Position numbers and translations under genes: made by a program
In this document: positions 1 through 44,081 of the stretch, in pieces
Numbering within the stretch: the stretch's first letter is position 1
Layout: each line of letters opens with the position of its first letter
Virus genome (UHGV): UHGV-0083269
Origin: a virus
Direction: 5' to 3' (one strand)
DNA: 44,081 bases
The notes under the pieces: model-generated
What the model was told of the DNA's origin: nothing
Seen by the model: the letters and a program-made list of their open reading frames with translations, nothing else
Database searches by the model: none

Positions 1-55
1 TTACTGGAAGCATCCATTTGTATCTTCTCATATGCTCAGTCCTTCAAATCTTAAT

Positions 56-274
56 TTAAACATATTCAAACTCATCCAGCTCCACATCTTTATCACATGC
101 TGGGCAAGTGCAGAAAGCACCATCCAGCCACGATTCTGTATTGTAATCAGCATCCTGAAACAGTATTTCAACATACTGCTTACAGTGTGGGCACTGGAAC
201 CGGATATAAGCTGGCTTGCTTATTATCATATAACGTGTACCCATGTAATCACCCCACATCTTAATTTTTTTCAT
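56..274 (-). CDS. small zinc-ribbon protein (CPHC...CPAC), early-region ORF
   Basis: 72-aa ORF with two CxxC pairs. The junction cassette lies upstream, at the 261..527 ORF boundary. Confidence 0.45.
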   Translation of the reverse strand: MKKIKMWGDYMGTRYMIISKPAYIRFQCPHCKQYVEILFQDADYNTESWLDGAFCTCPACDKDVELDEFEYV

Positions 275-527
275 TATCTATTCTTTTAAAACGAAATTCT
301 TGCTTTACATCTGGGTATTTTTCAGAATCTACTTTTGATATAAACATATCTAATGGTCTGACCCAAACCTGCGATGGATCTGAGAAATTTTTATAAACAA
401 CCATAATCTCTTCTGTTTCGCTGTTTACAGCTAGATCAGTTACTATATATGTGGCACCTTTGAAATGCTTATATCTATAACCGATCATTCCATTTTTCAT
501 GCAATTAACATGCTCTTGAATATTCAT
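261..527 (-). CDS. hypothetical early protein
   Basis: 88-aa ORF. It is packed tightly with its neighbours and preceded by the junction motif at 539-553. Confidence 0.4.
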   Translation of the reverse strand: MNIQEHVNCMKNGMIGYRYKHFKGATYIVTDLAVNSETEEIMVVYKNFSDPSQVWVRPLDMFISKVDSEKYPDVKQEFRFKRIDNEKN

Positions 528-548
528 TTACTGCCTCACAATCTTAAT

Positions 549-794
549 TTACACATTTACACCGTGCTCTTTCAAAGCCTGTGTCCAAGTTTCTTTTATC
601 TCCTTCGGGCAATGCGCCATAGCATCTGACCATGTAGGCCAACGCCCGTGCTGATCATAGAATTTATACTGATATGCAAGGCTATCCCGATTGTGCGGCT
701 GCTCCGGGTCATGCTTTACTGCACATTCCGGACAAGTTCCCTCCGGTGTTTTACCAAGCAGTGCCATTCCATATATTTTTTTCAAATATCCCAT
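549..794 (-). CDS. hypothetical early protein (Cys/His-containing)
   Basis: 81-aa ORF. Its stop codon lies inside the conserved TAAATTAAGATTG cassette. Confidence 0.4.
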   Translation of the reverse strand: MGYLKKIYGMALLGKTPEGTCPECAVKHDPEQPHNRDSLAYQYKFYDQHGRWPTWSDAMAHCPKEIKETWTQALKEHGVNV

Positions 795-816
795 ATCTCT
801 TCTTTCTCCTAAGATT

Positions 817-1092
817 TTAAAACTCAGTTACTCCATCCGGGCCTTCCAGATCTGCAGTATTGTCTTCGTACTCGCACCTGGAGATGAGGGTTATATTTTC
901 CACCGGGACCTTGCAGGTTTTCGCAAATCCAGCCTTCCACTCTTCTGCCATCACCGGAAGATTCACGCTTCCTAAATTTTCTGTGTCAAAATCAAACGCC
1001 ACCATCGCATAACCTGTGCTTTCCGGTCCACCGTATAAGTCAGCCCCTACGATCTCGTAATACAAACTTAATGTTACTTGTACTGTATTCAT
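817..1092 (-). CDS. hypothetical early protein
   Basis: 91-aa ORF with start at 1092. A GGGAGAG RBS sits in the cassette at 1093-1113. Confidence 0.4.
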   Translation of the reverse strand: MNTVQVTLSLYYEIVGADLYGGPESTGYAMVAFDFDTENLGSVNLPVMAEEWKAGFAKTCKVPVENITLISRCEYEDNTADLEGPDGVTEF

Positions 1093-1113
1093 CTTCGCTC
1101 TCCCAATCTTAAT

Positions 1114-1378
1114 TTACCTTCCTTGTGTTTCCACAACATTCAATATTTTTTCAACTGCCTTTTCCCAAAAATACCGGGCAAAATCTTCAACTGTACAAAC
1201 AACATCTTCGTCTAAATCTATAACGGTCGCATCATCGCATTGGCAGCTATGACAACCATTTTCTTGCAGAACTTCATCCGCTATTTCTCGGACAGTTTCT
1301 GCTGTTCCGCTGAATTCGCACCCCAACGAACAAAACTCTCTTAGTTCTTCCATATCCTTTTTTGATAATTTTGCCACT
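1114..1378 (-). CDS. Cys-rich hypothetical protein (probable GTG start)
   Basis: ORF track gives 1114..1395. A GGAGGGAG RBS is followed about 8 nt later by GTG near 1378. Cys-rich motifs: CSLGCEF, CHSCQC. Confidence 0.4.
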
Positions 1379-1404
1379 ATTATTTCTCCCTCCAAATTCT
1401 TAAT

Positions 1405-1608
1405 TTACCGATGATACCAGATCATCTTACCGTCTGCCATTTTTAATTCCACTTTGTCCGGATAATTGATGCTTTCCTTGGATGCGTGAAATCTCATGTC
1501 ATGAATTTCTAGTGCAGACTTATGGTTACTTTCGCACTGCTTACACTCATTTTTGTCTTTATACTGCGTACCACAATGGTCACATACATACAATTGTAAA
1601 CTTTTCAT
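1405..1608 (-). CDS. small zinc-finger protein (CDHC...CKQC)
   Basis: 67-aa ORF with two CxxC pairs. Its stop lies in a cassette copy at 1391-1407. Confidence 0.45.
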   Translation of the reverse strand: MKSLQLYVCDHCGTQYKDKNECKQCESNHKSALEIHDMRFHASKESINYPDKVELKMADGKMIWYHR

Positions 1609-1646
1609 CTTTTACGTTCTAAAATCTCCTTCTGGAATCTTAACTT

Positions 1647-1946
1647 TCAGTTTTCTCCAGCAAATCTCGGAACAAAAAAACCAAAATCAATTGCTGGAAA
1701 ACCATTCTTTCTGTTTATGTTGTTTCTAATTCCGTAAAAATCGTGCATAAAGTTGAAATCATCCGCATTCAGCCAAACATCCAAACGAAGGTGAAACTTT
1801 TTATCTGCGCTTTCAATATCCATCATACGTTCTGTAGCTTCCGTCTCTTTCATCAAGCCCATGACAGTGGCTCTTCCCATAATAGCAGCATACGTTAAAT
1901 GTCTCTTGCGTTCTACTTCTTTGTTAAAACTCGTAATCTTACTCAT
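1647..1946 (-). CDS. hypothetical early protein
   Basis: 99-aa ORF. A cassette (TAAATTAAGATTTGGAGGAAATGTGA ATG) lies upstream at 1950-1975. Confidence 0.4.
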   Translation of the reverse strand: MSKITSFNKEVERKRHLTYAAIMGRATVMGLMKETEATERMMDIESADKKFHLRLDVWLNADDFNFMHDFYGIRNNINRKNGFPAIDFGFFVPRFAGEN

Positions 1947-1961
1947 TCACATTTCCTCCAA

Positions 1962-2120
1962 ATCTTAATTTACCGCCATATAAATAAATGGCAAAAACAG
2001 AAACCACATAATATCATCTACTGTCCTCAGCTGGATTTCGCCGTACAGTAACAGCTCTAATCCCATCCATACCAGGGCCAGCACTATCCAAATATATACT
2101 GCCTTTAATGTCCTATCCAT
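1962..2120 (-). CDS. small hydrophobic (2-TM) protein, not in ORF track
   Basis: About 52-aa ORF, MDRTLKAVYIWIVLALVWMGLELLLYG... Its ATG overlaps the stop of 2113..2379 (ATGGATAG), suggesting translational coupling. Its stop falls in the cassette. Confidence 0.3.
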
Positions 2121-2379
2121 TGACCTGTCCTTTCTTGGCTGACATCATGCTCTTATTCGCCGGATTTTCCAGTTCAATCTGTATACCCTGCTTCTGCGGC
2201 TCTTTTACTCCTGTCATGCATTCTCTGATGTATCTATGCGGCACATCACATCCCACCGCATTCATGGCTATTTCATACTGCGCAGCCTGTTTCATCAGTT
2301 TATAAAAATCTGAAAACTTCACCTGCACTCTATCCTCTGCGCCAAACGTATCTGCTAATCCCATTTCATTTTCCTCCAT
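2113..2379 (-). CDS. hypothetical protein
   Basis: 88-aa ORF in the minus-strand operon. Confidence 0.4.
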   Translation of the reverse strand: MEENEMGLADTFGAEDRVQVKFSDFYKLMKQAAQYEIAMNAVGCDVPHRYIRECMTGVKEPQKQGIQIELENPANKSMMSAKKGQVNG

Positions 2380-2458
2380 ATTTCAGTTTGTGACATCACT
2401 GATAATCCCCCGCAGTTTCCTGCATTCCACTGTTGTTATTGTGTTTTCTTCCATCTCT

Positions 2459-3196
2459 CTATCCCTCCATGCTTAAATAACACATTATTCCGCAATCTGG
2501 AAATATCTCTGTATTCATATTCCCGCGTGTAGGCTCTAGCTCGTCAAGGTATACCGGGTGGCCTTTGCTGTCTTTCAATATTGCATAGCCCACCTGCCGC
2601 TCCAATCTGGCCCGACTCTCAAAAACCTCTGGGAAGTCCTTGCGAATCCGGTTCCAATAACCCATTCCTCCTTTGACGCACCCGAGGCAGTTATTATTTG
2701 GATACCCCATGTCATACATAACTGGCCGCCTAAAAGAAAAGGTCCTTTCAAATAGTCCGTGAACCTCTTCTTTCGATAATCCACGGTCAATCAACGGAAA
2801 CTCATGAGCTGCCTGTGAGTTAGCCTCTATGGTTCGCTCTGCCCGCCATTTCTCTTTCAGGTCAAATCCCCAGACATAGGTCAGATCATAATCTTTATGA
2901 GCTAACTCCCATTCTTTACGAACACGCTTTTTAAGCCAGTTTGTGCAGGGAGCAAAACCATTCATAGCACGAAAACCACCAAAAGCTCTGACACAATCAT
3001 CAACACTGCTGTATTCCTCAGATCTCAAAATCTGTATCTTCTGTCCGATTGCAGCTTCACAATCCCGTATAAATCGTATGCTGTCTGGATGCTGATCTTT
3101 GATATCTATATAAATCCATTCGTCAACATCTCCTGCCAGGTATCCAGCCATAAAACTGCTTACTCCTGCACTGATCCAACACACTTTTTTCGTCAT
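2459..3196 (-). CDS. PAPS-reductase-like (PP-loop ATP pyrophosphatase family) protein, phage type
   Basis: 245 aa. N-terminal CWISAGVSS PP-loop-like motif and C-terminal NCLGCVKGG, an architecture typical of phage PAPS-reductase-family (DndC/IbrA-like) proteins. Confidence 0.65.
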   Translation of the reverse strand: MTKKVCWISAGVSSFMAGYLAGDVDEWIYIDIKDQHPDSIRFIRDCEAAIGQKIQILRSEEYSSVDDCVRAFGGFRAMNGFAPCTNWLKKRVRKEWELAHKDYDLTYVWGFDLKEKWRAERTIEANSQAAHEFPLIDRGLSKEEVHGLFERTFSFRRPVMYDMGYPNNNCLGCVKGGMGYWNRIRKDFPEVFESRARLERQVGYAILKDSKGHPVYLDELEPTRGNMNTEIFPDCGIMCYLSMEG

Positions 3197-3371
3197 AACA
3201 CCACGCTACAAATGCTGTATCGTGGATCACCATTCGTTTGCTCTTATGCGACCTGTGCCGTTTCCAACACAAGCCTTATAGCCACGGTGTTGAATTTTTC
3301 GGTACGCCACCGTCATTCACTGCGCACCAACCCGGTTTACCGGGCATTCGTTATTCCTTTCTTTTAGTTAT

Positions 3372-3600
3372 AAATTTCATATTGCTCCTTAAATCTGTAC
3401 CATTTCCCGAACATCTCTCAGCGTTTTCGGTGTAGACTGCGCATAATACATACTTGTCACTGCCGGGCTTGCATGTCCTAGAATCTCTTGGATGATACCG
3501 ATATCAACCTTTCTGTTTTTTTAATTCATTCCAAGCGTTTTCCTCATTTTATGAGGATATACCGCGCTTTTCACATCCGCTCTCTTTCCAATATCTTAAT
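3372..3600 (-). pseudogene. truncated duplicate of the 3' end of tyrosine recombinase 41183..42316 plus downstream junction
   Basis: About 95% identical to 41162-41402. It translates to ...VDIGIIQEILGHASPAVTSMYYAQSTPKTLRDVREMVQI*, the recombinase C-terminus including the catalytic Tyr region. It has no N-terminal part and a 1-nt T-run difference. Confidence 0.6.
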
Positions 3601-3699
3601 AAAAGTCATCTGCATCGTCCAGAAAGTCCTCATAGACCTCGCATCCCTCGCAGGTCCGCTCGTTGCATTCCGTAATGTAGTTGCAATACGGGCACCTCA
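3597..3699 (-). CDS. micro zinc-ribbon ORF (about 33 aa), not in ORF track
   Basis: MRCPYCNYITECNERTCEGCEVYEDFLDDADDFY*. A cassette (TTAAGATTGGAGGATGCT ATG) lies upstream at 3700-3720. Confidence 0.3.
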
Positions 3700-3714
3700 T
3701 AGCATCCTCCAATC

Positions 3715-4011
3715 TTAAAATGAATACTTAACCCACATATACATTGTGCTCCCATCAATAGGATAGTAGTATGTGCCATCTCCGCAATCTTCCCCTCTCA
3801 TGGTTTGGTCACAATATTCTCCGTCAAGCTGTTCTTCCCCTTCTGCCAGCTGAGCCGTTCCGAATCCATCAACATAAAAATCTTCATAGCCGTTTTCATT
3901 CGCCCACTCTTCCAGTTCTTCGAAAAGTGTATTGGCCTCGTTCATCAATTTTTCATAGCGTGCCGCCTTTTTAGCCAATTCTATTGGTACAGTCATCCTT
4001 TCATCCTCCAA
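3715..4011 (-). CDS. acidic hypothetical protein
   Basis: 98-aa ORF. A cassette lies upstream at 4003-4020. Confidence 0.4.
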   Translation of the reverse strand: MEDERMTVPIELAKKAARYEKLMNEANTLFEELEEWANENGYEDFYVDGFGTAQLAEGEEQLDGEYCDQTMRGEDCGDGTYYYPIDGSTMYMWVKYSF

Positions 4012-4014
4012 ATC

Positions 4015-4554
4015 TTAATTTCTTATCTCTTGTCTCGATAATCCCTCTCCTCCTGTATTTAATCTCTTAAAAAGCTCATATCTCATTTTAAATTCACTTT
4101 CTTTAAGAATGATTTCTACTCTACATGGTGTACGCTTAATTTGCAATTTATATTCCAATGGTAAAGTATCAATAGTAATATCTTTCAACCCCTTAAGCAT
4201 ACTTCCCTCTACTAATTTCAAGCCATTTTTAGGGTAAGGATTTCCCTCTTCATCTTTTAATTCATTAAAAAAAGATAACACCGTCGATACTCTTTGCAGT
4301 CCATCAATCAGTTCCCATTTTCCATCTGGATTTGTAGCCACAAAAATAGACGGAAAAGGAATCCCTAATAATATTGATTCTATAAAATCTGACTGTCTTT
4401 GTTCATCCCATCGAAAAGCTCTTTGATATTCTGGAGAAATAATTATTTCTTTATCTCTATACATATTAATTATCTCTCCAAAAGACATATCCATCCTCTC
4501 TGATTTTATTTCTTGCCGATATTTTTGAATCTCTGCACTAATATCCATAATCAT
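4015..4554 (-). CDS. DUF262 / ParB-Srx-fold (DGQQR-motif family) protein
   Basis: 179 aa with ...ELIDGLQRVSTV... matching the (I/V)DGQQR signature of DUF262/GmrSD-N/DndB-like domains. AT-rich. It sits 37 nt downstream of the Dcm gene on the same strand. Confidence 0.55.
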   Translation of the reverse strand: MIMDISAEIQKYRQEIKSERMDMSFGEIINMYRDKEIIISPEYQRAFRWDEQRQSDFIESILLGIPFPSIFVATNPDGKWELIDGLQRVSTVLSFFNELKDEEGNPYPKNGLKLVEGSMLKGLKDITIDTLPLEYKLQIKRTPCRVEIILKESEFKMRYELFKRLNTGGEGLSRQEIRN

Positions 4555-4590
4555 GCTTCTCCTATATTCTACTTTCTAAACACTATATAC

Positions 4591-5976
4591 TTATTCATTG
4601 TTAAATATCACAGATAATGTCTTCTCCATATCTACCACCAGATTAACAACCAATGCATTTCCCATCATAAATCTACGTTTTCTTAATGGCATCTTCACAG
4701 TCTCTCCTTTAACCAAACAATACTTTGTATGGTCTGTAGGAAATCCCTGGATTCGTTCTGCTTCTGCTGCAGTAAGTAATCTCACTCTTCCAGTCATCTT
4801 ATCTTTCACAATATGAGTTGTTCTACTGAATCCACCCTCAGATGTCAGCATTGTACGTGCCGGTTTATCTTCCTGATCGATCATAGGAATAGCACCTTCT
4901 GAGAATACATATTCATGACCTGTCGAACTTGTACGCAACAATTTTTTTGCACCTTTCAGGTACTGCCAGGTCTGTCTATCTTCCTTTGAAAGACACTGAT
5001 CCGTTTCATCGCTATGTGTGACTGTTGGATCTGTATAATATAATTTTTCTTCCGGAATAAAATACTGCTCTTCTACTTGTCCAGTTTCCATAACATCGCC
5101 AAGCGTAATCTGCTTTCCATGATAATCGGGAACGGTCTTCATTGTATATATTATTCCATCTTTCATTATTCCGGAATTTTCAAATGCACATTGAAATGTT
5201 TCGGAGACTTCACCTACTTCTACCGGCAGTTTCTTAATTTTCATCTTAGCAGACTCTGCTTTATTTACTGGAAATGTTTCTGCAAAAAAGCCTTCTTTTA
5301 AGATTACATTTTCCATACATTCTTTCTTATATTCTTCTTCCAATGCATCTGTATATCCAATTGTATTTAAAACTCTATCCGCATATTTTGTATTATTTTT
5401 ATAGGCAAAAATAAATGTTCTACGACGTCTCTGCTGATACCCATATTCCGCAGCATTTATCACACGCCATTCCACTGTATATCCTTCATCTCGAAAACAT
5501 GCAAGAATCACACCAAAATCTCTACCTCTTTGTTTTGCAGGAGATTTTAACAATCTATCAACATTTTCTAATAATACGAATGGTGGTTTCTTTGCTTCTA
5601 AGGTCTCACGTATTGACCACCATAAAATTCCTTTTTTTCCCTCGAGTCCTTTGGAAGTAGCTAATGAAGAAGCTACAGAATAGTCCTGACACGGGAATCC
5701 ACCAACAAGCAAATTAAAGTCAGGAAGTGTTGTCTTATCCACATCTTCAATATTATAATTCGTGGTATCATCACCATTATTATCTAATCGTGTTCCAAAT
5801 CGATATACATAACAATCATGTGCGTACTGTGTATTTTTCTCTGCTGGCTCCCACTGACTAAACCAAACGGTATCCCATTTTTCTTCTTTTCCATAATCTT
5901 CTGCTGTTCTTATATTATTAAGCCCACATCTAAAGCCACCTACTCCGGCGAACAATTCGCAAACTGTTTTCTTCAC
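4591..5976 (-). CDS. dcm: DNA (cytosine-5)-methyltransferase
   Basis: 461 aa. Motif I FAGVGGF, motif IV GFPCQDYS, motif VI ENV, C-terminal GNALVV. AT-rich, moron-like. Confidence 0.9.
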   Translation of the reverse strand: MKKTVCELFAGVGGFRCGLNNIRTAEDYGKEEKWDTVWFSQWEPAEKNTQYAHDCYVYRFGTRLDNNGDDTTNYNIEDVDKTTLPDFNLLVGGFPCQDYSVASSLATSKGLEGKKGILWWSIRETLEAKKPPFVLLENVDRLLKSPAKQRGRDFGVILACFRDEGYTVEWRVINAAEYGYQQRRRRTFIFAYKNNTKYADRVLNTIGYTDALEEEYKKECMENVILKEGFFAETFPVNKAESAKMKIKKLPVEVGEVSETFQCAFENSGIMKDGIIYTMKTVPDYHGKQITLGDVMETGQVEEQYFIPEEKLYYTDPTVTHSDETDQCLSKEDRQTWQYLKGAKKLLRTSSTGHEYVFSEGAIPMIDQEDKPARTMLTSEGGFSRTTHIVKDKMTGRVRLLTAAEAERIQGFPTDHTKYCLVKGETVKMPLRKRRFMMGNALVVNLVVDMEKTLSVIFNNE

Positions 5977-6022
5977 TTCTTTTACCTCTTTTTATATTCT
6001 TGTAAAGATCCTTTTCTATTTT

Positions 6023-6514
6023 TTAGTATGATTTTATAAAATCTTTAATCTGTTGTTTCAGATATTTCTTGTTAAACCAAAAGCATTGTTTTGTCATGTA
6101 TTCTCCAGTAGGTATCAAAGTATTTTTCAATTCCTCTGGAATTTCTTTTAGCGTGATAACCTCTGCCGTTTTTTTCAACCTCACTGAATTAGCATTTTCA
6201 CAAAAATACTCGCTCTCACCAGCTTTATTTCTTACATGTGCCACATTATTAAAGTTGCTTTTCGGAAAATTATTTTCATATACGAATACTGGATCTGTTA
6301 CATTGGTCCTGTATACAGCACTGCGCCTGCATTCGCAATAAACATATACCCTTACAAGATCATGCAGCGGAGTGATCGCTCCACATCTGCACCTGTAATG
6401 ATCTGACTTCCGTCTTCCGCAATACGCATTCAGCATCCCACACTTTTCACAGCGGATAGCAAGAAAACCTTTGTATCCTTCTTCCGGCTCTATTTTCTGT
6501 ACTTTTTTGTTCAT
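6023..6514 (-). CDS. Cys-rich putative zinc-binding protein
   Basis: 163 aa with multiple CxxC pairs (CEKCG, CRCG, CECRR). Confidence 0.4.
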   Translation of the reverse strand: MNKKVQKIEPEEGYKGFLAIRCEKCGMLNAYCGRRKSDHYRCRCGAITPLHDLVRVYVYCECRRSAVYRTNVTDPVFVYENNFPKSNFNNVAHVRNKAGESEYFCENANSVRLKKTAEVITLKEIPEELKNTLIPTGEYMTKQCFWFNKKYLKQQIKDFIKSY

Positions 6515-6896
6515 TTTTTCCCCTTTCCAAATTCCCGCCGTTATTAGTAATTACTCATGTTTGTGGGCTTTTTTGTGCTGCTCTGTGGTCCCTCCTTTTG
6601 GGCCGGGAAATGGAGGACTGTGATAGGCTCCCGGCCCAGGTAAAATTATCGGTCAGAGTGTATATCGTGACATATAAACCGACCACAAGTTTTTTATCTA
6701 TGTATCATCCCCGTTTTGGATCGGGGTGGATACCTTTTTTATAGCTTTATGCGTCCGTCTGTTTGGATCTGGGCATAAAGCCGTGCCGTCATATGCTGGT
6801 CTCCTGAAGCTTTCGCTCATAGGAGATGGGTATTTTTCCAAATATGCCAGCTCGGCCATTTTCTTTTTTACACTTTTTTCATGGTATGTAACTTTA

Positions 6897-7493
6897 TCAT
6901 TGTGACTTATCATTATCCATCCACTCTTTTACTTTATCCTGCATTATGCTGTTATAGTCTGTATCGCGCTGATCGTAGTTAAAAAATGCATTCTGTTTTT
7001 TAGGCTGGCTTTTCCCAGCCTTTGCCGATTTATCTTGCTCTCTCGCAAACCAGCTGTTCAGAAAACGTGGTGCACCTTTCCGTGTTTTTCGGCGTGTAGG
7101 GTTCGAATCACACCACCCGATGATCTTGTTAAGCTCTTGCCTACAATCAACACCCGGGTACAGCTTTTGCATCTTATCAAGCGCAGTTTCTGTTACTTCG
7201 TATAATGTCCCATCATTAAGCTTAAATGCTCCAACTACAGGCCCATTTTCTTCTTCCGAAATATCTTCTGCTGGTCGCCCGCCTTTTGATCCATTGACCT
7301 TTCGCTTGATATTGGCATCAATTTGTGGTTTGGCCATCTCGTATATGGACATATACAGCTCTCCAGTGTCTTCTGGTTCTTCTCCTTCCAGCCCATAATC
7401 AATGATGGACCATAGCGCTTTAAGCTGTTGATTTTCTGGTAGCCGCTTGATAGCCTTTGCAAAACTGCTGTAAAAAATTAAGCTATCTCTCAT
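6897..7493 (-). CDS. putative replication-associated protein (DnaD/replisome-organizer C-terminal-like)
   Basis: 198 aa. ...KIIGWCDSNPTRRKTRKGAPRFLNSWFAREQ resembles conserved phage replication-protein C-termini. Weak call. Confidence 0.3.
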   Translation of the reverse strand: MRDSLIFYSSFAKAIKRLPENQQLKALWSIIDYGLEGEEPEDTGELYMSIYEMAKPQIDANIKRKVNGSKGGRPAEDISEEENGPVVGAFKLNDGTLYEVTETALDKMQKLYPGVDCRQELNKIIGWCDSNPTRRKTRKGAPRFLNSWFAREQDKSAKAGKSQPKKQNAFFNYDQRDTDYNSIMQDKVKEWMDNDKSQ

Positions 7494-7818
7494 TTCTCCC
7501 AGCCTCCCACTCCCGGTAAATTTTTATCCAGTCGGAAAGCCGCATGGTTACCAACCATTCGCAGCGATCCCGCCTGTGGAATACCGCCGGGAGGAGTCCG
7601 GGAAGCGCATCATGCACTGCCTGTGCTACCGCATCCAGAAGATTGAGTTTCTCAACCCTCTTGCACTCAACGTGGATACCTGGAAGCCCAATCACATCAG
7701 CATTACCTGCTGCGCCGCAGTATTGCTGCCCTCTTCTGGCATCGTATCCGTACTCCCGGAACACTCCGGCGAGCTCCCTTTCTCCGCGTTTTCCCTTTTC
7801 TCTCTGTGTCTTACCCAT
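7483..7818 (-). CDS. putative Holliday-junction resolvase (Hjc-like PD-(D/E)xK)
   Basis: ERELAGVFREYGYDARRG...GNADVIGLPGIHVECKRV matches the Hjc pattern (ERxL..., D, ExK). The likely start is MGKTQ rather than the upstream extension. Confidence 0.45.
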   Translation of the reverse strand: MGKTQREKGKRGERELAGVFREYGYDARRGQQYCGAAGNADVIGLPGIHVECKRVEKLNLLDAVAQAVHDALPGLLPAVFHRRDRCEWLVTMRLSDWIKIYREWEAGRNER

Positions 7819-8215
7819 CACAACAACCTCCAAACAATGATAGCTGCTCATATTTCTCTTTATCAGGTGGCTTCATGTTCCTCGCGAAACGCTTAGCACC
7901 TCTTTCTGCCGTCTTTATGCTTCTGCATCTTCTATCCTGTGTCTCAATCCATCGGACCGCTTCACGCCGTCCCTGTGCATCTGTACGTGGGATATAATAG
8001 CCCAGTCCGTTATCTGCTGTGAGAATTGGGCGATCATACCGCAGTATCTCAATCGCTTTCCGTACCGCTCTGTCTGGTAATCCAGTTACCCGGCATAATT
8101 CCCTACGGTTTGTGGCGTTTTCCTTACCTACGCCAATCGCATTATATACAGTTTCTGTTGCAGCAGATGTTAATCTAAAATCCATAGCTTTCCTTTCTAC
8201 TTGCCTAGATATCAT
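7811..8215 (-). CDS. winged-HTH domain protein
   Basis: 134 aa. ELCRVTGLPDRAVRKAIEILR is HTH-like. Confidence 0.35.
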   Translation of the reverse strand: MISRQVERKAMDFRLTSAATETVYNAIGVGKENATNRRELCRVTGLPDRAVRKAIEILRYDRPILTADNGLGYYIPRTDAQGRREAVRWIETQDRRCRSIKTAERGAKRFARNMKPPDKEKYEQLSLFGGCCDG

Positions 8216-8499
8216 AAATATGATTCGCCAAACTCCCGGCGAAAGTCTTCCCGACTCCCGTAGTGAGTCTCATAATACCGCTGAGCCTTGCGCTTCAGGC
8301 TCTCATCAAACCTCTGATCCATGTGGACACTGTACGGCGTCATATTGTGCCAATCCGGACGGAGCGGCACCAGAAACCCATACTTCTCCGACAGCTTCCG
8401 ATTTGCTCCGTTAAAGACGTGATGGATAGCCACGTTGCTTGATCTGGTGATGATGCAATGCTCCAGATCATCTGTTAAAGTGCTATACAGTCTTTTCAT
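8212..8499 (-). CDS. putative HNH-like nuclease
   Basis: 95 aa. ...IHHVFNGANRKLSEKYGFLVPLRPDWHN is a His/Asn-spaced HNH-like motif. Confidence 0.35.
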   Translation of the reverse strand: MKRLYSTLTDDLEHCIITRSSNVAIHHVFNGANRKLSEKYGFLVPLRPDWHNMTPYSVHMDQRFDESLKRKAQRYYETHYGSREDFRREFGESYL

Positions 8500-8513
8500 G
8501 TTTTACTTAGCTC

Positions 8514-9104
8514 CTAATTCGTTTTGTTGAGACCAACAAAACGTTTGTGGTTCTGTTCATATAGCTGCTTCATCCGCTCCAATTCTTCCGGTGTGGCTGT
8601 TTCTATCCCAGCCGCCTTGCATTCGCTTATCAGACCATCCAATAGGTGTGACATTTCTGCGCTGTCGTAATTGCTGGATCCTTTGAGCAACACATAAGTT
8701 CTATAGCTTACGCCATCACTTCCGGCAACAACCTGTGATGTGGGTTTTAAATGAAATGTCTCTCTTTCAATCACATCATTTTCTGCTTCCTCTGTGTCAG
8801 GTATCCGCACATAGTATCGAGAACCGTCAAACAACTCTACCTGTCCATATCCTCTAAGCATAAGGTTATGCGCTCTTGGCTTTGAGATATGTGCTGCCTC
8901 TGCCAGCTTAGACAGCAATACCCAGTAATAAGAATTGCTGTCAAGGCTGCGCTTGTCTCTCCACTGCTTTGCAGTCAACCTAAGGGTTTTATCCCGCATG
9001 CCATCAATCTGGCCTGATATATCGTCTTCAGCTTCGAAAGTTACACGGAGTTTTCCCGTTGCCCAGTCTCGCGTTACATCAGTTAATGTGCATTTACACT
9101 CCAT
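8514..9104 (-). CDS. hypothetical protein of recombination module
   Basis: 196-aa ORF immediately downstream of the ERF gene. No family recognised. Confidence 0.35.
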   Translation of the reverse strand: MECKCTLTDVTRDWATGKLRVTFEAEDDISGQIDGMRDKTLRLTAKQWRDKRSLDSNSYYWVLLSKLAEAAHISKPRAHNLMLRGYGQVELFDGSRYYVRIPDTEEAENDVIERETFHLKPTSQVVAGSDGVSYRTYVLLKGSSNYDSAEMSHLLDGLISECKAAGIETATPEELERMKQLYEQNHKRFVGLNKTN

Positions 9105-9112
9105 AAGCTACC

Positions 9113-9742
9113 TCACTTCCGCGTAAGACCCTCATCTGCCTTGTCTGGCTTTTTATTAAGTATTTCCATTGCTTTTTTCCAATCCTCAAGTCTAAGATCA
9201 TGCACGTCAGTCACATTGTATGTCTGCAATATTCCTTTAAGGCCTACCCCAGTTCGTTGAAGCTCGGCAAATAATTCATTTACGTACCCCGCTTCAAGCA
9301 CTGGCTTACTCGGCAGCGGTGTTTCTGCATCTGGGTCTTTCATTTCTTCTGTCGGGATGCAAAAAACCTGGAAGCACGCATATTTAAATGCTATTGACAT
9401 TGCTTTGTTGGTCGCTTTGTCGCCGCTGTCCATTCCTTCACCGATCACCGTTGCAGAAACGGAAGATCCATCTTCTGCATAAAAAGTATATTTCACAGTG
9501 CAGATGGAGTAGATCAGATTTCCGCCCTTTGCCGTGAGACGTTCTTCACGTCTCTGTTCCAAAATCTCCGGCACAACAAATAATTTGTGTTTTATCAGCG
9601 CCGGATTGATCGCATTCATGACAGCATCAATACCGCGATACATGAATCGTTGCTGTTCATTTCGGCTATCCTTTCCAACCGCTCCGATTTCAGCCATGAC
9701 GGCAGTTATCGTCTCATAAATATTTTTCTTCTTCTCATCCAT
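9113..9742 (-). CDS. erf: ERF-family single-strand annealing protein
   Basis: 209 aa. ...NEQQRFMYRGIDAVMNAINPALIKHKL matches the ERF conserved block. Its position after Gp157 is typical. Confidence 0.6.
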   Translation of the reverse strand: MDEKKKNIYETITAVMAEIGAVGKDSRNEQQRFMYRGIDAVMNAINPALIKHKLFVVPEILEQRREERLTAKGGNLIYSICTVKYTFYAEDGSSVSATVIGEGMDSGDKATNKAMSIAFKYACFQVFCIPTEEMKDPDAETPLPSKPVLEAGYVNELFAELQRTGVGLKGILQTYNVTDVHDLRLEDWKKAMEILNKKPDKADEGLTRK

Positions 9743-9750
9743 ACTCTCAC

Positions 9751-10242
9751 CTACTTAATCTGGAGATTCTGCCTTGCAACCAGCCGTGCCCCTTTGACTT
9801 CTGTGCCACTTTTCAAGAGCTTCTTAAGTGCTGTCTTATCCACTACCGGATCAGCAATCTTGATACAGGATTGCGGCAAGGCGTTGACATCACCAGCAAA
9901 TTCAACAGCTTCTGACTTTCTCCATGATGCTGATACACGCTCCGTCTGGAACTTCTGTCCATTCAGCACCCCGCTGACATATTCTTTAAGGCTTTCGGCT
10001 TTCGCTTCCGCTCTTGATTGTCGATCTGCAAAGGCCATTTTTTCTTTTTTCAGTGCCTCTGCATCCGACTGCAAATTTTTAATCCATAAAAGGATATTTT
10101 CTATTTTCTCATTAAGATCGCACTGTAAGCTATCAATGGCCGCATACGCTTCTGTATCAACAATCTCTCCTGTCTCTGGATCTAAGGCATTTTCAAACGC
10201 ATTCATAATTTCCGCGTTGATCTGGTATAAATTCACGTTCAC
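9751..10242 (-). CDS. Siphovirus Gp157-family protein
   Basis: 163-aa coiled-coil protein directly upstream of ERF, resembling S. thermophilus phage Sfi Gp157-family proteins. Confidence 0.5.
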   Translation of the reverse strand: MNVNLYQINAEIMNAFENALDPETGEIVDTEAYAAIDSLQCDLNEKIENILLWIKNLQSDAEALKKEKMAFADRQSRAEAKAESLKEYVSGVLNGQKFQTERVSASWRKSEAVEFAGDVNALPQSCIKIADPVVDKTALKKLLKSGTEVKGARLVARQNLQIK

Positions 10243-10682
10243 ATTCCTCCATTACGTTCTGCCTGTTTTTTCTTTGTTTTGCCCTATCTCTGCATTTACA
10301 GCACTCGTCTGCTTCGCAGCTATCACACCGGCTGTTCATTTTCTTCACCATCAAGCAAAGCAATCATCACATCATCATCTACTATAGTCCCCGATTTGGC
10401 TTTTAAATATGCCAGCGTTGCACTTACTCGTCCTTTTAATAAGACCAGCTCTGTAAACTCCTCATACGGGATTTCAATCTTTTTTTTCTCTTCCATCTTG
10501 CATTCCTCCTGCGCACCTGCTAAACTGTAATTGTAATTTTTTTGTTAAATGGTCGTTCAGCTCCGTCAAGCTTGCGGCCTTTTTCTTTGGTTTGGCATAT
10601 CCAGTGTATTTACTACCTCCGCATAATTCAGCGGCCCTGTTTGTGCCGTTTACCCTCCTACTCATGCTTTCCTCCTTTTGAG

Positions 10683-10898
10683 TTAGATTGCATGTACTCG
10701 CATAAATACAACAAACAGCAAGATCACAAATCCAAAGGTTGCGCATCCGACAACAAACATTGTTGTCAACATGTCAACTGCCAGATCAAGCACCTTGAGA
10801 AAAAAACTTCTCTCCTGTCTCTTGGTCTCTTCTTTTTCACTTCGTACAGCCACATAACTGGGCATCTTGTACTCACTTATAAACTTAAGCTTTGCCAT
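10683..10898 (-). CDS. small membrane protein
   Basis: 71 aa with a hydrophobic stretch FVVGCATFGFVILLFVVFM. Confidence 0.3.
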   Translation of the reverse strand: MAKLKFISEYKMPSYVAVRSEKEETKRQERSFFLKVLDLAVDMLTTMFVVGCATFGFVILLFVVFMRVHAI

Positions 10899-10904
10899 TT
10901 TTCT

Positions 10905-11123
10905 TTACCCCCTTATAGCCCACAGCAAATTAGATACTAATAATGCCATTGCTGTGAACACCCAAGCTATAAACCATTTTTCAGCATCTTTGTATGCCTG
11001 AGCTATAATTTCTTCGATATCCTGCCATTCAAGTGTTTTATCTGCTTTATCTTGTGTCATGTTTCTCAAATAACCTCTGTTTTTTCGCCGTCCTCTATCC
11101 CTGCGGCCTTTAATATGGCCCAC
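10905..11123 (-). CDS. small membrane protein
   Basis: 72 aa with C-terminal TM segment FIAWVFTAMALLVSNLLWAI. Confidence 0.3.
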   Translation of the reverse strand: MGHIKGRRDRGRRKNRGYLRNMTQDKADKTLEWQDIEEIIAQAYKDAEKWFIAWVFTAMALLVSNLLWAIRG

Positions 11124-11302
11124 AGTTCCCTCAGCCGCATAGAGCCGGGATCCTGCTTTCTCAGCCGGTACGTTGACAGTTTCATTCCCGCCATCTTAGC
11201 CATGCGATTATCGTCATAGCGCTTGCGGGATTTGATTACGTCAAGGAGTATCTGGAGGTTTTCCCCTTTCTCCTCGGCGTATGTCTTTTTTTTAAGCGCC
11301 AT
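11066..11302 (-). CDS. Cro-like HTH regulator, first gene of the leftward early operon
   Basis: Likely start MALKKK at about 11302 with a GGGGGT RBS. HTH RMAKMAGMKLSTYRLRK. It faces the operator/repeat-rich divergent region at 11363-11580. Confidence 0.45.
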   Translation of the reverse strand: MALKKKTYAEEKGENLQILLDVIKSRKRYDDNRMAKMAGMKLSTYRLRKQDPGSMRLRELWAILKAAGIEDGEKTEVI

Positions 11303-11444
11303 ACTACCCCCGATCTTGTAAATGCTCTTGTGTTCAAAGCCAGTGTAAAAACCCATAAGCATCCAATCTAACGCGTAGCACTGCTACCGTGTTGCGCCTA
11401 CTTACGGGCCGGAGAGGCTCCTGCCAGCTCCGGGCATACAGCTA

Positions 11445-11495
11445 TTTACATTTACCTTTACATTTACATTAACATTTACCTTTACATTAGGTTTT
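11445..11495. repeat. tandem degenerate 8-10-mer array (CATTTACA / TTTACCTTTA / CATTTACATT...)
   Basis: Visible tandem TTTAC(A/C)TT units in the divergent promoter region. Confidence 0.6.
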
Positions 11496-11504
11496 CTGAT
11501 TACA

Positions 11505-11545
11505 TAACCTATGGTTTTTAAATTAAAAAACCTATGGTTATTTAC
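11505..11545. promoter_or_regulatory. two copies of the operator-like inverted repeat AACCTATGGTT, just upstream of a TATAAT -10
   Basis: AACC-TAT-GGTT at about 11507 and 11530. A third copy lies at about 14731 upstream of int. TGTGATATAAT at about 11555-11563 and an AAAGGAGAAG RBS precede the ATG at 11582. Confidence 0.5.
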
Positions 11546-11581
11546 TCCTTATGTGATATAATTCATTTCAAAGGAGAAGTT

Positions 11582-11935
11582 ATGAACCATATCGATTTTT
11601 CAAACATTGAGCTATCTCTTAAAGAGAAAATAACACTACATCTTTTACTGTTTTTTCGTTCCAACCGCCTGTACGATCAAAATATTCTTGATAATCTTTT
11701 GAGACTTGGTCTCCTCGATCGTGTGCATGGAATTTATGCGGTAAATAGATTTGGAAAAATGTATTTCCGCGTCAAACGCAAAGAACGGATGCGATTCATA
11801 ATACCAACAGCAATATCAGTCGTTGCACTATTTGCTGGATATGATGTATACAAGATTCCACTTCTGGACGAAGCATTATCAACAGCAAAGATATTACTGG
11901 TGCATATACTGGAAAGTTTGGGAATTTTGCCATGA
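11582..11935 (+). CDS. hypothetical protein of the lysogeny island (possible membrane segment)
   Basis: ATG at 11582 after an AAAGGAGAAG RBS. 117 aa. Confidence 0.4.
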   Translation: MNHIDFSNIELSLKEKITLHLLLFFRSNRLYDQNILDNLLRLGLLDRVHGIYAVNRFGKMYFRVKRKERMRFIIPTAISVVALFAGYDVYKIPLLDEALSTAKILLVHILESLGILP

Positions 11936-11989
11936 ACCATTCCAGAAGCGTCTTTCTTGGTTCGCAGAAATACCAGTGAATGAATTTTC

Positions 11990-12196
11990 TCACTTGCTTT
12001 TCTCACAACCTTTCAATTCAAGTAAATCATCTGCCAAATGCCCTAACGGAATTTTTTCACCCGGCTGCACATCAGCCGCTTTCGGATATTCCAATCCGCT
12101 CTTGTCTCCGGTCAATACCGCAATGGTCAGTTGATTTACTTTGTGCTGTAAGTATCTTATGTAATTAAAAAGATACTCCTCTTCGCTTTTCTTCAC
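11990..12196 (-). CDS. hypothetical small protein, probably coupled to excisionase
   Basis: 68-aa ORF that starts immediately after the stop of the upstream xis-like ORF. Confidence 0.3.
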   Translation of the reverse strand: MKKSEEEYLFNYIRYLQHKVNQLTIAVLTGDKSGLEYPKAADVQPGEKIPLGHLADDLLELKGCEKSK

Positions 12197-12205
12197 TTTT
12201 CTCTC

Positions 12206-12385
12206 TCACAACCTTCCTGTTGTTCTTCGTGAATCCTCGAATGCTTTAAGATCATCCTCGGAAATCCGATATTCTTTACCGATGCGGATCGCTGGGAGCT
12301 TCTTTTTTCTGATCCACTCCCACACCGTAATTATCTTTACGCTGTACCGCTCTGCGATTTCACCGCAGTTATACATTTTTGACAA
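12206..12385 (-). CDS. xis: excisionase-family (MerR-like HTH) DNA-binding protein, not in ORF track
   Basis: LSKMYNCGEIAERYSVKIITVWEWIRKKKLPAIRIGKEYRISEDDLKAFE matches the phage Xis HTH pattern (...TVYRWIR.GKLPA.KIG..YRI...DL). A GGAGGTG RBS lies 7 nt before TTG. Confidence 0.5.
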   Translation of the reverse strand: MSKMYNCGEIAERYSVKIITVWEWIRKKKLPAIRIGKEYRISEDDLKAFEDSRRTTGRL

Positions 12386-12799
12386 TGTATCACCTCCTTA
12401 TAGTGCTTTTTAGTTGTGTTTGCCTTGCGTTTGTGATATGCTATATATGCCTTTTGGCAAGGAAAGGAGCTGGTGTCTATTGACCAAACTTTTGTCTTTG
12501 CCTGCTCTCTCTGCATTTAATCCGCCCACACTGAAACCTCGACAGCCTAAACAGGTCAAAGGCGGCGCTGAATGTTTTGCCAGCGATTAGGCATATTGCA
12601 GAACCAAAACTGCGAAAGTGGCAAAGTGCTTCAAGAAGCATTTGGCACCATCATATGCGGCTCATGCCTGCAAAGTACATAGGGTAAACAAATTTGGAAA
12701 AGAACTGTTCAGAATGGTGCTCTGGGCAGTTTCTTTTTGCAGTTTTGCGTCAAAAATTGCATTCCTGACAAAAAACTTTATGCAAAAGTACAATTATAC

Positions 12800-12932
12800 T
12801 TGCGTATAGTTCGGTTTAGTGATATACTGTGAGTGTCAATCGAAGTAATCAACTTCACCGAGGTATTTCTTTTGCTTAGCTCGTTCCACCGAACTATGTG
12901 TATACTATAGCACGGCAAACCGAACTAGTCAA
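12800..12932. promoter_or_regulatory. operator/promoter region with CCGAACTA half-sites and TATACT -10 boxes upstream of the repressor gene
   Basis: TAGTTCGGTTTA (about 12806), CCGAACTATG (about 12890) and AAACCGAACTAG (about 12916) form inverted copies that overlap GATATACT / TATACTAT boxes. Confidence 0.45.
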
Positions 12933-12976
12933 TAGTTTTATCTCAATTTTCTAAACTATTTTTTGAGGTGCGAACT

Positions 12977-13360
12977 ATGTATGAAATTTTTAAAATGCTG
13001 TGCGAAGAAAAAGGTATAACGACATACCGTTTCTGCAAAGACACCGGGGTAAACTCCTCAACAATAAGCACATGGAAAACAAAAAATTCCGTATGCAGTT
13101 CAAGGCTCGCCGGAATAGTTGCCAAATATTTTGGAGTGTCCGTTGATTATGTACTTACAGGAAAGGAGGAGGTTGCCGTTGCACAGGAAGAGCACATTGA
13201 TTTAAAAGCGGAATTTAACCGCATCAAGAAACTGTTGGAAAGCGGGGAAAACGCACCATTATACTTTGACGGTCAGCCCGCAGATCAGGAGAGCATCAAC
13301 TTGCTGCTCGATCAGATCAAGATATCTGTTGCGCTTATGGAACGTATGCGCAAAAAATAG
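12977..13360 (+). CDS. XRE-family HTH repressor (CI-like)
   Basis: HTH ITTYRFCKDTGVNSSTISTWKTKN. GAGGTG RBS. Directly followed by an ImmA-like gene. Confidence 0.8.
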   Translation: MYEIFKMLCEEKGITTYRFCKDTGVNSSTISTWKTKNSVCSSRLAGIVAKYFGVSVDYVLTGKEEVAVAQEEHIDLKAEFNRIKKLLESGENAPLYFDGQPADQESINLLLDQIKISVALMERMRKK

Positions 13361-13372
13361 GAGAAGTGGAAC

Positions 13373-13798
13373 ATGACAGATGCAAAAAGGACAGCCGCAG
13401 AGCTATCAAATATGTATCATACAAATGACCCCATTGATCTCGCCGATCATCTGGGAGTATATACACAGGTTGGCCCTTTGGGTAAGATATACGGATGCTG
13501 TTTAACCATAGCGGGTGAACGCTTCATTTATATAAACAGCGATCTGGATAAGTCTACACAAAAGATGGTTGCGGCCCATGAGCTGGGTCACGCCGTAATG
13601 CATCAGGAAGATTACTTCTTTTTTAACTGGATGCCGGACAGCTTGCACCGGAACCGTGCAGAGATCGAAGCGCATACTTTTGCTGCTGAGTTGCTGGTAC
13701 CGGACAGCGTTGTGTTGGAGCATCCGGGATTTACATTGAATCAGCTATCCGCATTAACCGGATACGCTGAGGAGTTCTTGAAATTCAAAAGGTTTTAA
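13373..13798 (+). CDS. ImmA/IrrE-family zinc metallopeptidase
   Basis: HELGHAVMH HExxH motif. Canonical ImmR-ImmA pairing. Confidence 0.8.
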   Translation: MTDAKRTAAELSNMYHTNDPIDLADHLGVYTQVGPLGKIYGCCLTIAGERFIYINSDLDKSTQKMVAAHELGHAVMHQEDYFFFNWMPDSLHRNRAEIEAHTFAAELLVPDSVVLEHPGFTLNQLSALTGYAEEFLKFKRF

Positions 13799-13855
13799 GG
13801 GGGATGTGTCGATCAGTACGGTGCCCCGTTGATTGAGTGGTGATCTTATTTATAA

Positions 13856-14521
13856 ATGATTGAGAAAGATGAAAAGCGAATTTTAGAACGCAAAGAGATT
13901 GAAAAGAATAGAGAAAATCAAGAAGAGAACAAAAGAAAATTAAATTATTCTTTTACCATAAAAGATATGGAACAATTTAGTGAAATACCCTTTGAATGGT
14001 GCTGGGTAGATACCCTATCATACTCCAACGGCATTGCTTGGTTTATGTTAAACAAGAATAATCAATATATTGCCTTATCTGTTTTGGATTTTATTAACCA
14101 GATTTTAGTCAAATCTAAAGCTTATACAGGATTCACAAAAAAAATGTATATTTGCACAGAAAACATAAATTTTGATTTTCCGGTTCCAATGCACAAGGAT
14201 AGTCTTCCTTGGACATATGTGCAGTGTGTACCTTATACTCCAAAAATGAAACTATCAAAGTATCCGGCAGTTTTACATTTTTGCGAATACGCTACCAAAA
14301 AAGAATACTGTGGTTTTGAATCATATGTCTATTGTTCTCTTGGAGAGATATTTTTTATGCAGGATGGGAATATAGGGAAAGCCAATTTAGACATACAACC
14401 TTATAAAATCCAAATCAGGCTTCATGGATTAAATTTAATTGTTAAGAGAATTGACAAATTTACCTCAATGGGGAATATTAATATCTACAAATTTAATCCT
14501 AAGGAATATAATGCTTTTTGA
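13856..14521 (+). CDS. AT-rich hypothetical protein (moron in lysogeny module)
   Basis: 221-aa ORF with K/E-rich N-terminus, visibly lower GC than its flanks. No family recognised. Confidence 0.5.
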   Translation: MIEKDEKRILERKEIEKNRENQEENKRKLNYSFTIKDMEQFSEIPFEWCWVDTLSYSNGIAWFMLNKNNQYIALSVLDFINQILVKSKAYTGFTKKMYICTENINFDFPVPMHKDSLPWTYVQCVPYTPKMKLSKYPAVLHFCEYATKKEYCGFESYVYCSLGEIFFMQDGNIGKANLDIQPYKIQIRLHGLNLIVKRIDKFTSMGNINIYKFNPKEYNAF

Positions 14522-14693
14522 TTTTATTTAATTCTTCAGATTGTTGAGCTAGATGAACGCCAGATTCAAAAGCTTCTCTTACAGCAGCTTTCATCTGCCG
14601 CAGAGGAGAGGGGGCATTCTCAGGAGTGACGATGCTTTCCAGACGCTCAACACGATTTACTAAGTTATTCCATCGTTTTTTTGATATAAACAT
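14499..14693 (-). CDS. small hypothetical protein, convergent with the moron
   Basis: 64-aa ORF overlapping the 3' end of 13856..14521. Confidence 0.25.
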   Translation of the reverse strand: MFISKKRWNNLVNRVERLESIVTPENAPSPLRQMKAAVREAFESGVHLAQQSEELNKIKKHYIP

Positions 14694-14915
14694 AAAATAC
14701 CATCCTTTTTATTTTTATCATATCAGAAAAACCTATGGTTATATCACCAATATAAAAAACGCCCGGCGCTACCAACACCAGACGTTTTAGGAGTGTGATA
14801 TTTCTACCACGAAGCCTACACCCGTATAATATCACATTTCCAGGCAGTCACGCAAGATAAACCATGTAAAAATCTGGTGGCTGTATTTTTTATACCCCAA
14901 AAGGAGTGTGCGACT

Positions 14916-16157
14916 ATGGCAAAAGCAAAAAAATTACCCTCAGGATCATGGCGTGTACTGGTGTTTGACCACTACGAGCCTGTCTTAAATCCAGACGGAA
15001 CACCCGTCATGCAAAACGGAAAACCGAAACAAAAAAGAATATATCAGTCCTTTACGGATGATGACCCGTCAACCAAAGGACGCAAACGGGTCGAATTGGC
15101 AGCTGCACAATACATGGCAGAGAAAGATTCACGTGAAGCGGAAAGGCGCAACCAAGAGGAGAATATGACGCTTAGAGGGGCGGCAGAAAAATATATAGAT
15201 CTGTGCAGAACATTGAAAAGGTCTCCGTCCACCATAGAAGACTATGAGTGTATCATGCGGAACGGGTTCCAGGATCTTTTTAACATGCGCCTGTGTGACA
15301 TATCGGAAGATCTACTGCAAAACGCCATAGCCAAAGAAGCGCAGAGGCCTGTCAACGGGAAGCCGGGTAAAACCCTTACAGCAAAGCGGCTGAAAAATGA
15401 ATGGGGGTTTGTATCCTCTGTGCTGCACAAATACACAAACATCCGCACCGACAATCTGCAATTACCTACGCCAACGCAAAGAATGGTTGACCTGCCAGAT
15501 GCAAAAACAGTAATGGACATAGTACGCGGCACCGAAATGGAGCTGCCGGTGCTGCTTGCAATGTGGCTGTCGTTCACGGCATCGGAGATCCGCGGTCTTA
15601 CAAAATCCAAATCAATTAATGGTGATTACATAACAATAAAAGAGACGGTCATTACCGTAAAAGGAAAAGCTGTAAGAAAAGAGACAGCGAAGAACAACAC
15701 GAGAAAACGCAAACACAAAATACCGGCTTATATAAAAGGTCTGATCGACAAGGTTCCTGGCGATGTACTGGTGCCGATGACTGATGTTTCATTGCACCAC
15801 CGCTGGAAACGCTTACAAAAAAGCTACGGTATAAAAGACCCTATCACGTTTCACGACCTCAGACATCTTAATGCCTCAGTAATGGCCCTGCTGCAAATAC
15901 CGGATAAATACGCTCAGGAGCGCGGTGGCTGGAAGTCGGATGCTGTCATGAAAAAGATCTACATGCAGACATTTTCGTCGGAGCGGCAAAAGGTTGATGA
16001 TAAAATTGACAGCTACTTTGAGAGCATCGTGGGAACCGAAAAAAGCGAAAAAGAATCCATAAAAGAAGTTGTGAACCGGCTGAAAAAAGAAGATCCAGAG
16101 GGATGGAAAAAAGCCATTTTAGAAGCTATGCAACACGAAATGCAACACGCGCAATAA
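14916..16157 (+). CDS. int: tyrosine integrase with N-terminal arm-binding-type domain
   Basis: ATG at 14916 after an AAAAGGAG RBS. HDLRH (HxxR) box and catalytic Tyr in GGWKSDAVMKKIY. N-terminus MAKAKKLPSGSWR is typical of phage Int. Confidence 0.9.
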   Translation: MAKAKKLPSGSWRVLVFDHYEPVLNPDGTPVMQNGKPKQKRIYQSFTDDDPSTKGRKRVELAAAQYMAEKDSREAERRNQEENMTLRGAAEKYIDLCRTLKRSPSTIEDYECIMRNGFQDLFNMRLCDISEDLLQNAIAKEAQRPVNGKPGKTLTAKRLKNEWGFVSSVLHKYTNIRTDNLQLPTPTQRMVDLPDAKTVMDIVRGTEMELPVLLAMWLSFTASEIRGLTKSKSINGDYITIKETVITVKGKAVRKETAKNNTRKRKHKIPAYIKGLIDKVPGDVLVPMTDVSLHHRWKRLQKSYGIKDPITFHDLRHLNASVMALLQIPDKYAQERGGWKSDAVMKKIYMQTFSSERQKVDDKIDSYFESIVGTEKSEKESIKEVVNRLKKEDPEGWKKAILEAMQHEMQHAQ

Positions 16158-16182
16158 AAAATGGCTTAAATAAGCCATTTTT
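16157..16182 (+). terminator. rho-independent terminator after int
   Basis: AAAAATGGCTTAAATAAGCCATTTTT forms a perfect 9-bp stem followed by a T-run. Confidence 0.6.
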
Positions 16183-16185
16183 CAA

Positions 16186-16210
16186 GAGCAGACAACGGGA
16201 ATCGAACCCG
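16186..16210 (-). other. tRNA T-arm/acceptor-like fragment (GGGTTCGATTCCCGTTGTCTGCTC), possible attP core
   Basis: Canonical GGTTCGATTCC T-loop motif with no 5' half of a tRNA present. Confidence 0.35.
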
Positions 16211-16382
16211 TTAAAGTAAAAACTCACAAACCCGCGAAAACACTGAAATCTAGCATTTATGCGGGTTTGCGAGTTATAAATATTTATCACTTGCTCTATA
16301 AATATATCACAAATAATATATTTTTGCTTTCTATGCAACACGAAATGCAACACGACTGCTGCAATGGGTAGATAGGTGGTGC

Positions 16383-16553
16383 ATCCATGCGTTATCTTTC
16401 CCAGCGTTATTCCATGCCATATAAGGAATGCAAGGCAGTCCTTACAGATATTGGTACAGAAGAACTGGCTCATCTGGAGATTGTGACGACTATTATAGTA
16501 CTAATCCTGGATAGTGGAGAGCGCCGTCCTGGTCAGGAGTAAGTACTACTGGT
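16383..16553 (+). pseudogene. fragment of a Mn-catalase / CotJC-family gene
   Basis: Translates to MRYLSQRYSMPYKECKAVLTDIGTEELAHLEIVTT..., matching the conserved N-terminal block of Mn-catalase/CotJC (..RYL.QRY..P...LLTDIGTEE.AHLEMI.TM). The fragment covers only about 45 residues and diverges where the lysin gene begins on the other strand. Confidence 0.55.
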
Positions 16554-17293
16554 TCAGTTGCCATGCGACCGTCCTGATTCAGGTAGTACCACTTGCCATT
16601 GATTGTCTGTAAGCCCTTTAGCATGGCCCCGTCGGAGCCGAGATAGTACCAAGACCCTTTGTATTGATACCAGACATCATGAACCATCATGCCGGCACCG
16701 TCGAACCAGTACCAGAGTTCTCCGTCTTTGTACCAGTCATTGGAAACATACTTCCCAGATCCGTCTTTTAAATAGAAGCGCCAGCCGCCATTTTCCTGCT
16801 GCCAGCCTTCTATGATCTTCGGCTTTTCCACGGCTGACCAGGTTTTCATAAACTCTTCCGGAGTTTTATAGAGCTTTTTAATCCCACTGGTACCACTTCC
16901 CCAGTCTGGAAGTTGAAAATGTGGTTTATCTACAATACTCTTCCAGTTTCCACCCCATTCCAAGCCGATGGATGTGCCGATCGCGCCAACCTTGCTAAAA
17001 AATCCATCTGAATCATAATAGGCGCCGCGGCCATCTGCACGATAAATGTCGAAGGCTGTACCCCACTGGTGATAACTGCTGTAACTGCTGCCTGGGGCAT
17101 TGGTCACGATATTTCCCGGTTTTGTACGCCCCTGAGCATATAAATTATCTTGCTCTGCTTTTGTCCTGAGAGTTTCCCCGATTTTGATCTGCAAGCCTTT
17201 GGCGGCACACTTGGAAATCAATTCTGTTGCCAGCTTCTGTAAACGTGGATGGCATAAAGTAATATCTCTCATAATTTCGCCTTTCTTTTGCAC
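16493..17293 (-). CDS. endolysin: peptidase M15 (VanY-like) catalytic domain plus C-terminal cell-wall-binding repeats
   Basis: HQWGTAFD M15 motif. Four choline-binding-type repeats (GWQQENGGWRFYLKDGSGKYV, DGELWYWFDGAGMMV, KGSWYYLGSDGAML, NGKWYYLNQDGRMA). Confidence 0.85.
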   Translation of the reverse strand: MQKKGEIMRDITLCHPRLQKLATELISKCAAKGLQIKIGETLRTKAEQDNLYAQGRTKPGNIVTNAPGSSYSSYHQWGTAFDIYRADGRGAYYDSDGFFSKVGAIGTSIGLEWGGNWKSIVDKPHFQLPDWGSGTSGIKKLYKTPEEFMKTWSAVEKPKIIEGWQQENGGWRFYLKDGSGKYVSNDWYKDGELWYWFDGAGMMVHDVWYQYKGSWYYLGSDGAMLKGLQTINGKWYYLNQDGRMATEPVVLTPDQDGALHYPGLVL

Positions 17294-17302
17294 CGGTGAA
17301 AC

Positions 17303-17434
17303 TTAGTATTTTTCTCCGGTCAACTCCTGATACTCTTCTTCTGTCAGTTTTCCAGCCTGTACCAAAGTTCTAAGTCTATCTTTGTCCCAATATTTTGGAT
17401 AGTATTTTTCAGCCAGGTTCTTTACACTTAACAT
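17303..17434 (-). CDS. XkdX-family small protein, not in ORF track
   Basis: MLSVKNLAEKYYPKYWDKDRLRTLVQAGKLTEEEYQELTGEKY, with the characteristic C-terminal ITxEEYxxITG-like motif. GGAGGAG RBS. Sits between the tail-fibre genes and the lysin, as in PBSX. Confidence 0.5.
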   Translation of the reverse strand: MLSVKNLAEKYYPKYWDKDRLRTLVQAGKLTEEEYQELTGEKY

Positions 17435-17446
17435 ATGCGCTCCTCC

Positions 17447-17857
17447 TTATAAATCGGTTCCTGTCATTACAGCCAAAAAGTCTATGTCAGCTCTATTGTG
17501 TTTCACCTGTTCTGTCACTCCTGGTTGGGACAGAATCAGTGTCACAGCCCTGCCCGTTACAGCTTCAGCTTTTACGCTGCCGTCATCGTTATACGTTGTA
17601 GGCTGTATCTGTGCATTGTCATTTACGCTCTTGGGATTGCCCAAAACAGTATAGCCATCATACACGGATAATGTCTCCCCAGTGCTATTGATGATTTTTA
17701 TCTGATCTGTGTTGGCAGCGTTAGAAAAGATGGCAATCAGATCTTCAAGGTTGTCAGCCGACAAAAATGTCAGCTTAAGGCTGTCACTAAACGCATCAAG
17801 CCCGTTTACTACTAAATCAAATTCTTTTTTATTTTTTAACTTTAATTTTTCATTCAT
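17447..17857 (-). CDS. hypothetical tail-associated protein (likely start MNEKL)
   Basis: ORF track gives 17447..17929. An internal ATG follows an AAAGGAAAAAAAGA RBS. Confidence 0.4.
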   Translation of the reverse strand: MNEKLKLKNKKEFDLVVNGLDAFSDSLKLTFLSADNLEDLIAIFSNAANTDQIKIINSTGETLSVYDGYTVLGNPKSVNDNAQIQPTTYNDDGSVKAEAVTGRAVTLILSQPGVTEQVKHNRADIDFLAVMTGTDL

Positions 17858-18530
17858 TCTTTTTTTCCTTTCTTTTTCCTTTGTACTCAACTTGTAAATT
17901 CTGTTTACATCTTCCGATTTTTCTTCCACATAGTTGTTCCGCTATATAGTAATTTAACGCGGAAATATTATAGCATTAATTCCCAGTTATCAAACCCCAT
18001 ACTTGAAGTATACGGGAATATTTGCGTATTACAATACTGCAATGCAATATGGACATCATCAGATCGTATTCCATCTGGATTTTATCCAAAAATATTGTCT
18101 GGTATATGGGCTCCTGTATCCAGTTCTGATGACCTAAATATTGCTAACGAATACAGGCTATGCATACAAAGTAACGGAGCTGTGGGATTACAGAAAAACG
18201 GAACTAATGTTTCGGATAATACAAGTATTCGTGGACAGGCCATATGGATTATATGATCATTTAAATAAATTTATAGCAGTTATTAGCGCGAATCCTTTAA
18301 TGTATACTTCGTACTGTCTTGTATCTTTATTAAAAGTTACACTATCGGGGCTATCTCCATTAATAGAAGCGTATCTTGCGACAGACTCCCATGTTTTTGA
18401 TAGAATCCCGCAAATTATGTTAACAGCTGCACCTGATGAATCATATTTAAATCCAATAAGAAAGAAACTGTCTCGACTGTTTTTGGCAGGAATTTTTAAT
18501 GTGGCCCCACTACCATTACTACAATATGCG

Positions 18531-19244
18531 TCAGCTTTTATATTTAAATTGATTATTTTTCACGACAACAAGGTAACTAATATAAAAGGAATAATCGGAA
18601 CCAACTGGCGATGTTGTATACGTCTTAAAAGTGGCACCATTATTTTTAACGCTCATTACTTTACAGCCAGCTCCTACATACCCTTGTCCGCCGCATAATG
18701 TCGCAATAACAATAGGATCAGTATAACTTTTTTGAAAACTAATAGATGTGTTGACTTCTTTTGACGATGGATTTATCGGAATTGCGTCAGTTACGCCAAC
18801 TTCTGCGATTTTTATTAAACTGTTTAAATTACTATCTAGCTGATCAATGCTCTGGTTCATGGCGTAGGCCAGTGCCGCAGAAACACCTTTAGTCGCGTCA
18901 TTAGTCTGCACACTTACCAGATCGCTGATTTTAAGTAGCTTAGTGGCAGCCTGATCTACTACCCAATCTATCAAATCCTGTGCAGAAACTGTACCGCCCA
19001 CTTCTCCAAGCACTCCGCTGGTATCCTCTGCCTGTACTGATGCCAGGGCTGTAGGGTTAAAGCCTTTTGCCATCAGCTGATAATTAATGTGATCATCTGT
19101 AGGTGTGATGCCTTGTACAGTCTTCAAGGTAATATACGTACTGTTTTCATACATTACCATTGTAAGTTGTTCATATGCTGTTTCCGGATTGTATTCTCCA
19201 CCATTGGTAAGCATCCACTTACCAAGATCTGTTGTGCTTGCCAC
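18531..19244 (-). CDS. tail fibre protein (N-terminal portion; the frame continues in +1, see findings)
   Basis: 237-aa ORF ending in TGA. A 97-codon open frame with no start follows in the +1 frame (18257..18561). Confidence 0.55.
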   Translation of the reverse strand: MASTTDLGKWMLTNGGEYNPETAYEQLTMVMYENSTYITLKTVQGITPTDDHINYQLMAKGFNPTALASVQAEDTSGVLGEVGGTVSAQDLIDWVVDQAATKLLKISDLVSVQTNDATKGVSAALAYAMNQSIDQLDSNLNSLIKIAEVGVTDAIPINPSSKEVNTSISFQKSYTDPIVIATLCGGQGYVGAGCKVMSVKNNGATFKTYTTSPVGSDYSFYISYLVVVKNNQFKYKS

Positions 19245-20077
19245 TATGCCACCTCCACTAATACATGGTTATTTTCAACTTTAACTGTTACTGTTTTTCC
19301 TTGTTTGCACATCAAATGCCCTGTTGATGCATCCAGATAAAACTCCGGTAAGATCAGATTTGCATATGTCCCAGCCTTTTCAGCTTCTTCTTTCGCCTTT
19401 TCGCTATAATATTTGCTGTTATCAGTATCTTCCCCTGTTCTGGAACCAGTACCACCCACAGCATAGCTTATAGATGATTTATTATATGCCTCTGCCTCTT
19501 GCGCTGCTGTCTGAGCATCAAGCATATACTGCCGTAAAGTCTTCTGCAATGTAGGCTCTAGCTTATCTGCTGTTATTGACCCGTCTACCACATTTGCAGA
19601 TATAGTCGTTCCATCCAGGTTCATTGCAATAGTCGCTGTACTGGAAACGTTATAAACAAAACGCTGGAAGCTGATCTTCTTTATGGTTCCGTCCTGCTGG
19701 ACCAGTACGAGATTACCGTCTTCGTCCAGATCAAGCTTCGTTGGCATCATCTCAATAGGAAAATCTACCGTTTCTACAGTGCCATCCTTATGTGTTACAG
19801 TTACAATCCAAGTGGATGTGTCAACTTCCCATCCAGTTATAAATTTGGCCGCATCCGATGCTTCCAGTTTGTCCTGGGATAGGCCAAGGATATATTGCGC
19901 ACATTGCAGGATACCATTATCCATATGGCGCAGATTTGTCTTGCCAACTGGTGTGGATGTGTCCGGGTAGTTCACCCAGCCTATAATGCTATAAAACAGC
20001 TCACTCAGCTTCATTCTTTGCTTCCTTTCCGGACTGCTGTGGTTTTTCCGGGATTTCTTTAACGATTCCACTGTCAA
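19244..20077 (-). CDS. phage tail / fibre-associated structural protein
   Basis: 277-aa ORF in the tail-fibre block. The real start is possibly MKLSELF near 20010. Confidence 0.45.
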   Translation of the reverse strand: MTVESLKKSRKNHSSPERKQRMKLSELFYSIIGWVNYPDTSTPVGKTNLRHMDNGILQCAQYILGLSQDKLEASDAAKFITGWEVDTSTWIVTVTHKDGTVETVDFPIEMMPTKLDLDEDGNLVLVQQDGTIKKISFQRFVYNVSSTATIAMNLDGTTISANVVDGSITADKLEPTLQKTLRQYMLDAQTAAQEAEAYNKSSISYAVGGTGSRTGEDTDNSKYYSEKAKEEAEKAGTYANLILPEFYLDASTGHLMCKQGKTVTVKVENNHVLVEVA

Positions 20078-20198
20078 GGATAGCCGCAGCCTGTGCCATA
20101 AGCTTTATATTGTCAAATCCTTTTACAGCCACCATATTAAGTAGTGCTGTTAAAAGCTGGATATCCTCTTTTTTGTACTCTACCTTAGCCATGATCAA
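20001..20198 (-). CDS. small hypothetical structural-module protein
   Basis: 65-aa ORF. Confidence 0.3.
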   Translation of the reverse strand: MIMAKVEYKKEDIQLLTALLNMVAVKGFDNIKLMAQAAAILDSGIVKEIPEKPQQSGKEAKNEAE

Positions 20199-22221
20199 CC
20201 TCCACTCTCCGCAGGATAAATTGCAATGCCTTTACTATCACCGGGATGTAATTTATGTACGGGATGGAATAATATTTACCATTTTTAGTATACAATGGCA
20301 TTTCCGTGCCCAGATCTGCACACATTTTTTTTACTTCCTGTGCAATAAATCCCAGGCTTTCCGCATCGTTTACATTCAGTGCATAGGCTACCGGCCGCAG
20401 CCCTTTTATCACTTCTACAGCAAGCTTTTCATGAACATCTCTGATGTCATGTTTTAATCTTATGTCTGACCAGGTTTCCCCAGCCATTGATGAATAAACG
20501 CTTACACAGCTTATTCGATTAGCATCGATATTTTGGCAGTTAATCGCTCCTGAAAAATCCGCTCCTGAATTAAATACCGCATTACCTCCAACTTCCAGAT
20601 GGTTTGTGTAAATCGTACTCGCACCGATTGAACTCGTATTCGCAGTTCCATCAATTTCTGCACCGGTAATCTTCAGTTTTCCATTTGCCAATGTAATACT
20701 TCCATCATTGGTTTTGAAACTGTTCGCCACCACATCACCTGTAAATGATCCGCTGCTTGCTGTCAGTTTACCGTCTGCCGTCATAGAGGAATATGTGGAA
20801 CTCCAGCTAAAACGATTCCCTTTTATGCTGATCCCACCGGTTTCCACCGAAAGCTGATTTGATACGTCTCCCTGGCTGACTTTCAGTTCAATCTTATCAC
20901 TGACTACGTTAATAGCTGATCTCAGTTCTGCTTCCTGACCGGTAGCTCTCGTAACTTCCAGGGAAATCTGATTAGCCATCTGGATAAACTTGGAATTGGT
21001 TCCCTCTTCCAGATTGGTAAGTTCATTTGATATTTCTTCTACAGATCGCTTAAGAATAGCAGATAAGCCTTTTATCTGTATCAATTCACTTTCAATGCTA
21101 AAAGGTCTTGATAATTCCTGACTTCCAGTGCTTTCATAGCTGTCCATAGCTCCCTGAATGCCCGTAAAGGTTCTTTTCATCACAAGGGTATTAACTATCC
21201 CGTCTGTAGTCTCCAGACTGATCCTATCCCCTATTTCAATCCACGGGGAACCGTTTGTAGATATGGTTGCGGGCTGGTATTCCAGACCGTTTACGACGTT
21301 TTTAATGTTATTGGCAATTCCTATCATCTCTGATGTGGTCTTGCCATATACCAGCATGTTTCCTTCAATGATATAAACATTTTGACCGTCTCCCGTGCTG
21401 GTTCCGCCTATGTCTCCTTCTTCCTGACGGATCTGTACGGTATCTATATCTGGAACTGTGTACTCTTCACTCTCGGCATTCTGATAGATTGTGATCCGCG
21501 CGGATATATCCTCTTTTTCCGGAAGTGCGATATACCGCAGTTCCCCGTTCTTATTGATGTTTCCAAATACTCCATTGATCTGGCAGATCTGCTGCAGTAC
21601 TTCCCGCCCTTTCAAAGCTGTAGGATTTATGGTCTTTTCTACCTGCATTTCATCATTAACAAGAACTGCATTTTCTTCCCGCACACCTACAAATGAACAG
21701 AGTGATTTACGAAATGCTTTTAATGTCATTGGAAAACTCAATGCATTATACCAACCGGACACATCTACATCAAAACGCTGCATCCTGTCATAGGCTATTA
21801 TCTTTCTGGTATTCTTGTCTTCCTGCTTGGGTGTAGACTCTACTTTAAACAAGCCCAGGATTATGTTATAGCCACCAAATGACTCTGTAGCCATAAATTC
21901 GCGGCCTGAAATACTCTGGGTCAGTCCCGTTACTGTGATTTCAAACCGGGCTGCCTCACACGATCCAAAGCTTAGATCTTCGTCTGAACACAGGCTTTCT
22001 GTAATGGCAAGGGAATCTGTTACTATCTGATCATCTTCTATGGAAAAATCCACAGCGTCCGCAGACATTTCAGAAGGATATAAATCCTCTGAAGGATACA
22101 GTGTTTCAGACGGGTATAGAGCATGATATTCTTCTTTAAAAAAAGTCAGCTTAAGACTTTTTCCACCATATTCGTTAAACAGGTCTTTATAAACCTGATC
22201 GATCTCTATCATCTGCTCCAC
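20185..22221 (-). CDS. tail protein (prophage endopeptidase-tail-like) with C-terminal intramolecular-chaperone (peptidase S74) domain
   Basis: 678 aa. The C-terminal WSDIRLKHDIRDV...LGFIAQEV matches the S74 autoproteolytic chaperone signature of tail spikes/fibres. Confidence 0.65.
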   Translation of the reverse strand: MEQMIEIDQVYKDLFNEYGGKSLKLTFFKEEYHALYPSETLYPSEDLYPSEMSADAVDFSIEDDQIVTDSLAITESLCSDEDLSFGSCEAARFEITVTGLTQSISGREFMATESFGGYNIILGLFKVESTPKQEDKNTRKIIAYDRMQRFDVDVSGWYNALSFPMTLKAFRKSLCSFVGVREENAVLVNDEMQVEKTINPTALKGREVLQQICQINGVFGNINKNGELRYIALPEKEDISARITIYQNAESEEYTVPDIDTVQIRQEEGDIGGTSTGDGQNVYIIEGNMLVYGKTTSEMIGIANNIKNVVNGLEYQPATISTNGSPWIEIGDRISLETTDGIVNTLVMKRTFTGIQGAMDSYESTGSQELSRPFSIESELIQIKGLSAILKRSVEEISNELTNLEEGTNSKFIQMANQISLEVTRATGQEAELRSAINVVSDKIELKVSQGDVSNQLSVETGGISIKGNRFSWSSTYSSMTADGKLTASSGSFTGDVVANSFKTNDGSITLANGKLKITGAEIDGTANTSSIGASTIYTNHLEVGGNAVFNSGADFSGAINCQNIDANRISCVSVYSSMAGETWSDIRLKHDIRDVHEKLAVEVIKGLRPVAYALNVNDAESLGFIAQEVKKMCADLGTEMPLYTKNGKYYSIPYINYIPVIVKALQFILRRVEVDHG

Positions 22222-22224
22222 TCC

Positions 22225-22638
22225 TTAATACTGGATCATTTCAATGGTTACTTTCTCATAGTACATTTCACCGGTGTCATTGTCTGCTATGTGGTCAATA
22301 GCAAACTCTGTATCTGGGATATAAAAAGAACCGGTGCCATATACACATGTATCTAAATTCCAGTAGGTCACTCTGTACTTCTTTTGGGTAGCATCCTGCA
22401 AGCCATTGGCCTTAATAGAATTAAACAGATCCTTTTCCCTCTGGGATAATGGTCTCAATTCCAGATTAAGAGTCGTTTTGAAATTAGGAGAGGTCACCCT
22501 CTGCAAGGACTCATTATTATCTCGCCAAGCCTTTTTCTCTATTCGCTGGTCCGGTGTTGACCTGTACCGGGTAAGGAAACTGTTTGGGAGCTGTGTGTTC
22601 CCAAACATTACCAGATAACCTCTATAGTCTTTCTGCAT
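22225..22638 (-). CDS. phage tail component (distal-tail-like)
   Basis: 137 aa, immediately downstream of the TMP gene. Confidence 0.45.
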   Translation of the reverse strand: MQKDYRGYLVMFGNTQLPNSFLTRYRSTPDQRIEKKAWRDNNESLQRVTSPNFKTTLNLELRPLSQREKDLFNSIKANGLQDATQKKYRVTYWNLDTCVYGTGSFYIPDTEFAIDHIADNDTGEMYYEKVTIEMIQY

Positions 22639-22648
22639 GCCTTACCTC

Positions 22649-25429
22649 CTACACTAAGACAGGATTTTTTCCCGTCCTTTTCTTTTCCTGACGGACAAAT
22701 TTAACAGTAGATGCGCCCATTTCTTTTCCATCCAGATAGATGTATCCTACAATATCGCCACCACCCAAGCCGCCGGATTCCTGTAATGCTTCCTTAAGGG
22801 CCTGCTTCATGGTAGACAGCGGGGATACAACTTCCGTTTCCTTTTTGTTATCGCCCAGGATAGCCGCAAATTCACCGGCACGTGGCGGTACTACTGTTCC
22901 TGATGCAAGACGTGGAAGTCTAACTGTAGATATATCAAATCCAAAATGCTGACCACCGGCAACCGGTGACCATTCCGGGATATCAAAGCTGATTTTATTT
23001 AATCCGCTGATAATGCTATTAACGGCGATTTCAACAAGCGCCACAATTCCATTAAAGACGCTCTTGAAAATGTCTTTAATGCCATTCAGCGCCGTTTCTA
23101 TATCCAAAGTAAGTACGCCCTGGATAAATTCAAGCAGCCCAGTTAAAACGCCTGTAACGCCTTCTCCTACAGCACCTACCACTGACAAGAATGTATTAAA
23201 AAATCCTCCTATGTTCTCAATAGCATTGCCTATTAATGGTGCAAATGTCTGCACAATCCAATCCAATAAGGGCATTAATAATTGATTCCATGCGGCAGTC
23301 AATGTATCTGCCAATTGTCCAACCATATCCGCAAAGCTGCTGAAAAACGGCTGTAAATACTGATTTTTTACTTCTGTAAATTTATCAGCCACCTTCTGCA
23401 AAGCTGGTAAAATGTACGTATTAAAAGCTGTCAATGCGCTTCCATATATCTTCGTAAATCCTTCTGCAAATGCGTCAAACATTGGAGCTATATGTTCGTC
23501 ATAGGCCTGATTTATTTCATCCAATGCCACTGTAAACACATCTTTAATGTCACCCATGACCTGAGCAACAACGCCTAATATATTATCCAAAGCATTTTTG
23601 AACTCATCCTTGTTGTTTATAAATGGGGTAGTGAGCGTATCTAAAAAATCTCGACCTGTTTTGGCAAACAGTTCGCTCAATCCCATAAAAGCATTTGAAA
23701 AAAATCCAATCAAATTCGCTGTAAAAGTCTGACCGTTTTCATCTGAGAAAGCGCTAAATACATACGCAAAAGCCTCAGAAAAATTTGCTACAATATCCGA
23801 TATATCACCAGTTATATCAAACATATCTATGATATATTGTTTGATGCGATCCTGAGCATCTTCTAAGTATTGTGCAAATCCGCCGATCAAATTTGTAGCC
23901 AGTGTGACGCCTATAGAAGCAATCGAACCTGCAATGACTCCCAGATCATAAACAACTTTTTCTCCCCAGACTTTAGCAGCGTTCTGAACTTTAGCATCAG
24001 AAAAAATGTTACTAAAGCTGTCTTTTATACGCTGTAATCCACTTATGATGGTTGCAAATCTTGAAGTTGTGTCTCCAAGACCTACTTTAAAGCCTTTAGC
24101 AAATAGCGCGGCTATATCATTCCATTTCTTCTTTACTGCATCTAATGCCTTTGTCAAAGCGCTGGAAACTGCTACAGTTTCAAACATCTCAGATGGAGAT
24201 ACTCCGCCACTACCTCCGCCATTTCCAGAAGAACTATCATCTTTTTTTACATTTAGCTTATCAAATGCGGCCAGCTCTTCTTTGGCGTCTTTTGCAGCGC
24301 TTCCAGTCTTTTTTAGTGACTTCGCATAATCCTGCTGAACCTTGGTAGCCTTGACTACAGTACTTTTCCCTGTCAAAGCCGCCATAAACTGAGCGATTGC
24401 CGTAACCGCAGTGTTGAGAAGTCCAATCAAGTAATTTAAAGCTGGAGCCACCGCTGACAAAATAGGGGCAAACGCTGTTGCAAAGCTGTTCTTTAGCTGA
24501 GTAAGTGACGACATCAAACTAGAGATATCTTTATTTGTGTTTCCAGAGTACTGGGCCAAATTCTTAAAGCCATCAACTAAAGCGCCTCTTATCTTGCTAA
24601 ATAGCGCATATAGCGATCGAATGCCTAATCCATATTTAATCAGATTTTTCAAACTCAGCGCAGTGGAGTTCGCATTCTTGCCAATTTTTTTAATTCCATC
24701 TGCAGCTTTTTGTGTCATGCCTCCCGCAAGCCTTTTTACGTTGTTATTTAAGGCTGACATTCTTTTTTGTGCATTATCAATGCCATTGCTATAGTTAGAC
24801 GTTGATCCCGCTGCATTCTCCAAGATACCGCCATACTCCTGCACCTTCTGTTTTAGAGACATAAAGGATGTATTCAGCCGGTTATTTGTATCCTCAAGCT
24901 TTTGCTGTTCAGCTTCCAGCTGGGCTGCTGCCTTCTGAGCGGCAGGTGTATCCGCCCCAGAAGTAAATGCACCGCCACTTTTTTCAAGATCTTCTTTTTC
25001 GGCCTTTGCGTACTCAAGGGTCTTTTTCAGCTGTTCAATTTCGTATTGCATGCCAGCATAAGCTTTGCTGTTCGTTTTGCCTCCGGTGTTTACAAATTTT
25101 TCCTGACGTTCAGTCAACGCCGCAAGCTTTTTTTCTGTTTCGTCAATTTGTTTTTGGATCGCTTTATACTCTTCCGTTGGAATCTTCTGGTTGTTAAACT
25201 CTTCAACTTTTTGCTTTAAAGCTTCAACCTTTTTTTCCTGAGCTGCATACTGAGCATTCAGCTTCGAGAAAGCATCCAGTTGCTTCTGAAGTGCGATCTT
25301 GGCTTTATCTCCTACATTACTGACTGTTTTGGCCATACGTTTGGCAGCCAGCTCTATGTCTTTGGATCCAGCCTTAAAGCCATCATCTGCTATGGTTGTA
25401 TCGATAACTATTGTTCCATCTGCCTGCAC
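22649..25429 (-). CDS. tail tape measure protein (TMP)
   Basis: 926 aa, Ala/Gly/Lys-rich with extended coiled-coil. Canonical position after the chaperone pair. Confidence 0.85.
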   Translation of the reverse strand: MQADGTIVIDTTIADDGFKAGSKDIELAAKRMAKTVSNVGDKAKIALQKQLDAFSKLNAQYAAQEKKVEALKQKVEEFNNQKIPTEEYKAIQKQIDETEKKLAALTERQEKFVNTGGKTNSKAYAGMQYEIEQLKKTLEYAKAEKEDLEKSGGAFTSGADTPAAQKAAAQLEAEQQKLEDTNNRLNTSFMSLKQKVQEYGGILENAAGSTSNYSNGIDNAQKRMSALNNNVKRLAGGMTQKAADGIKKIGKNANSTALSLKNLIKYGLGIRSLYALFSKIRGALVDGFKNLAQYSGNTNKDISSLMSSLTQLKNSFATAFAPILSAVAPALNYLIGLLNTAVTAIAQFMAALTGKSTVVKATKVQQDYAKSLKKTGSAAKDAKEELAAFDKLNVKKDDSSSGNGGGSGGVSPSEMFETVAVSSALTKALDAVKKKWNDIAALFAKGFKVGLGDTTSRFATIISGLQRIKDSFSNIFSDAKVQNAAKVWGEKVVYDLGVIAGSIASIGVTLATNLIGGFAQYLEDAQDRIKQYIIDMFDITGDISDIVANFSEAFAYVFSAFSDENGQTFTANLIGFFSNAFMGLSELFAKTGRDFLDTLTTPFINNKDEFKNALDNILGVVAQVMGDIKDVFTVALDEINQAYDEHIAPMFDAFAEGFTKIYGSALTAFNTYILPALQKVADKFTEVKNQYLQPFFSSFADMVGQLADTLTAAWNQLLMPLLDWIVQTFAPLIGNAIENIGGFFNTFLSVVGAVGEGVTGVLTGLLEFIQGVLTLDIETALNGIKDIFKSVFNGIVALVEIAVNSIISGLNKISFDIPEWSPVAGGQHFGFDISTVRLPRLASGTVVPPRAGEFAAILGDNKKETEVVSPLSTMKQALKEALQESGGLGGGDIVGYIYLDGKEMGASTVKFVRQEKKRTGKNPVLV

Positions 25430-25441
25430 GCTTACGCCTCC

Positions 25442-26002
25442 TTACAGCCATTTTTCAAGGTTCTCAATCTCTTTTTTCTGTTCTTCGCTCTGCACAGTTG
25501 GGAGTTTTACCAGATCGCTGTTTTCCCGTTCAAACTCTCTTTCCCATTTTTCCAGCTTTTTATGCTTAGCTTTTTTTTGACGTATGGACAGTACTTGTGA
25601 AAAAAGGCCATCCTCAATCTCCATAAAATAGCCTAAAAACGTCCACCAGTGCATATATTTTTCTGCGCGCAGCTCTCGCCCAGCCACTTTATTGACTGCT
25701 GGCATGATCATAGCCGCATCACGCTGCCAGTCAATCACTTTTTTCTGTGGCTTTTTCCTAGTATCTTCCATGCCGCCATCTATAAAATCTGCTGCCTTTT
25801 TGCATGCCTCTGCATAGCAGTGTGCCGGAATCTGATTCGCATCTTTATATAGGATTTGATACATAACATCCTGCTTTTCAATGTCACTTAAATCCGGATC
25901 CTCGCAGGCTATGAGAATATCCAGCACGGCTCTAAAATCCGACTGGATATCATACTCATTTCCCTCAATATTTATTGTTGTCGGAAGTCCATAACCTATC
26001 AT
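25442..26002 (-). CDS. tail assembly chaperone (Gp15-like)
   Basis: 186 aa, upstream of the TMP gene. Confidence 0.45.
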   Translation of the reverse strand: MIGYGLPTTINIEGNEYDIQSDFRAVLDILIACEDPDLSDIEKQDVMYQILYKDANQIPAHCYAEACKKAADFIDGGMEDTRKKPQKKVIDWQRDAAMIMPAVNKVAGRELRAEKYMHWWTFLGYFMEIEDGLFSQVLSIRQKKAKHKKLEKWEREFERENSDLVKLPTVQSEEQKKEIENLEKWL

Positions 26003-26406
26003 TTTTTATACTTCTCTGTGTACTTCTTTACCTTTGCGCTGGTTTTACGGATTCGCACATCCAGCTCTTTTTCAATAAACGATGCCAGCACATTCATGAC
26101 ATACTCACATAAAAGAGTACCGTCCGGGCGTGGTGTGAAAGGATTTGCACCTGCAAAAAGATCCTCTGAAGCATGAGTATTTAACAGATAATCAAACAGC
26201 TCTGACACCTTATCGGATGCCGCATACAATTTGTCTATGTCATCCCCTTCCGGAAGCTGTATATTTTCAAATTCTGCTGTTACTTTCTCATAGCGTTTTA
26301 CTATATCCAGATCCGCAGGGTTCCAGTAAAATCCGCCTGTCACATTTCCTTTGCTGTCAACAATATCGATCCACTCCCGGTTATCCAGTACCAACTGCTT
26401 TCCCAT
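25999..26406 (-). CDS. tail assembly chaperone
   Basis: 135 aa. Overlaps the start of the downstream chaperone by 4 nt. Confidence 0.45.
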   Translation of the reverse strand: MGKQLVLDNREWIDIVDSKGNVTGGFYWNPADLDIVKRYEKVTAEFENIQLPEGDDIDKLYAASDKVSELFDYLLNTHASEDLFAGANPFTPRPDGTLLCEYVMNVLASFIEKELDVRIRKTSAKVKKYTEKYKK

Positions 26407-26417
26407 TTAAATCTCCT

Positions 26418-26915
26418 TTAACCTAAATCTGATGGTGTGAATGTTTTCTTGCTTACATCCCATGTACCTTTAACCCTGTTTCCAGCTTTGTACACAGTAA
26501 ATGGAGTCTGTATGCCGGATGTATCGCCGCCTACACTGTTCGGGATTAAGTAAACATCTTCTCTATAAGCCCATACTGCAGTAGGCGCAGCATCCTCGGT
26601 TAATCCTGGCTTTAACAGCACATCAACCATAGTGGTCTTGCACTTATCGCCTGTGGCTCTTGTATTGGCCAGATCCATGATCTTGTTGCTGAGCGTATCG
26701 TCATATTCTTCGTAGTAAAAAGGATCTACATCTGACTGTACTTCATAGCCTGAATGCTGCACTGACTGTTCGCCTAAGATGTTTTTTGTAATCTCAACAT
26801 CAGGGTTCAGCTCTTCATTGTACTCTTCCAGGTTTTTTCCGATTCTTACATAAGTCGGAGTTGATGTGCTAAAAGCTGCGTCAATGTAATGCGCCAAGTA
26901 CTTACGTTCAATCAT
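26418..26915 (-). CDS. major tail protein (putative)
   Basis: 165 aa. Positional call. Confidence 0.45.
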   Translation of the reverse strand: MIERKYLAHYIDAAFSTSTPTYVRIGKNLEEYNEELNPDVEITKNILGEQSVQHSGYEVQSDVDPFYYEEYDDTLSNKIMDLANTRATGDKCKTTMVDVLLKPGLTEDAAPTAVWAYREDVYLIPNSVGGDTSGIQTPFTVYKAGNRVKGTWDVSKKTFTPSDLG

Positions 26916-26936
26916 GCTATTATTTCCTTTCTATGG

Positions 26937-27434
26937 TTAAAATTCTATGTCATTTGTATACTGAACTGTTACCGGCAGTACCCAATCCTGTACTGCGTTT
27001 TCATTTGGCTCCAGTCCGTATGAGTTATCGCGAGTGATTCGTTTTATAACCCGGCCTTCTGACAATGCCGGGAAAGTCGTAAGACGCGTTTGAGCACCAT
27101 TTATTACTACCGGTTCATGGCACAGCCACTTCCCAAGAGTGTCGAGGAACTCTTGGGCGCTAAGCTTTAGCCTCTCTTTATTTGAGGCCGTCCGGTATAC
27201 AACATAAAACGGGTACTGGCACTTTTGATGCCTGCCGCCGCATACGTCTTCAGTTTCGGCGTACACCAATGCGCCGTTATCAGCCGAAAAGGCTAATCCA
27301 GAGTCTTTAGTAAGCTCTTCAAATTTAATGATTTCACCATCCTTAAGACCTGGATATTGATTTAAAAGCGATTTAACGGCACGTGTCAAAATCTCATACC
27401 CGCTGGCATCCATGCCGATTGGCTTACTATCCAT
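26937..27434 (-). CDS. tail completion/terminator-like protein
   Basis: 165 aa. Positional call. Confidence 0.4.
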   Translation of the reverse strand: MDSKPIGMDASGYEILTRAVKSLLNQYPGLKDGEIIKFEELTKDSGLAFSADNGALVYAETEDVCGGRHQKCQYPFYVVYRTASNKERLKLSAQEFLDTLGKWLCHEPVVINGAQTRLTTFPALSEGRVIKRITRDNSYGLEPNENAVQDWVLPVTVQYTNDIEF

Positions 27435-27918
27435 GTTTTCCTCCTCCGGCTATGCGTTTAACGTCTTTAATCCATGTCTTTCCGTCCGCTTCTTTTGCAG
27501 CATCAAACCAGTGATCTTGCGCTTTAGGATGTGCCTGATGCGTGTAAGATATGTTTTCTCGCGCATTTGTCTTGCCAGTGTATTCACTCACAAGCACCTT
27601 CCGCGCTCCACGCCTCGCCCTAGGTGATCCGGTCTTTTCGTCAACCATGACTTTACCCTCGTACAGGTATCTGCCTTGTGGTCCATAAGCAGCAAATACT
27701 TTTCCTGTTCCCTGTTCCGCAGAACTAGCGGCTCTGGTTGTGTTTATAAAGCTGCCTGTAACCATTGGCATAAAGGGTACCATGCTATTCATTACAGCAC
27801 CGTCAAGCTGGTATTGTGCCCGCTTGTATTGCGTTTCAAAACGGTCATATCCTATCTTTACGTGTACATCCCCATCAACAACGGAAAAACCCTTAAAATG
27901 TCGTGTCTTTGAGCTCAT
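27427..27918 (-). CDS. HK97 gp10-like head-tail joining protein
   Basis: 163 aa. Positional call. Confidence 0.4.
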   Translation of the reverse strand: MSSKTRHFKGFSVVDGDVHVKIGYDRFETQYKRAQYQLDGAVMNSMVPFMPMVTGSFINTTRAASSAEQGTGKVFAAYGPQGRYLYEGKVMVDEKTGSPRARRGARKVLVSEYTGKTNARENISYTHQAHPKAQDHWFDAAKEADGKTWIKDVKRIAGGGKHG

Positions 27919-28431
27919 TTACTTACCTAAAATTTCAAAATGAGGGATAACGGTATACGGACCACCTACACTGGTTATCTTGTAAACATTGTCGCGGTTG
28001 CTGTTCATGTACTGGTAAAAACCATTGCGGTAGTCACCCTCAGTAACCATGCCGCCAGTCCATTCACCCTGCCAGAAAAAATCCTCTGGCCCGAAGGTGA
28101 TGCTGTCCGGAAGTTCATCATTGACCTGCGCCGCCCATGCTTTCGGAGTCATCCACGGCACCGCTGCACCGTCTGACCGCTGCACCATCACCTTGTCTCC
28201 GTCTGGGGCGTAAGCAATATGCAGCGCGGCATTGTCGGTACTGTCTGGGCCATACTTTTTCAGTATTGCGCCGTGGTCGGTTATCAGGTCAACTCCGGAT
28301 AAAACATGAGGATACCAGTACGCATCTCCTGTTGTGGCTGATTCGTAATAATTGAAAAGTGTTATAATTTTGCTATAGATATATCTCACCTCGCATTTAC
28401 GGGAGTTGAAACTGCGTCCACATCGCTCCAA
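27919..28431 (-). CDS. head-tail adaptor-like protein
   Basis: 170 aa. Positional call. Confidence 0.4.
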   Translation of the reverse strand: MERCGRSFNSRKCEVRYIYSKIITLFNYYESATTGDAYWYPHVLSGVDLITDHGAILKKYGPDSTDNAALHIAYAPDGDKVMVQRSDGAAVPWMTPKAWAAQVNDELPDSITFGPEDFFWQGEWTGGMVTEGDYRNGFYQYMNSNRDNVYKITSVGGPYTVIPHFEILGK

Positions 28432-29012
28432 CCACGATATCTTCTCTTGGTTATAGTGTTATAGGAAATCCCGGTTATTTCACTCCATTCTGTTAATGTA
28501 TGTGTTTCCCCATTTACAGTAACGTAAACATTGCCTCTTTTATTGTTGGCTTGCTGTTTCAAAGTTGCCCATCTACAATTTTCAGGACAATAATTTCCAT
28601 CCACGTTTACTCTATCTATAGTAAGATTTTCAGCATATCCATTTCCTAATGCCCATTCCTTAAAATCAAGGAATGACTTTTCCCATTCTTCGCAAACAGA
28701 AATGCCCCTGCCACCATAGTTTTTATAAGATGGCTCTCCAATATAGGAACAGCGTCTACGCATATCTACCCATATAGTGTATAAGCGTGTGTTTCTATCT
28801 CCATGAATTTTCTTAGCTTCCGACACTCTATCTTTTTGATAACAGCCGCAACTAAGTGTATTTTTGCGAATCAAATTATTTGAAGCTACAATTACTTCGT
28901 TTCCACAATCACATTTACAAAGCCACTGAGATTGCCCCGTTTTATTAACTTTATCAATGGCTATAAGTCTTCCGAATCTTTGATTTGTTAAATTTCTTGT
29001 TGGTCTTGGCAT
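28386..29012 (-). CDS. HNH_3-type homing-endonuclease-like protein
   Basis: FGRLIAI...WLCKCDCGNE...SCGC zinc motif plus LTIDRVNVDGNYCPENCRWAT HNH_3-like C-terminus. It sits as an insert in the structural module. Confidence 0.5.
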   Translation of the reverse strand: MPRPTRNLTNQRFGRLIAIDKVNKTGQSQWLCKCDCGNEVIVASNNLIRKNTLSCGCYQKDRVSEAKKIHGDRNTRLYTIWVDMRRRCSYIGEPSYKNYGGRGISVCEEWEKSFLDFKEWALGNGYAENLTIDRVNVDGNYCPENCRWATLKQQANNKRGNVYVTVNGETHTLTEWSEITGISYNTITKRRYRGWSDVDAVSTPVNAR

Positions 29013-29073
29013 AATAAATCCATCTCATTTTAGGAAAAGGACTTACTGCTGTCTCACGACATGTGCCTTTTAA

Positions 29074-29343
29074 TTATTCTTTCTGCGTTGTCTGCTTAAT
29101 AACCTGATTTACACCAGTAGCCGACAGCCCATTAAACATACCAACCGCAACTGCTGTGATATAATCCGTTGCCGGAAAATCTGGGATAATTCCCATTCCT
29201 ACTGCTCCGAGAATCCCACCAATAACCGCCATGATTACTGGAATCCATTCATCAGAGATTCTTTTTGATGCTTTACAGCCCATTCCCACGATGTAGCAGA
29301 TCATAACGATTGCTACGCATGAGCCCAATGTTGATATATCCAT
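29074..29343 (-). CDS. putative holin (2-3 TM)
   Basis: 89 aa with TM segments CVAIVMICYIVGMG and PVIMAVIGGILGAVGMGII. Confidence 0.45.
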   Translation of the reverse strand: MDISTLGSCVAIVMICYIVGMGCKASKRISDEWIPVIMAVIGGILGAVGMGIIPDFPATDYITAVAVGMFNGLSATGVNQVIKQTTQKE

Positions 29344-29528
29344 TATTTTTCACCTCACATCTGGAATGCCAAATTGTTTGTATGTGCCAGTAAACGAAAA
29401 CACCTTACCACATTTACAGCAAGTTTCCGTAATCGTACAAGTCTTTTATTTGTCGTTGCATTTTGATTCAGCAGGACTTTTAAATCTGTGTCCGCCAGTT
29501 AAAAAGCACATTACTCTATTCATTTCGT

Positions 29529-30023
29529 TTACACCCCTGCATATAATACTGGTATTCCATCATCCGTCCTTACTCCCATCAGAAGCGGTAACGCTGTCTT
29601 TAAGAGTAAGTCGTTCGTTTTCTGCGCATCTCCGGCAGCGGCATATACCGCGCTCCATTCCTTTGCACTCGCCCCGATCTGCTGAGGTGTGGCATAAGAG
29701 ATGGATTCGCTGCCAGAACTTACAGAGGTTACAATACCTGTTGATTTGCCACCGACATTTGTGTCGGTCACATTTGCGGATGCCTGATTGATAGCATTCT
29801 TTTCAGCAAGCTCAATTTGATACATTAATTCAGCCAGTGAGCAGACCGCCTTTTTGATGCGCTTCTGCTGCCGATCATCGGACGGTAATCCGTCTGCCAG
29901 CCGGTCAAATGTCAAGCCGTCAATAAAGTCACTTGCCCTCTCAGACATCCTCATAAAATCAGATTCCGGCACGACATTGCCGAAAAATGATTTTTGGTAA
30001 AACTCATAATCTACATATGCCAT
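29529..30023 (-). CDS. head-tail connector / DNA-packaging-like protein
   Basis: 164 aa, downstream of the MCP gene. Confidence 0.4.
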   Translation of the reverse strand: MAYVDYEFYQKSFFGNVVPESDFMRMSERASDFIDGLTFDRLADGLPSDDRQQKRIKKAVCSLAELMYQIELAEKNAINQASANVTDTNVGGKSTGIVTSVSSGSESISYATPQQIGASAKEWSAVYAAAGDAQKTNDLLLKTALPLLMGVRTDDGIPVLYAGV

Positions 30024-30038
30024 GCCGGAACCTCCTCA

Positions 30039-31247
30039 TTACTGTGCGGTTACAGTCGTATGACCTGCGCTCAGCGCTTTATATGTGCTGTCGCACTCAA
30101 CTACAGTGATAACCTGGCCGTTGGCCGCTGTGATATCGCTCTTGCCGTCCCATGCGCTCCAGTTTTTCACATTCTGTCCATACTCTACAGTGGTCTCAGA
30201 AGATGCCACTTTGTACTTATAGACGTTACCAGCGTTGCCCTTTTCCGGATTAACAGTAATCTTTGTGGTACCGCTGGATGATCCAGCTGTAGACTGTACA
30301 GTCAGATCGCCAAGAGTCTGAGATGTCCCAAATGTAATCACAGAAATAGCATCCAGATACTCAGCAAACAGCACCATACCCATGATTGCGAATGCCTCAG
30401 ATACAGCAGTGCTGTAGTTGCCCTGAGTATGGAAGCCGATCAGATTGGTTTCGCCGGACACTGTATAGGAGAGCCCAGCACGTGCAAAGTCTGAATCGCT
30501 CGGATCAACATAGTAAAGAACAATGTTGTCTACCGGTGTAGCGATTACCTTGCCACGCGGGATCTCGCTGTCGGACAGCAGGAACACAGTATTAAATCCC
30601 ATAAAATCTTTCATATACTGGAATCCGAACTGGTTCTGAATAGTGATATTTGCAGCGCCAAGATACTCATATACATCAAGGATGTTTACAAAGCCTGCAA
30701 TACCATTCGGAATGGAACGATGCATGTTTTTGAACTTGTCCTCAACGCGGCCTTTTGCCATAGCAAGAGCCATCTGGAAAGTATTCTCGGTAGAGGTAAG
30801 GGTACCGGTCTTAAGATAAGTGTAAAATCTTCCGGTTACATCCGTCTGAAGCTGGAAGAGGAACTCTTCGTCTGTCATCTCTACAGCCACATCGTAGCCA
30901 TAAGTCTTGATTGCCTCGATGGATACAGCCTTTGCGTACTTCTCCACATCCATTTCAGCATACTCTTTTTCTTTTACCTCGAATTTGGAGTACGGAATTT
31001 CATCTCCCTCTGCGACCTTACCGCTCTGTAAAGTTCCGGTTGCATATTTGGATTTCAGAGTTGATCCCGGCTCTTTTTTTATCATTCTCAGCACACCAAG
31101 AATTTCGGATAAGTGCTCCCAGTTGCGTTCAAATCTGGTTACAAAATCTACCTCTCTCGCGCGTACCTGAATGTTTTCTGTTTTTATAAGATTTGCTTTT
31201 GCCATAAAAGTTAAGCCCTTTCTGCCCGTAATTTGGGCGCCAGTCAA
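30039..31247 (-). CDS. major capsid protein with C-terminal Ig-like (Big_2-type) domain
   Basis: 402 aa, following the scaffold gene. C-terminal ...TKITVNPEKGNAGNVYKYKVASSETTVEY...VITVVECDSTYKALSAGHTTVTAQ is Ig-like. Confidence 0.65.
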   Translation of the reverse strand: MTGAQITGRKGLTFMAKANLIKTENIQVRAREVDFVTRFERNWEHLSEILGVLRMIKKEPGSTLKSKYATGTLQSGKVAEGDEIPYSKFEVKEKEYAEMDVEKYAKAVSIEAIKTYGYDVAVEMTDEEFLFQLQTDVTGRFYTYLKTGTLTSTENTFQMALAMAKGRVEDKFKNMHRSIPNGIAGFVNILDVYEYLGAANITIQNQFGFQYMKDFMGFNTVFLLSDSEIPRGKVIATPVDNIVLYYVDPSDSDFARAGLSYTVSGETNLIGFHTQGNYSTAVSEAFAIMGMVLFAEYLDAISVITFGTSQTLGDLTVQSTAGSSSGTTKITVNPEKGNAGNVYKYKVASSETTVEYGQNVKNWSAWDGKSDITAANGQVITVVECDSTYKALSAGHTTVTAQ

Positions 31248-31266
31248 ATCACTGGATTAACAACGA

Positions 31267-31902
31267 TCACTCAAACAGTGACATGTTGCTTGCAATTGCA
31301 GCCTGTCGTTCGCTTGTATCTTTGATGTCCATGATTTCTTTTTTGGTCATCTTTCCACCCGGATGATTATTGCGGGTTATCCCTGTTGTAAATCTCGCCT
31401 GGTTCTGCATAGCGGTCTGCTGATCTTCATCAACAAATGCAGACGCATCGTCTTTTTTCATCTGATCCAGCAGATCATTAAGCCCCAGTATCCTTCCATC
31501 CTTAAGCTTAAGACCGGCGTCTTTGATGTCTGCCATAACAGCCTTTTTAGCAGACTCGGAAGAGAATTTAACATCTTCCAGTGCAGATTTAAGAGCATCA
31601 GCAAAATCTCTTTCATAAATTTTATTGTTAAAATTTTTCTCTGCATCTGCTGCTTTTTGCTTCCATGTGTCGACCTCTGCCTTGACGTTCTCTGGATCAA
31701 TGCCATCAAAGCTTTTGAGTGTAGCTTCTGCTGTCTCTGCCCGTTCCTTCCAACTGTCACGCTCACTTTCGACCTTTGACAGTGTTTTAGAAACTTCTCC
31801 GGCATTCTTGTAATGCTCAGACAATGCTTTTTTTACATCTGCCTTCTTATCTTCCGGGATGTCAATACCAAATGATTTGAGTGTTTCAATAAGTTTCTGC
31901 AT
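31267..31902 (-). CDS. scaffolding protein
   Basis: 211 aa, acidic with K/E/A coiled-coil, directly upstream of the MCP gene. Confidence 0.6.
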   Translation of the reverse strand: MQKLIETLKSFGIDIPEDKKADVKKALSEHYKNAGEVSKTLSKVESERDSWKERAETAEATLKSFDGIDPENVKAEVDTWKQKAADAEKNFNNKIYERDFADALKSALEDVKFSSESAKKAVMADIKDAGLKLKDGRILGLNDLLDQMKKDDASAFVDEDQQTAMQNQARFTTGITRNNHPGGKMTKKEIMDIKDTSERQAAIASNMSLFE

Positions 31903-31978
31903 ATCATCCTCCTGGCCGTGTTTATTGACCTGCCGCCGCAGGTAATGGATTAAGCCCGATAGACCACGGGCGGGGTAA

Positions 31979-32050
31979 CTCCGGCAGCCGGATTCGAACC
32001 AGCGCTATGAGAGTCAAAGTCTCATGCCTTAACCGCTTGGCAATGCCGAA
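31979..32050 (-). tRNA. tRNA-Gln (UUG)
   Basis: D-arm GCCAAGCGGTTAAGGCA as in bacterial tRNA-Gln. Anticodon loop CTTTGAC. T-arm GCTGG-TTCGAAT-CCGGC. 7-bp acceptor pairing. Confidence 0.6.
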
Positions 32051-32122
32051 AGCTGATAGCCGGACTTGAACCGACAACATATTGATTACAAGTCAATTGT
32101 TCTTCCATTGAACTATACCAGC
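32051..32122 (-). tRNA. tRNA-Thr (UGU), tentative identity
   Basis: Cloverleaf fold: acceptor GCTGGTA/TATCAGC, D-stem GTTC/GAAC, anticodon loop CTTGTAA, T-loop TTCAAGT. Confidence 0.5.
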
Positions 32123-32126
32123 AAAA

Positions 32127-32200
32127 TGGACCGCCAGGGACTTGAACCCCGGACCACCCGGTTATGAGCCGGGCGCTCTGACCAGCTGAGCTAGCGGTCC
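32127..32200 (-). tRNA. tRNA-Met/Ile2 (CAU)
   Basis: GGACCGC...GCGGTCCA acceptor, D-loop TAGCTCAGCTGGTCAGAGCG, anticodon loop CTCATAA, T-arm GGGGTTCAAGTCCC. Confidence 0.7.
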
Positions 32201-32203
32201 TAA

Positions 32204-32233
32204 AATGCCTGGCATGATTACATACCAGGCATT
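32204..32233 (-). terminator. strong hairpin (9-bp stem AATGCCTGG/CCAGGCATT) between the cargo island and the tRNA cluster
   Basis: On the minus strand it is followed by TTTTAG and then the tRNA-Met 5' end. Confidence 0.4.
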
Positions 32234-32527
32234 TACAAGGGGAAAAGAAAAACTCTGCTTATAGCAGCGGAATCCTCGCTGCGGTCGTAAGCCGCATTAA
32301 CAGCCTATCAGCTACGAGGTGAAAGGAGGAAATTCAAGGCCAGTCAAAGCACTTGAATTTTGATCTGGCAAGCGCACGCCGGAAATTTCATCCGCTTTTC
32401 AACCTCCAGGAATGGCCTGTTTATATTAAGGACGTGCGCGGGAGGTGTGTGATAAAACCATGAAAAGTAACCAATCCTCTTCACATCTACATTCTACCAT
32501 TTATCTATAAGTACCTTGTCCACACAT

Positions 32528-33070
32528 CTACAGCATATCTCTAAGCTTATCCACATAGCGCTTCACAAGATCGCGTTCTTCGCGGCATTCTGCGTCCTTT
32601 GACATATCACCGATTTCTGCCGTAAGCCCATCCAAGTGTTCCTCTAATGCGGCCAGCATTTTACGCTTACAGTCCTCTGATTTGCCGGATCGATAGCTCT
32701 GCTTTTGCGTCATGTAATCATCATAAGCATCTCGACCATCGCTCCGGCTGTAATGTCCACGCACATAATGCTCACCACGGCGCATATAGGATGATCCGCG
32801 GTCATAATCTGGCATTCGGCCATCAGAAGCGCTATAACGCCCCATGTTATCACGTCCGCGGCGCTCGCTGTAGTCACCTACACGCATCTGTTCCAAAACG
32901 GTCATATAATACTCGCCCTTTTTATCCCAATACTCTGTGTTTTTAATGTCTTTATACATATCAATCAGCTTAAAAGCCGTGTCCAGATTGCCGGAGGTGA
33001 GGCCTTTTTCAGCAATGTTAGATATCTCATCTTCAATACGTGCACATAAATCTTTAATATCTCTCATCAT
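32528..33070 (-). CDS. R/D/Y/S-rich low-complexity protein (CotG/coat-like composition)
   Basis: 180 aa with central RRGRDNMGRYSASDGRMPDYDRGSSYMRRGEHYVRGHYSRSDGRDAYDDY...SYRSGKS. Confidence 0.45.
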   Translation of the reverse strand: MMRDIKDLCARIEDEISNIAEKGLTSGNLDTAFKLIDMYKDIKNTEYWDKKGEYYMTVLEQMRVGDYSERRGRDNMGRYSASDGRMPDYDRGSSYMRRGEHYVRGHYSRSDGRDAYDDYMTQKQSYRSGKSEDCKRKMLAALEEHLDGLTAEIGDMSKDAECREERDLVKRYVDKLRDML

Positions 33071-33079
33071 CCCACCTCC

Positions 33080-33502
33080 TTATGCTACCCGTGTTACCAC
33101 AAGATTTGCATTTGCTACGGTGATAGCCTGGGTACTGGTATTCTCTACCGCAACATTAAAGCAGCATCCGCGCGGCACATCAATAAAGATTCCGGCAGAT
33201 ACGTTGTTAAACGCTTCTACCGCGGTCGGTGTGGAAATCATCTGGGACGATAAGACAGGCTCACCGCCGATTGCAATAGCAAGAGAAATTGCTTCCGCTG
33301 TTCCTCCAGTCGGCACTGCGATATTCGCAGAAAAGCTAACAAAATAGCGGGCCTTGCACTGATTAGTCATTCCTCTGAGGGTAACAATGCCGCTGCCTTC
33401 CCGGTGCTGCACGCATGCGGTTCCTTTTACAGCGGTGTTGGTATACACCACGTTTCCGTTTGCTGCCACTTCCTGAGCGGCAACAGCTAAATATTCAGCC
33501 AT
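33080..33502 (-). CDS. BclA-C-terminal-like (C1q/TNF-like jelly-roll) domain protein
   Basis: Start MAEYLAV after an AAAGGAGAAAACAAT RBS. GNVVYTNTAV...ARYFVSFSANIAVPTGGTA...ANLVVTRVA resembles exosporium BclA C-terminal domains (which end ...IIIEKVA). Confidence 0.45.
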   Translation of the reverse strand: MAEYLAVAAQEVAANGNVVYTNTAVKGTACVQHREGSGIVTLRGMTNQCKARYFVSFSANIAVPTGGTAEAISLAIAIGGEPVLSSQMISTPTAVEAFNNVSAGIFIDVPRGCCFNVAVENTSTQAITVANANLVVTRVA

Positions 33503-33639
33503 ATTGTTTTCTCCTTTTTCATATCGCAAAAAGGCAGGTCTAAGCCTGCCGATTTGCGTAATACCGGCATTGTGCCGAACATCCAACCATATTGCCGATG
33601 TCAGGAATATGGTTGGAAGATACAGATATGATGTTGTTG

Positions 33640-34410
33640 TCAGCAGTTACAGCCCGTATTGCAGCCGTAATATACGTTCGGGTTCGGCACCTGGTATGCC
33701 GGAATCGGTGCCGGATTGATCGCATTAATGAGCTGCTGGGTCTGTGCTGCCATAGCGGTAGTAAGCAATGCACTCTGACGATCCTGAGATGCAGCACGTC
33801 TGAGATCATTGTTTTCAGCCTGGAGGGAAGAAATCTTCTCGTTGCACAGGTAGTCCAGAATAGCTCTGGTTCCTGCGTTCTGGCTGTCGATAATGTCTCT
33901 GGTGTTGTTGTTCATGGTGTTCTGGAGTGCACAGGTGTTCTGCGCCATGTTGTAATTTACGCCCTGGATTGCTTCCCGGGTCTCGCAGCAGCACTGAGCA
34001 AGCTGCGCCTGGAGTGCGTTAGTGTTCTGCATGTTGGCTACAGTGTCGGCGTTAATAGCCTGCTGGATGCCGAAGCCAGTCTGCATGACGTTTGTATTGA
34101 TGCCGTTGAATCCGGTAAGCATACCGTTATTCATGGCATAGAAGCCATCACACAGGCCGCTGGACAGGCCGTCCAGTTTGCTGATAACTGCCTGGTTGTC
34201 AAAGCCACGCTGGATTGCGGAATCGGTGTATGCGCTTCCGGCTGCTCCACCTCCGCCGTTTCCCCAGCCATTGCCACCCCATCCGCAGAAAGCGAAAATG
34301 AATAAAACGATGAGCCACCAGACACCGTCTCCGCCAAACATTCCATCATTGTTCCGGTTGTTGGTTCCGGTAGCCGCCGCAATGTCGGCTAAGCTGTAAG
34401 TTCCATCCAT
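33640..34410 (-). CDS. membrane-anchored Gly-rich/QN-rich protein with YjcZ-like N-terminal segment and Cys-rich C-terminus
   Basis: AAAGGAGA RBS. GMFGGDGVWWLIVLFIFAFCGWGGNGWGNGGGG is a YjcZ-like motif. A long Q/N/A-rich region follows, with CCCETRE and C-terminal YYGCNTGCNC. Confidence 0.5.
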   Translation of the reverse strand: MDGTYSLADIAAATGTNNRNNDGMFGGDGVWWLIVLFIFAFCGWGGNGWGNGGGGAAGSAYTDSAIQRGFDNQAVISKLDGLSSGLCDGFYAMNNGMLTGFNGINTNVMQTGFGIQQAINADTVANMQNTNALQAQLAQCCCETREAIQGVNYNMAQNTCALQNTMNNNTRDIIDSQNAGTRAILDYLCNEKISSLQAENNDLRRAASQDRQSALLTTAMAAQTQQLINAINPAPIPAYQVPNPNVYYGCNTGCNC

Positions 34411-34457
34411 ATTGATATCTCCTTTGATTTATTTACATTCCCGGCCAGGATAATGTA

Positions 34458-34679
34458 CTATTTCATGCCGCCCAGCATCCGTTGAAACTGCTGTGCCATC
34501 TGCTGAGCCTGATCAAGCTGCGCCTGTGATATTCTGCCAGACTGCAACATCTTTTGTACCTCAGCTTTTGGGTCTCCCTTAAAGTTTTGCTTAAACTGCG
34601 CAAACTGCTGCATCATCTGCATGGGGCCGTTGCCGCCCATCGGCATGCCGCCGAACATTTGGAATAATGGGTTACTCAT
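34458..34679 (-). CDS. Q/M-rich small protein
   Basis: The ATG overlaps the upstream stop (ATGAGTAA), indicating translational coupling. AAAGGGAGGTG RBS. Confidence 0.4.
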   Translation of the reverse strand: MSNPLFQMFGGMPMGGNGPMQMMQQFAQFKQNFKGDPKAEVQKMLQSGRISQAQLDQAQQMAQQFQRMLGGMK

Positions 34680-35136
34680 CTGCTGCCGCACCTCCCTTTG
34701 ATCTCCGGCTCTCTGGTTTGGCAGTAGAGCCGCCGCTTGCTGGAAACGAATTTATCTTGTCCAGAATCTCATTGTATTTGTCAAAAAGGTCCTGGTACTC
34801 TTTACGGGTAACATACATATCATTCATGGCAGCTTCCGGTTGTTTCTGTGGCATTCTGCCGTTTATTTCGTGATACTCAAATACGCGTAAAGGTTGCGGC
34901 ATGCCGGATACATCCGTTGACTTGATGTAAAACCGCTCCGCTTCGCTGTCCATCAGCAGTACGCTTGATCCGGGCGCAACAAGGTAAGACTTTGCCCCAG
35001 TCTCTCCCTGCACCCAGAGTATTCCTTGGTTATTTGTCGGTGCCATCGGCTGCGGGACGGGCTGATATTGGTTCATCTGCGCCATACGATCCTGATACGG
35101 CTGGTATGGCTGATACATGTTCGGATATGCTGCCAT
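34672..35136 (-). CDS. P/Q/Y-rich N-terminal protein with small C-terminal domain (GerQ-like architecture)
   Basis: MAAYPNMYQPYQPYQDRMAQMNQYQPVPQPMAP... then ILWVQGETGAKSYLVAPGSSVLLMD. GGAGGAAATCGAAC ATG RBS. Confidence 0.45.
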   Translation of the reverse strand: MAAYPNMYQPYQPYQDRMAQMNQYQPVPQPMAPTNNQGILWVQGETGAKSYLVAPGSSVLLMDSEAERFYIKSTDVSGMPQPLRVFEYHEINGRMPQKQPEAAMNDMYVTRKEYQDLFDKYNEILDKINSFPASGGSTAKPESRRSKGGAAADE

Positions 35137-35296
35137 GTTCGATTTCCTCCAATTCTTCCAAAAAGATCAAAATATCGTGGTAATCGGTTTTTATAGGTAT
35201 CTCTACCTCATCGTCATCGGAAAACATCTTCTTCACGCTTATATTTTGGCATAAAAAATAAGCCCCTGACAGTTCGTCAAAGGCTCAATAAAGTAT

Positions 35297-35506
35297 CTAT
35301 AAAGTTCCACATATGCGAATGATCTTTGAGTTTACCCGGCGGCTGATCCGCTTCGCGGTGGCAAGGCTCACATTCATGTTTTCTGCGCAGATCTCCATTG
35401 GCACGCCTGCGGCTCGGTATTCAAATAAAGCTCTTTCCTCTGGTGTAAAATTCGCAAGTTTCCGGAAGTGGTTTAGCTCCGGCACTGTAAAATCATACAC
35501 TTTCAA
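35297..35506 (-). CDS. sigma-70 region-4-like HTH small protein
   Basis: FTPEERALFEYRAAGVPMEICAENMNVSLATAKRISRRVNSKI is a sigma region-4 type HTH. Start codon uncertain. Confidence 0.4.
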   Translation of the reverse strand: MKVYDFTVPELNHFRKLANFTPEERALFEYRAAGVPMEICAENMNVSLATAKRISRRVNSKIIRICGTL

Positions 35507-35517
35507 GATGAGATCTA

Positions 35518-35862
35518 TTACCCCTCACTTTCTATCGGCTCATATGGTAGAGCCAGACATCTATTATAAAGATCTTCGCCTGTTCCATTGCCTCCAAGTG
35601 TCTTGTATGGACGAAACATATACTCAAGATTGTCTCTGTCTTCCAGTGTACAGTACTTACGTTTTAAGTAAAACGTACACGCCTGATAGAGCCGATCATG
35701 GAGAAGTGCCAGAACTCCCGCATTAATAGCATTTGTTCTCGCGCGTTCCGTCTTCAGCTGTTTAGACAGTTTATGATATGCTCCCGAAAGTACTACTGAT
35801 ATAAGGCCAAACAGCCATGATACCCAGTGTGCTGTTATGTACAGTATAATCATTTCCATTGT
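35518..35862 (-). CDS. membrane protein with GGNGTG-motif cytoplasmic domain (holin-like?)
   Basis: Likely start MEMIILYITAHWVSWLFGLISVVLSGAY (TM). C-terminal ...YKTLGGNGTGEDLYNRCLALP. Confidence 0.35.
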   Translation of the reverse strand, partial: TMEMIILYITAHWVSWLFGLISVVLSGAYHKLSKQLKTERARTNAINAGVLALLHDRLYQACTFYLKRKYCTLEDRDNLEYMFRPYKTLGGNGTGEDLYNRCLALPYEPIESEG

Positions 35863-35869
35863 ATACTCC

Positions 35870-36265
35870 TTAGTTATGATTTTTCTCCCAGTAATATATA
35901 GGAATTTCTCCCCCGCTATCCCAGGTATCGTATATATGTCCGTCCTGCACACAAACAACATGGCCATCAATGCAAAGTATGTACGTCCCATGCTGATGCT
36001 CCGTGCAAAAATCAGCTACTGTATAGATGTTTTGGATATGATCGTCTATCATATGCCGTCGATATCCCTTTTCTTTTAGATATGCGCCCCATACGTAATT
36101 AGCACTTGGCATATCAGACAGCATACAAGCCTTTACCATGATGCCGGAGAAAACCGTCTCCCAGTCCTGCCCTGTTGCCTTACAGATGGCCCGGATAACG
36201 CAGTCACCTACGCGCTTACCGGCTGGATTCGGATTGTAATACTCCCACTCAACATCATATTTCAT
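35870..36265 (-). CDS. stand-alone papain-fold cysteine peptidase, C39-like
   Basis: GDCVIRAICKATG (Cys block) and HVVCVQDGHIYDTWD (His block) resemble C39/C39-like peptidase motifs. Confidence 0.4.
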   Translation of the reverse strand: MKYDVEWEYYNPNPAGKRVGDCVIRAICKATGQDWETVFSGIMVKACMLSDMPSANYVWGAYLKEKGYRRHMIDDHIQNIYTVADFCTEHQHGTYILCIDGHVVCVQDGHIYDTWDSGGEIPIYYWEKNHN

Positions 36266-36269
36266 AGCA

Positions 36270-37487
36270 TTATCCTTTCTTCAAATACGCATATCTTTTT
36301 GCCGCTCCTCGCGCCTTTGCCGCCTGTTCTCTTCCCCATTTGGCAATTCTGAGGCGGTCATCCAGTAGACGTAAGTCATTGGCTTTGCAAAAATCATTGT
36401 ACGCCCGGTTCTGCCTCTGTAAAAGATACGACTTTCGATCTAACTCCTCTTGTAGTTCTATCCTCAGTGCATCATCATTGCAGGTGTCTACAGCCGTTTG
36501 CAAGCCCATAACCATTTGCTTTGTCTTTCTGATTCTTCGCTCTAATGCTCGCTGCCTCTGCTCTAACTTTTCCAGCCTCACATTATCCTCTGTCTCTATA
36601 TCCTTATACGGGTTGTTTACCCCGTCACCGGGTCCAAAGCTGTGGCGGCAGTTCCAGCCACTTAACCCTTCGCCTGTCCCGTATCCAGTCACAGAAAATG
36701 GCGGGTATCGTTTATCTTGCCCCGTCCGGCTGTAAAACTGTCCTTGCCACCACAAATGGTTACCTGGATTCTGCCCGCCGTCTCCCGTTCGCGCCCCAAT
36801 ATGTGCCGACACAAGGATTATATCCCACTCCTGTTCCTTCATGCGCTCCATAGATATATCACCGGCTGCCTGGGCGATTCCCGTACGAACAGCCCGTGCC
36901 GTAGCTGTCTCAAGTGTATCTTTGTGCCCTGTTGGATACTGCACCACAACGCCATTCTGCGATATAGTGTCAACAGCCTCTTTTACAGCCTGTGTGTAAG
37001 AGACAGCACCACTCATAACCTTATGATATGCACTATCGCATTCGCTTATAAAAAGGCTTTGAGCCGCTTCCGCTGTTGTTCTGGTCATGTTTGACCACTC
37101 TCCCATAGTAGCCTCATAGTCTCTTTGCAACATTCGCAATAGCACCGGGGACTGTTCCAACGCTTCTGGTGCAATCCCAGCCGCTTCGTATATGGAGTTA
37201 TCATAGGCCGCAGCTTTTACGTTTGCATCCTCCATTGCTGAGGCAACTTCTTTTCTTTGTAAGCGCGTACGGATAGCGATTTCCTGTGTAATATCTTCCA
37301 GCAAGTATCCGGCATCTTGCAATATTTGTAGGCGCCACCGGTCGGAAGAGGTAAATATATATTTTTCTCCACGCCCCAGGCGGATCATGACAGCTTCTAT
37401 GATTCGGCTGATAATATAGTTATGTAGCGAAGATGCTATATCCTCGCTACCCTCTGCTATTTGTCTCAGATAATTTGGTGTCAGCAT
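36270..37487 (-). CDS. head morphogenesis protein, SPP1 gp7 / Mu F family
   Basis: 405 aa, immediately after the portal gene. ...VSAHIGARTGDGGQNPGNHLWWQGQFYS conserved block. Confidence 0.7.
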   Translation of the reverse strand: MLTPNYLRQIAEGSEDIASSLHNYIISRIIEAVMIRLGRGEKYIFTSSDRWRLQILQDAGYLLEDITQEIAIRTRLQRKEVASAMEDANVKAAAYDNSIYEAAGIAPEALEQSPVLLRMLQRDYEATMGEWSNMTRTTAEAAQSLFISECDSAYHKVMSGAVSYTQAVKEAVDTISQNGVVVQYPTGHKDTLETATARAVRTGIAQAAGDISMERMKEQEWDIILVSAHIGARTGDGGQNPGNHLWWQGQFYSRTGQDKRYPPFSVTGYGTGEGLSGWNCRHSFGPGDGVNNPYKDIETEDNVRLEKLEQRQRALERRIRKTKQMVMGLQTAVDTCNDDALRIELQEELDRKSYLLQRQNRAYNDFCKANDLRLLDDRLRIAKWGREQAAKARGAAKRYAYLKKG

Positions 37488-37494
37488 TCCTCAC

Positions 37495-38922
37495 CTACTC
37501 CTCTTCAAATAGTCCTTTTTCTTTCGGTTGTGCTTCTTCCACCATTGCTTTTGCGTCCTCTTCTGTCATACCCTCAAATTTGACAAAATACATCCATGCC
37601 GGGACTTTTCCTTGTGCCACATACTGCCACCATCTGCCACGGTCAGCTTCGCGATCATAAAGGATATCCCCAAAGTCGTAGATGACATCATACGTCCCTA
37701 CAGGTGATAGGCCGTACAGATCCGCGTACACATTAAGGGCATATACAGTATCATCAAGACACGCTTCCAGTTGATCACGCACATCCTTGATAAACTGGAC
37801 AGTGCGCTGCTGGTCGGCTTCTACACCTGTTGCCGTCTGGATTCCGGAAGACTCATTAAAAACAAAGTACCCGTTTGCGAATCCGGCCTTGTATCCTATC
37901 TGACTTAACAAATGATTGATTCCCTTGATTCTGACATCTGTGTTAAGCTGTGGGTTGATTTCCTGATAAAATTCTTTCTGATCATTGCCAAACACGTTTT
38001 TTACATAATGTGGCAATCCCTTTGCATCAGCCGGGCCGCGGTGTTTTATACTCTTTCCGCTTTCGTAAAGCAGACGATCATCGGCCAGAATAATTTTTTG
38101 ACTGTCAAATATCTCTCCCGCATTCCGGCTGTATGCTATGTCAAGGTCTTTCAGTTCTTCCACGGCTTCGCGGAATATCGGAAGCCCCAGTGGGGACGAT
38201 ATATCTACGTTGTTTGCCTGCGGCGTGCGGAAGATACCGAACATTGGCTTGTCCAGTGGCTCCCCGGATGCCTTAAGAATCGGCGGTGTGTCCTCCAACA
38301 TATCGGCCCATTTGGTTTGCGTAAGCGGTATCGGGTCTCCCAGACTTTCCTCCGACTTAGAAACGTACGCTCGGTTGCTTACATAGTAAGGATAGATCGT
38401 CACACCATCCTGCACCGTCTCAACAAATCTGTGATATTCCAGACGGGTGTACCATTTCTTCCCGGACTGGTACGAATCCTTGAAGATAATGCCGCGCACA
38501 GCAAGATTGTCGTAATCAACAAGCAGCACGTCCGCCGGGGTAAATGCATCCAGGCTTGTGCCGTTTGGCTTTAAAAACACCGTACCATATGCACAGCCGT
38601 ACTCCACCCAGTCTCGAAGCTTTGGATAAACTAAATCTATCTGCTGCTGTAGCCATTCCGCCCGGTCACTGCCTTCCAGGTGTATACCAATTCCAAGAGT
38701 TACTAGGCGGGCTGTCTCAGAGCAAAGAGCCTTTGCAAAATTGATAGTCTTAATACCCTCATCATCGTCCAACCACTCCGGCTGACCGTGGTATATCTTC
38801 GCACACTGATCTATAGCTTTTTCCATCTCTGGAGATACGATGGATTCCACATCAAAGTCGTTCTCTGCCTGCCGTTTAAAAATCATGTTAAACCACCTTT
38901 TTATCGTTGATAATATTCCCAC
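37495..38922 (-). CDS. portal protein (SPP1 gp6-like)
   Basis: 475 aa, directly downstream of terminase. Typical size and position. Confidence 0.8.
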   Translation of the reverse strand: MGILSTIKRWFNMIFKRQAENDFDVESIVSPEMEKAIDQCAKIYHGQPEWLDDDEGIKTINFAKALCSETARLVTLGIGIHLEGSDRAEWLQQQIDLVYPKLRDWVEYGCAYGTVFLKPNGTSLDAFTPADVLLVDYDNLAVRGIIFKDSYQSGKKWYTRLEYHRFVETVQDGVTIYPYYVSNRAYVSKSEESLGDPIPLTQTKWADMLEDTPPILKASGEPLDKPMFGIFRTPQANNVDISSPLGLPIFREAVEELKDLDIAYSRNAGEIFDSQKIILADDRLLYESGKSIKHRGPADAKGLPHYVKNVFGNDQKEFYQEINPQLNTDVRIKGINHLLSQIGYKAGFANGYFVFNESSGIQTATGVEADQQRTVQFIKDVRDQLEACLDDTVYALNVYADLYGLSPVGTYDVIYDFGDILYDREADRGRWWQYVAQGKVPAWMYFVKFEGMTEEDAKAMVEEAQPKEKGLFEEE

Positions 38923-40550
38923 TATGCACTATTCCCCCGTCTCTCCCACAGCGATTCCGTAGCGTAACGGGTCGCATCAATGAGATGGTTATTTTTGTCT
39001 GGATATCCGCTTATGACGTTGCCGTCCTTATCCCGCTCGTACTCATACTCTTTAAATTCGTTGCAAGCGTTAGGCGTTCTGTTCGGGTCCATGACAAATT
39101 TTTTCCCTTGTAACCACTTCATTGAGTACTCAATGCTGCCAGGTCCTTTATGTGCTGCTCTGGCTGGTAGCCCTGAATCTCTGTAATCCTCAACAGATTT
39201 TGGCTCTGCACTATCGCATGTTATAACATAGTCATCATATTTGCGCCGTTTGATTTCGGCGGCTGTCCAGCTGTTCTTTTTCTTGTTTTCATAAATCTCG
39301 TCTATGAAATATATGGTTTCGCGCGCCGAATCGTAATATATCCTTACAAAAGCATATTTATCTGGGTACCATCCCCAGTCAACACCTTGATATATGCGAT
39401 CCATGATTTTGATTTCTTCATCTGTGATAGTGCGCTCTTCGATAAATTCGAAGACGTTGCCGCCGTTTCCGTTCGCTTCACCCATATACTCATTTTCATA
39501 TGCGCTTGGATTGACCTCTTTTAGATGTTCTGCATCGTTAAGAAATTCCTCTCCCAGCCAGTCATCAGGGACATCTTTGTATGTGCTTCGCATAACAACG
39601 GCGCTCGCGTTTTTAAACTCTGCCTCTACAGTATACTTATTGGCCCAGTTGATCTTGCTTCTCGGTGGGTTAAATGATTTAAACTTATATGCTTTGTCGC
39701 CGCCACGTATAGCAGACTGCTGGATACTTCTAACTTCTTCCGGTCCGGCAAACTGGTCTAATTCCTCGAACCACACAATACCGATATATCCGAACTTCGG
39801 CTTAATTGATTTTATTTTAATCGGATCATCCGCGCCTCGGAAATAGATTTTCTGTCCGGTTGGCTTATACGTAATCTCAAAAGGCGATTGTTTGAATTTA
39901 AACTCTGCATCAATGCCAAGCTTTGAGATCGCCCATTGTAGCTGCGCATATACAGAATCTTTTATGGTGTTTCCGACTTTTCGCAGCACAAGCGCATGCA
40001 TATCAGGATGTTTTTTTATCAGCTCCGGGATAATACATGATATGCAAGACGATTTCGAGGATCCTCGCCCGCCTGGAAGCACATACTCCGTATGCATGCC
40101 GCGCCGGATGTCGCGAATCATCGGGTGGAATACATCCGCCACCACATCAAGATCGATGTGATATTCTTTTGCCGTTCTGGCTTCCTCTTCTGCCTTCTGC
40201 TGTGCTTCTTTTTCCTCTTTTACGGCTATAGCTTTCTCCAAATCGGACATGGCCTTTAGCTGTTCGGAAAAAGCCGGAGCGAAGCCAAAAGAATCCTTTA
40301 CTTCCCCCCGTGCGATCATGGCGCGGCGCTTCTGGATATCAGCAAGGGACATGGTGTCAGTACCGTTGCGCCTATCAAGTTCTGCCTGTTTGTCCGCTAT
40401 ATAGGCCAAAACATCAGCATTCTTCAACAGTCTGCATCCTTCCTGTTCTGGCTTCTTATATCCAGCTTTTCTCGCCGCATCAGTTGCATTCCCGCCGTTT
40501 TCTATGAAATTTTTCGCGAACGCTTCCCGCTTCGGCGTAAGCTCGGCCAT
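38922..40550 (-). CDS. terL: terminase large subunit with fused N-terminal small-subunit (Terminase_2-like) domain
   Basis: N-terminal LTPKREAFAKNFIENGGNATDAARKAGYKKPEQEGCRLLKNADVLAYI matches the TerS Terminase_2 motif. Then Walker-A-like VLPGGRGSSKSS and a PBSX-type TerL nuclease region. 542 aa. Confidence 0.8.
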   Translation of the reverse strand: MAELTPKREAFAKNFIENGGNATDAARKAGYKKPEQEGCRLLKNADVLAYIADKQAELDRRNGTDTMSLADIQKRRAMIARGEVKDSFGFAPAFSEQLKAMSDLEKAIAVKEEKEAQQKAEEEARTAKEYHIDLDVVADVFHPMIRDIRRGMHTEYVLPGGRGSSKSSCISCIIPELIKKHPDMHALVLRKVGNTIKDSVYAQLQWAISKLGIDAEFKFKQSPFEITYKPTGQKIYFRGADDPIKIKSIKPKFGYIGIVWFEELDQFAGPEEVRSIQQSAIRGGDKAYKFKSFNPPRSKINWANKYTVEAEFKNASAVVMRSTYKDVPDDWLGEEFLNDAEHLKEVNPSAYENEYMGEANGNGGNVFEFIEERTITDEEIKIMDRIYQGVDWGWYPDKYAFVRIYYDSARETIYFIDEIYENKKKNSWTAAEIKRRKYDDYVITCDSAEPKSVEDYRDSGLPARAAHKGPGSIEYSMKWLQGKKFVMDPNRTPNACNEFKEYEYERDKDGNVISGYPDKNNHLIDATRYATESLWERRGNSA

Positions 40551-40568
40551 CTACTCACCATCCTGTCA

Positions 40569-40826
40569 TTACTTCCAGTCCTCCAGCGCTTCCCACATCT
40601 CTTTCAGTACCATAACAACATCCACCTGTGATGCCGTCCGAATAATCTCATAGTCCTTTGTCTTCCACTTATCCCGCACGTATTGCAGTGTAGGTGTGCT
40701 CACGCTGTACATAGTTATCATCCGGTTCTGGTCTGCGCTGTAAAACTGGCTTGTGCCTATCTTTGTTACAAACCGCTTTGTGAGCAACGCTCTTTGCAGC
40801 TTTCTTTGTATCTGGTTAAGGTTCAT
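40569..40826 (-). CDS. hypothetical protein upstream of terminase
   Basis: 85-aa ORF. Confidence 0.35.
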   Translation of the reverse strand: MNLNQIQRKLQRALLTKRFVTKIGTSQFYSADQNRMITMYSVSTPTLQYVRDKWKTKDYEIIRTASQVDVVMVLKEMWEALEDWK

Positions 40827-40960
40827 ACTATCACCCTATTTTCATTTTATTTCAATTAAAATAAAGGTGTATCACCGCTTTGTGATGATACACCTTGTTG
40901 GTTACCATTATATTCTTATACGCTCTCCTCATTATTGTCCTGCCAGGAGCATGCAGAATT

Positions 40961-41143
40961 TCAGTTTAATTGAGAATCTACTTTCTCATAATTTACAAAT
41001 TCAGTTTCGTAATTTGGTTTATGAAGAGTTAAATCCATTATGTCAATGCAATTATAACAAGGTGCTTCAACAGTCATCTTTCCCTTATGCTTGCAAGTTC
41101 CACAAGGCGTATAATCCTTTCCATCTTTCAAAAAACCTTTCAT
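40961..41143 (-). CDS. small zinc-ribbon protein (CGTC...CYNC)
   Basis: Likely start MKGF after the cassette TTAAGATTTGGAGGAGGATTA ATG. Confidence 0.4.
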   Translation of the reverse strand: MKGFLKDGKDYTPCGTCKHKGKMTVEAPCYNCIDIMDLTLHKPNYETEFVNYEKVDSQLN

Positions 41144-41182
41144 TAATCCTCCTCCAAATCTTAAATTCATTAAATCGGCTCC

Positions 41183-42316
41183 TTAAATCTGTACCATTTC
41201 TCGGACATTTCTTAACGTCTCCGGTGTAGACTGCGCATAATACATGCTTGTTACTGCTGGGCTTGCATGTCCTAAAATCTCTTGGATGATACCGATATCA
41301 ACCTTTCTGTTTTTTAAATTCATTCCAAGCGTTTTCCTCATTTTATGAGGATATACCGCGCTTTTCACATCCGCTCTCTTTCCAATATCTTTAATTATGA
41401 CTCTTAAACCGCATACGCTCATTTTATTGTATGGTGCCCTGGTCTGTGGAAACATGTACGGGCTGCTGTCCGTTCTGCTTTCAAGATATTCATTGTAATA
41501 GTGCCTTGCATCATCATCAAGGTATAATGTGCGGTATCTGCCGCCCTTCTCCCCTTTGATGAGTATATCTCCCGTTTCTGTATTGATCTGGTCGATTCTG
41601 ATCTCTGAGATTTCTCCAACCCGCGCTCCGGTGCTGCGGAATACCTCAATGATCGCACGCTCTCTTTTTGTGCGGCAAGCGTCACGCATCTGGATAATCT
41701 CCGACCGGCTAAAGTAATCAATTGGCTTTAGCGCAATCTTTTTCGCTTCCGTTGCTTCCACAGGATTTTCATCAATGAGTTTTGATTTTCGCATCCATGT
41801 GTAAAAAGCCGAAAGGAATCGGCGCTCGTTATTGTATGTGCTGTCCTGTACCTTTTCACTTTTTGTTCCTGGGCGTTTCTCGTACTGTGCCAAATACCAC
41901 TCCACATCAAATGTATCTACACTGTCCAACGACTTCCCCATCATGTCAGATAACCTTTTTACAGATCGGATATATCCGCTGATTGTCGCAGGACTGAGCC
42001 CGCGCTTTTTGATCTTGAAAAGTTCCAGTAAATAGCGGTTTCTTTTTTCTACATCTGTTTTCCACTCCGCTGGAAGAGATGTGATTTCCTGCACATTTAC
42101 CTTTGTAAGCTCACTCGATACTACACTATCCAGGATTGCAAGTGTGTCCGAATCAGAAATGTAAATCGACATTGCAACAATGATGTTATCAACGATTTCT
42201 CTTTTGATATTCTGGCCCATAGTAATCCTCCCTCTTGCAGAATCTGCAAAGGTCTGATACAATGGACCTAAGCAGATCAGGTAAGTGGCGGTAACATCTT
42301 GGCGGGTGTCCACCAC
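41183..42316 (-). CDS. second tyrosine recombinase (XerC/D-like or phage-integrase family)
   Basis: ARVGEISEIR (Arg), HKMRKTLGMNL (HxxR), LGHASPAVTSMYYAQ (His...Tyr). Confidence 0.85.
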   Translation of the reverse strand: MVDTRQDVTATYLICLGPLYQTFADSARGRITMGQNIKREIVDNIIVAMSIYISDSDTLAILDSVVSSELTKVNVQEITSLPAEWKTDVEKRNRYLLELFKIKKRGLSPATISGYIRSVKRLSDMMGKSLDSVDTFDVEWYLAQYEKRPGTKSEKVQDSTYNNERRFLSAFYTWMRKSKLIDENPVEATEAKKIALKPIDYFSRSEIIQMRDACRTKRERAIIEVFRSTGARVGEISEIRIDQINTETGDILIKGEKGGRYRTLYLDDDARHYYNEYLESRTDSSPYMFPQTRAPYNKMSVCGLRVIIKDIGKRADVKSAVYPHKMRKTLGMNLKNRKVDIGIIQEILGHASPAVTSMYYAQSTPETLRNVREMVQI

Positions 42317-42336
42317 TTATTTTTTTGTGTCATTGT

Positions 42337-42651
42337 CTAGCTCCTTTTATACTTCCAAAAGCCAAAAAGCTTAAGTCTGTGGTAAAATTCTGCTTTTACT
42401 TTCCTCCGGTATCCATAAAAGTCATCTGCCTTTGCCGGAATATCTCTCCCACGCCGGATCAGCGTATAATATCCGTCTCCAGTCACCAAGCTATCATACG
42501 TTTGGATTTCAAGCCCTGGCGCTTTTGATATCGCACAGCCAAATAGTATGATTTTTATCTCAGGATCCGGACTCCTGCAATATAGGTCAAGTTGTGATTC
42601 GTCCTCTTTTGGCACGTTGTAGTCAGATAACTTAGCTTCTCTTGTCCTCAT
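42337..42651 (-). CDS. hypothetical protein
   Basis: 104-aa ORF upstream of the recombinase. Confidence 0.35.
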   Translation of the reverse strand: MRTREAKLSDYNVPKEDESQLDLYCRSPDPEIKIILFGCAISKAPGLEIQTYDSLVTGDGYYTLIRRGRDIPAKADDFYGYRRKVKAEFYHRLKLFGFWKYKRS

Positions 42652-42972
42652 CTAATCTCCTTCTTCTTTTTTTGCTGTCAGATATATCGTAGACAAATTA
42701 TAGCCACTCCGTTTGAGGCGTTTTACAATCTCGTCCCGGTCTTTTAACAAACTTCTCTTTGCTCTGTCTTTTACTGGTTTTTCTTCTTTTTTCTTGGTTA
42801 CAAGCTTATAGCATCCCCAGCAGATCCTATAGTAGCCACCTCTAGCTTTCTTTTGCCCGTTACACCAACCTGTCCCGTTGTCGTAGTAGCATGACATTCT
42901 TTTCCCCTTTCCGCAGCTATCCGGCGCATGGCTGCTATTACGTATTCCGTGCCCGGGTTTGTTTTTTTCCAC
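42652..42972 (-). CDS. Cys-rich basic hypothetical protein
   Basis: 106 aa. CYYDNGTGWCNG...CWGCYK. Confidence 0.35.
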   Translation of the reverse strand: MEKNKPGHGIRNSSHAPDSCGKGKRMSCYYDNGTGWCNGQKKARGGYYRICWGCYKLVTKKKEEKPVKDRAKRSLLKDRDEIVKRLKRSGYNLSTIYLTAKKEEGD

Positions 42973-43022
42973 ATGGCTGTATCTCCGCTAAATTTCAGTT
43001 TTACTGCATAACGTTATTAATT

Positions 43023-43196
43023 TTATGCAACTTTATCCTCTGCCTCCAGGAAGGCTGCAACAGCCTTTTTTATCAGCCACGCTATGGTTCTTTCATTCTT
43101 CTGGCAGTAAGCCACTACTTGCCGGAGCTGCACAGGATCCATGCTCACGCTCTGTCTGACGGCTTTATCTTCTGCTTTCTTCTTCGGTCTTGCCAT
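43023..43196 (-). CDS. ribbon-helix-helix (CopG/Arc-like) regulator, not in ORF track
   Basis: MARPKKKAEDKAVRQSVSMDPVQLRQVVAYCQKNERTIAWLIKKAVAAFLEAEDKVA* shows a beta-strand then two helices typical of RHH. Confidence 0.4.
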   Translation of the reverse strand: MARPKKKAEDKAVRQSVSMDPVQLRQVVAYCQKNERTIAWLIKKAVAAFLEAEDKVA

Positions 43197-43240
43197 ATCA
43201 CTACCTCCCTTTCCGTATGCTTATTAAATTTTGGGTTATT

Positions 43241-43527
43241 TCAGTTTTCCATATCAAGCTCTTCGCAAATTTCCTCGTAATACCTCTTTTCATCCGCAAA
43301 ATGGTCGTACACCATTTCCTCTACCATCATTTTGGCATCATGCTCACACATTTCCTTGCCGGTCAGCAAGTCCCAGTATGTATCGAGCACATTCGATGTT
43401 GTAAACCAATCTCCCTCTGAATCTCTAAACAACGCCACTATGACTTTGGGATCATCTCCATGATGCCCGAACACAAGCGTGTGAACCACTGCGCCGGATG
43501 GTTCTTTGCTCTCTACCCACTTTTTCA
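43241..43527 (-). CDS. hypothetical early protein (start MKKW)
   Basis: Cassette TTAAGATTTGGAGGATACT ATG. Confidence 0.4.
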
Positions 43528-43546
43528 TAGTATCCTCCAAATCTTA

Positions 43547-44081
43547 ATATACAAATAACTCAATCAATATCTCCAGAATCGTCATCATTTCAATTTAAGA
43601 TTTTTCCATAGCTGGTAACATTTCTTACAAGCCAAACCTGGATTTTTTTCTATTTCTTCAGTATCAATATCAGTTGTGAAAAAATCTTGATCTTGCCAAT
43701 ACTTTTCGCACAAAGACGTATTTTTAAAAAAACAGTGATATTTTGCTTTAGGATGAATCCAGTCAACGTTTGTAAGATTACTTTGCTTTACTGGAAGCAT
43801 CCATTTGTATCTTCTCATATGCTCAGTCCTTCAAATCTTAATATACAAATAACTCAATCAATATCTCCAGAATCGTCATCATTTCAATTTAAGATTTTTC
43901 CATAGCTGGTAACATTTCTTACAAGCCAAACCTGGATTTTTTTCTATTTCTTCAGTATCAATATCAGTTGTGAAAAAATCTTGATCTTGCCAATACTTTT
44001 CGCACAAAGACGTATTTTTAAAAAAACAGTGATATTTTGCTTTAGGATGAATCCAGTCAACGTTTGTAAGATTACTTTGCT
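43547..44081. repeat. 294-bp tandem direct duplication (unit 43547-43840; second unit 43841-44081 continuing into 1-53)
   Basis: The sequence from 43841 is identical to 43547 onward. Window bases 1-53 equal 43788-43840, so the end joins the start in phase. Confidence 0.85.
43585..43818 (-). CDS. 77-aa Cys-containing early protein, tandemly duplicated (copy 1)
   Basis: MRRYKWMLPVKQSNLTNVDWIHPKAK...CKKCYQLWKNLKLK. A second identical copy begins at 43879 and runs off the window end into positions 1-31. Confidence 0.45.
   Translation of the reverse strand: MRRYKWMLPVKQSNLTNVDWIHPKAKYHCFFKNTSLCEKYWQDQDFFTTDIDTEEIEKNPGLACKKCYQLWKNLKLK

Follow-up and report, generated by a model that had tools for sequence, protein, structure and literature searches.

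A small-gene cassette stands twice in tandem at the assembly cut of a circular temperate phage genome from the human gut

In lambdoid phages, the boundary or linker sequences are a case comparable to the locus that we describe here. The closest analogue of its cassette shuffling appears to be the promoter-early stem-loop (PeSL) elements, which are mobile regulatory cassettes of T4-type phages (Arbiol et al. 2010, PMC2839356; Comeau et al. 2014, PMC4122927). Another system with similar features is the mosaicism of temperate phages, which arises by relaxed homologous recombination with Rad52-like recombinases (De Paepe et al. 2014, PMC3945230). Erf-family recombinases efficiently recombine diverged sequences (PMC3945230).

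We analyzed a stretch of 44,081 nucleotides (the window), which is the complete, circularly assembled genome of a temperate phage. The circle itself is ordinary. Between the replication and recombination genes and the terminase lies an array of about 15 promoterless small-gene cassettes, and most of the array genes are preceded by aaATTAAGATTtgGAGG (Table 1). One of these cassettes, a 294-bp unit that we call c0, occurs twice, head to tail, at the point where the genome was cut open. The best explanation as a whole, to which we assign a probability of roughly 0.7, is that the window represents a circular gut temperate phage genome (43,787 bp in its single-copy form) that was cut at a branch of the assembly graph, and that c0 was duplicated by unequal recombination at 11-nt cores within an array of shuffled cassettes.

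Table 1. Features of the window discussed in the text
Feature	Coordinates	Strand	Basis or remark
Upstream half of array (c15, recombinase fragment, c40, c3-c4, c76, c77, c78, c17, c79, c132-c42)	1..4019	-	Locus comparison
Final 55 nt of repeat copy II	1..55		Read as the k=55 de Bruijn vertex where the assembler path began
11-nt core, boundary of c0 and the 72-aa gene (c42)	45..55	+	Joint comparison
94%-identical copy of the 3' end of the Xer-like recombinase gene	3384..3597	-	5' edge is an ATTAAGAT core
ERF-family single-strand annealing protein	9113..9742	-	PF04404, 7e-30; candidate catalyst of short-homology recombination
Lysogeny integrase	14916..16157	+	attP crossover ~53 nt downstream (~16210)
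SPP1 gp7-like minor capsid protein	36270..37487	-	PF06152 (Phage_min_cap2), 1e-70
Portal protein	37495..38922	-	phrog_533, 1e-93; A118-type model below cut-off; no Pfam match
Large terminase, PBSX/SPP1 type, with N-terminal Terminase_2 (small-subunit) domain	38922..40550	-	Profile and structure matches
Downstream half of array (c0, c0, c1, c2, c6, c7, Xer-like recombinase, c11)	41143..44081	-	Locus comparison
Second, Xer-like tyrosine recombinase, distal array end	41183..42316	-	Profile match; best model Xer-like, below its cut-off
Repeat copy I, 305 nt including both flanking 11-nt cores	43538..43842	-	TRF and self-match; holds c0 ORF 43585-43818 (77 aa)
11-nt core, boundary of c1 (99/95-aa gene) and c0	43538..43548	+	Joint comparison
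Middle joint core CAAATCTTAAT (minus strand ATTAAGATTTG)	43832..43842	+	Left flank B-type, right flank A-type
Repeat copy II, first 250 nt (the rest is bases 1-55)	43832..44081	-	Second 77-aa ORF 43879-44081 + 1-31

The array resembles a PeSL region in that small orphan genes of a hyperplastic region have a conserved intergenic motif on their flanks, the motif marks the limits of indels between near-identical phages, and recombination between flanking motifs is proposed to yield deletion, insertion, and circle products. Unlike the PeSL element, which is a promoter plus terminator of about 100 bp, the element here is about 9-17 nt and is fused to a ribosome-binding site. Also, promoters and terminators are not enriched at the array (positions 1-4200 have 13 promoter-like and 2 terminator-like sites, where 10.6 and 2.2, respectively, are expected), and we found no stem-loop or hairpin at the boundaries (folds near 0 kcal/mol, z > 0). 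Finally, the phages here are temperate siphoviruses of gut Firmicutes, and their cassettes cross between unrelated backbones. As in the mosaicism of other temperate phages, the phage encodes an annealing protein of the Erf/Red-beta/RecT class and exchange appears to occur at short sequences shared at gene borders. However, the homology is far shorter than the substrates tested in PMC3945230 (hundreds of bp), and exchange seems to involve single genes of about 300 bp with a dedicated repeated motif.

When the ends of the window are joined (44081 to 1), there is an exact 305-nt self-match at an offset of 294: positions 43538-43842 are identical to 43832-44081 followed by 1-55. The 305 nt correspond to the 294-nt unit plus the shared 11-nt core. 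Across the whole window, TRF reports a period of 294 nt with 1.9 copies (43533-44081). The first-pass annotation had described a 294-bp repeat at the junction, in phase with it, and direct sequence comparison confirms both this and its claim that the 44081/1 join is reproduced internally at about 43775-43800. That annotation also had the last unit running off the end and being completed at the window's start; this is correct in principle, but the completed part is 1-55, not 1-53. Chance cannot explain an exact 55-nt continuation over the junction. The two units have the short repeat at their outer and inner joints alike, and the second 77-aa ORF, on the minus strand, crosses the 44081/1 junction.

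The window was proposed to be a complete circular genome, and related contigs bear this out. L012, which is from another sample, is 99.99% identical over 7,018 nt and runs gap-free through the 44081/1 junction. As a further test, we compared the length of each assembly to the predicted circle plus the k-mer overlap. The lengths fit for L012 (43,914 bp = 43,787 + 127) and for L170, which is 100% identical over 21,242 nt (43,906 bp = 43,787 + 119). They also fit for three contigs with shorter arrays than the window's: L017 (42,014 bp = 41,873 + 141; array 1,914 nt shorter), L014 (42,242 bp = 42,187 + 55; 1,600 nt shorter), and L011 (42,286 bp = 42,187 + 99; 1,600 nt shorter). Related contigs of 42-45 kb begin at differing places, that is, they are circular permutations of genome length. 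The ends of the window are neither prophage att sites nor host DNA: in two integrated copies (L172 and L173), phage sequence gives way to host genes at window position 16210, beside the integrase and distant from both ends.

The phage is a temperate siphovirus-type phage of Lachnospiraceae-like Clostridia from the human gut. A megablast search of INPHARED with positions 20000-44081 gave only partial matches, at 74-80% identity; isolated phages thus include no close relative. The large terminase falls among those of the headful type: it matches the PBSX-family model TIGR01547 (148.6 bits, cut-off 105), and its best solved relative is the nuclease domain of SPP1 G2P (PDB 2WBN, 3e-37), along with Sf6 gp2 (7e-9). 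This terminase and the gp7-like protein are reminiscent of pac siphoviruses of the SPP1/PBSX/A118 type, and so is the circular assembly, as expected of permuted genomes; the portal may be A118-like (below the model's cut-off). Unlike in those phages, the terminase has a fused small-subunit-like N-terminal domain. A circular assembly alone cannot tell pac from cos from DTR genomes, and the SPP1-like headful packaging that had been suggested is plausible but unproven.

Two identical copies sitting where the contig was cut might also be a direct terminal repeat, physically present at the ends of a linear virion genome, with the terminal copies joined by naive circularization. A direct terminal repeat is the same sequence at both termini and is specific to the termini. 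But the start and end sequences of the window differ, and its start lies 239 nt into the unit, so it does not have the form R...R. The unit is instead a bounded gene cassette that is also found in unrelated phages and inside an integrated prophage. Furthermore, circles assembled by MEGAHIT contain one copy and close with overlaps of size k, and the terminase is of a headful type. We consider a terminal repeat to be extremely improbable.

Instead, the linearization point seems to be a branch in the assembler's graph and not a biological terminus. If the start of the window is compared to the sequence from 43788 onwards, the common prefix is exactly 55 nt and the sequences diverge from base 56; the end of the window shares a suffix of 250 nt with the sequence up to 43787. 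(Bases 1-55 equal 43788-43842, and the spacing between these two matches is 43,787.) Because the start of the window precedes the divergence of the paths by exactly 55 nt, the cut is probably a branch vertex of a k=55 de Bruijn graph. The branch would exist because the 294-bp cassette occurs twice head to tail. Given that the window starts at a 55-nt vertex, the 100% identity of the two copies is uninformative.

The duplication in this window may be genuine. The edge across the joint requires 56-mers that span it from copy to copy, so a tandem c0-c0 was present somewhere in that sample; we infer that both copies were on one molecule. L012, the only near-identical genome with a readable locus, has a single c0 copy (43,787 bp), and four further contigs with the same backbone (L011, L013, L014, and L017) have a single c0 each. 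We also considered contig Ga0495776_139611 (43,680 bp) as a single-copy circle and dropped it: both of its ends fall inside c0, so it is silent on copy number.

These single-copy relatives raise the alternative of an assembly-graph artefact, in which the true genome has one c0 (43,787 bp, the form of L012 and probably of L170) and a joint from a minority variant or from another co-resident phage was threaded into the contig. Such an artefact would fit with a window that begins exactly at a 55-nt vertex and with the length of L170, which matches one copy. Also, c0 is common to several phages in one sample and contigs break there, so graph tangles are expected at this locus, and phages that carry the joint do exist (L006, below). 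On the other hand, the joint-spanning 56-mers must have come from a tandem c0-c0 in the sample, assemblers usually prune low-coverage edges, and the minimal path through the joint yields exactly two copies. We view the artefact as unlikely, although it deserves serious consideration.

L006 contains the same c0-c0 tandem, with the same joint, in the middle of the contig and in a different prophage with a P22-type portal. Both L006 copies carry a SNP, 39C, that is absent from the window. The duplication in L006 is an independent occurrence of the same event. Among the other fetched loci (outside of the 80 terminase-relative loci L090-L169), TRF identified no long-period tandem duplication besides L006, so cassette duplication is not general. 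A 39-mer from c0 was absent from the GTDB species representatives; the metagenome_contigs collection yielded only 5 loci with it and IMG/VR only 2, with a tandem in none of them. A 35-mer across the 44081/1 junction was not found in IMG/VR.

Returning to a duplication by unequal recombination, the joints themselves are informative. The 11-nt CAAATCTTAAT is present at 43538, 43832, and 45, and the middle joint is a composite of the outer two. Comparing the three, the middle joint is B-type on its left and A-type on its right, which places the crossover within those 11 nt. The ATTAAGATT core lies directly upstream of the ribosome-binding site, and the context of c0 switches there in every locus that we compared. 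Exact 9-mers of the core occur 7 times in the window, versus 0.88 expected. Across 65 IMG/VR loci, sense-strand cores outnumber antisense ones 160 to 8, and the core recurs with a median spacing of 314 nt. Of 96 homology breakpoints, 61 fall no more than 15 nt from a core, as compared to 6.3% for random positions. The motif flanks variable small ORFs and delimits the indels that separate close relatives, and contigs whose backbones are 99.96-100% identical to the window have four different arrays besides the window's. In terminase-related prophages (80 loci from GTDB species representatives), the core is no more frequent than background, so the motif is not carried along with the terminase lineage. 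A literature search did not find the motif string in any paper.

We propose that the cassettes are exchanged, inserted, deleted, and duplicated by recombination within the short shared aaATTAAGATTtgGAGG. The c0-c0 tandem would then have arisen by unequal crossing-over at the identical 11-nt cores that flank c0, probably between sister or co-infecting genomes. The single-copy parental allele exists, as one unit in the 99.99%-identical L012. We infer that the phage's Erf annealing protein probably helps. An identity of 11 nt is short for canonical homologous recombination, which counts against this mechanism.

The joint is also exactly the sequence that an excised 294-bp cassette circle would hold, so it could derive from the reciprocal product of recombination, similar to the PeSL mini-circles, and not from a tandem duplication. 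PeSL mini-circles have been detected experimentally (PMC2839356), and an adjacency of c42 and c1 that lacks c0 exists (L176). However, a 294-bp circle should be poorly represented in shotgun libraries, the tandem form is embedded mid-contig in L006, and there is no direct evidence for the circles. This origin for the joint seems very improbable.

The array also resembles those of integrons: promoterless cassettes of unknown function, most with a single ORF, stand in a fixed series, one cassette occurs in many contexts, and a tyrosine recombinase lies nearby. In two backbones (the window's and that of L004/L006/L008), the array has a tyrosine recombinase at its distal end, which might suggest that the recombinase moves the cassettes by site-specific action on the ATTAAGATT core. 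But c0 arrays are also found in L005, L007, L009, and L010, phages for which no such gene is recorded, so the arrays of some backbones work without it. Unlike in integrons, we found no attC hairpin, the core is neither palindromic nor flanked by inverted repeats, and each cassette has its own ribosome-binding site. The recombinase is not IntI (55 bits on the integron-integrase model TIGR02249, cut-off 265). Furthermore, one crossover used a look-alike sequence, ATTAAAGAT, within a coding region. Site-specific movement is very improbable.

Besides the boundary core, c0 comprises a leader with a ribosome-binding site, the 77-aa ORF, and a 36-nt trailer; several other cassettes lack a trailer altogether. 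The collection has 2,646 blocks in which the exact 77-aa protein is recorded. Among the matches listed (the ten longest contigs), c0 is found in at least four unrelated backbones: those with SPP1-portal, P22-portal, or GpA/portal_2 modules, and the window's PBSX/SPP1-type backbone. The c0 unit is a real, mobile, and widely shared cassette bounded by a conserved motif, and one of many small genes that unrelated gut phages exchange at a short, conserved sequence on the cassette boundary. The c0 protein has no match in Pfam, PHROG, or PADLOC, and just 21 clusters of homologs. Its AlphaFold2 model is confident (pLDDT 90.5) and has no fold relatives in PDB or BFVD. The product probably binds zinc.

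More tentatively, and at somewhat less than even odds, we suggest that diverse temperate phages of gut Clostridia share a pool of promoterless single-gene cassettes of about 300 bp. Annealing-type recombination would carry these from one genome to another, unrelated one, at an element of 9-17 nt that is joined to the translation start (aaATTAAGATTtgGAGG). If so, the c0-c0 joint would be a fresh footprint of such an exchange, either a duplication or a circle intermediate. It would also mean that phages have an integron-like gene exchange that is free of recombinase sites, with c0 as its most promiscuous cargo.

In practical terms, if the two ends of a stretch meet, one can treat it as a whole genome. 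A repeat at the cut should raise suspicion of an assembler branch, as opposed to a biological terminus, and the copy number there is unreliable without reads. Backbones that are 99.96-100% identical and carry differing arrays are an unusually clean natural experiment. With this locus, it could become possible to measure gene flow among gut phages at the level of cassettes, and one can ask whether a motif linked to translation initiation is kept for expression, for recombination, or for both. The cassettes, and c0 foremost, are candidates for host-takeover or anti-defence functions that may spread faster than the phages that carry them.

The 294-bp tandem repeat at the ends of the window is real and runs through the 44081/1 junction, as first proposed. 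TRF found a 294-nt period with 1.9 copies in the window. Once the ends are joined, the self-match at an offset of 294 is exact (43538-43842 equals 43832-44081 plus 1-55), and the exact repeat totals 305 nt, or 294 nt plus an 11-nt core. The window's start shares a prefix of exactly 55 nt with the sequence from 43788 onward, and 250 nt at its end recur as the sequence that leads up to 43787. The three joints read ...TATCCTC-CAAATCTTAAT-ATACAAAT (c1/c0), ...AGTCCTT-CAAATCTTAAT-ATACAAAT (c0/c0), and ...AGTCCTT-CAAATCTTAAT-TTAAACAT (c0/c42), where c0 is the 77-aa ORF of the repeat unit and c1 and c42 are the neighboring cassettes. Because the middle joint shares one flank with each outer joint, it is a hybrid of both, with the crossover inside the 11-nt core.

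Features of the window by position
Feature	Position	Strand
245-aa protein similar to PAPS reductase/SspD	2459-3196	minus
Decayed 3' fragment of Xer-like recombinase gene	3384-3597	
179-aa truncated GmrSD_N/NsnA-like domain	4015-4554	minus
Short tandem repeats, intergenic	11444-11539	
Integrase	14916-16157	
attP crossover	~16210	
51-aa fragment of Mn-catalase (CotJC-like) gene	16387-16542	plus
Large terminase	38922-40550	minus
Direct-repeat partner of the recombinase fragment	41178-41391	
Xer-like tyrosine recombinase	41183-42316	minus
294-nt tandem repeat (TRF)	43533-44081	
ORF c0, first copy	43585-43818	minus
ORF c0, second copy	43879-44081 + 1-31 (across the junction)	minus

The repeat unit is part of an array of small-gene cassettes, bounded by a motif, that is common to unrelated gut phages. 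c0 has no family in any library that we searched (Pfam, PHROGs, and PADLOC), yet the identical 77-aa sequence is found in 2,646 blocks of the collection. Among the ten contexts with the longest contigs, there are prophages whose packaging modules are of the Terminase_3/SPP1 portal, Terminase_6N/P22 portal, and GpA/Phage_portal_2 types, and the replication modules also differ. In foreign contexts, the c0 DNA is 98.1-99.7% identical to the window. By contrast, the backbone of L004 and L006 (prophage contigs with c0) has just one detectable homology to the window, which is the recombinase gene (64%). Every one of the 15 loci that we examined has these switch points around c0: upstream, the context changes immediately before ATTAAGATTTG, and downstream, immediately past the next ATTAAGATT; across these loci, c0 has 8 different upstream and 6 different downstream neighbors. 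More broadly, 61 of 96 internal homology breakpoints between the window's array and foreign loci lie within 15 nt of a core (6.3% for random positions). The five contigs in the table below that share the window's backbone are 99.96-100% identical to it outside the array.

Cassette arrays, as strings of ORF clusters (from clustering of all ORFs)
Locus	Backbone	Array
Window	window	c40 c3 c4 c76 c77 c78 c17 c79 c132 c42 c0 c0 c1 c2 c6 c7
L012	window	as window, but one c0
L017	window	c40 c3 c4 c0 c1
L011, L014	window	c40 c3 c4 c18 c0 c1
L013	window	...c79 c344 c345 c0 c1
L004	second	c18 c15 c0 c81
L006	second	c18 c15 c0 c0 c82 c295 c296 c81
L008	second	c0 c18 c0 c1

Homologs of c0 form only 21 clusters, with conserved residues H21, H27, C28, C36, C63, and C66. 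This His/Cys pattern suggests that c0 may bind zinc. Neither PDB nor BFVD contains a fold that matches the AlphaFold2 model, which is confident (pLDDT 90.5). At the head of the array, the 245-aa protein (phrog_424 at 4e-31; PADLOC SspD at 5e-10) and the 179-aa protein, which adjoins a C5 methylase (PADLOC NsnA at 1e-46), may be related to DNA modification or counter-defence.

The cassette boundaries are marked by a motif just upstream of the ribosome-binding site. There are 7 copies of the 9-mer AATCTTAAT in the window, versus 0.88 expected, and all of them lie in the array and point the same way; looser forms are upstream of ~12 genes. The 18-mer AAATTAAGATTTGGAGGA is found in 66 IMG/VR loci. 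In 65 of these, the 8-nt core occurs 160 times in sense and 8 times in antisense orientation, with a median spacing of 314 nt, and the consensus is aaATTAAGATTtgGAGGa followed by the start codon. (Many of the motif-bearing IMG/VR contigs derive from metagenome JGI 3300045988.) GTDB species-representative genomes provided a further 1.2 Mb of prophage loci with related terminases, the nearest being those of Blautia sp. MSJ-19 (73%), Marvinbryantia, Eisenbergiella, and Blautia producta; here, the core is no more frequent than background (23 and 30 occurrences). Thus, the motif marks a particular pool of phages and hosts, not a terminase lineage. At the boundaries, neither promoter-like nor terminator-like sites were in surplus, and we found no secondary structure. 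The boundary element resembles a translation-initiation region that is extended and unstructured.

The genome is circular and complete, as the first-pass annotation held. The collection has the identical terminase in 42 blocks; most of the contigs that carry it are 20-50 kb long, and those that we retrieved are 42-45 kb. L012 (ENA ERZ914767, k127_71674) crosses the junction: it matches the window from 6763 down through 1 into 44081-43827 at 99.99% over 7,018 nt without gaps, and it continues at 99.98% to 28922. L012 contains just one unit, and its length is 43,914 bp, or 43,787 + 127. Subtracting 294 from the window's length gives this 43,787, which equals the spacing of repeat D3 as well. L170 (k119; 100.00% over 21,242 nt) is 43,906 bp, or 43,787 + 119. 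L017 (k141), whose array is 1,914 nt shorter, is 42,014 bp, or 41,873 + 141; L014 and L011, whose arrays are 1,600 nt shorter, are 42,187 + 55 and 42,187 + 99 bp, respectively. These five contigs start at differing places, so they are circular permutations of one another. The window also contains a full set of modules: ERF, Gp157, a C5 methylase, and a GmrSD_N protein; terminase, portal, a gp7-like protein, capsid, scaffold, tail fibre, and a 926-aa protein in the tape-measure position; and an endolysin.

The phage is temperate: its genes include those for an integrase, an M78 peptidase, and a repressor of the CI-like type. In L172 and L173, the match to the window ends at 16210 and host genes follow. 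This places attP ~16.2 kb into the window, ~53 nt past the integrase stop codon, so the window's ends are not att sites. The Mn-catalase fragment is ~180 nt past this crossover. L004, L006, and L008, which are unrelated prophages with c0, rely on a serine recombinase and sit directly behind cotJA-cotJB, which points to cotJC as a possible common integration target. The divergent intergenic region that separates the lysogeny module from the early leftward genes contains 7.5 copies of ATTTAC and 2.2 copies of a 23-nt unit, which could be operator or origin repeats.

Headful packaging is likely, given the large terminase and the presence of a gp7-like protein. The terminase belongs to the PBSX family (above the model's cut-off); among solved structures, the SPP1 G2P nuclease domain is closest to it and Sf6 gp2 comes next. 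A small-subunit domain (Terminase_2, aa 4-117) is fused to the N-terminus of its Terminase_3/3C domain; we identified no separate small-subunit gene upstream. The closest GTDB relatives (from Blautia, Marvinbryantia, and Eisenbergiella) align from aa 3-4, and more distant ones only from ~aa 115-135.

Headful packaging is not why the window is cut inside the repeat, and a direct terminal repeat (DTR) reading also fails. A random cut would land in the 588 bp of repeat ~1.3% of the time, and here exactly 55 nt of the window precede the base where c0-to-c42 and c0-to-c0 part. This is what a k=55 de Bruijn path looks like; 55 is the largest default k in SPAdes. The longest edge of the assembly graph would begin at the branch vertex; the path would then take the unit edge twice, with the joint edge in between, close on its starting vertex, and have its 55-nt overlap trimmed. 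It follows that the cut position has no biological meaning (it is neither a pac site nor a terminus), that such a path makes the two copies identical whatever the DNA, and that the joint edge must have existed in the reads. Ga0495776_139611 (JGI 3300045988; L015 and L177), a 43,680-bp contig that is 100% identical to the window wherever retrieved, has both ends inside c0 (nt 75 and nt 183), ~55 nt either side of a known c0 SNP at nt 132. This shows that c0 is a habitual breakpoint for assemblers.

The first-pass annotation considered the duplication to be genuine, which for this sample is plausible but unproven. We estimate a probability of 0.65-0.7 that a substantial part of the source population has two copies on one molecule. 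Identity of the copies is uninformative. In favor of the duplication, the joint must be in the reads, and an identically joined 294-nt tandem lies in mid-contig in L006, which is a different phage from a different sample. Both copies in L006 have 39C and both of the window's have 39T, so the two duplications are independent events. Against it, every other readable contig with this backbone (L011, L012, L013, L014, and L017) has a single c0, and the locus is prone to graph tangles. We consider a mis-threaded assembly loop unlikely. That the joint came from excised cassette circles is far less probable still.

For a genuine duplication, we propose unequal crossing-over between the 11-nt cores flanking c0 (16 nt with one mismatch), involving replicating sister genomes or co-infecting genomes, which would yield the duplication and a reciprocal deletion or circle. 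In L176 (ENA ERZ10620848, 1073-1599), c42 is followed directly by c1, without c0, as would be expected of the reciprocal deletion; the downstream context differs (a DUF4317 gene). The recombinase fragment lies at the upstream end of the array and is 94% identical over 214 nt to part of the intact gene at the downstream end. Its 5' edge is at a ATTAAGAT core, which aligns with ATTAAAGAT inside the intact gene, so a look-alike in coding DNA served as a crossover point. This favors homology-driven over site-specific exchange. Among the phage's genes is one for an annealing protein of the ERF family. Recombinases such as Erf, Red-beta, and RecT work efficiently even where substrates are short and diverged, and phage mosaicism is driven by them (PMC3945230). 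We infer a role for Erf in these events. The Xer-like recombinase is found between the array and the terminase in both backbones (at ~11.5-13.8 kb in L004, L006, and L008), and each backbone also has its own lysogeny integrase, of the tyrosine type in the window and the serine type in the other.

The arrays are not integrons, since they have neither attC nor an IntI. Among described systems, the PeSL-mediated shuffling of T4-type phages, for which circles were also proposed (PMC2839356), comes closest, but the promoter and stem-loop that define PeSLs are absent from the window's boundaries. The repeat and the circularity are both ordinary. The interest lies not in the circle but in the cassette array, which is a new variant of the known modular shuffling of phages.

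Follow-up and report, generated by a model that had tools for sequence, protein, structure and literature searches.

In a 44,081-nucleotide virus genome (UHGV-0083269; this whole stretch of DNA is referred to here as the window), small genes are separated by a near-identical linker of 16-18 nt that in most copies joins the stop codon of one gene to the Shine-Dalgarno (SD) sequence of the next. Reasonably good grounds exist for believing that this intercistronic stop/SD linker doubles as a short homology for the exchange of single-gene cassettes between phages. The original prediction had raised the possibility that it marks recombination boundaries at which small genes are shuffled, and this is supported by the association of homology break-points with the linker and by three joints that lie inside it.

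The minus-strand motif, gTAAATTAAGATTTGGAGGa, is present in about 12 copies (Table 1), every one on the same strand and within a small-gene region of ~7 kb between the replication/recombination module and the terminase. With up to three mismatches allowed, the 18-mer TAAATTAAGATTTGGAGG is matched eight times versus 0.06 expected from shuffles, and for the core TTAAGATT, 10 matches lie on the minus strand and 13 on the two strands together, versus 2.9 expected. An excess of more than 100-fold over shuffles, together with an AT-rich prefix missing from the genome's other GGAGG-type ribosome-binding sites, sets the motif above what ribosome-binding-site composition would produce. None of the structural and lysis genes of the genome is preceded by the linker, though several use GGAGG, and the early operon lacks copies in its 5' part, which covers the gene starts from 11362 to 4554. 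All copies listed earlier are present, on the minus strand and at most a few bases from where they had been placed; those at 41-58, 251-268 (degenerate) and 3588-3603 (hybrid) had been left out of that list.

Table 1. Linker copies, second junction motif, duplications and recombination genes in the window
Feature	Position	Strand	Remarks
Linker, canonical GAAATTAAGATTTGGAGG	4005-4022	-	TAA at +3 ends GmrSD_N-only ORF (4015-4554); ATG of 93-aa gene at 3996
Linker, variant TTTTAAGATTGGAGG	3706-3722	-	One T missing; TAA at +3 ends upstream gene; then 34-aa Cys-rich ORF
Linker, hybrid TATTAAGATATTGG	3588-3603	-	5' edge of duplicated recombinase fragment
Linker, canonical TAAATTAAGATTTGGAGG	1955-1972	-	Between 51-aa gene (1965-2120) and DUF6874 gene (1647-1946)
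Linker, divergent, core GTTAAGATT (1636-1643)	1609-1647	-	Then inserted stretch with own AAGGAG; ATG at 1608
Linker, variant TAAATTAAGAATTTGGAGG	1389-1407	-	1-nt (A) insertion; TAA at -2 ends upstream gene; GTG start 11 nt past SD
Linker, variant TAAATTAAGATTGGGAGA	1099-1116	-	
Linker, variant TAAATTAAGATTGTGAGG	534-551	-	Precedes DUF1653 gene (261-527)
Linker, degenerate AAAATTAAGATGTGGGGT	251-268	-	
Linker, copy A TAAATTAAGATTTGAAGG	41-58	-	Precedes first copy of duplicated 77-aa gene, which crosses window ends
Linker, copy B TATATTAAGATTTGAAGG	43828-43845	-	Chimera; joint of tandem duplication
Linker, copy C TATATTAAGATTTGGAGG	43534-43551	-	Precedes 95-aa gene (43241-43528)
Linker GAATTTAAGATTTGGAGG	41151-41168	-	Between tyrosine recombinase gene and 60-aa gene (40961-41143)
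Second junction motif AAACTGAAAT	2380-2389	-	More copies at 40958-40967, 42992-43001, 43238-43247
294-bp tandem duplication	43533-44081, continuing into 1-39	-	Two units, 100% identical
Duplicated 3' fragment of tyrosine recombinase gene	3384-3597	-	94% identical to 41178-41391
Phage recombination module	7483-10242	-	
RusA-like resolvase	7483-7851	-	
NinB/Orf	8514-9104	-	
Erf-like annealing protein	9113-9742	-	
Gam-like protein	9751-10242	-	
XerC/D-like tyrosine recombinase	41183-42220	-	345 aa; within array
Separate integrase	14877-16157	+	426 aa

The motif combines stop codons in two frames with GGAGG, followed by an ATG at SD distance, and the window junctions that carry it are only ~20 nt long, with little besides the motif in them. 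An upstream TAA stop had been attributed to every copy. This stands for most, but only 9 of the 12 window copies include or adjoin the stop (a TAA at +3 in four and at -2 in four more, and a TGA at -4 in the ninth), the upstream gene of the remaining three ending 19-38 nt before the motif. Across phages, a TAA at +3 ends the upstream ORF in 66 of 141 instances and a stop at -3 to -1 does so in 34 more; of 157 instances, 146 have a start codon 3-15 nt past GGAGG, most often at 5-11 nt. The spacer in the window, earlier put at 5-9 nt, likewise measures 5-11 nt from GGAGG to the start. Nor does the term "extended Shine-Dalgarno" fit the ATTAAGATTT part, which is unable to pair with the 3' tail of 16S rRNA because the tail would need AGAAAGGAGG and the motif has GAUUUGGAGG; the tail used here is taken to be the established Bacillota 3' end, which may not be that of the host's own rRNA. 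With its two-frame stops, its GGAGG and an ATG at SD distance, in an array free of promoter- or terminator-like features, the linker probably does have a translational role, as the suggestion of a shared translational signal had it. The companion suggestion of an RNA-processing signal gained no support, the evidence pointing neither way, and a search of the motif for a conserved RNA fold or hairpin, or for attC-like symmetry, found none.

Comparison with more than 119 IMG/VR phage contigs and one Pilosibacter fragilis prophage reveals how widely the linker is shared. Approximately 170 distinct junction contexts carry the motif across these contigs, with the identical 16-mer preceding at least 80 unrelated protein families and following at least 87 unrelated families upstream. 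The range of downstream families after the same 16-mer, along with unconserved flanks, rules out a paralogue artefact. Conservation falls to background beyond ~18 nt (170 unique instances), and in the few orthologous junction pairs the motif is 94% identical while the flanks are 81-83% identical. The motif seems to belong to the accessory-gene arrays of one lineage of temperate phages that infect gut Clostridia, and the host is likely Pilosibacter fragilis or a close relative. Within this group, cassettes 92-100% identical at the amino acid level occur in phages whose recombinases share only 53-68% identity, which points to recent horizontal exchange of the cassettes.

The same sequence could instead be a regulatory tag, a role that has been suggested for the start-associated sequences (SAS) of Cluster K mycobacteriophages (PMC3203893). 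The motif, and especially its TTAAGATT core, would then be bound by a phage or host protein or RNA that co-regulates all of the accessory genes, whether by translational repression or activation or by targeted mRNA cleavage of the type performed by T4 RegB at GGAG, and recombination would be a by-product. This is unlikely, though a good deal speaks for it. The core is conserved at least as well as the SD (0.84-0.95 versus 0.66-0.82 in 125 non-ascertained variants) and better than flanking coding sequence, which exceeds the need of a plain stop and SD role and so leaves room for a sequence-specific factor. The motif keeps a strict single orientation, is limited to a single class of genes and a single phage lineage, and has a stable status in each gene family, which is nearly always preceded by it or never; moreover, a second and different junction motif occupies the same position, with its own TGA or TAA ending the upstream gene at some junctions and the SD coming after. 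Against a regulatory tag, no protein family accompanies most of the motif loci (the best occurs in 38 of 135, the loci being partial stretches), no antisense match to the motif was found in the rest of the genome, and conserved structure is absent. Regulation alone would also leave unexplained the exact match between the ends of homology and the edges of the motif.

This coincidence is the main signal of the linker. The 5' starts of HSPs cluster at -3 to +2 of the motif and their 3' ends at +16 to +19, with both partners having the entire motif at the joint. Partner comparisons are broken in 91% of cases at motif junctions versus 45% at other junctions, counted pairwise with contig kinship ignored. 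At the motif junctions of the window, 0 of 55 comparisons are contiguous versus 37 contiguous at non-motif junctions, kinship again being ignored. In a terminase-ascertained set, chosen without bias for the motif, motif junctions are broken in 24 of 24 cases and other junctions upstream of the terminase in an average of 57% (p = 2e-4, likewise ignoring kinship). The check proposed with the original prediction, namely whether gene-content break-points in relatives fall at the motif, has thus returned a strong association (91-100% broken versus 45-57% elsewhere). Taken alone, the association would look the same whether crossovers occur in the motif as such or anywhere in an intergenic space made up of nothing but the motif.

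Break-points are also frequent at the non-motif junctions of the accessory region, and illegitimate recombination is favored for most mosaic joints in phages (PMC3029335). Both observations would suit an inert motif that is simply the ancestral 5' leader kept by each cassette through illegitimate recombination and selection for intact genes. Such a passive role is nonetheless quite improbable: a neutral leader would decay, yet 16 of 16 positions are identical before those 80 or more unrelated families, the whole motif is present in both partners at the joint, breaks are significantly more frequent at motif junctions than at their neighbors, and three joints are chimeric within the motif.

In these three events, the crossover falls inside the motif. 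Each unit of the tandem duplication consists of one linker and one 77-aa gene, which is single copy in relative L031, and starts and ends in ATTAAGATTTG; copy B has a 5' flank matching copy C and a 3' part matching copy A. As the duplication crosses the window ends, the window can be read as a genome closed into a circle; there is a slight chance that the duplication is an assembly effect, because its units are 100% identical and span the contig ends. The second event is the recombinase fragment, which begins at a motif hybrid that passes from linker sequence in its 5' half, where the 34-aa ORF has its TAA stop, to internal recombinase sequence, ATTAAAGATATTGGAAAG, in its 3' half. The fragment itself is what remains of the recombinase-PAPS-reductase-like gene order that relatives L087, L017 and L150 show. 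The earlier observation that linker copies bound both the tandem unit and the recombinase-end fragment is therefore borne out. In the third event, a junction of prophage L142 unites the left side of window junction 1970 with the right side of window junction 43549.

An exchange linker of this kind would operate at two levels. At the RNA level, its 5' half (gTAAATTAAG) provides stops in two frames, at which most incoming ORFs end, and GGAGG in the 3' half, five bases on, would act as a strong Shine-Dalgarno sequence with the ATG 5-11 nt downstream; every promoterless small gene of a polycistronic operon would thereby receive an identical, unstructured junction for stop and restart. In the DNA, a stretch of 16-18 identical bases recurs between otherwise unrelated genes, within a genome and across phages. 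Flanked by unrelated genes, the linker would be the sole homology there, and crossovers would fall inside it. Single-gene cassettes could in this way be replaced, inserted, deleted or tandemly duplicated with a functional stop and ribosome-binding site retained after every exchange, and repeated exchange may itself keep the linker sequence uniform. A length of 16-18 bases is at or below the homology usual for efficient recombination by annealing proteins, which counts against exchange through the linker. Erf-type recombinases are efficient with substrates having only short stretches of homology (PMC3945230), and the phage's own Erf/Gam/NinB/RusA system is probably the catalyst.

A quite different catalyst would be the XerC/D-like tyrosine recombinase of the array, if it recognized the motif and excised or inserted cassettes as in an integron. 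The parallel with integrons and attC sites is apparent in the promoterless, one-orientation cassettes with a recurring site between them, in the presence of a second tyrosine recombinase within the array and in motif pairs 18 nt apart that resemble empty sites. It is very improbable, however, given that the motif is 16-18 nt long and asymmetric, without the paired inverted binding sites of a core site or attC and with no predicted hairpin, and that the recombinase is inconsistently linked to it: among the 12 loci of the terminase clade that bears the motif, only 5 have a homologue, and L152 has four motifs and no recombinase homologue within 10 kb. Moreover, the recombinase gene was a substrate too, having been cut where its sequence happens to resemble the motif; this fits homology-driven rather than site-specific exchange, which is also how the joints look. 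Least probable of all is that TAAATT or TAAGAT serves as a -10 element for a host sigma or phage factor, with each cassette transcribed separately as in promoter-early stem-loops (PeSLs), for although each hexamer matches TATAAT at four of six positions, including A2 and T6, and a -35-like hexamer happens to lie upstream of two copies, σ70-type promoter-like sites in the array are not above shuffles (17 versus 13.3 ± 4.3), the -35 and TG-extension positions are unconserved in 170 instances, a start site 7 nt past the -10 would fall in or at the SD and leave almost no leader, and no terminators were found between array genes.

The exact motif string has no match in the searchable literature. 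The closest counterparts of the linker are PeSLs, SAS and the boundary sequences of classical phage genetics. T4-type phages carry PeSLs as mobile regulatory cassettes (Arbiol et al. 2010, PMC2839356; PMC4122927). Like the linker, they are repeated expression signals between small genes (ORFans in hyperplastic regions), they span the upstream stop codon to the SD and start of the next gene, and insertions, deletions and replacements among relatives stop at the repeats, whose recombination has been proposed as the shuffler. PeSLs are, however, much longer, contain a σ70 promoter and a terminator stem-loop, act in transcription and belong to lytic myoviruses of Gram-negative hosts, whereas the linker of these temperate Clostridia phages has 16-18 nt, no promoter or stem-loop and a translational role if any; mini-circles have been shown for PeSLs.

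SAS, whose function is unknown (Pope et al. 2011, PMC3203893), are likewise short asymmetric repeats with an SD core a few bases before mostly ATG starts, in a single orientation, in the non-structural part of the genome only and before many unrelated gene families; some of their conserved positions cannot pair with 16S rRNA, and some copies hold the upstream stop codon. Their sequence, GGGATAGGAGCCC, is unlike that of the linker, their genes usually follow gaps of >50 bp, half with an upstream 17-bp inverted repeat, rather than a ~20-nt junction taken up almost wholly by the motif, and the break-point association is unreported for them. Stoperators of Cluster A mycobacteriophages are also short, asymmetric repeats that keep one orientation with respect to transcription and often lie at the ends of genes, but they are repressor-binding DNA sites that act on transcription and are spread over the whole genome, whereas the linker is confined to its ~7-kb region and includes an SD. 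Stoperators have themselves been contrasted with SAS (PMC3203893).

In the modular theory of phage evolution (Susskind and Botstein 1978; Clark et al. 2001; both cited in PMC3029335), boundary or linker sequences are short sequences conserved between non-homologous modules at gene boundaries and were proposed to direct homologous recombination that keeps genes intact. The linker, by comparison, is one sequence found at a dozen junctions of a single genome and in ~170 contexts across contigs, and it operates on the scale of single small genes instead of functional modules.

The window appears to be a complete temperate phage genome in circularly closed form (44,081 bp, 43% G+C), with nearly all of its genes on the minus strand, and the stop codon plus Shine-Dalgarno (SD) linker that recurs between its small accessory genes is a real and strongly non-random feature. 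The motif search proposed in the original prediction gives, for the 18-mer TAAATTAAGATTTGGAGG, eight minus-strand matches at three or fewer mismatches, where dinucleotide shuffles predict 0.06. Of the core TTAAGATT, the minus strand carries 10 copies and the two strands together 13, against 2.9 expected. A looser search combined with inspection yields 12 junction copies and one hybrid, with the 16-mer consensus AATTAAGATTTGGAGG. Every copy is confined to the run of small genes between the DNA methyltransferase and terminase genes, a single region of about 7 kb. None precedes any of the approximately 15 replication and recombination genes further upstream in the window, nor any of its approximately 28 structural and lysis genes, although several of the latter use GGAGG.

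The initial description of these copies is correct with small amendments. Each was said to contain the TAA of the upstream gene and to lie 5–9 nt before an ATG or GTG; the upstream stop is in or at the motif in nine of the 12 (a TAA at +3 or at −2, four copies each, and in one case a TGA at −4), lies elsewhere in the other three, and the distance from GGAGG to the start is 5–11 nt. The term "extended Shine-Dalgarno" is probably not apt, judged by the general Bacillota 16S 3' end. Extended pairing with the 16S 3' tail (...CCUCCUUUCU-3') requires AGAAAGGAGG in the mRNA, and the GAUUU located 5' of GGAGG in the motif would face UUUCU without pairing, so that it would not prolong the SD interaction.

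Coordinates of linker copies, genes and other features in the window
Feature	Position	Strand	Remark
Linker	4005-4022	-	
Linker	3706-3722	-	
Linker	1955-1972	-	
Linker	1389-1407	-	
Linker	1099-1116	-	
Linker	534-551	-	
Linker	41-58	-	copy A
Linker	43828-43845	-	copy B
Linker	43534-43551	-	copy C
Linker	41151-41168	-	
Linker, divergent	1609-1647	-	
Linker, degenerate	251-268	-	
Linker, hybrid	3588-3603	-	
Second motif	2380-2389	-	
Second motif	40958-40967	-	
Second motif	42992-43001	-	
Second motif	43238-43247	-	
Tandem duplication	43533-44081 plus 1-39	-	two 294-bp units
Recombinase 3' fragment	3384-3597	-	214-nt orphan copy
GmrSD N-terminal ORF	4015-4554	-	179 aa; profile positions 3-195 of 199; no other Pfam domain
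Methyltransferase	4591-5976		
RusA	7483-7851	-	
NinB/Orf	8514-9104	-	
Erf-like annealing protein	9113-9742	-	
Gam-like	9751-10242	-	
FuFi-1 RNA (Rfam RF02986)	12576-12735	+	140.8 bits; gathering score 59.6
Integrase	14877-16157	+	426 aa
tRNA genes	31978-32200	-	Gln-TTG, Thr-TGT, Met-CAT
RAGATH-21 RNA (RF03097)	32371-32440	-	79 bits
Terminase	38922-40550		
XerC/D-like tyrosine recombinase	41183-42220	-	second in genome; inside motif array just upstream of terminase region

According to profile searches of the window, the genes flanked by the motif are small and mostly without known function, and include DUF6874, DUF1653, zinc-ribbon-like proteins and an ORF consisting only of a GmrSD N-terminal domain. 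This last ORF ends at a TAA inside a linker copy; either linker-mediated exchange may have truncated a longer gene, or the N-terminal domain may stand alone. The XerC/D-like recombinase is present in some relatives only, and the window holds in addition an orphan copy of its 3' end.

The central observation is that relatedness between phages ends at the motif. In all-against-all comparisons of loci, 21% of alignment end-points fall no more than 10 nt from a motif, compared with 1% of random positions; relative to the motif, the 5' starts of alignments cluster at −3 to +2 and the 3' ends at +16 to +19. That alignments end at the motif edges means that both partners carry the whole motif, with sequence differing immediately beyond it. 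Partner comparisons are discontinuous in 91% of cases at motif junctions versus 45% at other same-strand junctions. At the motif junctions of the window, none of 55 comparisons is contiguous on both sides, and at its non-motif junctions 37 contiguous cases are found, some of them inside the accessory region. The same pattern is found in 80 loci gathered through terminase homology, a sample unbiased for the motif: 14 motif junctions give 24 comparisons, every one of them broken, while the 104 other junctions upstream of the terminase are on average 57% broken (Mann-Whitney p = 2e-4 for the difference, relatedness being ignored). Gene gain and loss among relatives thus break at the motif, as the original prediction had anticipated for a recombination boundary. 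Moreover, one cassette may have different neighbours in different phages, as does a 50-aa gene common to three motif-bearing contigs (L045, L098 and L108), and cassettes of the window are 92–100% identical in amino acid sequence in contigs whose recombinase is only 53–68% identical, a disparity that points to recent horizontal exchange between diverged backbones. At the level of sequence comparison, these patterns support the suggestion that the copies may act as recombination boundaries.

In three instances the joint itself lies inside the motif. In a Pilosibacter fragilis prophage (L142), the motif joins homologues of the window's 51-aa gene (90% nucleotide identity) and 95-aa gene (98.7%), which in the window belong to different junctions (1970 and 43549); a three-way alignment confines the switch to ATTAAGATTTGGAGGA. 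The second instance is the tandem duplication, composed of two perfect 294-bp units (linker plus 77-aa gene), each beginning ATTAAGATTTG, which, as assembled, spans the ends of the window and thereby identifies it as a circularly closed sequence. The linker in its middle (copy B) combines the 5' flank of copy C with the 3' part, GAAGG...ACTGAGCAT, of copy A, a chimera that is exactly what unequal exchange between A and C would give; in a relative, L031, the 77-aa gene is single-copy. The third is the orphan recombinase fragment, which starts at TATTAAGATATTGG, a hybrid between the linker that ends a 34-aa ORF and a fortuitously similar ATTAAAGATATTGG within the recombinase gene. In L150 (98% identity), L087 and L017, which are the closest relatives, the intact recombinase is followed directly by a PAPS-reductase-like gene, an order that identifies the fragment as a scar of that arrangement. 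The claim that motif copies bound both the tandem unit and the recombinase-end fragment is borne out by these two cases.

The 3' end of the duplicated 77-aa gene also includes AAATCTTAAATT, the complement of the core of the next linker, which lies some 45 nt downstream; in the mRNA the two could pair. The plus-strand occurrences of TTAAGATT at 43595-43602 and 43889-43896 correspond to this complementarity, which only this gene shows.

Beyond the window, a scan of IMG/VR with the exact 16-mer finds at least 119 stretches. Among the matches listed, 54 carry between two and five copies on one strand, no more than a few kilobases apart, the loci form at least 71 clusters (cut-offs of 50% aligned fraction and 90% identity), and in 170 unique instances the information content falls to background beyond approximately 18 nt. 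For the window and the listed loci together, a start codon opening an ORF of at least 30 codons follows the motif in 146 of 157 instances (ATG in 133), and the upstream ORF stops with TAA at +3 in 66 of 141, with stops at −3 to −1 in 34 more. The families so joined are unrelated, with at least 80 downstream and at least 87 upstream of the motif in the window and loci. Profile matches, where there are any, are to DUFs, methyltransferases, ASCH, JAB and similar domains, and any one family has the motif in front of it either nearly always or never. The random flanks and the unrelated gene families exclude paralogy or a larger repeat.

In the terminase-ascertained loci, 24 motif copies precede the terminase gene, none follows it and one is on the reverse strand. 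The motif is found in 10 of 12 loci with TerL at least 79% identical and in three of 68 with TerL 64–75% identical; in that sister clade no analogous non-SD junction word or linker was detected. INPHARED, which covers deposited phage genomes, contains no relative with these cassettes. A search of genomes that represent 185,579 bacterial and archaeal species finds the exact 18-mer in 30 stretches, with roughly 17 expected by chance; more than one copy is present only in a contig of Pilosibacter fragilis CSJ-4 (four copies) and in Clostridium sp. OF03-18AA (two). As both are prophage regions of Clostridia and the overall count is near chance, the linker is a phage feature, and a host-wide ribosome-binding context is ruled out. 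The host group is likely to be gut Clostridia.

Two smaller regularities accompany this distribution. Head-to-tail pairs of linkers 18 nt apart (AATTAAGATTTGGAGGTCAATTAAGGTTTGGAGG), with no gene between, occur in four of the contigs (L015 2555-2590, L033 3738-3773, L067 2657-2692 and L115 2746-2781) and may be footprints of cassette loss. The start codon tends to share the frame of the TAA at +3: the GGAGG-to-start spacer measures 5, 8 or 11 nt in 39 families of 80, where about 27 would be expected (chi-square estimate, p roughly 0.01, for the window and L001–L119), a bias that may reflect chance or shared spacer ancestry.

Other boundaries of the same array carry a second motif, AAACTGAAAT(T/A)T, with four copies in the window against 0.17 expected. 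In the motif-bearing loci, the gene strand has at least 90 copies among the matches listed and the opposite strand none, usually followed by an SD. Hybrids occur, for example AAACTGAAATTAAGATTTGGAGG, and AAACTGAAAT(T/A)T may be a second type of linker.

A linker with a dual role, as translation junction and as recombination substrate, would best account for this organization. In expression, it would supply a compact, unstructured two-frame stop, a 5-nt spacer and a strong SD, by which promoterless small genes would be translated in succession, presumably through translational restart. In evolution, because unrelated neighbours and different phages share nothing else, it would serve as the substrate for short-homology exchange, with the phage's own Erf/Gam/NinB/RusA module as the probable catalyst. 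Short stretches of homology are enough for Rad52-like recombinases, Erf included, to work efficiently (PMC3945230). If exchange took place in the 3' half of the linker, the stop upstream and the SD-start spacing downstream would both be kept and recombinants would remain functional, and cassettes with an intact linker could move again, a self-reinforcing process that would hold the sequence uniform.

The main rival to this dual-role reading is that a sequence-specific factor may bind the motif core. Among 125 non-ascertained variants, the core TTAAGATT is at least as conserved as the SD, and in the few orthologous pairs it is better conserved than the flanking coding sequence, which does not fit a plain stop-plus-SD role. 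Such conservation may reflect a need for uninterrupted identity in recombination, or it may point to a binding factor; conservation beyond what stop and SD require and the sharp restriction of the motif to one lineage are both compatible with a trans-acting factor. That the linker, perhaps with the second motif AAACTGAAATT, is the recognition sequence of such a dedicated factor, whether a cassette-mobilising activity or a translational regulator or nuclease, nevertheless seems unlikely. Across the partial stretches that make up the motif loci, no regulator, recombinase or other protein co-occurs universally. If a cassette-mobilising factor did exist, the system would amount to a phage equivalent of the integron, built on a site of 16 nt; a sequence-specific translational regulator or nuclease would turn the whole accessory, possibly anti-defence, gene set on or off as a regulon.

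Nor does the motif resemble a transcriptional signal. The array contains 17 σ70-like promoters against 13.3 ± 4.3 in shuffles, which is no excess, a fortuitous −35 lies upstream of only two copies, and −35 or TG-extension positions show no conservation among the 170 instances listed. As no terminator-like site is found at any array junction either, the array is most simply one polycistronic unit. A conserved RNA or single-stranded DNA hairpin is rejected by the inconsistent folds of six junctions (z-scores −1.2 to +1.3); no inverted-repeat architecture surrounds the motif, the flanks of which are unconserved, and no Rfam family matches in the array. A trans-encoded antisense RNA is ruled out by the lack of any reverse-orientation match in the window at up to four mismatches.

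Among known systems, the promoter-early stem-loop (PeSL) is the closest functional analogue and the start-associated sequence (SAS) the closest anatomical one. The PeSLs of T4-type phages are mobile regulatory cassettes that act as promoter-terminator units (PMC2839356). Like them, the linker precedes ORFans in hyperplastic regions and marks where indels and replacements among relatives end, but it falls outside the class because both defining elements, a σ70-type early promoter with −35 and −10 and a stable terminator or attenuator stem-loop, are missing. The SAS of Cluster K mycobacteriophages has the 13-bp consensus GGGATAGGAGCCC, is of unknown function and has no reported link to recombination (PMC3203893). 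Both sequences are asymmetric, lie in one orientation a few bases before the start, contain an SD core and precede only non-structural genes of unrelated families. Their consensus sequences differ, however, and SASs mostly serve genes more than 50 bp from the upstream gene, half of them with an extended 17-bp inverted repeat, whereas linker genes have a median gap of 20 nt and nothing conserved upstream.

Integron attC sites are imperfect inverted repeats (R''-L''...L'-R') that fold as hairpins, in contrast to the asymmetric 16–18-nt linker. Integrons also have a dedicated tyrosine recombinase that is always linked to the array, a linkage that is not consistent here: a homologue of the XerC/D-like recombinase is found in five of the 12 loci of the motif-bearing terminase clade (partial stretches), and L152, a partial stretch with four motifs, has none within 10 kb. 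Cluster A stoperators, which are repressor-binding transcriptional sites, are spread genome-wide on both arms, unlike the regionally confined linker. The modular-theory idea of short conserved linkers guiding phage exchange dates from 1978, as cited in a passage of PMC3029335. Such a boundary sequence is short, conserved between non-homologous flanks and located at gene boundaries, with joints at it, all of which describes the linker. The exact motif string has no match in the searchable literature.

One 16–18-nt sequence marks a dozen junctions in one genome and at least approximately 170 distinct junction contexts across uncultured gut phage contigs. With joints readable at base resolution and an annealing-recombination module of the phage's own, it offers a clean case in which the old linker hypothesis is directly testable, and the prophage of Pilosibacter fragilis CSJ-4, a gut anaerobe in culture, provides a temperate phage for the purpose. 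As a tag, the motif delineates 80 or more small accessory genes, mostly unknown and often exchanged (Cys-rich proteins, DUFs and methyltransferases among them), which are natural candidates for host-takeover or anti-defence functions. As a natural frame-tolerant stop/RBS adaptor, it could also serve operon building in Clostridia.

Elsewhere in the window, the full-length FuFi-1 RNA match sits in the plus-strand block shared with the integrase gene. The RAGATH-21 match, downstream of the terminase gene, adjoins the three phage tRNA genes, with ORFs on both sides.

Follow-up and report, generated by a model that had tools for sequence, protein, structure and literature searches.

The question raised by this locus is why the genome of a temperate, siphovirus-like phage carries the 3' end of a tyrosine-recombinase gene twice, and whether the second copy is a working element or a remnant. 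The window, i.e., the whole analysed 44,081-nt sequence of the virus genome UHGV-0083269, had been the subject of a sequence-only reading, in which the regions 3372-3600 and 41162-41402 were noticed to be about 95% identical, and the segment of 6.4 kb lying between them across the circle was proposed to reflect a past cassette insertion or duplication, or to be liable to recombinational deletion or inversion. Results of our analysis indicate, with a probability that we place at about 85%, that the copy deprived of the rest of the gene (copy A) is a hitch-hiker without function, carried along with a 1.21-kb block that was inserted after a 34-aa zinc-ribbon gene (Zn34), and that this scar arose via microhomology at a junction motif. 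The locus is a case of ordinary phage mosaicism, in which a partial gene duplicate was left as a recombination scar, and not a working element; the repeat is neither a switch, nor an att site, nor a mobile-element boundary. The coordinates of the relevant features are collected in Table 1.

Table 1. Features of the repeat, of the translocated or imported block and of the junction motif, with their positions in the window.
Feature	Position	Strand	Remarks
Copy A, orphan 3' fragment of tyrosine-recombinase gene	3384..3597	-	69 codons, stop, GGAGC
Copy B, intact 3' end of int2	41178..41391	-	69 codons, stop, GGAGC (5 nt past the stop)
int2, 377-aa tyrosine recombinase	41183..42316	-	Pfam: SAM-like N-domain and Phage_integrase (residues 206-364)
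Putative translocated/imported 1.21-kb block	3597..about 2384-2388	-	int tail, spacer, PAPS-reductase-like gene, stub of 52-aa ORF
Spacer after int stop	3197..3383	-	187 nt; 9-codon mini-ORF (MKFITKRKE); GC hairpin CCCGGTAAACCGGG
PAPS-reductase-like gene, 245 aa, cargo of the block	2459..3196	-	PHROG 424, E = 3.6e-31
23-codon stub of 52-aa ORF	2383..2454	-	MEENTITTVECRKLRGIISDVTN, then stop; right-hand scar of the block
Zn34, 34-aa zinc-ribbon gene	3596..3700	-	Its stop and the junction motif form the left crossover (proposed)
Zn69, 69-aa zinc-ribbon ORF	40961..41170	-	In the post-int2 slot, where relatives have the PAPS-reductase-like gene
Junction motif (TTTAAGATTTGGAGG)	41151..41165	-	12 nt past the end of copy B; leads from L003-type sequence to Zn69
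Junction motif ATTAAGATTTGGAGG	4005..4019	-	At most 2 mismatches
Further motif sites	41-55, 534-548, 1099-1113, 1955-1969, 43534-43548, 43828-43842	-	At most 2 mismatches
Motif site with indel	3706-3719	-	

Pairwise alignment and a repeat finder applied to the window delimited one long direct repeat, namely 3384-3597 vs. 41178-41391, which is 214 nt long, ungapped and 94.4% identical (blastn E = 1.6e-92). The similarity is not far shorter or weaker than it had been judged by eye, and the estimate of its identity was accurate; the boundaries given earlier were 3-16 nt too wide at each end. Copy B comprises 69 codons and the stop of int2, and not about 57 codons, as had been counted, while the absence of the remainder of the recombinase gene at copy A was borne out. 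The ATG of the following small gene, previously included in the repeat, represents a weak resemblance only, because past the stop codon and GGAGC the two copies diverge into different downstream types (AATATGAAATTTATAAC after copy A and CGATTTAATGAATTTAAGATTTGG after copy B). An inversion of the segment between the copies is excluded, since the repeats are direct. The copies differ at 12 bases, their longest exact runs being 75 and 40 nt, and the differences are unevenly spread, one of them falling within the initial 111 nt and 11 within the final 103 nt. The genes around both copies are encoded by the minus strand. Measured from start to start across the circle, the copies are 6,287 nt apart in the window (44,081 - 37,794), and 5,993, 4,393 and 4,079 nt apart in otherwise identical genomes.

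The two copies are not equivalent in their coding content. Copy B holds the box II Arg/His and the catalytic Tyr region of int2. Copy A begins directly after the TAA of the Zn34 ORF, and, possessing neither a start codon nor a ribosome-binding site (RBS) of its own, it does not constitute an expressible gene. Among the base changes that distinguish the copies, one turns the TTA at repeat position 76 into an in-frame nonsense codon, TAA, in copy A, eight fall within seven synonymous codons, and three give two amino acid replacements, which concern the residue pairs E/K and N/D; at both of these positions copy A has the family consensus (K, D). The identity of copy A to the int tail of the related contig L002 is 95.3%, as compared with 94.4% to copy B, and its translation is that of the L002 int C-terminus, with the exception of the stop codon. 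From this pattern it follows that copy A diverged within a working gene and was orphaned recently, rather than having decayed in place.

The gene in which copy B resides is itself composite. Compared with the int region of another related contig, L001, the window has three mismatches from position 42450 to 41280 and then 17 in the last ~80 nt, i.e., the body of int2 is of L001 type (~100%) down to about 41280, and the last ~100 nt, together with the sequence downstream, are of the type present in the third close relative, L003. The int protein of L001 is 99% identical to int2. Such a switch of sequence type marks a second recombination breakpoint within the repeat. As a separate observation, int2 is the second tyrosine recombinase of this phage, and it is conserved directly upstream of packaging genes (contigs L103, L109, L110, and L113).

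The layout of the corresponding region in related phages was studied in 80 viral contigs retrieved with the int2 protein, and in none of them (0/80) did the 214 nt recur within +/-10 kb of int. The close relatives L001, L002, and L003 indicate that the ancestral gene order is int, spacer, PAPS-reductase-like gene, 52-aa ORF, and terminase. In L001, a full int is followed by the 187-nt spacer, the PAPS-reductase-like gene, the 52-aa ORF, an 85-aa gene, and terminase; in L002, int and the spacer are followed by a deletion scar and then terminase; in L003, int lies directly before the PAPS-reductase-like gene, from which 4.2 kb of other genes lead to terminase. All three converge on the 85-aa gene and terminase. 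The full 52-aa ORF follows the PAPS-reductase-like gene in L001 and directly follows int in L004, L005, L007, L010, and L032. The window region 3597..2388 corresponds to L001 2089-3301 (87.6% over 1,213 nt) and the region 3597..3194 to L002 10926-11329 (96.3% over 404 nt); in each of these two relatives, the sequence follows a full int without interruption. In the window, the block lies some 6 kb upstream with respect to transcription, directly after Zn34, and the genes at both its ends are truncated: int at codon 309 on the left and the 52-aa ORF after 23 codons on the right.

The genes lying between the repeats are present, in unchanged order, in L002 and L003, which have no copy A; the presence/absence polymorphism affects the 1.21-kb block and not the 6.4-kb segment. 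Judging from these layouts, the segment between the repeats is the resident early-gene array with int2, and the unit that moved was the 1.21-kb block. Of the earlier proposal of a cassette insertion or duplication, the insertion scar is therefore retained, with the block in place of the 6.4-kb segment as the moved unit. No donor identical to the block was found, the L002 and L001 regions given above being the best matches, and a megablast search of window positions 1-12000 against GenBank phages gave no match. The empty site (Zn34, motif, 88-aa gene) was present in no relative, a distant homologue of the 88-aa gene being encoded by one contig (L023); for this reason, the state of the Zn34 region before the insertion is a reconstruction. 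Two further observations concern the slot between int and terminase. At L002 11300-11480, the ATG that starts the PAPS-reductase-like gene is joined to a C-terminal remnant of a zinc-ribbon ORF, which is another deletion scar between int and terminase. In L099 (a Logan assembly of the same phage, positions 2061-3200), additional genes of 251 and 104 aa are located between Zn69 and the 85-aa gene, which shows further plasticity of this slot.

The cargo of the block is the PAPS-reductase-like gene, for which no Pfam match was obtained at E <= 0.01. Behind int, L001 and L002 have a conserved version of the 187-nt spacer that precedes it. Its mini-ORF has a good RBS, and its predicted fold (minimum free energy of -59.9 kcal/mol, z = -3.4) is more stable than that of shuffled sequences. 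The spacer may be a structured leader or attenuator. It matches no known riboswitch or leader family, since a search of Rfam with positions 3100-3700 at E <= 1 gave no match. Elsewhere in the window, gathering-level Rfam matches include FuFi-1 RNA (140.8 bits, 12576-12735, plus strand), as well as RAGATH-21 RNA (79 bits) and three tRNA genes (32371-32440 and 31979-32200, both minus strand).

The sequence of the left joint indicates how the block may have come to lie behind Zn34. In the window, the joint between Zn34 and the block reads ...GACTTTTATTAAGAT continued by ATTGGAAAGAGAG. The end of Zn34 in other phages is ...GACTTTTATTAAGATTTGGAGG, and the corresponding stretch of int2 is ...GTCATAATTAAAGATATTGGAAAGAGAG; in the junction comparison, which included L009, the aligned sequences were ...TTTTATTAAGATTTGGAGG for Zn34 of L010, ...ATAATTAAAGATATTGGAAAGAGAG for int2, and ...TTTTATTAAGATATTGGAAAGAGAG for the window. 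Since the joint of the window combines the Zn34 end with the int2 stretch, the left crossover can be placed inside ATTAAGAT, a microhomology of about 8 nt. The partners of this crossover were the stop/RBS motif ATTAAGATTTGGAGG behind Zn34 and its look-alike in int, ATAATTAAAGATATTGGAAAG, which encodes the residues I-I-K-D-I-G-K. For the right joint, microhomology is hinted at by the comparison with a single, 60%-identical homologue (L023).

The motif behind Zn34 is not confined to that gene. It consists of a stop codon and GGAGG, is devoid of an inverted repeat and of promoter hexamers, and precedes most of the small early genes. With at most two mismatches, the 15-nt sequence occurs at eight sites of the window, as compared with 0.22 expected, and none of 100 shuffles reached eight; with indels allowed, the number of sites is 11. 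All of them are on the minus strand and within 41-4021 or 41151-43843, i.e., in the small early-gene array. Next to one of them, a 179-aa ORF (4015-4554, minus strand) with a GmrSD_N (DUF262) domain only ends exactly at the motif 4005-4019 and adjoins a C5 cytosine methylase gene (4591-5976); it may be a truncated gene of GmrSD type.

Comparison of loci sharing these genes revealed that sequence similarity is frequently interrupted at the motif. In the early region, taking all loci together, 19 of the 37 clusters of homology breakpoints lie no more than 10 nt from a motif, vs. 5.6% of the sequence that is so close to one (binomial P ~1e-14). In L081, L095, and L098, which are otherwise 100% identical to the window, cassettes were gained, lost or replaced with endpoints at the motifs 1955-1969 and 41-55/43828-43842. 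The exact Zn34 protein is listed for 326 blocks of the contig collection, which belong to phages with unrelated terminases. Among the ten loci shown, five different neighbours were counted downstream of it, and all of their sequences part immediately behind ATTAAGATTT or ATTAATATTT, which differs from it by one base. In L008 (10930-11080), int ends short of the catalytic Tyr, cut at another AT-rich look-alike of the motif (GAATTTAAAA joined to TTTAGGAGAG), and its remnant, in which the box II Arg is replaced by His, is fused to the junction and a 91-aa gene; this is an independent accident of the junction motif inside int. A cassette with a 77-aa gene is duplicated in tandem in the window (294 nt; 43533-43826 and 43827-44081 with 1-39), the copies being bounded by motifs, and is single in L094, L002, and L081. 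The k127 contig of L094, otherwise 100% identical to the window, has 43,914 nt, which equals 43,787 + 127 and suggests a circle of 43,787 bp; the duplication may be a real variant or a product of the way in which the window was closed. A search for the exact 15-mer across IMG/VR yielded mostly single matches among the matches listed, which says little in a collection of that size.

In this phage group, most breakpoints of cassette gain and loss are marked by the motif, which acts as a boundary of mosaic segments in general; among otherwise identical genomes from different human gut samples, almost all cassette polymorphisms are bounded by it. A location at gene boundaries is also expected of breakpoints from selection on viable recombinants, and the motif may merely be a translation signal at gene ends. 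We would only tentatively, and with more doubt than confidence, propose that beyond its role as a translation signal it is an active point of short-homology exchange, common to many otherwise unrelated phages of Lachnospiraceae. If active, it would permit cassettes of small early genes to be exchanged, deleted or duplicated and, now and then, to enter by mis-targeting a coding sequence that resembles it, and the int tail of the window and the truncation of int in L008 would be such mis-targeting events.

The proposed origin of the locus involves two exchanges. In one of them, a block that starts with the int tail and runs through the spacer and the PAPS-reductase-like gene to codon 23 of the next ORF would have been inserted into the early small-gene array, with the left crossover at the ~8 nt shared by the motif trailing Zn34 and the int look-alike, and with the right crossover cutting the 52-aa ORF. 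The source of the block may have been the same genome or a co-infecting relative of L001/L002 type. Exchange at such short homology could plausibly have been aided by the phage's own annealing protein of the ERF family, which is encoded in its genome. A separate exchange, extending from its left end in int (~41280-41365) to the junction motif or past it, would have substituted the L003-type tail and Zn69 for the original int tail and cargo. The concentration of the differences between the copies in the last 103 nt, next to a nearly identical first 111 nt, would be due to this L003-type int tail received by the post-int2 slot.

Other explanations of the repeat deserve consideration, and one of them is that two co-occurring strains were joined by the assembler at a shared int sequence. 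Several contigs do break in the repeat (L095 starts at its position 1, and L101, of 37,829 nt, starts at position 21 with a predicted end at position 55), and the exact junction patterns Zn34/int-tail and int2/Zn69 gave 0 matches in IMG/VR and the JGI metagenome collection. Nevertheless, the lineage, which was located by exact-protein look-ups only, has both copies, each 100% identical to those of the window and in the same context, in at least five independent assemblies, so that a chimera has a practically negligible probability. The copies are on one contig in JGI 3300045988 (contig 002302) and in ENA ERZ914767, ERZ27259077, and ERZ27262536, and both are found also in ERZ28665201, the contig of which starts at the repeat edge; the contigs spanning both are L081, L093, L094, L098, and L100. 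These assemblies differ in assembler and k value (megahit k127, k141, and k119, scaffolds, and JGI assemblies). The breaks at positions 21 and 55 are those expected of a 75-nt exact repeat in a k = 55 graph, and hence they speak for a real repeat. L101 was also considered as a circular deletion product, and this was rejected: its start and its predicted end are the edges of the 75-nt shared node, with no shared k-mer overlap.

According to another explanation, a 6.4-kb mobile element carrying int2 is flanked by the repeats as its attL/attR-like sites, or the repeats are targets of a programmed excision or deletion mediated by int2. As in the attL/attR direct repeats of tyrosine-recombinase elements, one repeat overlaps the 3' end of the recombinase gene; the repeats are direct and share 75 nt of exact identity, and the recombinase gene would be intact in an excised circle, given that one repeat holds the end of the full int2. 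Unlike in such elements, the variable unit is not the segment between the repeats, as the relatives without copy A (L002 and L003) keep the inter-repeat genes and int2 in the same place and order. Moreover, the left edge of the repeat is a joint at the stop/RBS motif and the far end of the block truncates an ORF, which is typical of illegitimate and not of site-specific recombination, and 214 nt of diverged sequence with 12 mostly synonymous differences have the character of coding homology and not of an att core. The homologues of int2 remain beside terminase or portal genes in chromosomal prophages of Lachnospiraceae, and the integrase of lysogeny is int1 and not int2, the canonical lysogeny module (int1 at 14877..16157, a CI-like repressor, and an ImmA/IrrE peptidase) being located at 12968-16157. 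The same prophages, in which int stays directly upstream of terminase/portal, together with the location of the int1 module elsewhere, led us to reject an attP between int2 and terminase. A recombinational deletion of the segment, as envisaged in the sequence-only reading, is possible in principle, given the 75 nt of exact identity and the ERF recombinase, and no product of it was seen: variants lacking the 6.4-kb segment and retaining a single repeat were absent from the 23 Zn69-carrying contigs read, and int precedes Zn69 in every locus shown that extends upstream. We therefore regard att-like or excision sites as very improbable.

Slightly better, although still improbable, is the explanation that copy A was kept for a function, serving the PAPS-reductase-like gene as promoter or leader, or encoding a small C-terminal recombinase peptide. 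The block retained its native upstream region with the structured spacer, copy A contains a weak sigma-70-like match (3574-3546, 9/12 positions), and its frame continues that of Zn34, from which one TAA separates it. On the other hand, promoter-like matches are fewer than expected from shuffles (2 vs. 3.7), and the fragment has an internal nonsense codon and lacks a start or RBS of its own. Conservation of copy A is uninformative in this respect, because the genomes that carry it are 100% identical throughout. An integron-like cassette array, which is defined by imperfect palindromes of attC type at cassette ends, an adjacent integrase of IntI type and attI, was considered as well and rejected, because the junctions are a 15-nt linear motif and the repeat search revealed no palindromic elements.

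The hitch-hiker origin of copy A places the locus among the mosaic-junction scars that illegitimate or short-homology recombination leaves in temperate phages (PMC3945230; for phage mosaicism in general, PMC3029335). Such scars share with the one described here an inserted block of a related genome with genes truncated at both ends. Microhomology at the joint, alternative layouts in relatives, and a recombinase of the ERF family in the genome are further points of likeness. PMC3945230 reports that Rad52-like phage recombinases promote relaxed, short-homology exchange. The difference is that the joint in the window is at a recurrent intergenic motif and its mimic in a coding sequence, and not at a random microhomology.

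With regard to the motif, the closest analogy is the PeSL-associated shuffling in T4-type phages (PMC2839356, PMC4122927), in which a short conserved intergenic motif also flanks small, variable early genes. Endpoints of insertion, deletion, replacement, and tandem duplication coincide with the motif in the phages studied here as well. PeSLs are described in PMC4122927 as composite promoter-terminator motifs, whereas the motif of the window is a 15-nt stop codon and Shine-Dalgarno context without a stem-loop, and for this reason it works similarly to PeSL but is not a member of that family. In addition, the phages discussed here are temperate and siphovirus-like and have hosts among Lachnospiraceae.

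The repeat offers a clean, datable example of phage genome rebuilding, in which a cargo gene took the tail of its upstream neighbour along when it moved, via a joint at a recurrent intergenic motif. This motif would be worth a population-scale study of how cassettes are exchanged in gut phages of Lachnospiraceae, and, if its active role proved true, it would represent a counterpart of the T4 PeSL system in temperate phages of Gram-positive bacteria, built on a different kind of motif.

Follow-up and report, generated by a model that had tools for sequence, protein, structure and literature searches.

The interval from 32,528 to 36,265 of virus UHGV-0083269, whose whole stretch of 44,081 nucleotides is referred to here as the window, is an insertion-derived accessory ('moron') region of composite make-up. 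It combines a papain-fold enzyme gene (g131), a small membrane-protein gene of sporadic occurrence (g114), an HTH gene (g69) with its terminator, a five-gene cassette, a RAGATH-21 RNA and three tRNAs. The five cassette genes, the HTH gene and usually g131 form a unit that moves between phages of gut and rumen Clostridia that are not related to one another. No published description of this gene combination was found, in agreement with an earlier sequence-only reading of the window.

An ORF check of the window recovered eight ORFs where that reading had placed them, all on the minus strand, as are all features described below. Nine genes had been claimed; an ORF at 35030-35236 overlaps the start of g154 and is unlikely to be a gene. 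When genes were called independently on metagenome contigs with an identical g140, the same ORFs emerged with the exception of g69. Seven ORFs match PHROG families of unknown function (E 5e-25 to 6e-63), and g69 matches a sigma-factor PHROG (E 8e-4). The ORFs are real and conserved.

The interval is flanked by a minor head protein (PF06152, E 9.5e-71) on one side and a scaffold protein (PF06810, E 4e-22) on the other. In 12 distant relatives (41-44% minor-head identity) about 340 nt separate the minor head gene from the scaffold gene that follows it, and the block is absent, whereas the block is present in all 26 close relatives (83-100% minor-head identity). Because the minor head and scaffold genes adjoin in distant relatives and the block is carried by close ones, it was identified as an insertion, as the sequence-only reading had proposed for cargo in the head module. 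GC content at 32-35 kb is 0.48-0.51 against 0.42-0.46 across much of the genome, only a slight rise. Two intergenic gaps are long, g69-g154 (160 nt) and g256-g140 (137 nt), and each contains a terminator-like hairpin; the remaining gaps are -8 to 47 nt. Translational coupling, suggested for the whole block, thus does not hold throughout. The three tRNAs said to border the block are present, on the scaffold side only.

The cassette has the order g154-g77-g256-[structured RNA with terminator]-g140-g180 and is common to thousands of gut and rumen phage contigs. The extended order HTH-g131-g154-g77-g256-g140-g180 is preserved at 23-60% protein identity in loci L083-L098, in L109 and in Butyrivibrio phage Ceridwen, and in the genomic contexts outside the window lineage a g69-family HTH gene lies directly upstream of the cassette. 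In L109 the slot lies between lysin/holin and integrase, and in Ceridwen it follows the endolysin; L014-type loci have the cassette beside the integrase, and Eubacterium ramulus has it at the edge of a prophage. At this prophage edge the cassette adjoins anti-restriction and antirepressor genes. The Ceridwen homologues of g140, g256, g154 and g180 are, as a set, QHJ73766, QHJ73768, QHJ73769 and QHJ73771. Between the window and L014, identity is 82% for g140 and 73% for g256, compared with 19-26% for g154, g77 and g180; hhalign still connects the g154 types and the g180 types between lineages (86% probability, E 5e-6 for g154 against the integrase-adjacent type). By these figures g256 and g140 are the slowest-evolving pair. 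Variable insertions between the genes, HNH endonucleases included, were found in relatives.

In temperate siphophages of Firmicutes, lysogenic-conversion (moron) cassettes lie between the lysin and the integrase/attP, as do toxin genes in Staphylococcus and Streptococcus phages. Exactly these slots are shared by the cassettes of L109, L014-type loci, the E. ramulus prophage and Ceridwen, and own regulatory signals are a further likeness. Unlike typical lysogenic-conversion cassettes, the present one comprises six or seven genes, none obviously secreted, occurs also in a phage for which only lytic growth was seen, and has been relocated to the head module in the window lineage.

The most conserved cassette protein is g140 (33080..33502; PHROG 20016, E 2e-57), a stand-alone TNF/C1q-type jelly roll of the BclA-C/ExsFA kind, whose family falls into 3090 clusters when grouped at 90% identity and into 688 when grouped at 50%. 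Its AF2 model (pLDDT 97.7) is an all-beta, ten-strand TNF-type jelly roll that begins with a strand at residue 2. The best Foldseek matches were the C-terminal domain of F-BclA (E 8e-8), BclA (1e-5) and ExsFA/BxpB (1.3e-5), followed by TNF ligands and C1q. TNF-like knobs of phage fibres (8ke9, 9k09) were also matched. Pfam BclA_C (PF18573) was matched by 7 of 58 family members (best E 1.7e-7), while the window g140 itself gave no match to this profile at E <= 1 and reached no Pfam threshold. Model, structural matches and BclA_C matches among relatives together uphold the earlier description of g140 as BclA-C-like. The fold is shared, at TM 0.69-0.78, with BclA-C (PF18573), the F-BclA CTD and ExsFA/BxpB of the Bacillus cereus group exosporium and, like ExsFA/BxpB, g140 is a small stand-alone domain with no signal peptide. 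Unlike BclA, it is phage-encoded and has neither a collagen-like stalk nor an exosporium leader: its 140 aa are jelly roll only, with no GXX repeats and no NCBIfam exosporium-leader match. A further difference from BclA and ExsFA is that the hosts of g140-bearing phages include non-sporulating bacteria. Cysteine clusters are conserved across the g140 family.

The second most conserved cassette protein between lineages, g256 (33640..34410; PHROG 16490, E 5e-55), consists of an acidic N-tail, a single TM (about residues 29-43), a G/W-rich linker, a Q/N-rich domain with a conserved CCC, and a Cys-rich C-terminus. Cysteines are conserved across its family alignment. The N-tail has a net charge of -2 to -4 in 16 of 17 members and 0 in the remaining one; there is one hydrophobic segment, and positive charges are absent on both of its sides. 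Of the PADLOC defence families, the sole match was a weak coiled-coil match of g256 to ZorA (E 7e-4). The other three proteins are g154 (34672..35136; PHROG 21718, E 7e-38), with a P/Q/Y/M-rich N-terminus, a conserved central beta-rich domain and a C-terminal helix; g77 (34458..34679; PHROG 22984, E 5e-25), a small protein of 22% Q and 15% M that overlaps the g154 stop and has an alternative GTG start at 34691 (73 aa in the metagenome-contig calls); and g180 (32528..33070; PHROG 28802, E 6e-63), with helical ends and an R/G/D/Y/S-rich middle (residues 61-130). Pfam, NCBIfam and PDB searches returned no relatives of g256, g154 or g180. The sequence-only reading had likened these to YjcZ, GerQ and CotG, respectively. 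None of the corresponding profiles (YjcZ/tiny-TM, GerQ, CotG/ExsB) was matched by the window proteins, and none appears in the family listings for 17, 19 and 16 relatives, respectively; g180 showed neither sequence homology to CotG/ExsB nor tandem basic repeats, and the three likenesses are of composition only. Judged by eye, without a predictor, the soluble proteins have no obvious N-terminal signal sequence.

Upstream of the cassette, g69 (35297..35506) encodes a 69-aa sigma-70 region-4/LuxR-type HTH with a TTG start, and its alignment to PHROG 1190 (sigma factor, E 8e-4) covers the C-terminal part of the profile. Matches of the window protein to Pfam region-4 profiles were weak (E 0.07-0.17, under thresholds); among its relatives seven match Sigma70_r4 (best 2.3e-4), five GerE/LuxR (best 2.7e-9) and five r4_2. 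The proposed region-4-only HTH is supported as a family assignment. Identification of g69 as a sigma factor was rejected: regions 2 and 3 are absent from its 69 aa, and the matches cover only the C-terminal profile part. GerE, small stand-alone LuxR-type or sigma-70 region-4 HTHs and Tn916 Orf7-like proteins are HTH-only, like g69 and its relatives (69-81 aa), some of which are fused to a Tn916-type excisionase domain. A terminator-like hairpin with a T-run directly follows g69 (35259..35287; scan match, 13 pairs), and one is found at the matching position after the HTH gene in L010, L024, L095, L096, L092 and L109. The neighbouring g114 (35518..35862; PHROG 4105, E 9e-33) is a small protein with one N-terminal hydrophobic segment and no Pfam match; some of the close relatives carry it and others do not.

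The remaining gene, g131 (35870..36265), encodes a stand-alone papain-fold (clan CA-like) cysteine hydrolase of 131 aa in which Cys, His and Asp of the catalytic type are invariant. Its best fold matches are staphopain, C39 and Josephin, staphopain and Josephin scoring on a par with C39; the clan CA members C39 (of PCAT1, ComA and LahT), staphopains (C47) and Josephin deubiquitinases are its closest known counterparts. Unlike C39 double-glycine peptidases, g131 is just 131 aa long, gave no match to Pfam C39 or C39_2 at E <= 1, and has no ABC transporter partner indicated in the ORF lists or Pfam annotations of cassette loci; none of 120 relatives has a recorded Pfam domain. The proposed C39-like peptidase thus holds as a papain-fold cysteine hydrolase. 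In principle g131 could be a transglutaminase-like cross-linker. It also occurs alone in many unrelated phages, often in early or accessory regions, and the family extends across phages of Bacillus, Geobacillus, Clostridia and Prevotella.

The g256-g140 gap contains a new covarying three-hairpin RNA (33525..33622; MFE -46 kcal/mol, z -7.0), the third hairpin of which is terminator-like. A covariance model placed it in this slot at 28 loci; 97.8% of alignment cells are paired, 14 of 16 pairs are changed on both sides, and covariation is 0.772 against 0.244 when shuffled, a value reached in 0 of 500 shuffles. The RNA was also aligned by hand, and no Rfam family was matched. It remains with g140 where g256 is missing (L032) or separated (L077). 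A RAGATH-21 RNA (Rfam RF03097, 32371..32440; 79 bits, gathering score 70.3) is positioned upstream of the cluster of tRNA-Met, tRNA-Thr and tRNA-Gln (31978..32200; ARAGORN and Rfam tRNA matches), and lies between g180 and scaffold also in L010, L024 and L095, with 75.7-92.4 bits in relatives.

Our tentative best guess is that the cassette encodes a membrane-anchored protein assembly directed at the host cell, neither part of the virion nor specific to spores. Because they have no obvious signal sequence, the soluble proteins would be cytoplasmic products of the infected or lysogenic cell, and their expression would be governed by the HTH of the cassette and by two terminators that depend on read-through. 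In such an assembly g256 would tether the complex at the cytoplasmic membrane, a g140 trimer would be its binding module, g154, g77 and g180 might be low-complexity matrix or adaptor parts, and g131 might process or cross-link one component. It could act on the host cell by, for example, remodelling the envelope or membrane or excluding other phages. Counted in its favour are the cassette-specific regulation (HTH gene followed by a terminator, covarying RNA with terminator before g140), the single TM and acidic N-tail of g256, the folds of g140 and g131, the insertion itself, the synteny and mobility, the well-conserved pair g140 and g256, and the Ceridwen and Selenomonas hosts. Against it, the conserved Cys clusters of g256 and g140 would better fit an extracellular, oxidised and cross-linked structure such as a spore or virion; g131, occurring also alone, may work apart from the cassette; in the window lineage the late head operon encloses the cassette and runs on the same strand; the g256 TM is without flanking positive charges to set its topology; and the only defence-family match is that to ZorA.

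It is unlikely that the cassette serves instead in spore-surface remodelling, with its proteins made in the mother cell of a lysogen of sporulating Clostridia and built into coat or exosporium: g140 as a BclA/ExsF-like surface unit, g256 as an anchor on the outer membrane of the forespore, and the low-complexity proteins, rich in Cys, Tyr and Gln, cross-linked. The closest sequence and structure kin of g140 are exosporium proteins, and Cys-rich, Q/Y/R-rich low-complexity proteins with no obvious signal peptide resemble coat proteins; the GerE-type HTH, the possible cross-linking enzyme, the predominance of gut Clostridia among named hosts and the lysogenic-conversion slots all agree with this. 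BclA_C was, however, the only sporulation-family profile matched, TNF-like knobs occur in phage fibres as well, a sporulation-type promoter was not identified, and the window cassette lies within a late operon. The whole cassette is carried by Ceridwen, a phage of rumen Butyrivibrio fibrisolvens (Lachnospiraceae) with only lytic growth seen, and by a Selenomonas isolate contig; these hosts do not sporulate or belong to groups, such as rumen Lachnospiraceae, that lack key sporulation genes. Because of these two occurrences the spore-surface module first proposed is disfavoured, and the cassette is probably not a spore-specific device. That proposal was to fall if sporulation profiles went unmatched and the genes were virion proteins of non-sporulating hosts; this came true in part, with the whole cassette present in Ceridwen and in the Selenomonas contig.

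Such a virion role, in which g140 trimers, perhaps on a g256/g154 stalk, serve as capsid decoration or as head or side fibres stabilised by disulfides outside the cell, would suit the late-strand position between minor head protein and scaffold, the absence of obvious signal peptides, the use of TNF-like knobs by phage fibres, and the Cys clusters. We consider it improbable, because in other phage backbones the cassette lies outside structural modules (after the lysin, beside the integrase, at a prophage edge). In group-2 loci g140 is at least 80% identical with no terminase, portal, minor-head, scaffold or capsid gene of the window's kind detectable within about 10 kb, a conservation unexpected for a capsid-binding decoration protein, and an HTH of its own, internal terminators and a membrane protein belong to the cassette. 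Very improbable is a pile-up of unrelated morons at an insertion hot-spot with synteny from recent common descent only, to which solitary g131, sporadic g114 and the variable insertions might point, since g154-g77-g256-g140-g180 keep their order at 23-60% protein identity in different backbones and three kinds of slot, far exceeding what recent descent would give.

A further reading is also unlikely: the cassette would be a phage-carried kit for a coat- or exosporium-like protein layer, ending on the spore surface or coating the cell membrane or remains. Trimers of g140, of BclA/ExsF type, would sit on a membrane-anchored g256 stalk embedded in g154, g77 and g180; the papain-fold enzyme would process or cross-link these three, disulfides would harden the layer on exposure to oxygen, and the RNA leader upstream of g140 would gate expression. 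If this were true, phages of sporulating gut Clostridia would be altering the form in which their hosts are transmitted, and in non-sporulating hosts the cell membrane or remains would be coated.

The window is a complete temperate siphophage-type genome carrying integrase, lysis, terminase, portal, minor head, scaffold and capsid genes. Between its minor head gene (36270–37487; PF06152, E 9.5e-71) and its scaffold gene (31267–31902; PF06810) lie eight genes, named here by protein length in amino acids and all, like their two neighbours, on the minus strand: g131 (35870–36265), the sporadic g114 (35518–35862), g69 (35297–35506), g154 (34672–35136), g77 (34458–34679), g256 (33640–34410), g140 (33080–33502) and g180 (32528–33070). 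Each matches a PHROG family, indicating that these are real genes rather than shadow ORFs; the matches are strong and to families of unknown function, except for that of g69, which is weak and to a sigma-factor PHROG. A sequence-only reading had counted nine translationally coupled genes bordered by three tRNAs. There are eight, gaps of 160 and 137 nt between genes contain terminator-like hairpins, and the tRNAs stand on the scaffold side only. The phage identical to the window is known from metagenome contigs only, and an IMG/VR contig matches the window at 97–100% protein identity across the block region. For contigs with the identical phage, precomputed Pfam annotation matches the capsid protein (window 30039–31247, minus strand) to PF18316, the C-terminal domain of S-layer SbsC; the major capsid protein may therefore bear an Ig-like surface domain.

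IMG/VR was searched with the window minor head protein as query. The block was present in all 26 close relatives (minor head identity 83–100%), whereas 12 distant relatives (41–44%) have no block gene at this place, approximately 340 nt separating the minor head gene from the start of the scaffold. The proposal of a cargo island inserted in the head module was therefore correct. One related locus, L032 (7996–11620), retains an RNA motif, g140 and g180 between portal and scaffold; the minor head gene and all genes from g131 to g256 seem to be missing there, which may reflect a deletion or an artefact of assembly.

IMG/VR contains no fewer than 584 relatives of g140. Of the best 80 loci, about 60 are arranged as in the window, with hot-spots for insertion between g69 and g154. 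Contigs of a second group (37–60 kb) share only g256 and g140 with the window at the tblastn level. When their ORFs were read, the same order was seen: a P/Q/Y-rich 160-aa protein, a 77-aa protein, g256, g140 and an R/D/Y-rich 232-aa protein, adjoining a tyrosine integrase and an HTH-excisionase fusion. Profile-profile comparison linked the two g154 types (86% probability, E 5e-6) and, more weakly, the two g180 types (69%), and found no link between the g77 types. The window and integrase-adjacent versions are 82% identical for g140, 73% for g256 and 19–26% for the other three proteins; g140 was the best conserved cassette protein in every comparison.

Genomes were scanned with a closer g140 alignment, the 58-sequence alignment being too diverse. 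A compact order of HTH gene, g131, g154, g77, g256, g140 and g180 was found in genome and metagenome loci of Ruminococcus, Oscillospiraceae, Acutalibacteraceae, Faecalimonas, Agathobacter and Butyricicoccus. It was also seen in an isolate of Selenomonas, whose contig has five of the cassette genes. In the genome of a Eubacterium ramulus lysogen, assembly GCA_977050415.1, the integrase-adjacent version lies at a prophage edge beside ribosomal-protein genes, followed by ArdA, an antirepressor and MazG; in locus L109 the unit lies between an endolysin/holin pair and an integrase; and in Butyrivibrio phage Ceridwen, which is cultured, it comes after the endolysin and is interrupted by an HNH endonuclease ahead of the g180 homologue, its products there being QHJ73765–73771. 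Conservation of the gene order at 23–60% identity in different backbones and slots argues for joint action of the proteins. The cassette is mobile, and its place in the head module is unusual. That the products form part of the virion, as the position within the window head module would suggest, is improbable given that the cassette is elsewhere found after the lysin, beside the integrase or at a prophage edge, that g140 is at least 80% identical in second-group loci without detectable window head genes, and that the cassette has its own HTH gene, terminators and membrane protein.

HNH/NUMOD4-type homing endonuclease genes lie within it in some relatives, between g77 and g256 in L104 (1365–1916, minus strand) and between g140 and g180 in Ceridwen (L100, 9518–10312), the latter being 41% identical to a 208-aa ORF of the window (28386–29012). 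Four integrase-adjacent loci (L015, L016, L017 and L019) have approximately 1.5 kb extra that separates g140 from the RNA motif following g256, for example L015 8384–10001. In L099, a 128-aa Mn-catalase-family gene of either host or prophage (7029–7415, minus strand; PF05067, the family of spore-coat protein CotJC) lies approximately 350 nt upstream of the first small ORF with which the Eubacterium ramulus prophage starts on its cassette side.

No Pfam family was found for five of the eight block proteins. The g140 window protein itself had no Pfam, NCBIfam or PDB sequence match, and the names of its distant relatives were uninformative; its family comprises more than 3000 clusters at 90% identity and 688 at 50%, and 450 blocks of a contig collection list exactly the window protein. 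Pfam BclA_C was matched by 7 of 58 diverse family members (best E 1.7e-7). The AlphaFold model of g140 is very confident (pLDDT 97.7), and its best PDB structure match was the F-BclA C-terminal domain (E 8e-8, TM 0.71–0.78), with BclA (E 1e-5), ExsFA/BxpB (E 1.3e-5, TM ~0.76), TNF ligands, C1q and two cyanophage tail proteins also matched. These results bear out the earlier description of g140 as a BclA-C-like jelly roll. In contrast to BclA, g140 is a bare domain lacking both the collagen stalk and the exosporium leader, the parts that do the anchoring in Bacillus according to the F-ENA paper.

The family of g131, a papain-fold cysteine hydrolase, has about 8000 or more clusters, with members near an ocr-like gene in Bacillus Tsamsa-like phages, near RecE/RecT in Geobacillus phage GBK2, and in Lak megaphages of Prevotella. 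The g69 window protein gave only weak profile matches; seven of its relatives match Sigma70_r4 and five match GerE/LuxR (best E 2.7e-9), and longer relatives match Tn916-Xis. Judged by these relatives, the predicted sigma region-4 protein is an HTH protein of the region-4/LuxR class; it is not a sigma factor. Neither the window proteins g256, g154, g77 and g180 nor, among the matches listed, their 17, 19, 20 and 16 relatives matched a Pfam or NCBIfam family, and PDB sequence and profile searches with g140, g131, g256, g154 and g180 returned nothing significant. The likenesses previously drawn to YjcZ (g256), GerQ (g154) and CotG (g180) are compositional only, with no profile matches. The g256 protein has an acidic N-tail, one hydrophobic segment, a G/W-rich linker, a Q/N-rich domain with a conserved CCC, and a Cys-rich end.

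The gap between g256 and g140 is conserved and contains three hairpins spaced by the short fixed motifs CUU, UGU and UAUUAC, the third being GC-rich and followed by a U-run in the manner of a terminator. In the window this 98-nt RNA (33525–33622, minus strand) immediately precedes g140, and its folding energy is -46 kcal/mol (z -7.0). The hairpins were aligned by hand, and two covariance models, the first from four sequences and the second from 24, located the RNA at the g256-g140 slot in 28 loci, four of which had not been used for building. Covariation is strong in the 28-locus alignment: 97.8% of its cells are paired, and both sides have changed in 14 of 16 pairs. The score is 0.772, compared with 0.244 for shuffles, none of 500 being as high, and no more than 0.18 when partners are slid; the alignment is model-fitted and so favours the structure. 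The RNA remains with g140 where g256 is absent (L032) or apart from it (L077). It matches no Rfam family and is a candidate for a new leader or attenuator acting in cis. Antiterminator pairing, sought by eye, was consistent in the window clade only. A sigma-70-type promoter inside the motif was rejected because the spacing of the conserved blocks varies with hairpin length.

An intrinsic-terminator-like hairpin follows the HTH gene in the window (35259–35287, minus strand) and in most loci (for example L010, L024, L095, L096, L092 and L109), so that the cassette genes downstream seem to need read-through or a promoter; no promoter for them was identified. A RAGATH-21 RNA (RF03097; 32371–32440, minus strand; 79 bits, above the gathering threshold) recurs in relatives between the last cassette gene and the scaffold (L010 11136–11211, L024 11121–11196, L095 10409–10477), and may for this reason belong to a scaffold/capsid operon leader rather than to the cassette. 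Related loci also carry further phage-associated Rfam motifs: DUF3800-VIII in L087 (5457–5522), where it precedes the HTH match by approximately 215 nt, RAGATH-18 in Ceridwen (L100, 1702–1774) and skipping-rope in L010 (15796–15898).

The sequence-only reading had proposed that the cassette could modify the host spore surface. In keeping with this, g140 has an exosporium-type fold, obvious signal peptides are lacking, the partner proteins are of low complexity and rich in Cys, Tyr and Gln, and the hosts are mostly clostridial. Butyrivibrio is described as non-spore-forming, however, and Selenomonas is not known to sporulate. The Selenomonas contig carries five of the cassette genes, and the whole set is present in Ceridwen, a phage without an integrase, seen in lytic growth only, whose host is a rumen Butyrivibrio; 29 sporulation genes present in gut Lachnospiraceae are missing from rumen Lachnospiraceae. 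When the window proteins and 94 relatives were scanned with Pfam and NCBIfam, BclA_C was the only sporulation family found. The sequence-only reading was to be given up if there were no significant matches to sporulation or exosporium families and the genes proved to be conserved virion proteins of non-sporulating hosts; a good part of this was seen, and action on spores is accordingly unlikely. A 2023 paper dealing with sporulation genes of gut phages is silent, in its main text, on genes for coat or exosporium.

The interval is best read as a mobile accessory cassette of the lysogenic-conversion type whose products act together in the host cell, with membrane-anchored g256 and TNF-fold g140 as its core. 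We infer that the proteins would be made in the cytoplasm and tethered at the membrane through g256, with g140 trimers as a binding module and the low-complexity proteins as a matrix; processing or cross-linking of a component by g131 may be involved. Such an assembly could remodel the envelope or membrane, or exclude other phages. PADLOC gave no support for a known defence system, the window proteins having no defence-family match except a weak one of g256 to ZorA.

Phage accessory cassettes are a known kind of feature; this particular one is undescribed as far as literature searches show. It brings together a new stand-alone BclA-C/TNF-fold branch, a new papain-fold family, a new RNA motif, and four or five proteins without any known family (g256, g154, g77, g180 and the sporadic g114). 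By the cluster counts of g140 and g131, it is among the commoner unknowns of human-gut phages. A conserved multi-gene unit that hops between backbones with its own regulator and RNA leader must confer a strong benefit. Identifying that benefit would explain a sizeable share of gut-virome dark matter, and Butyrivibrio phage Ceridwen provides a cultured entry point for its study.
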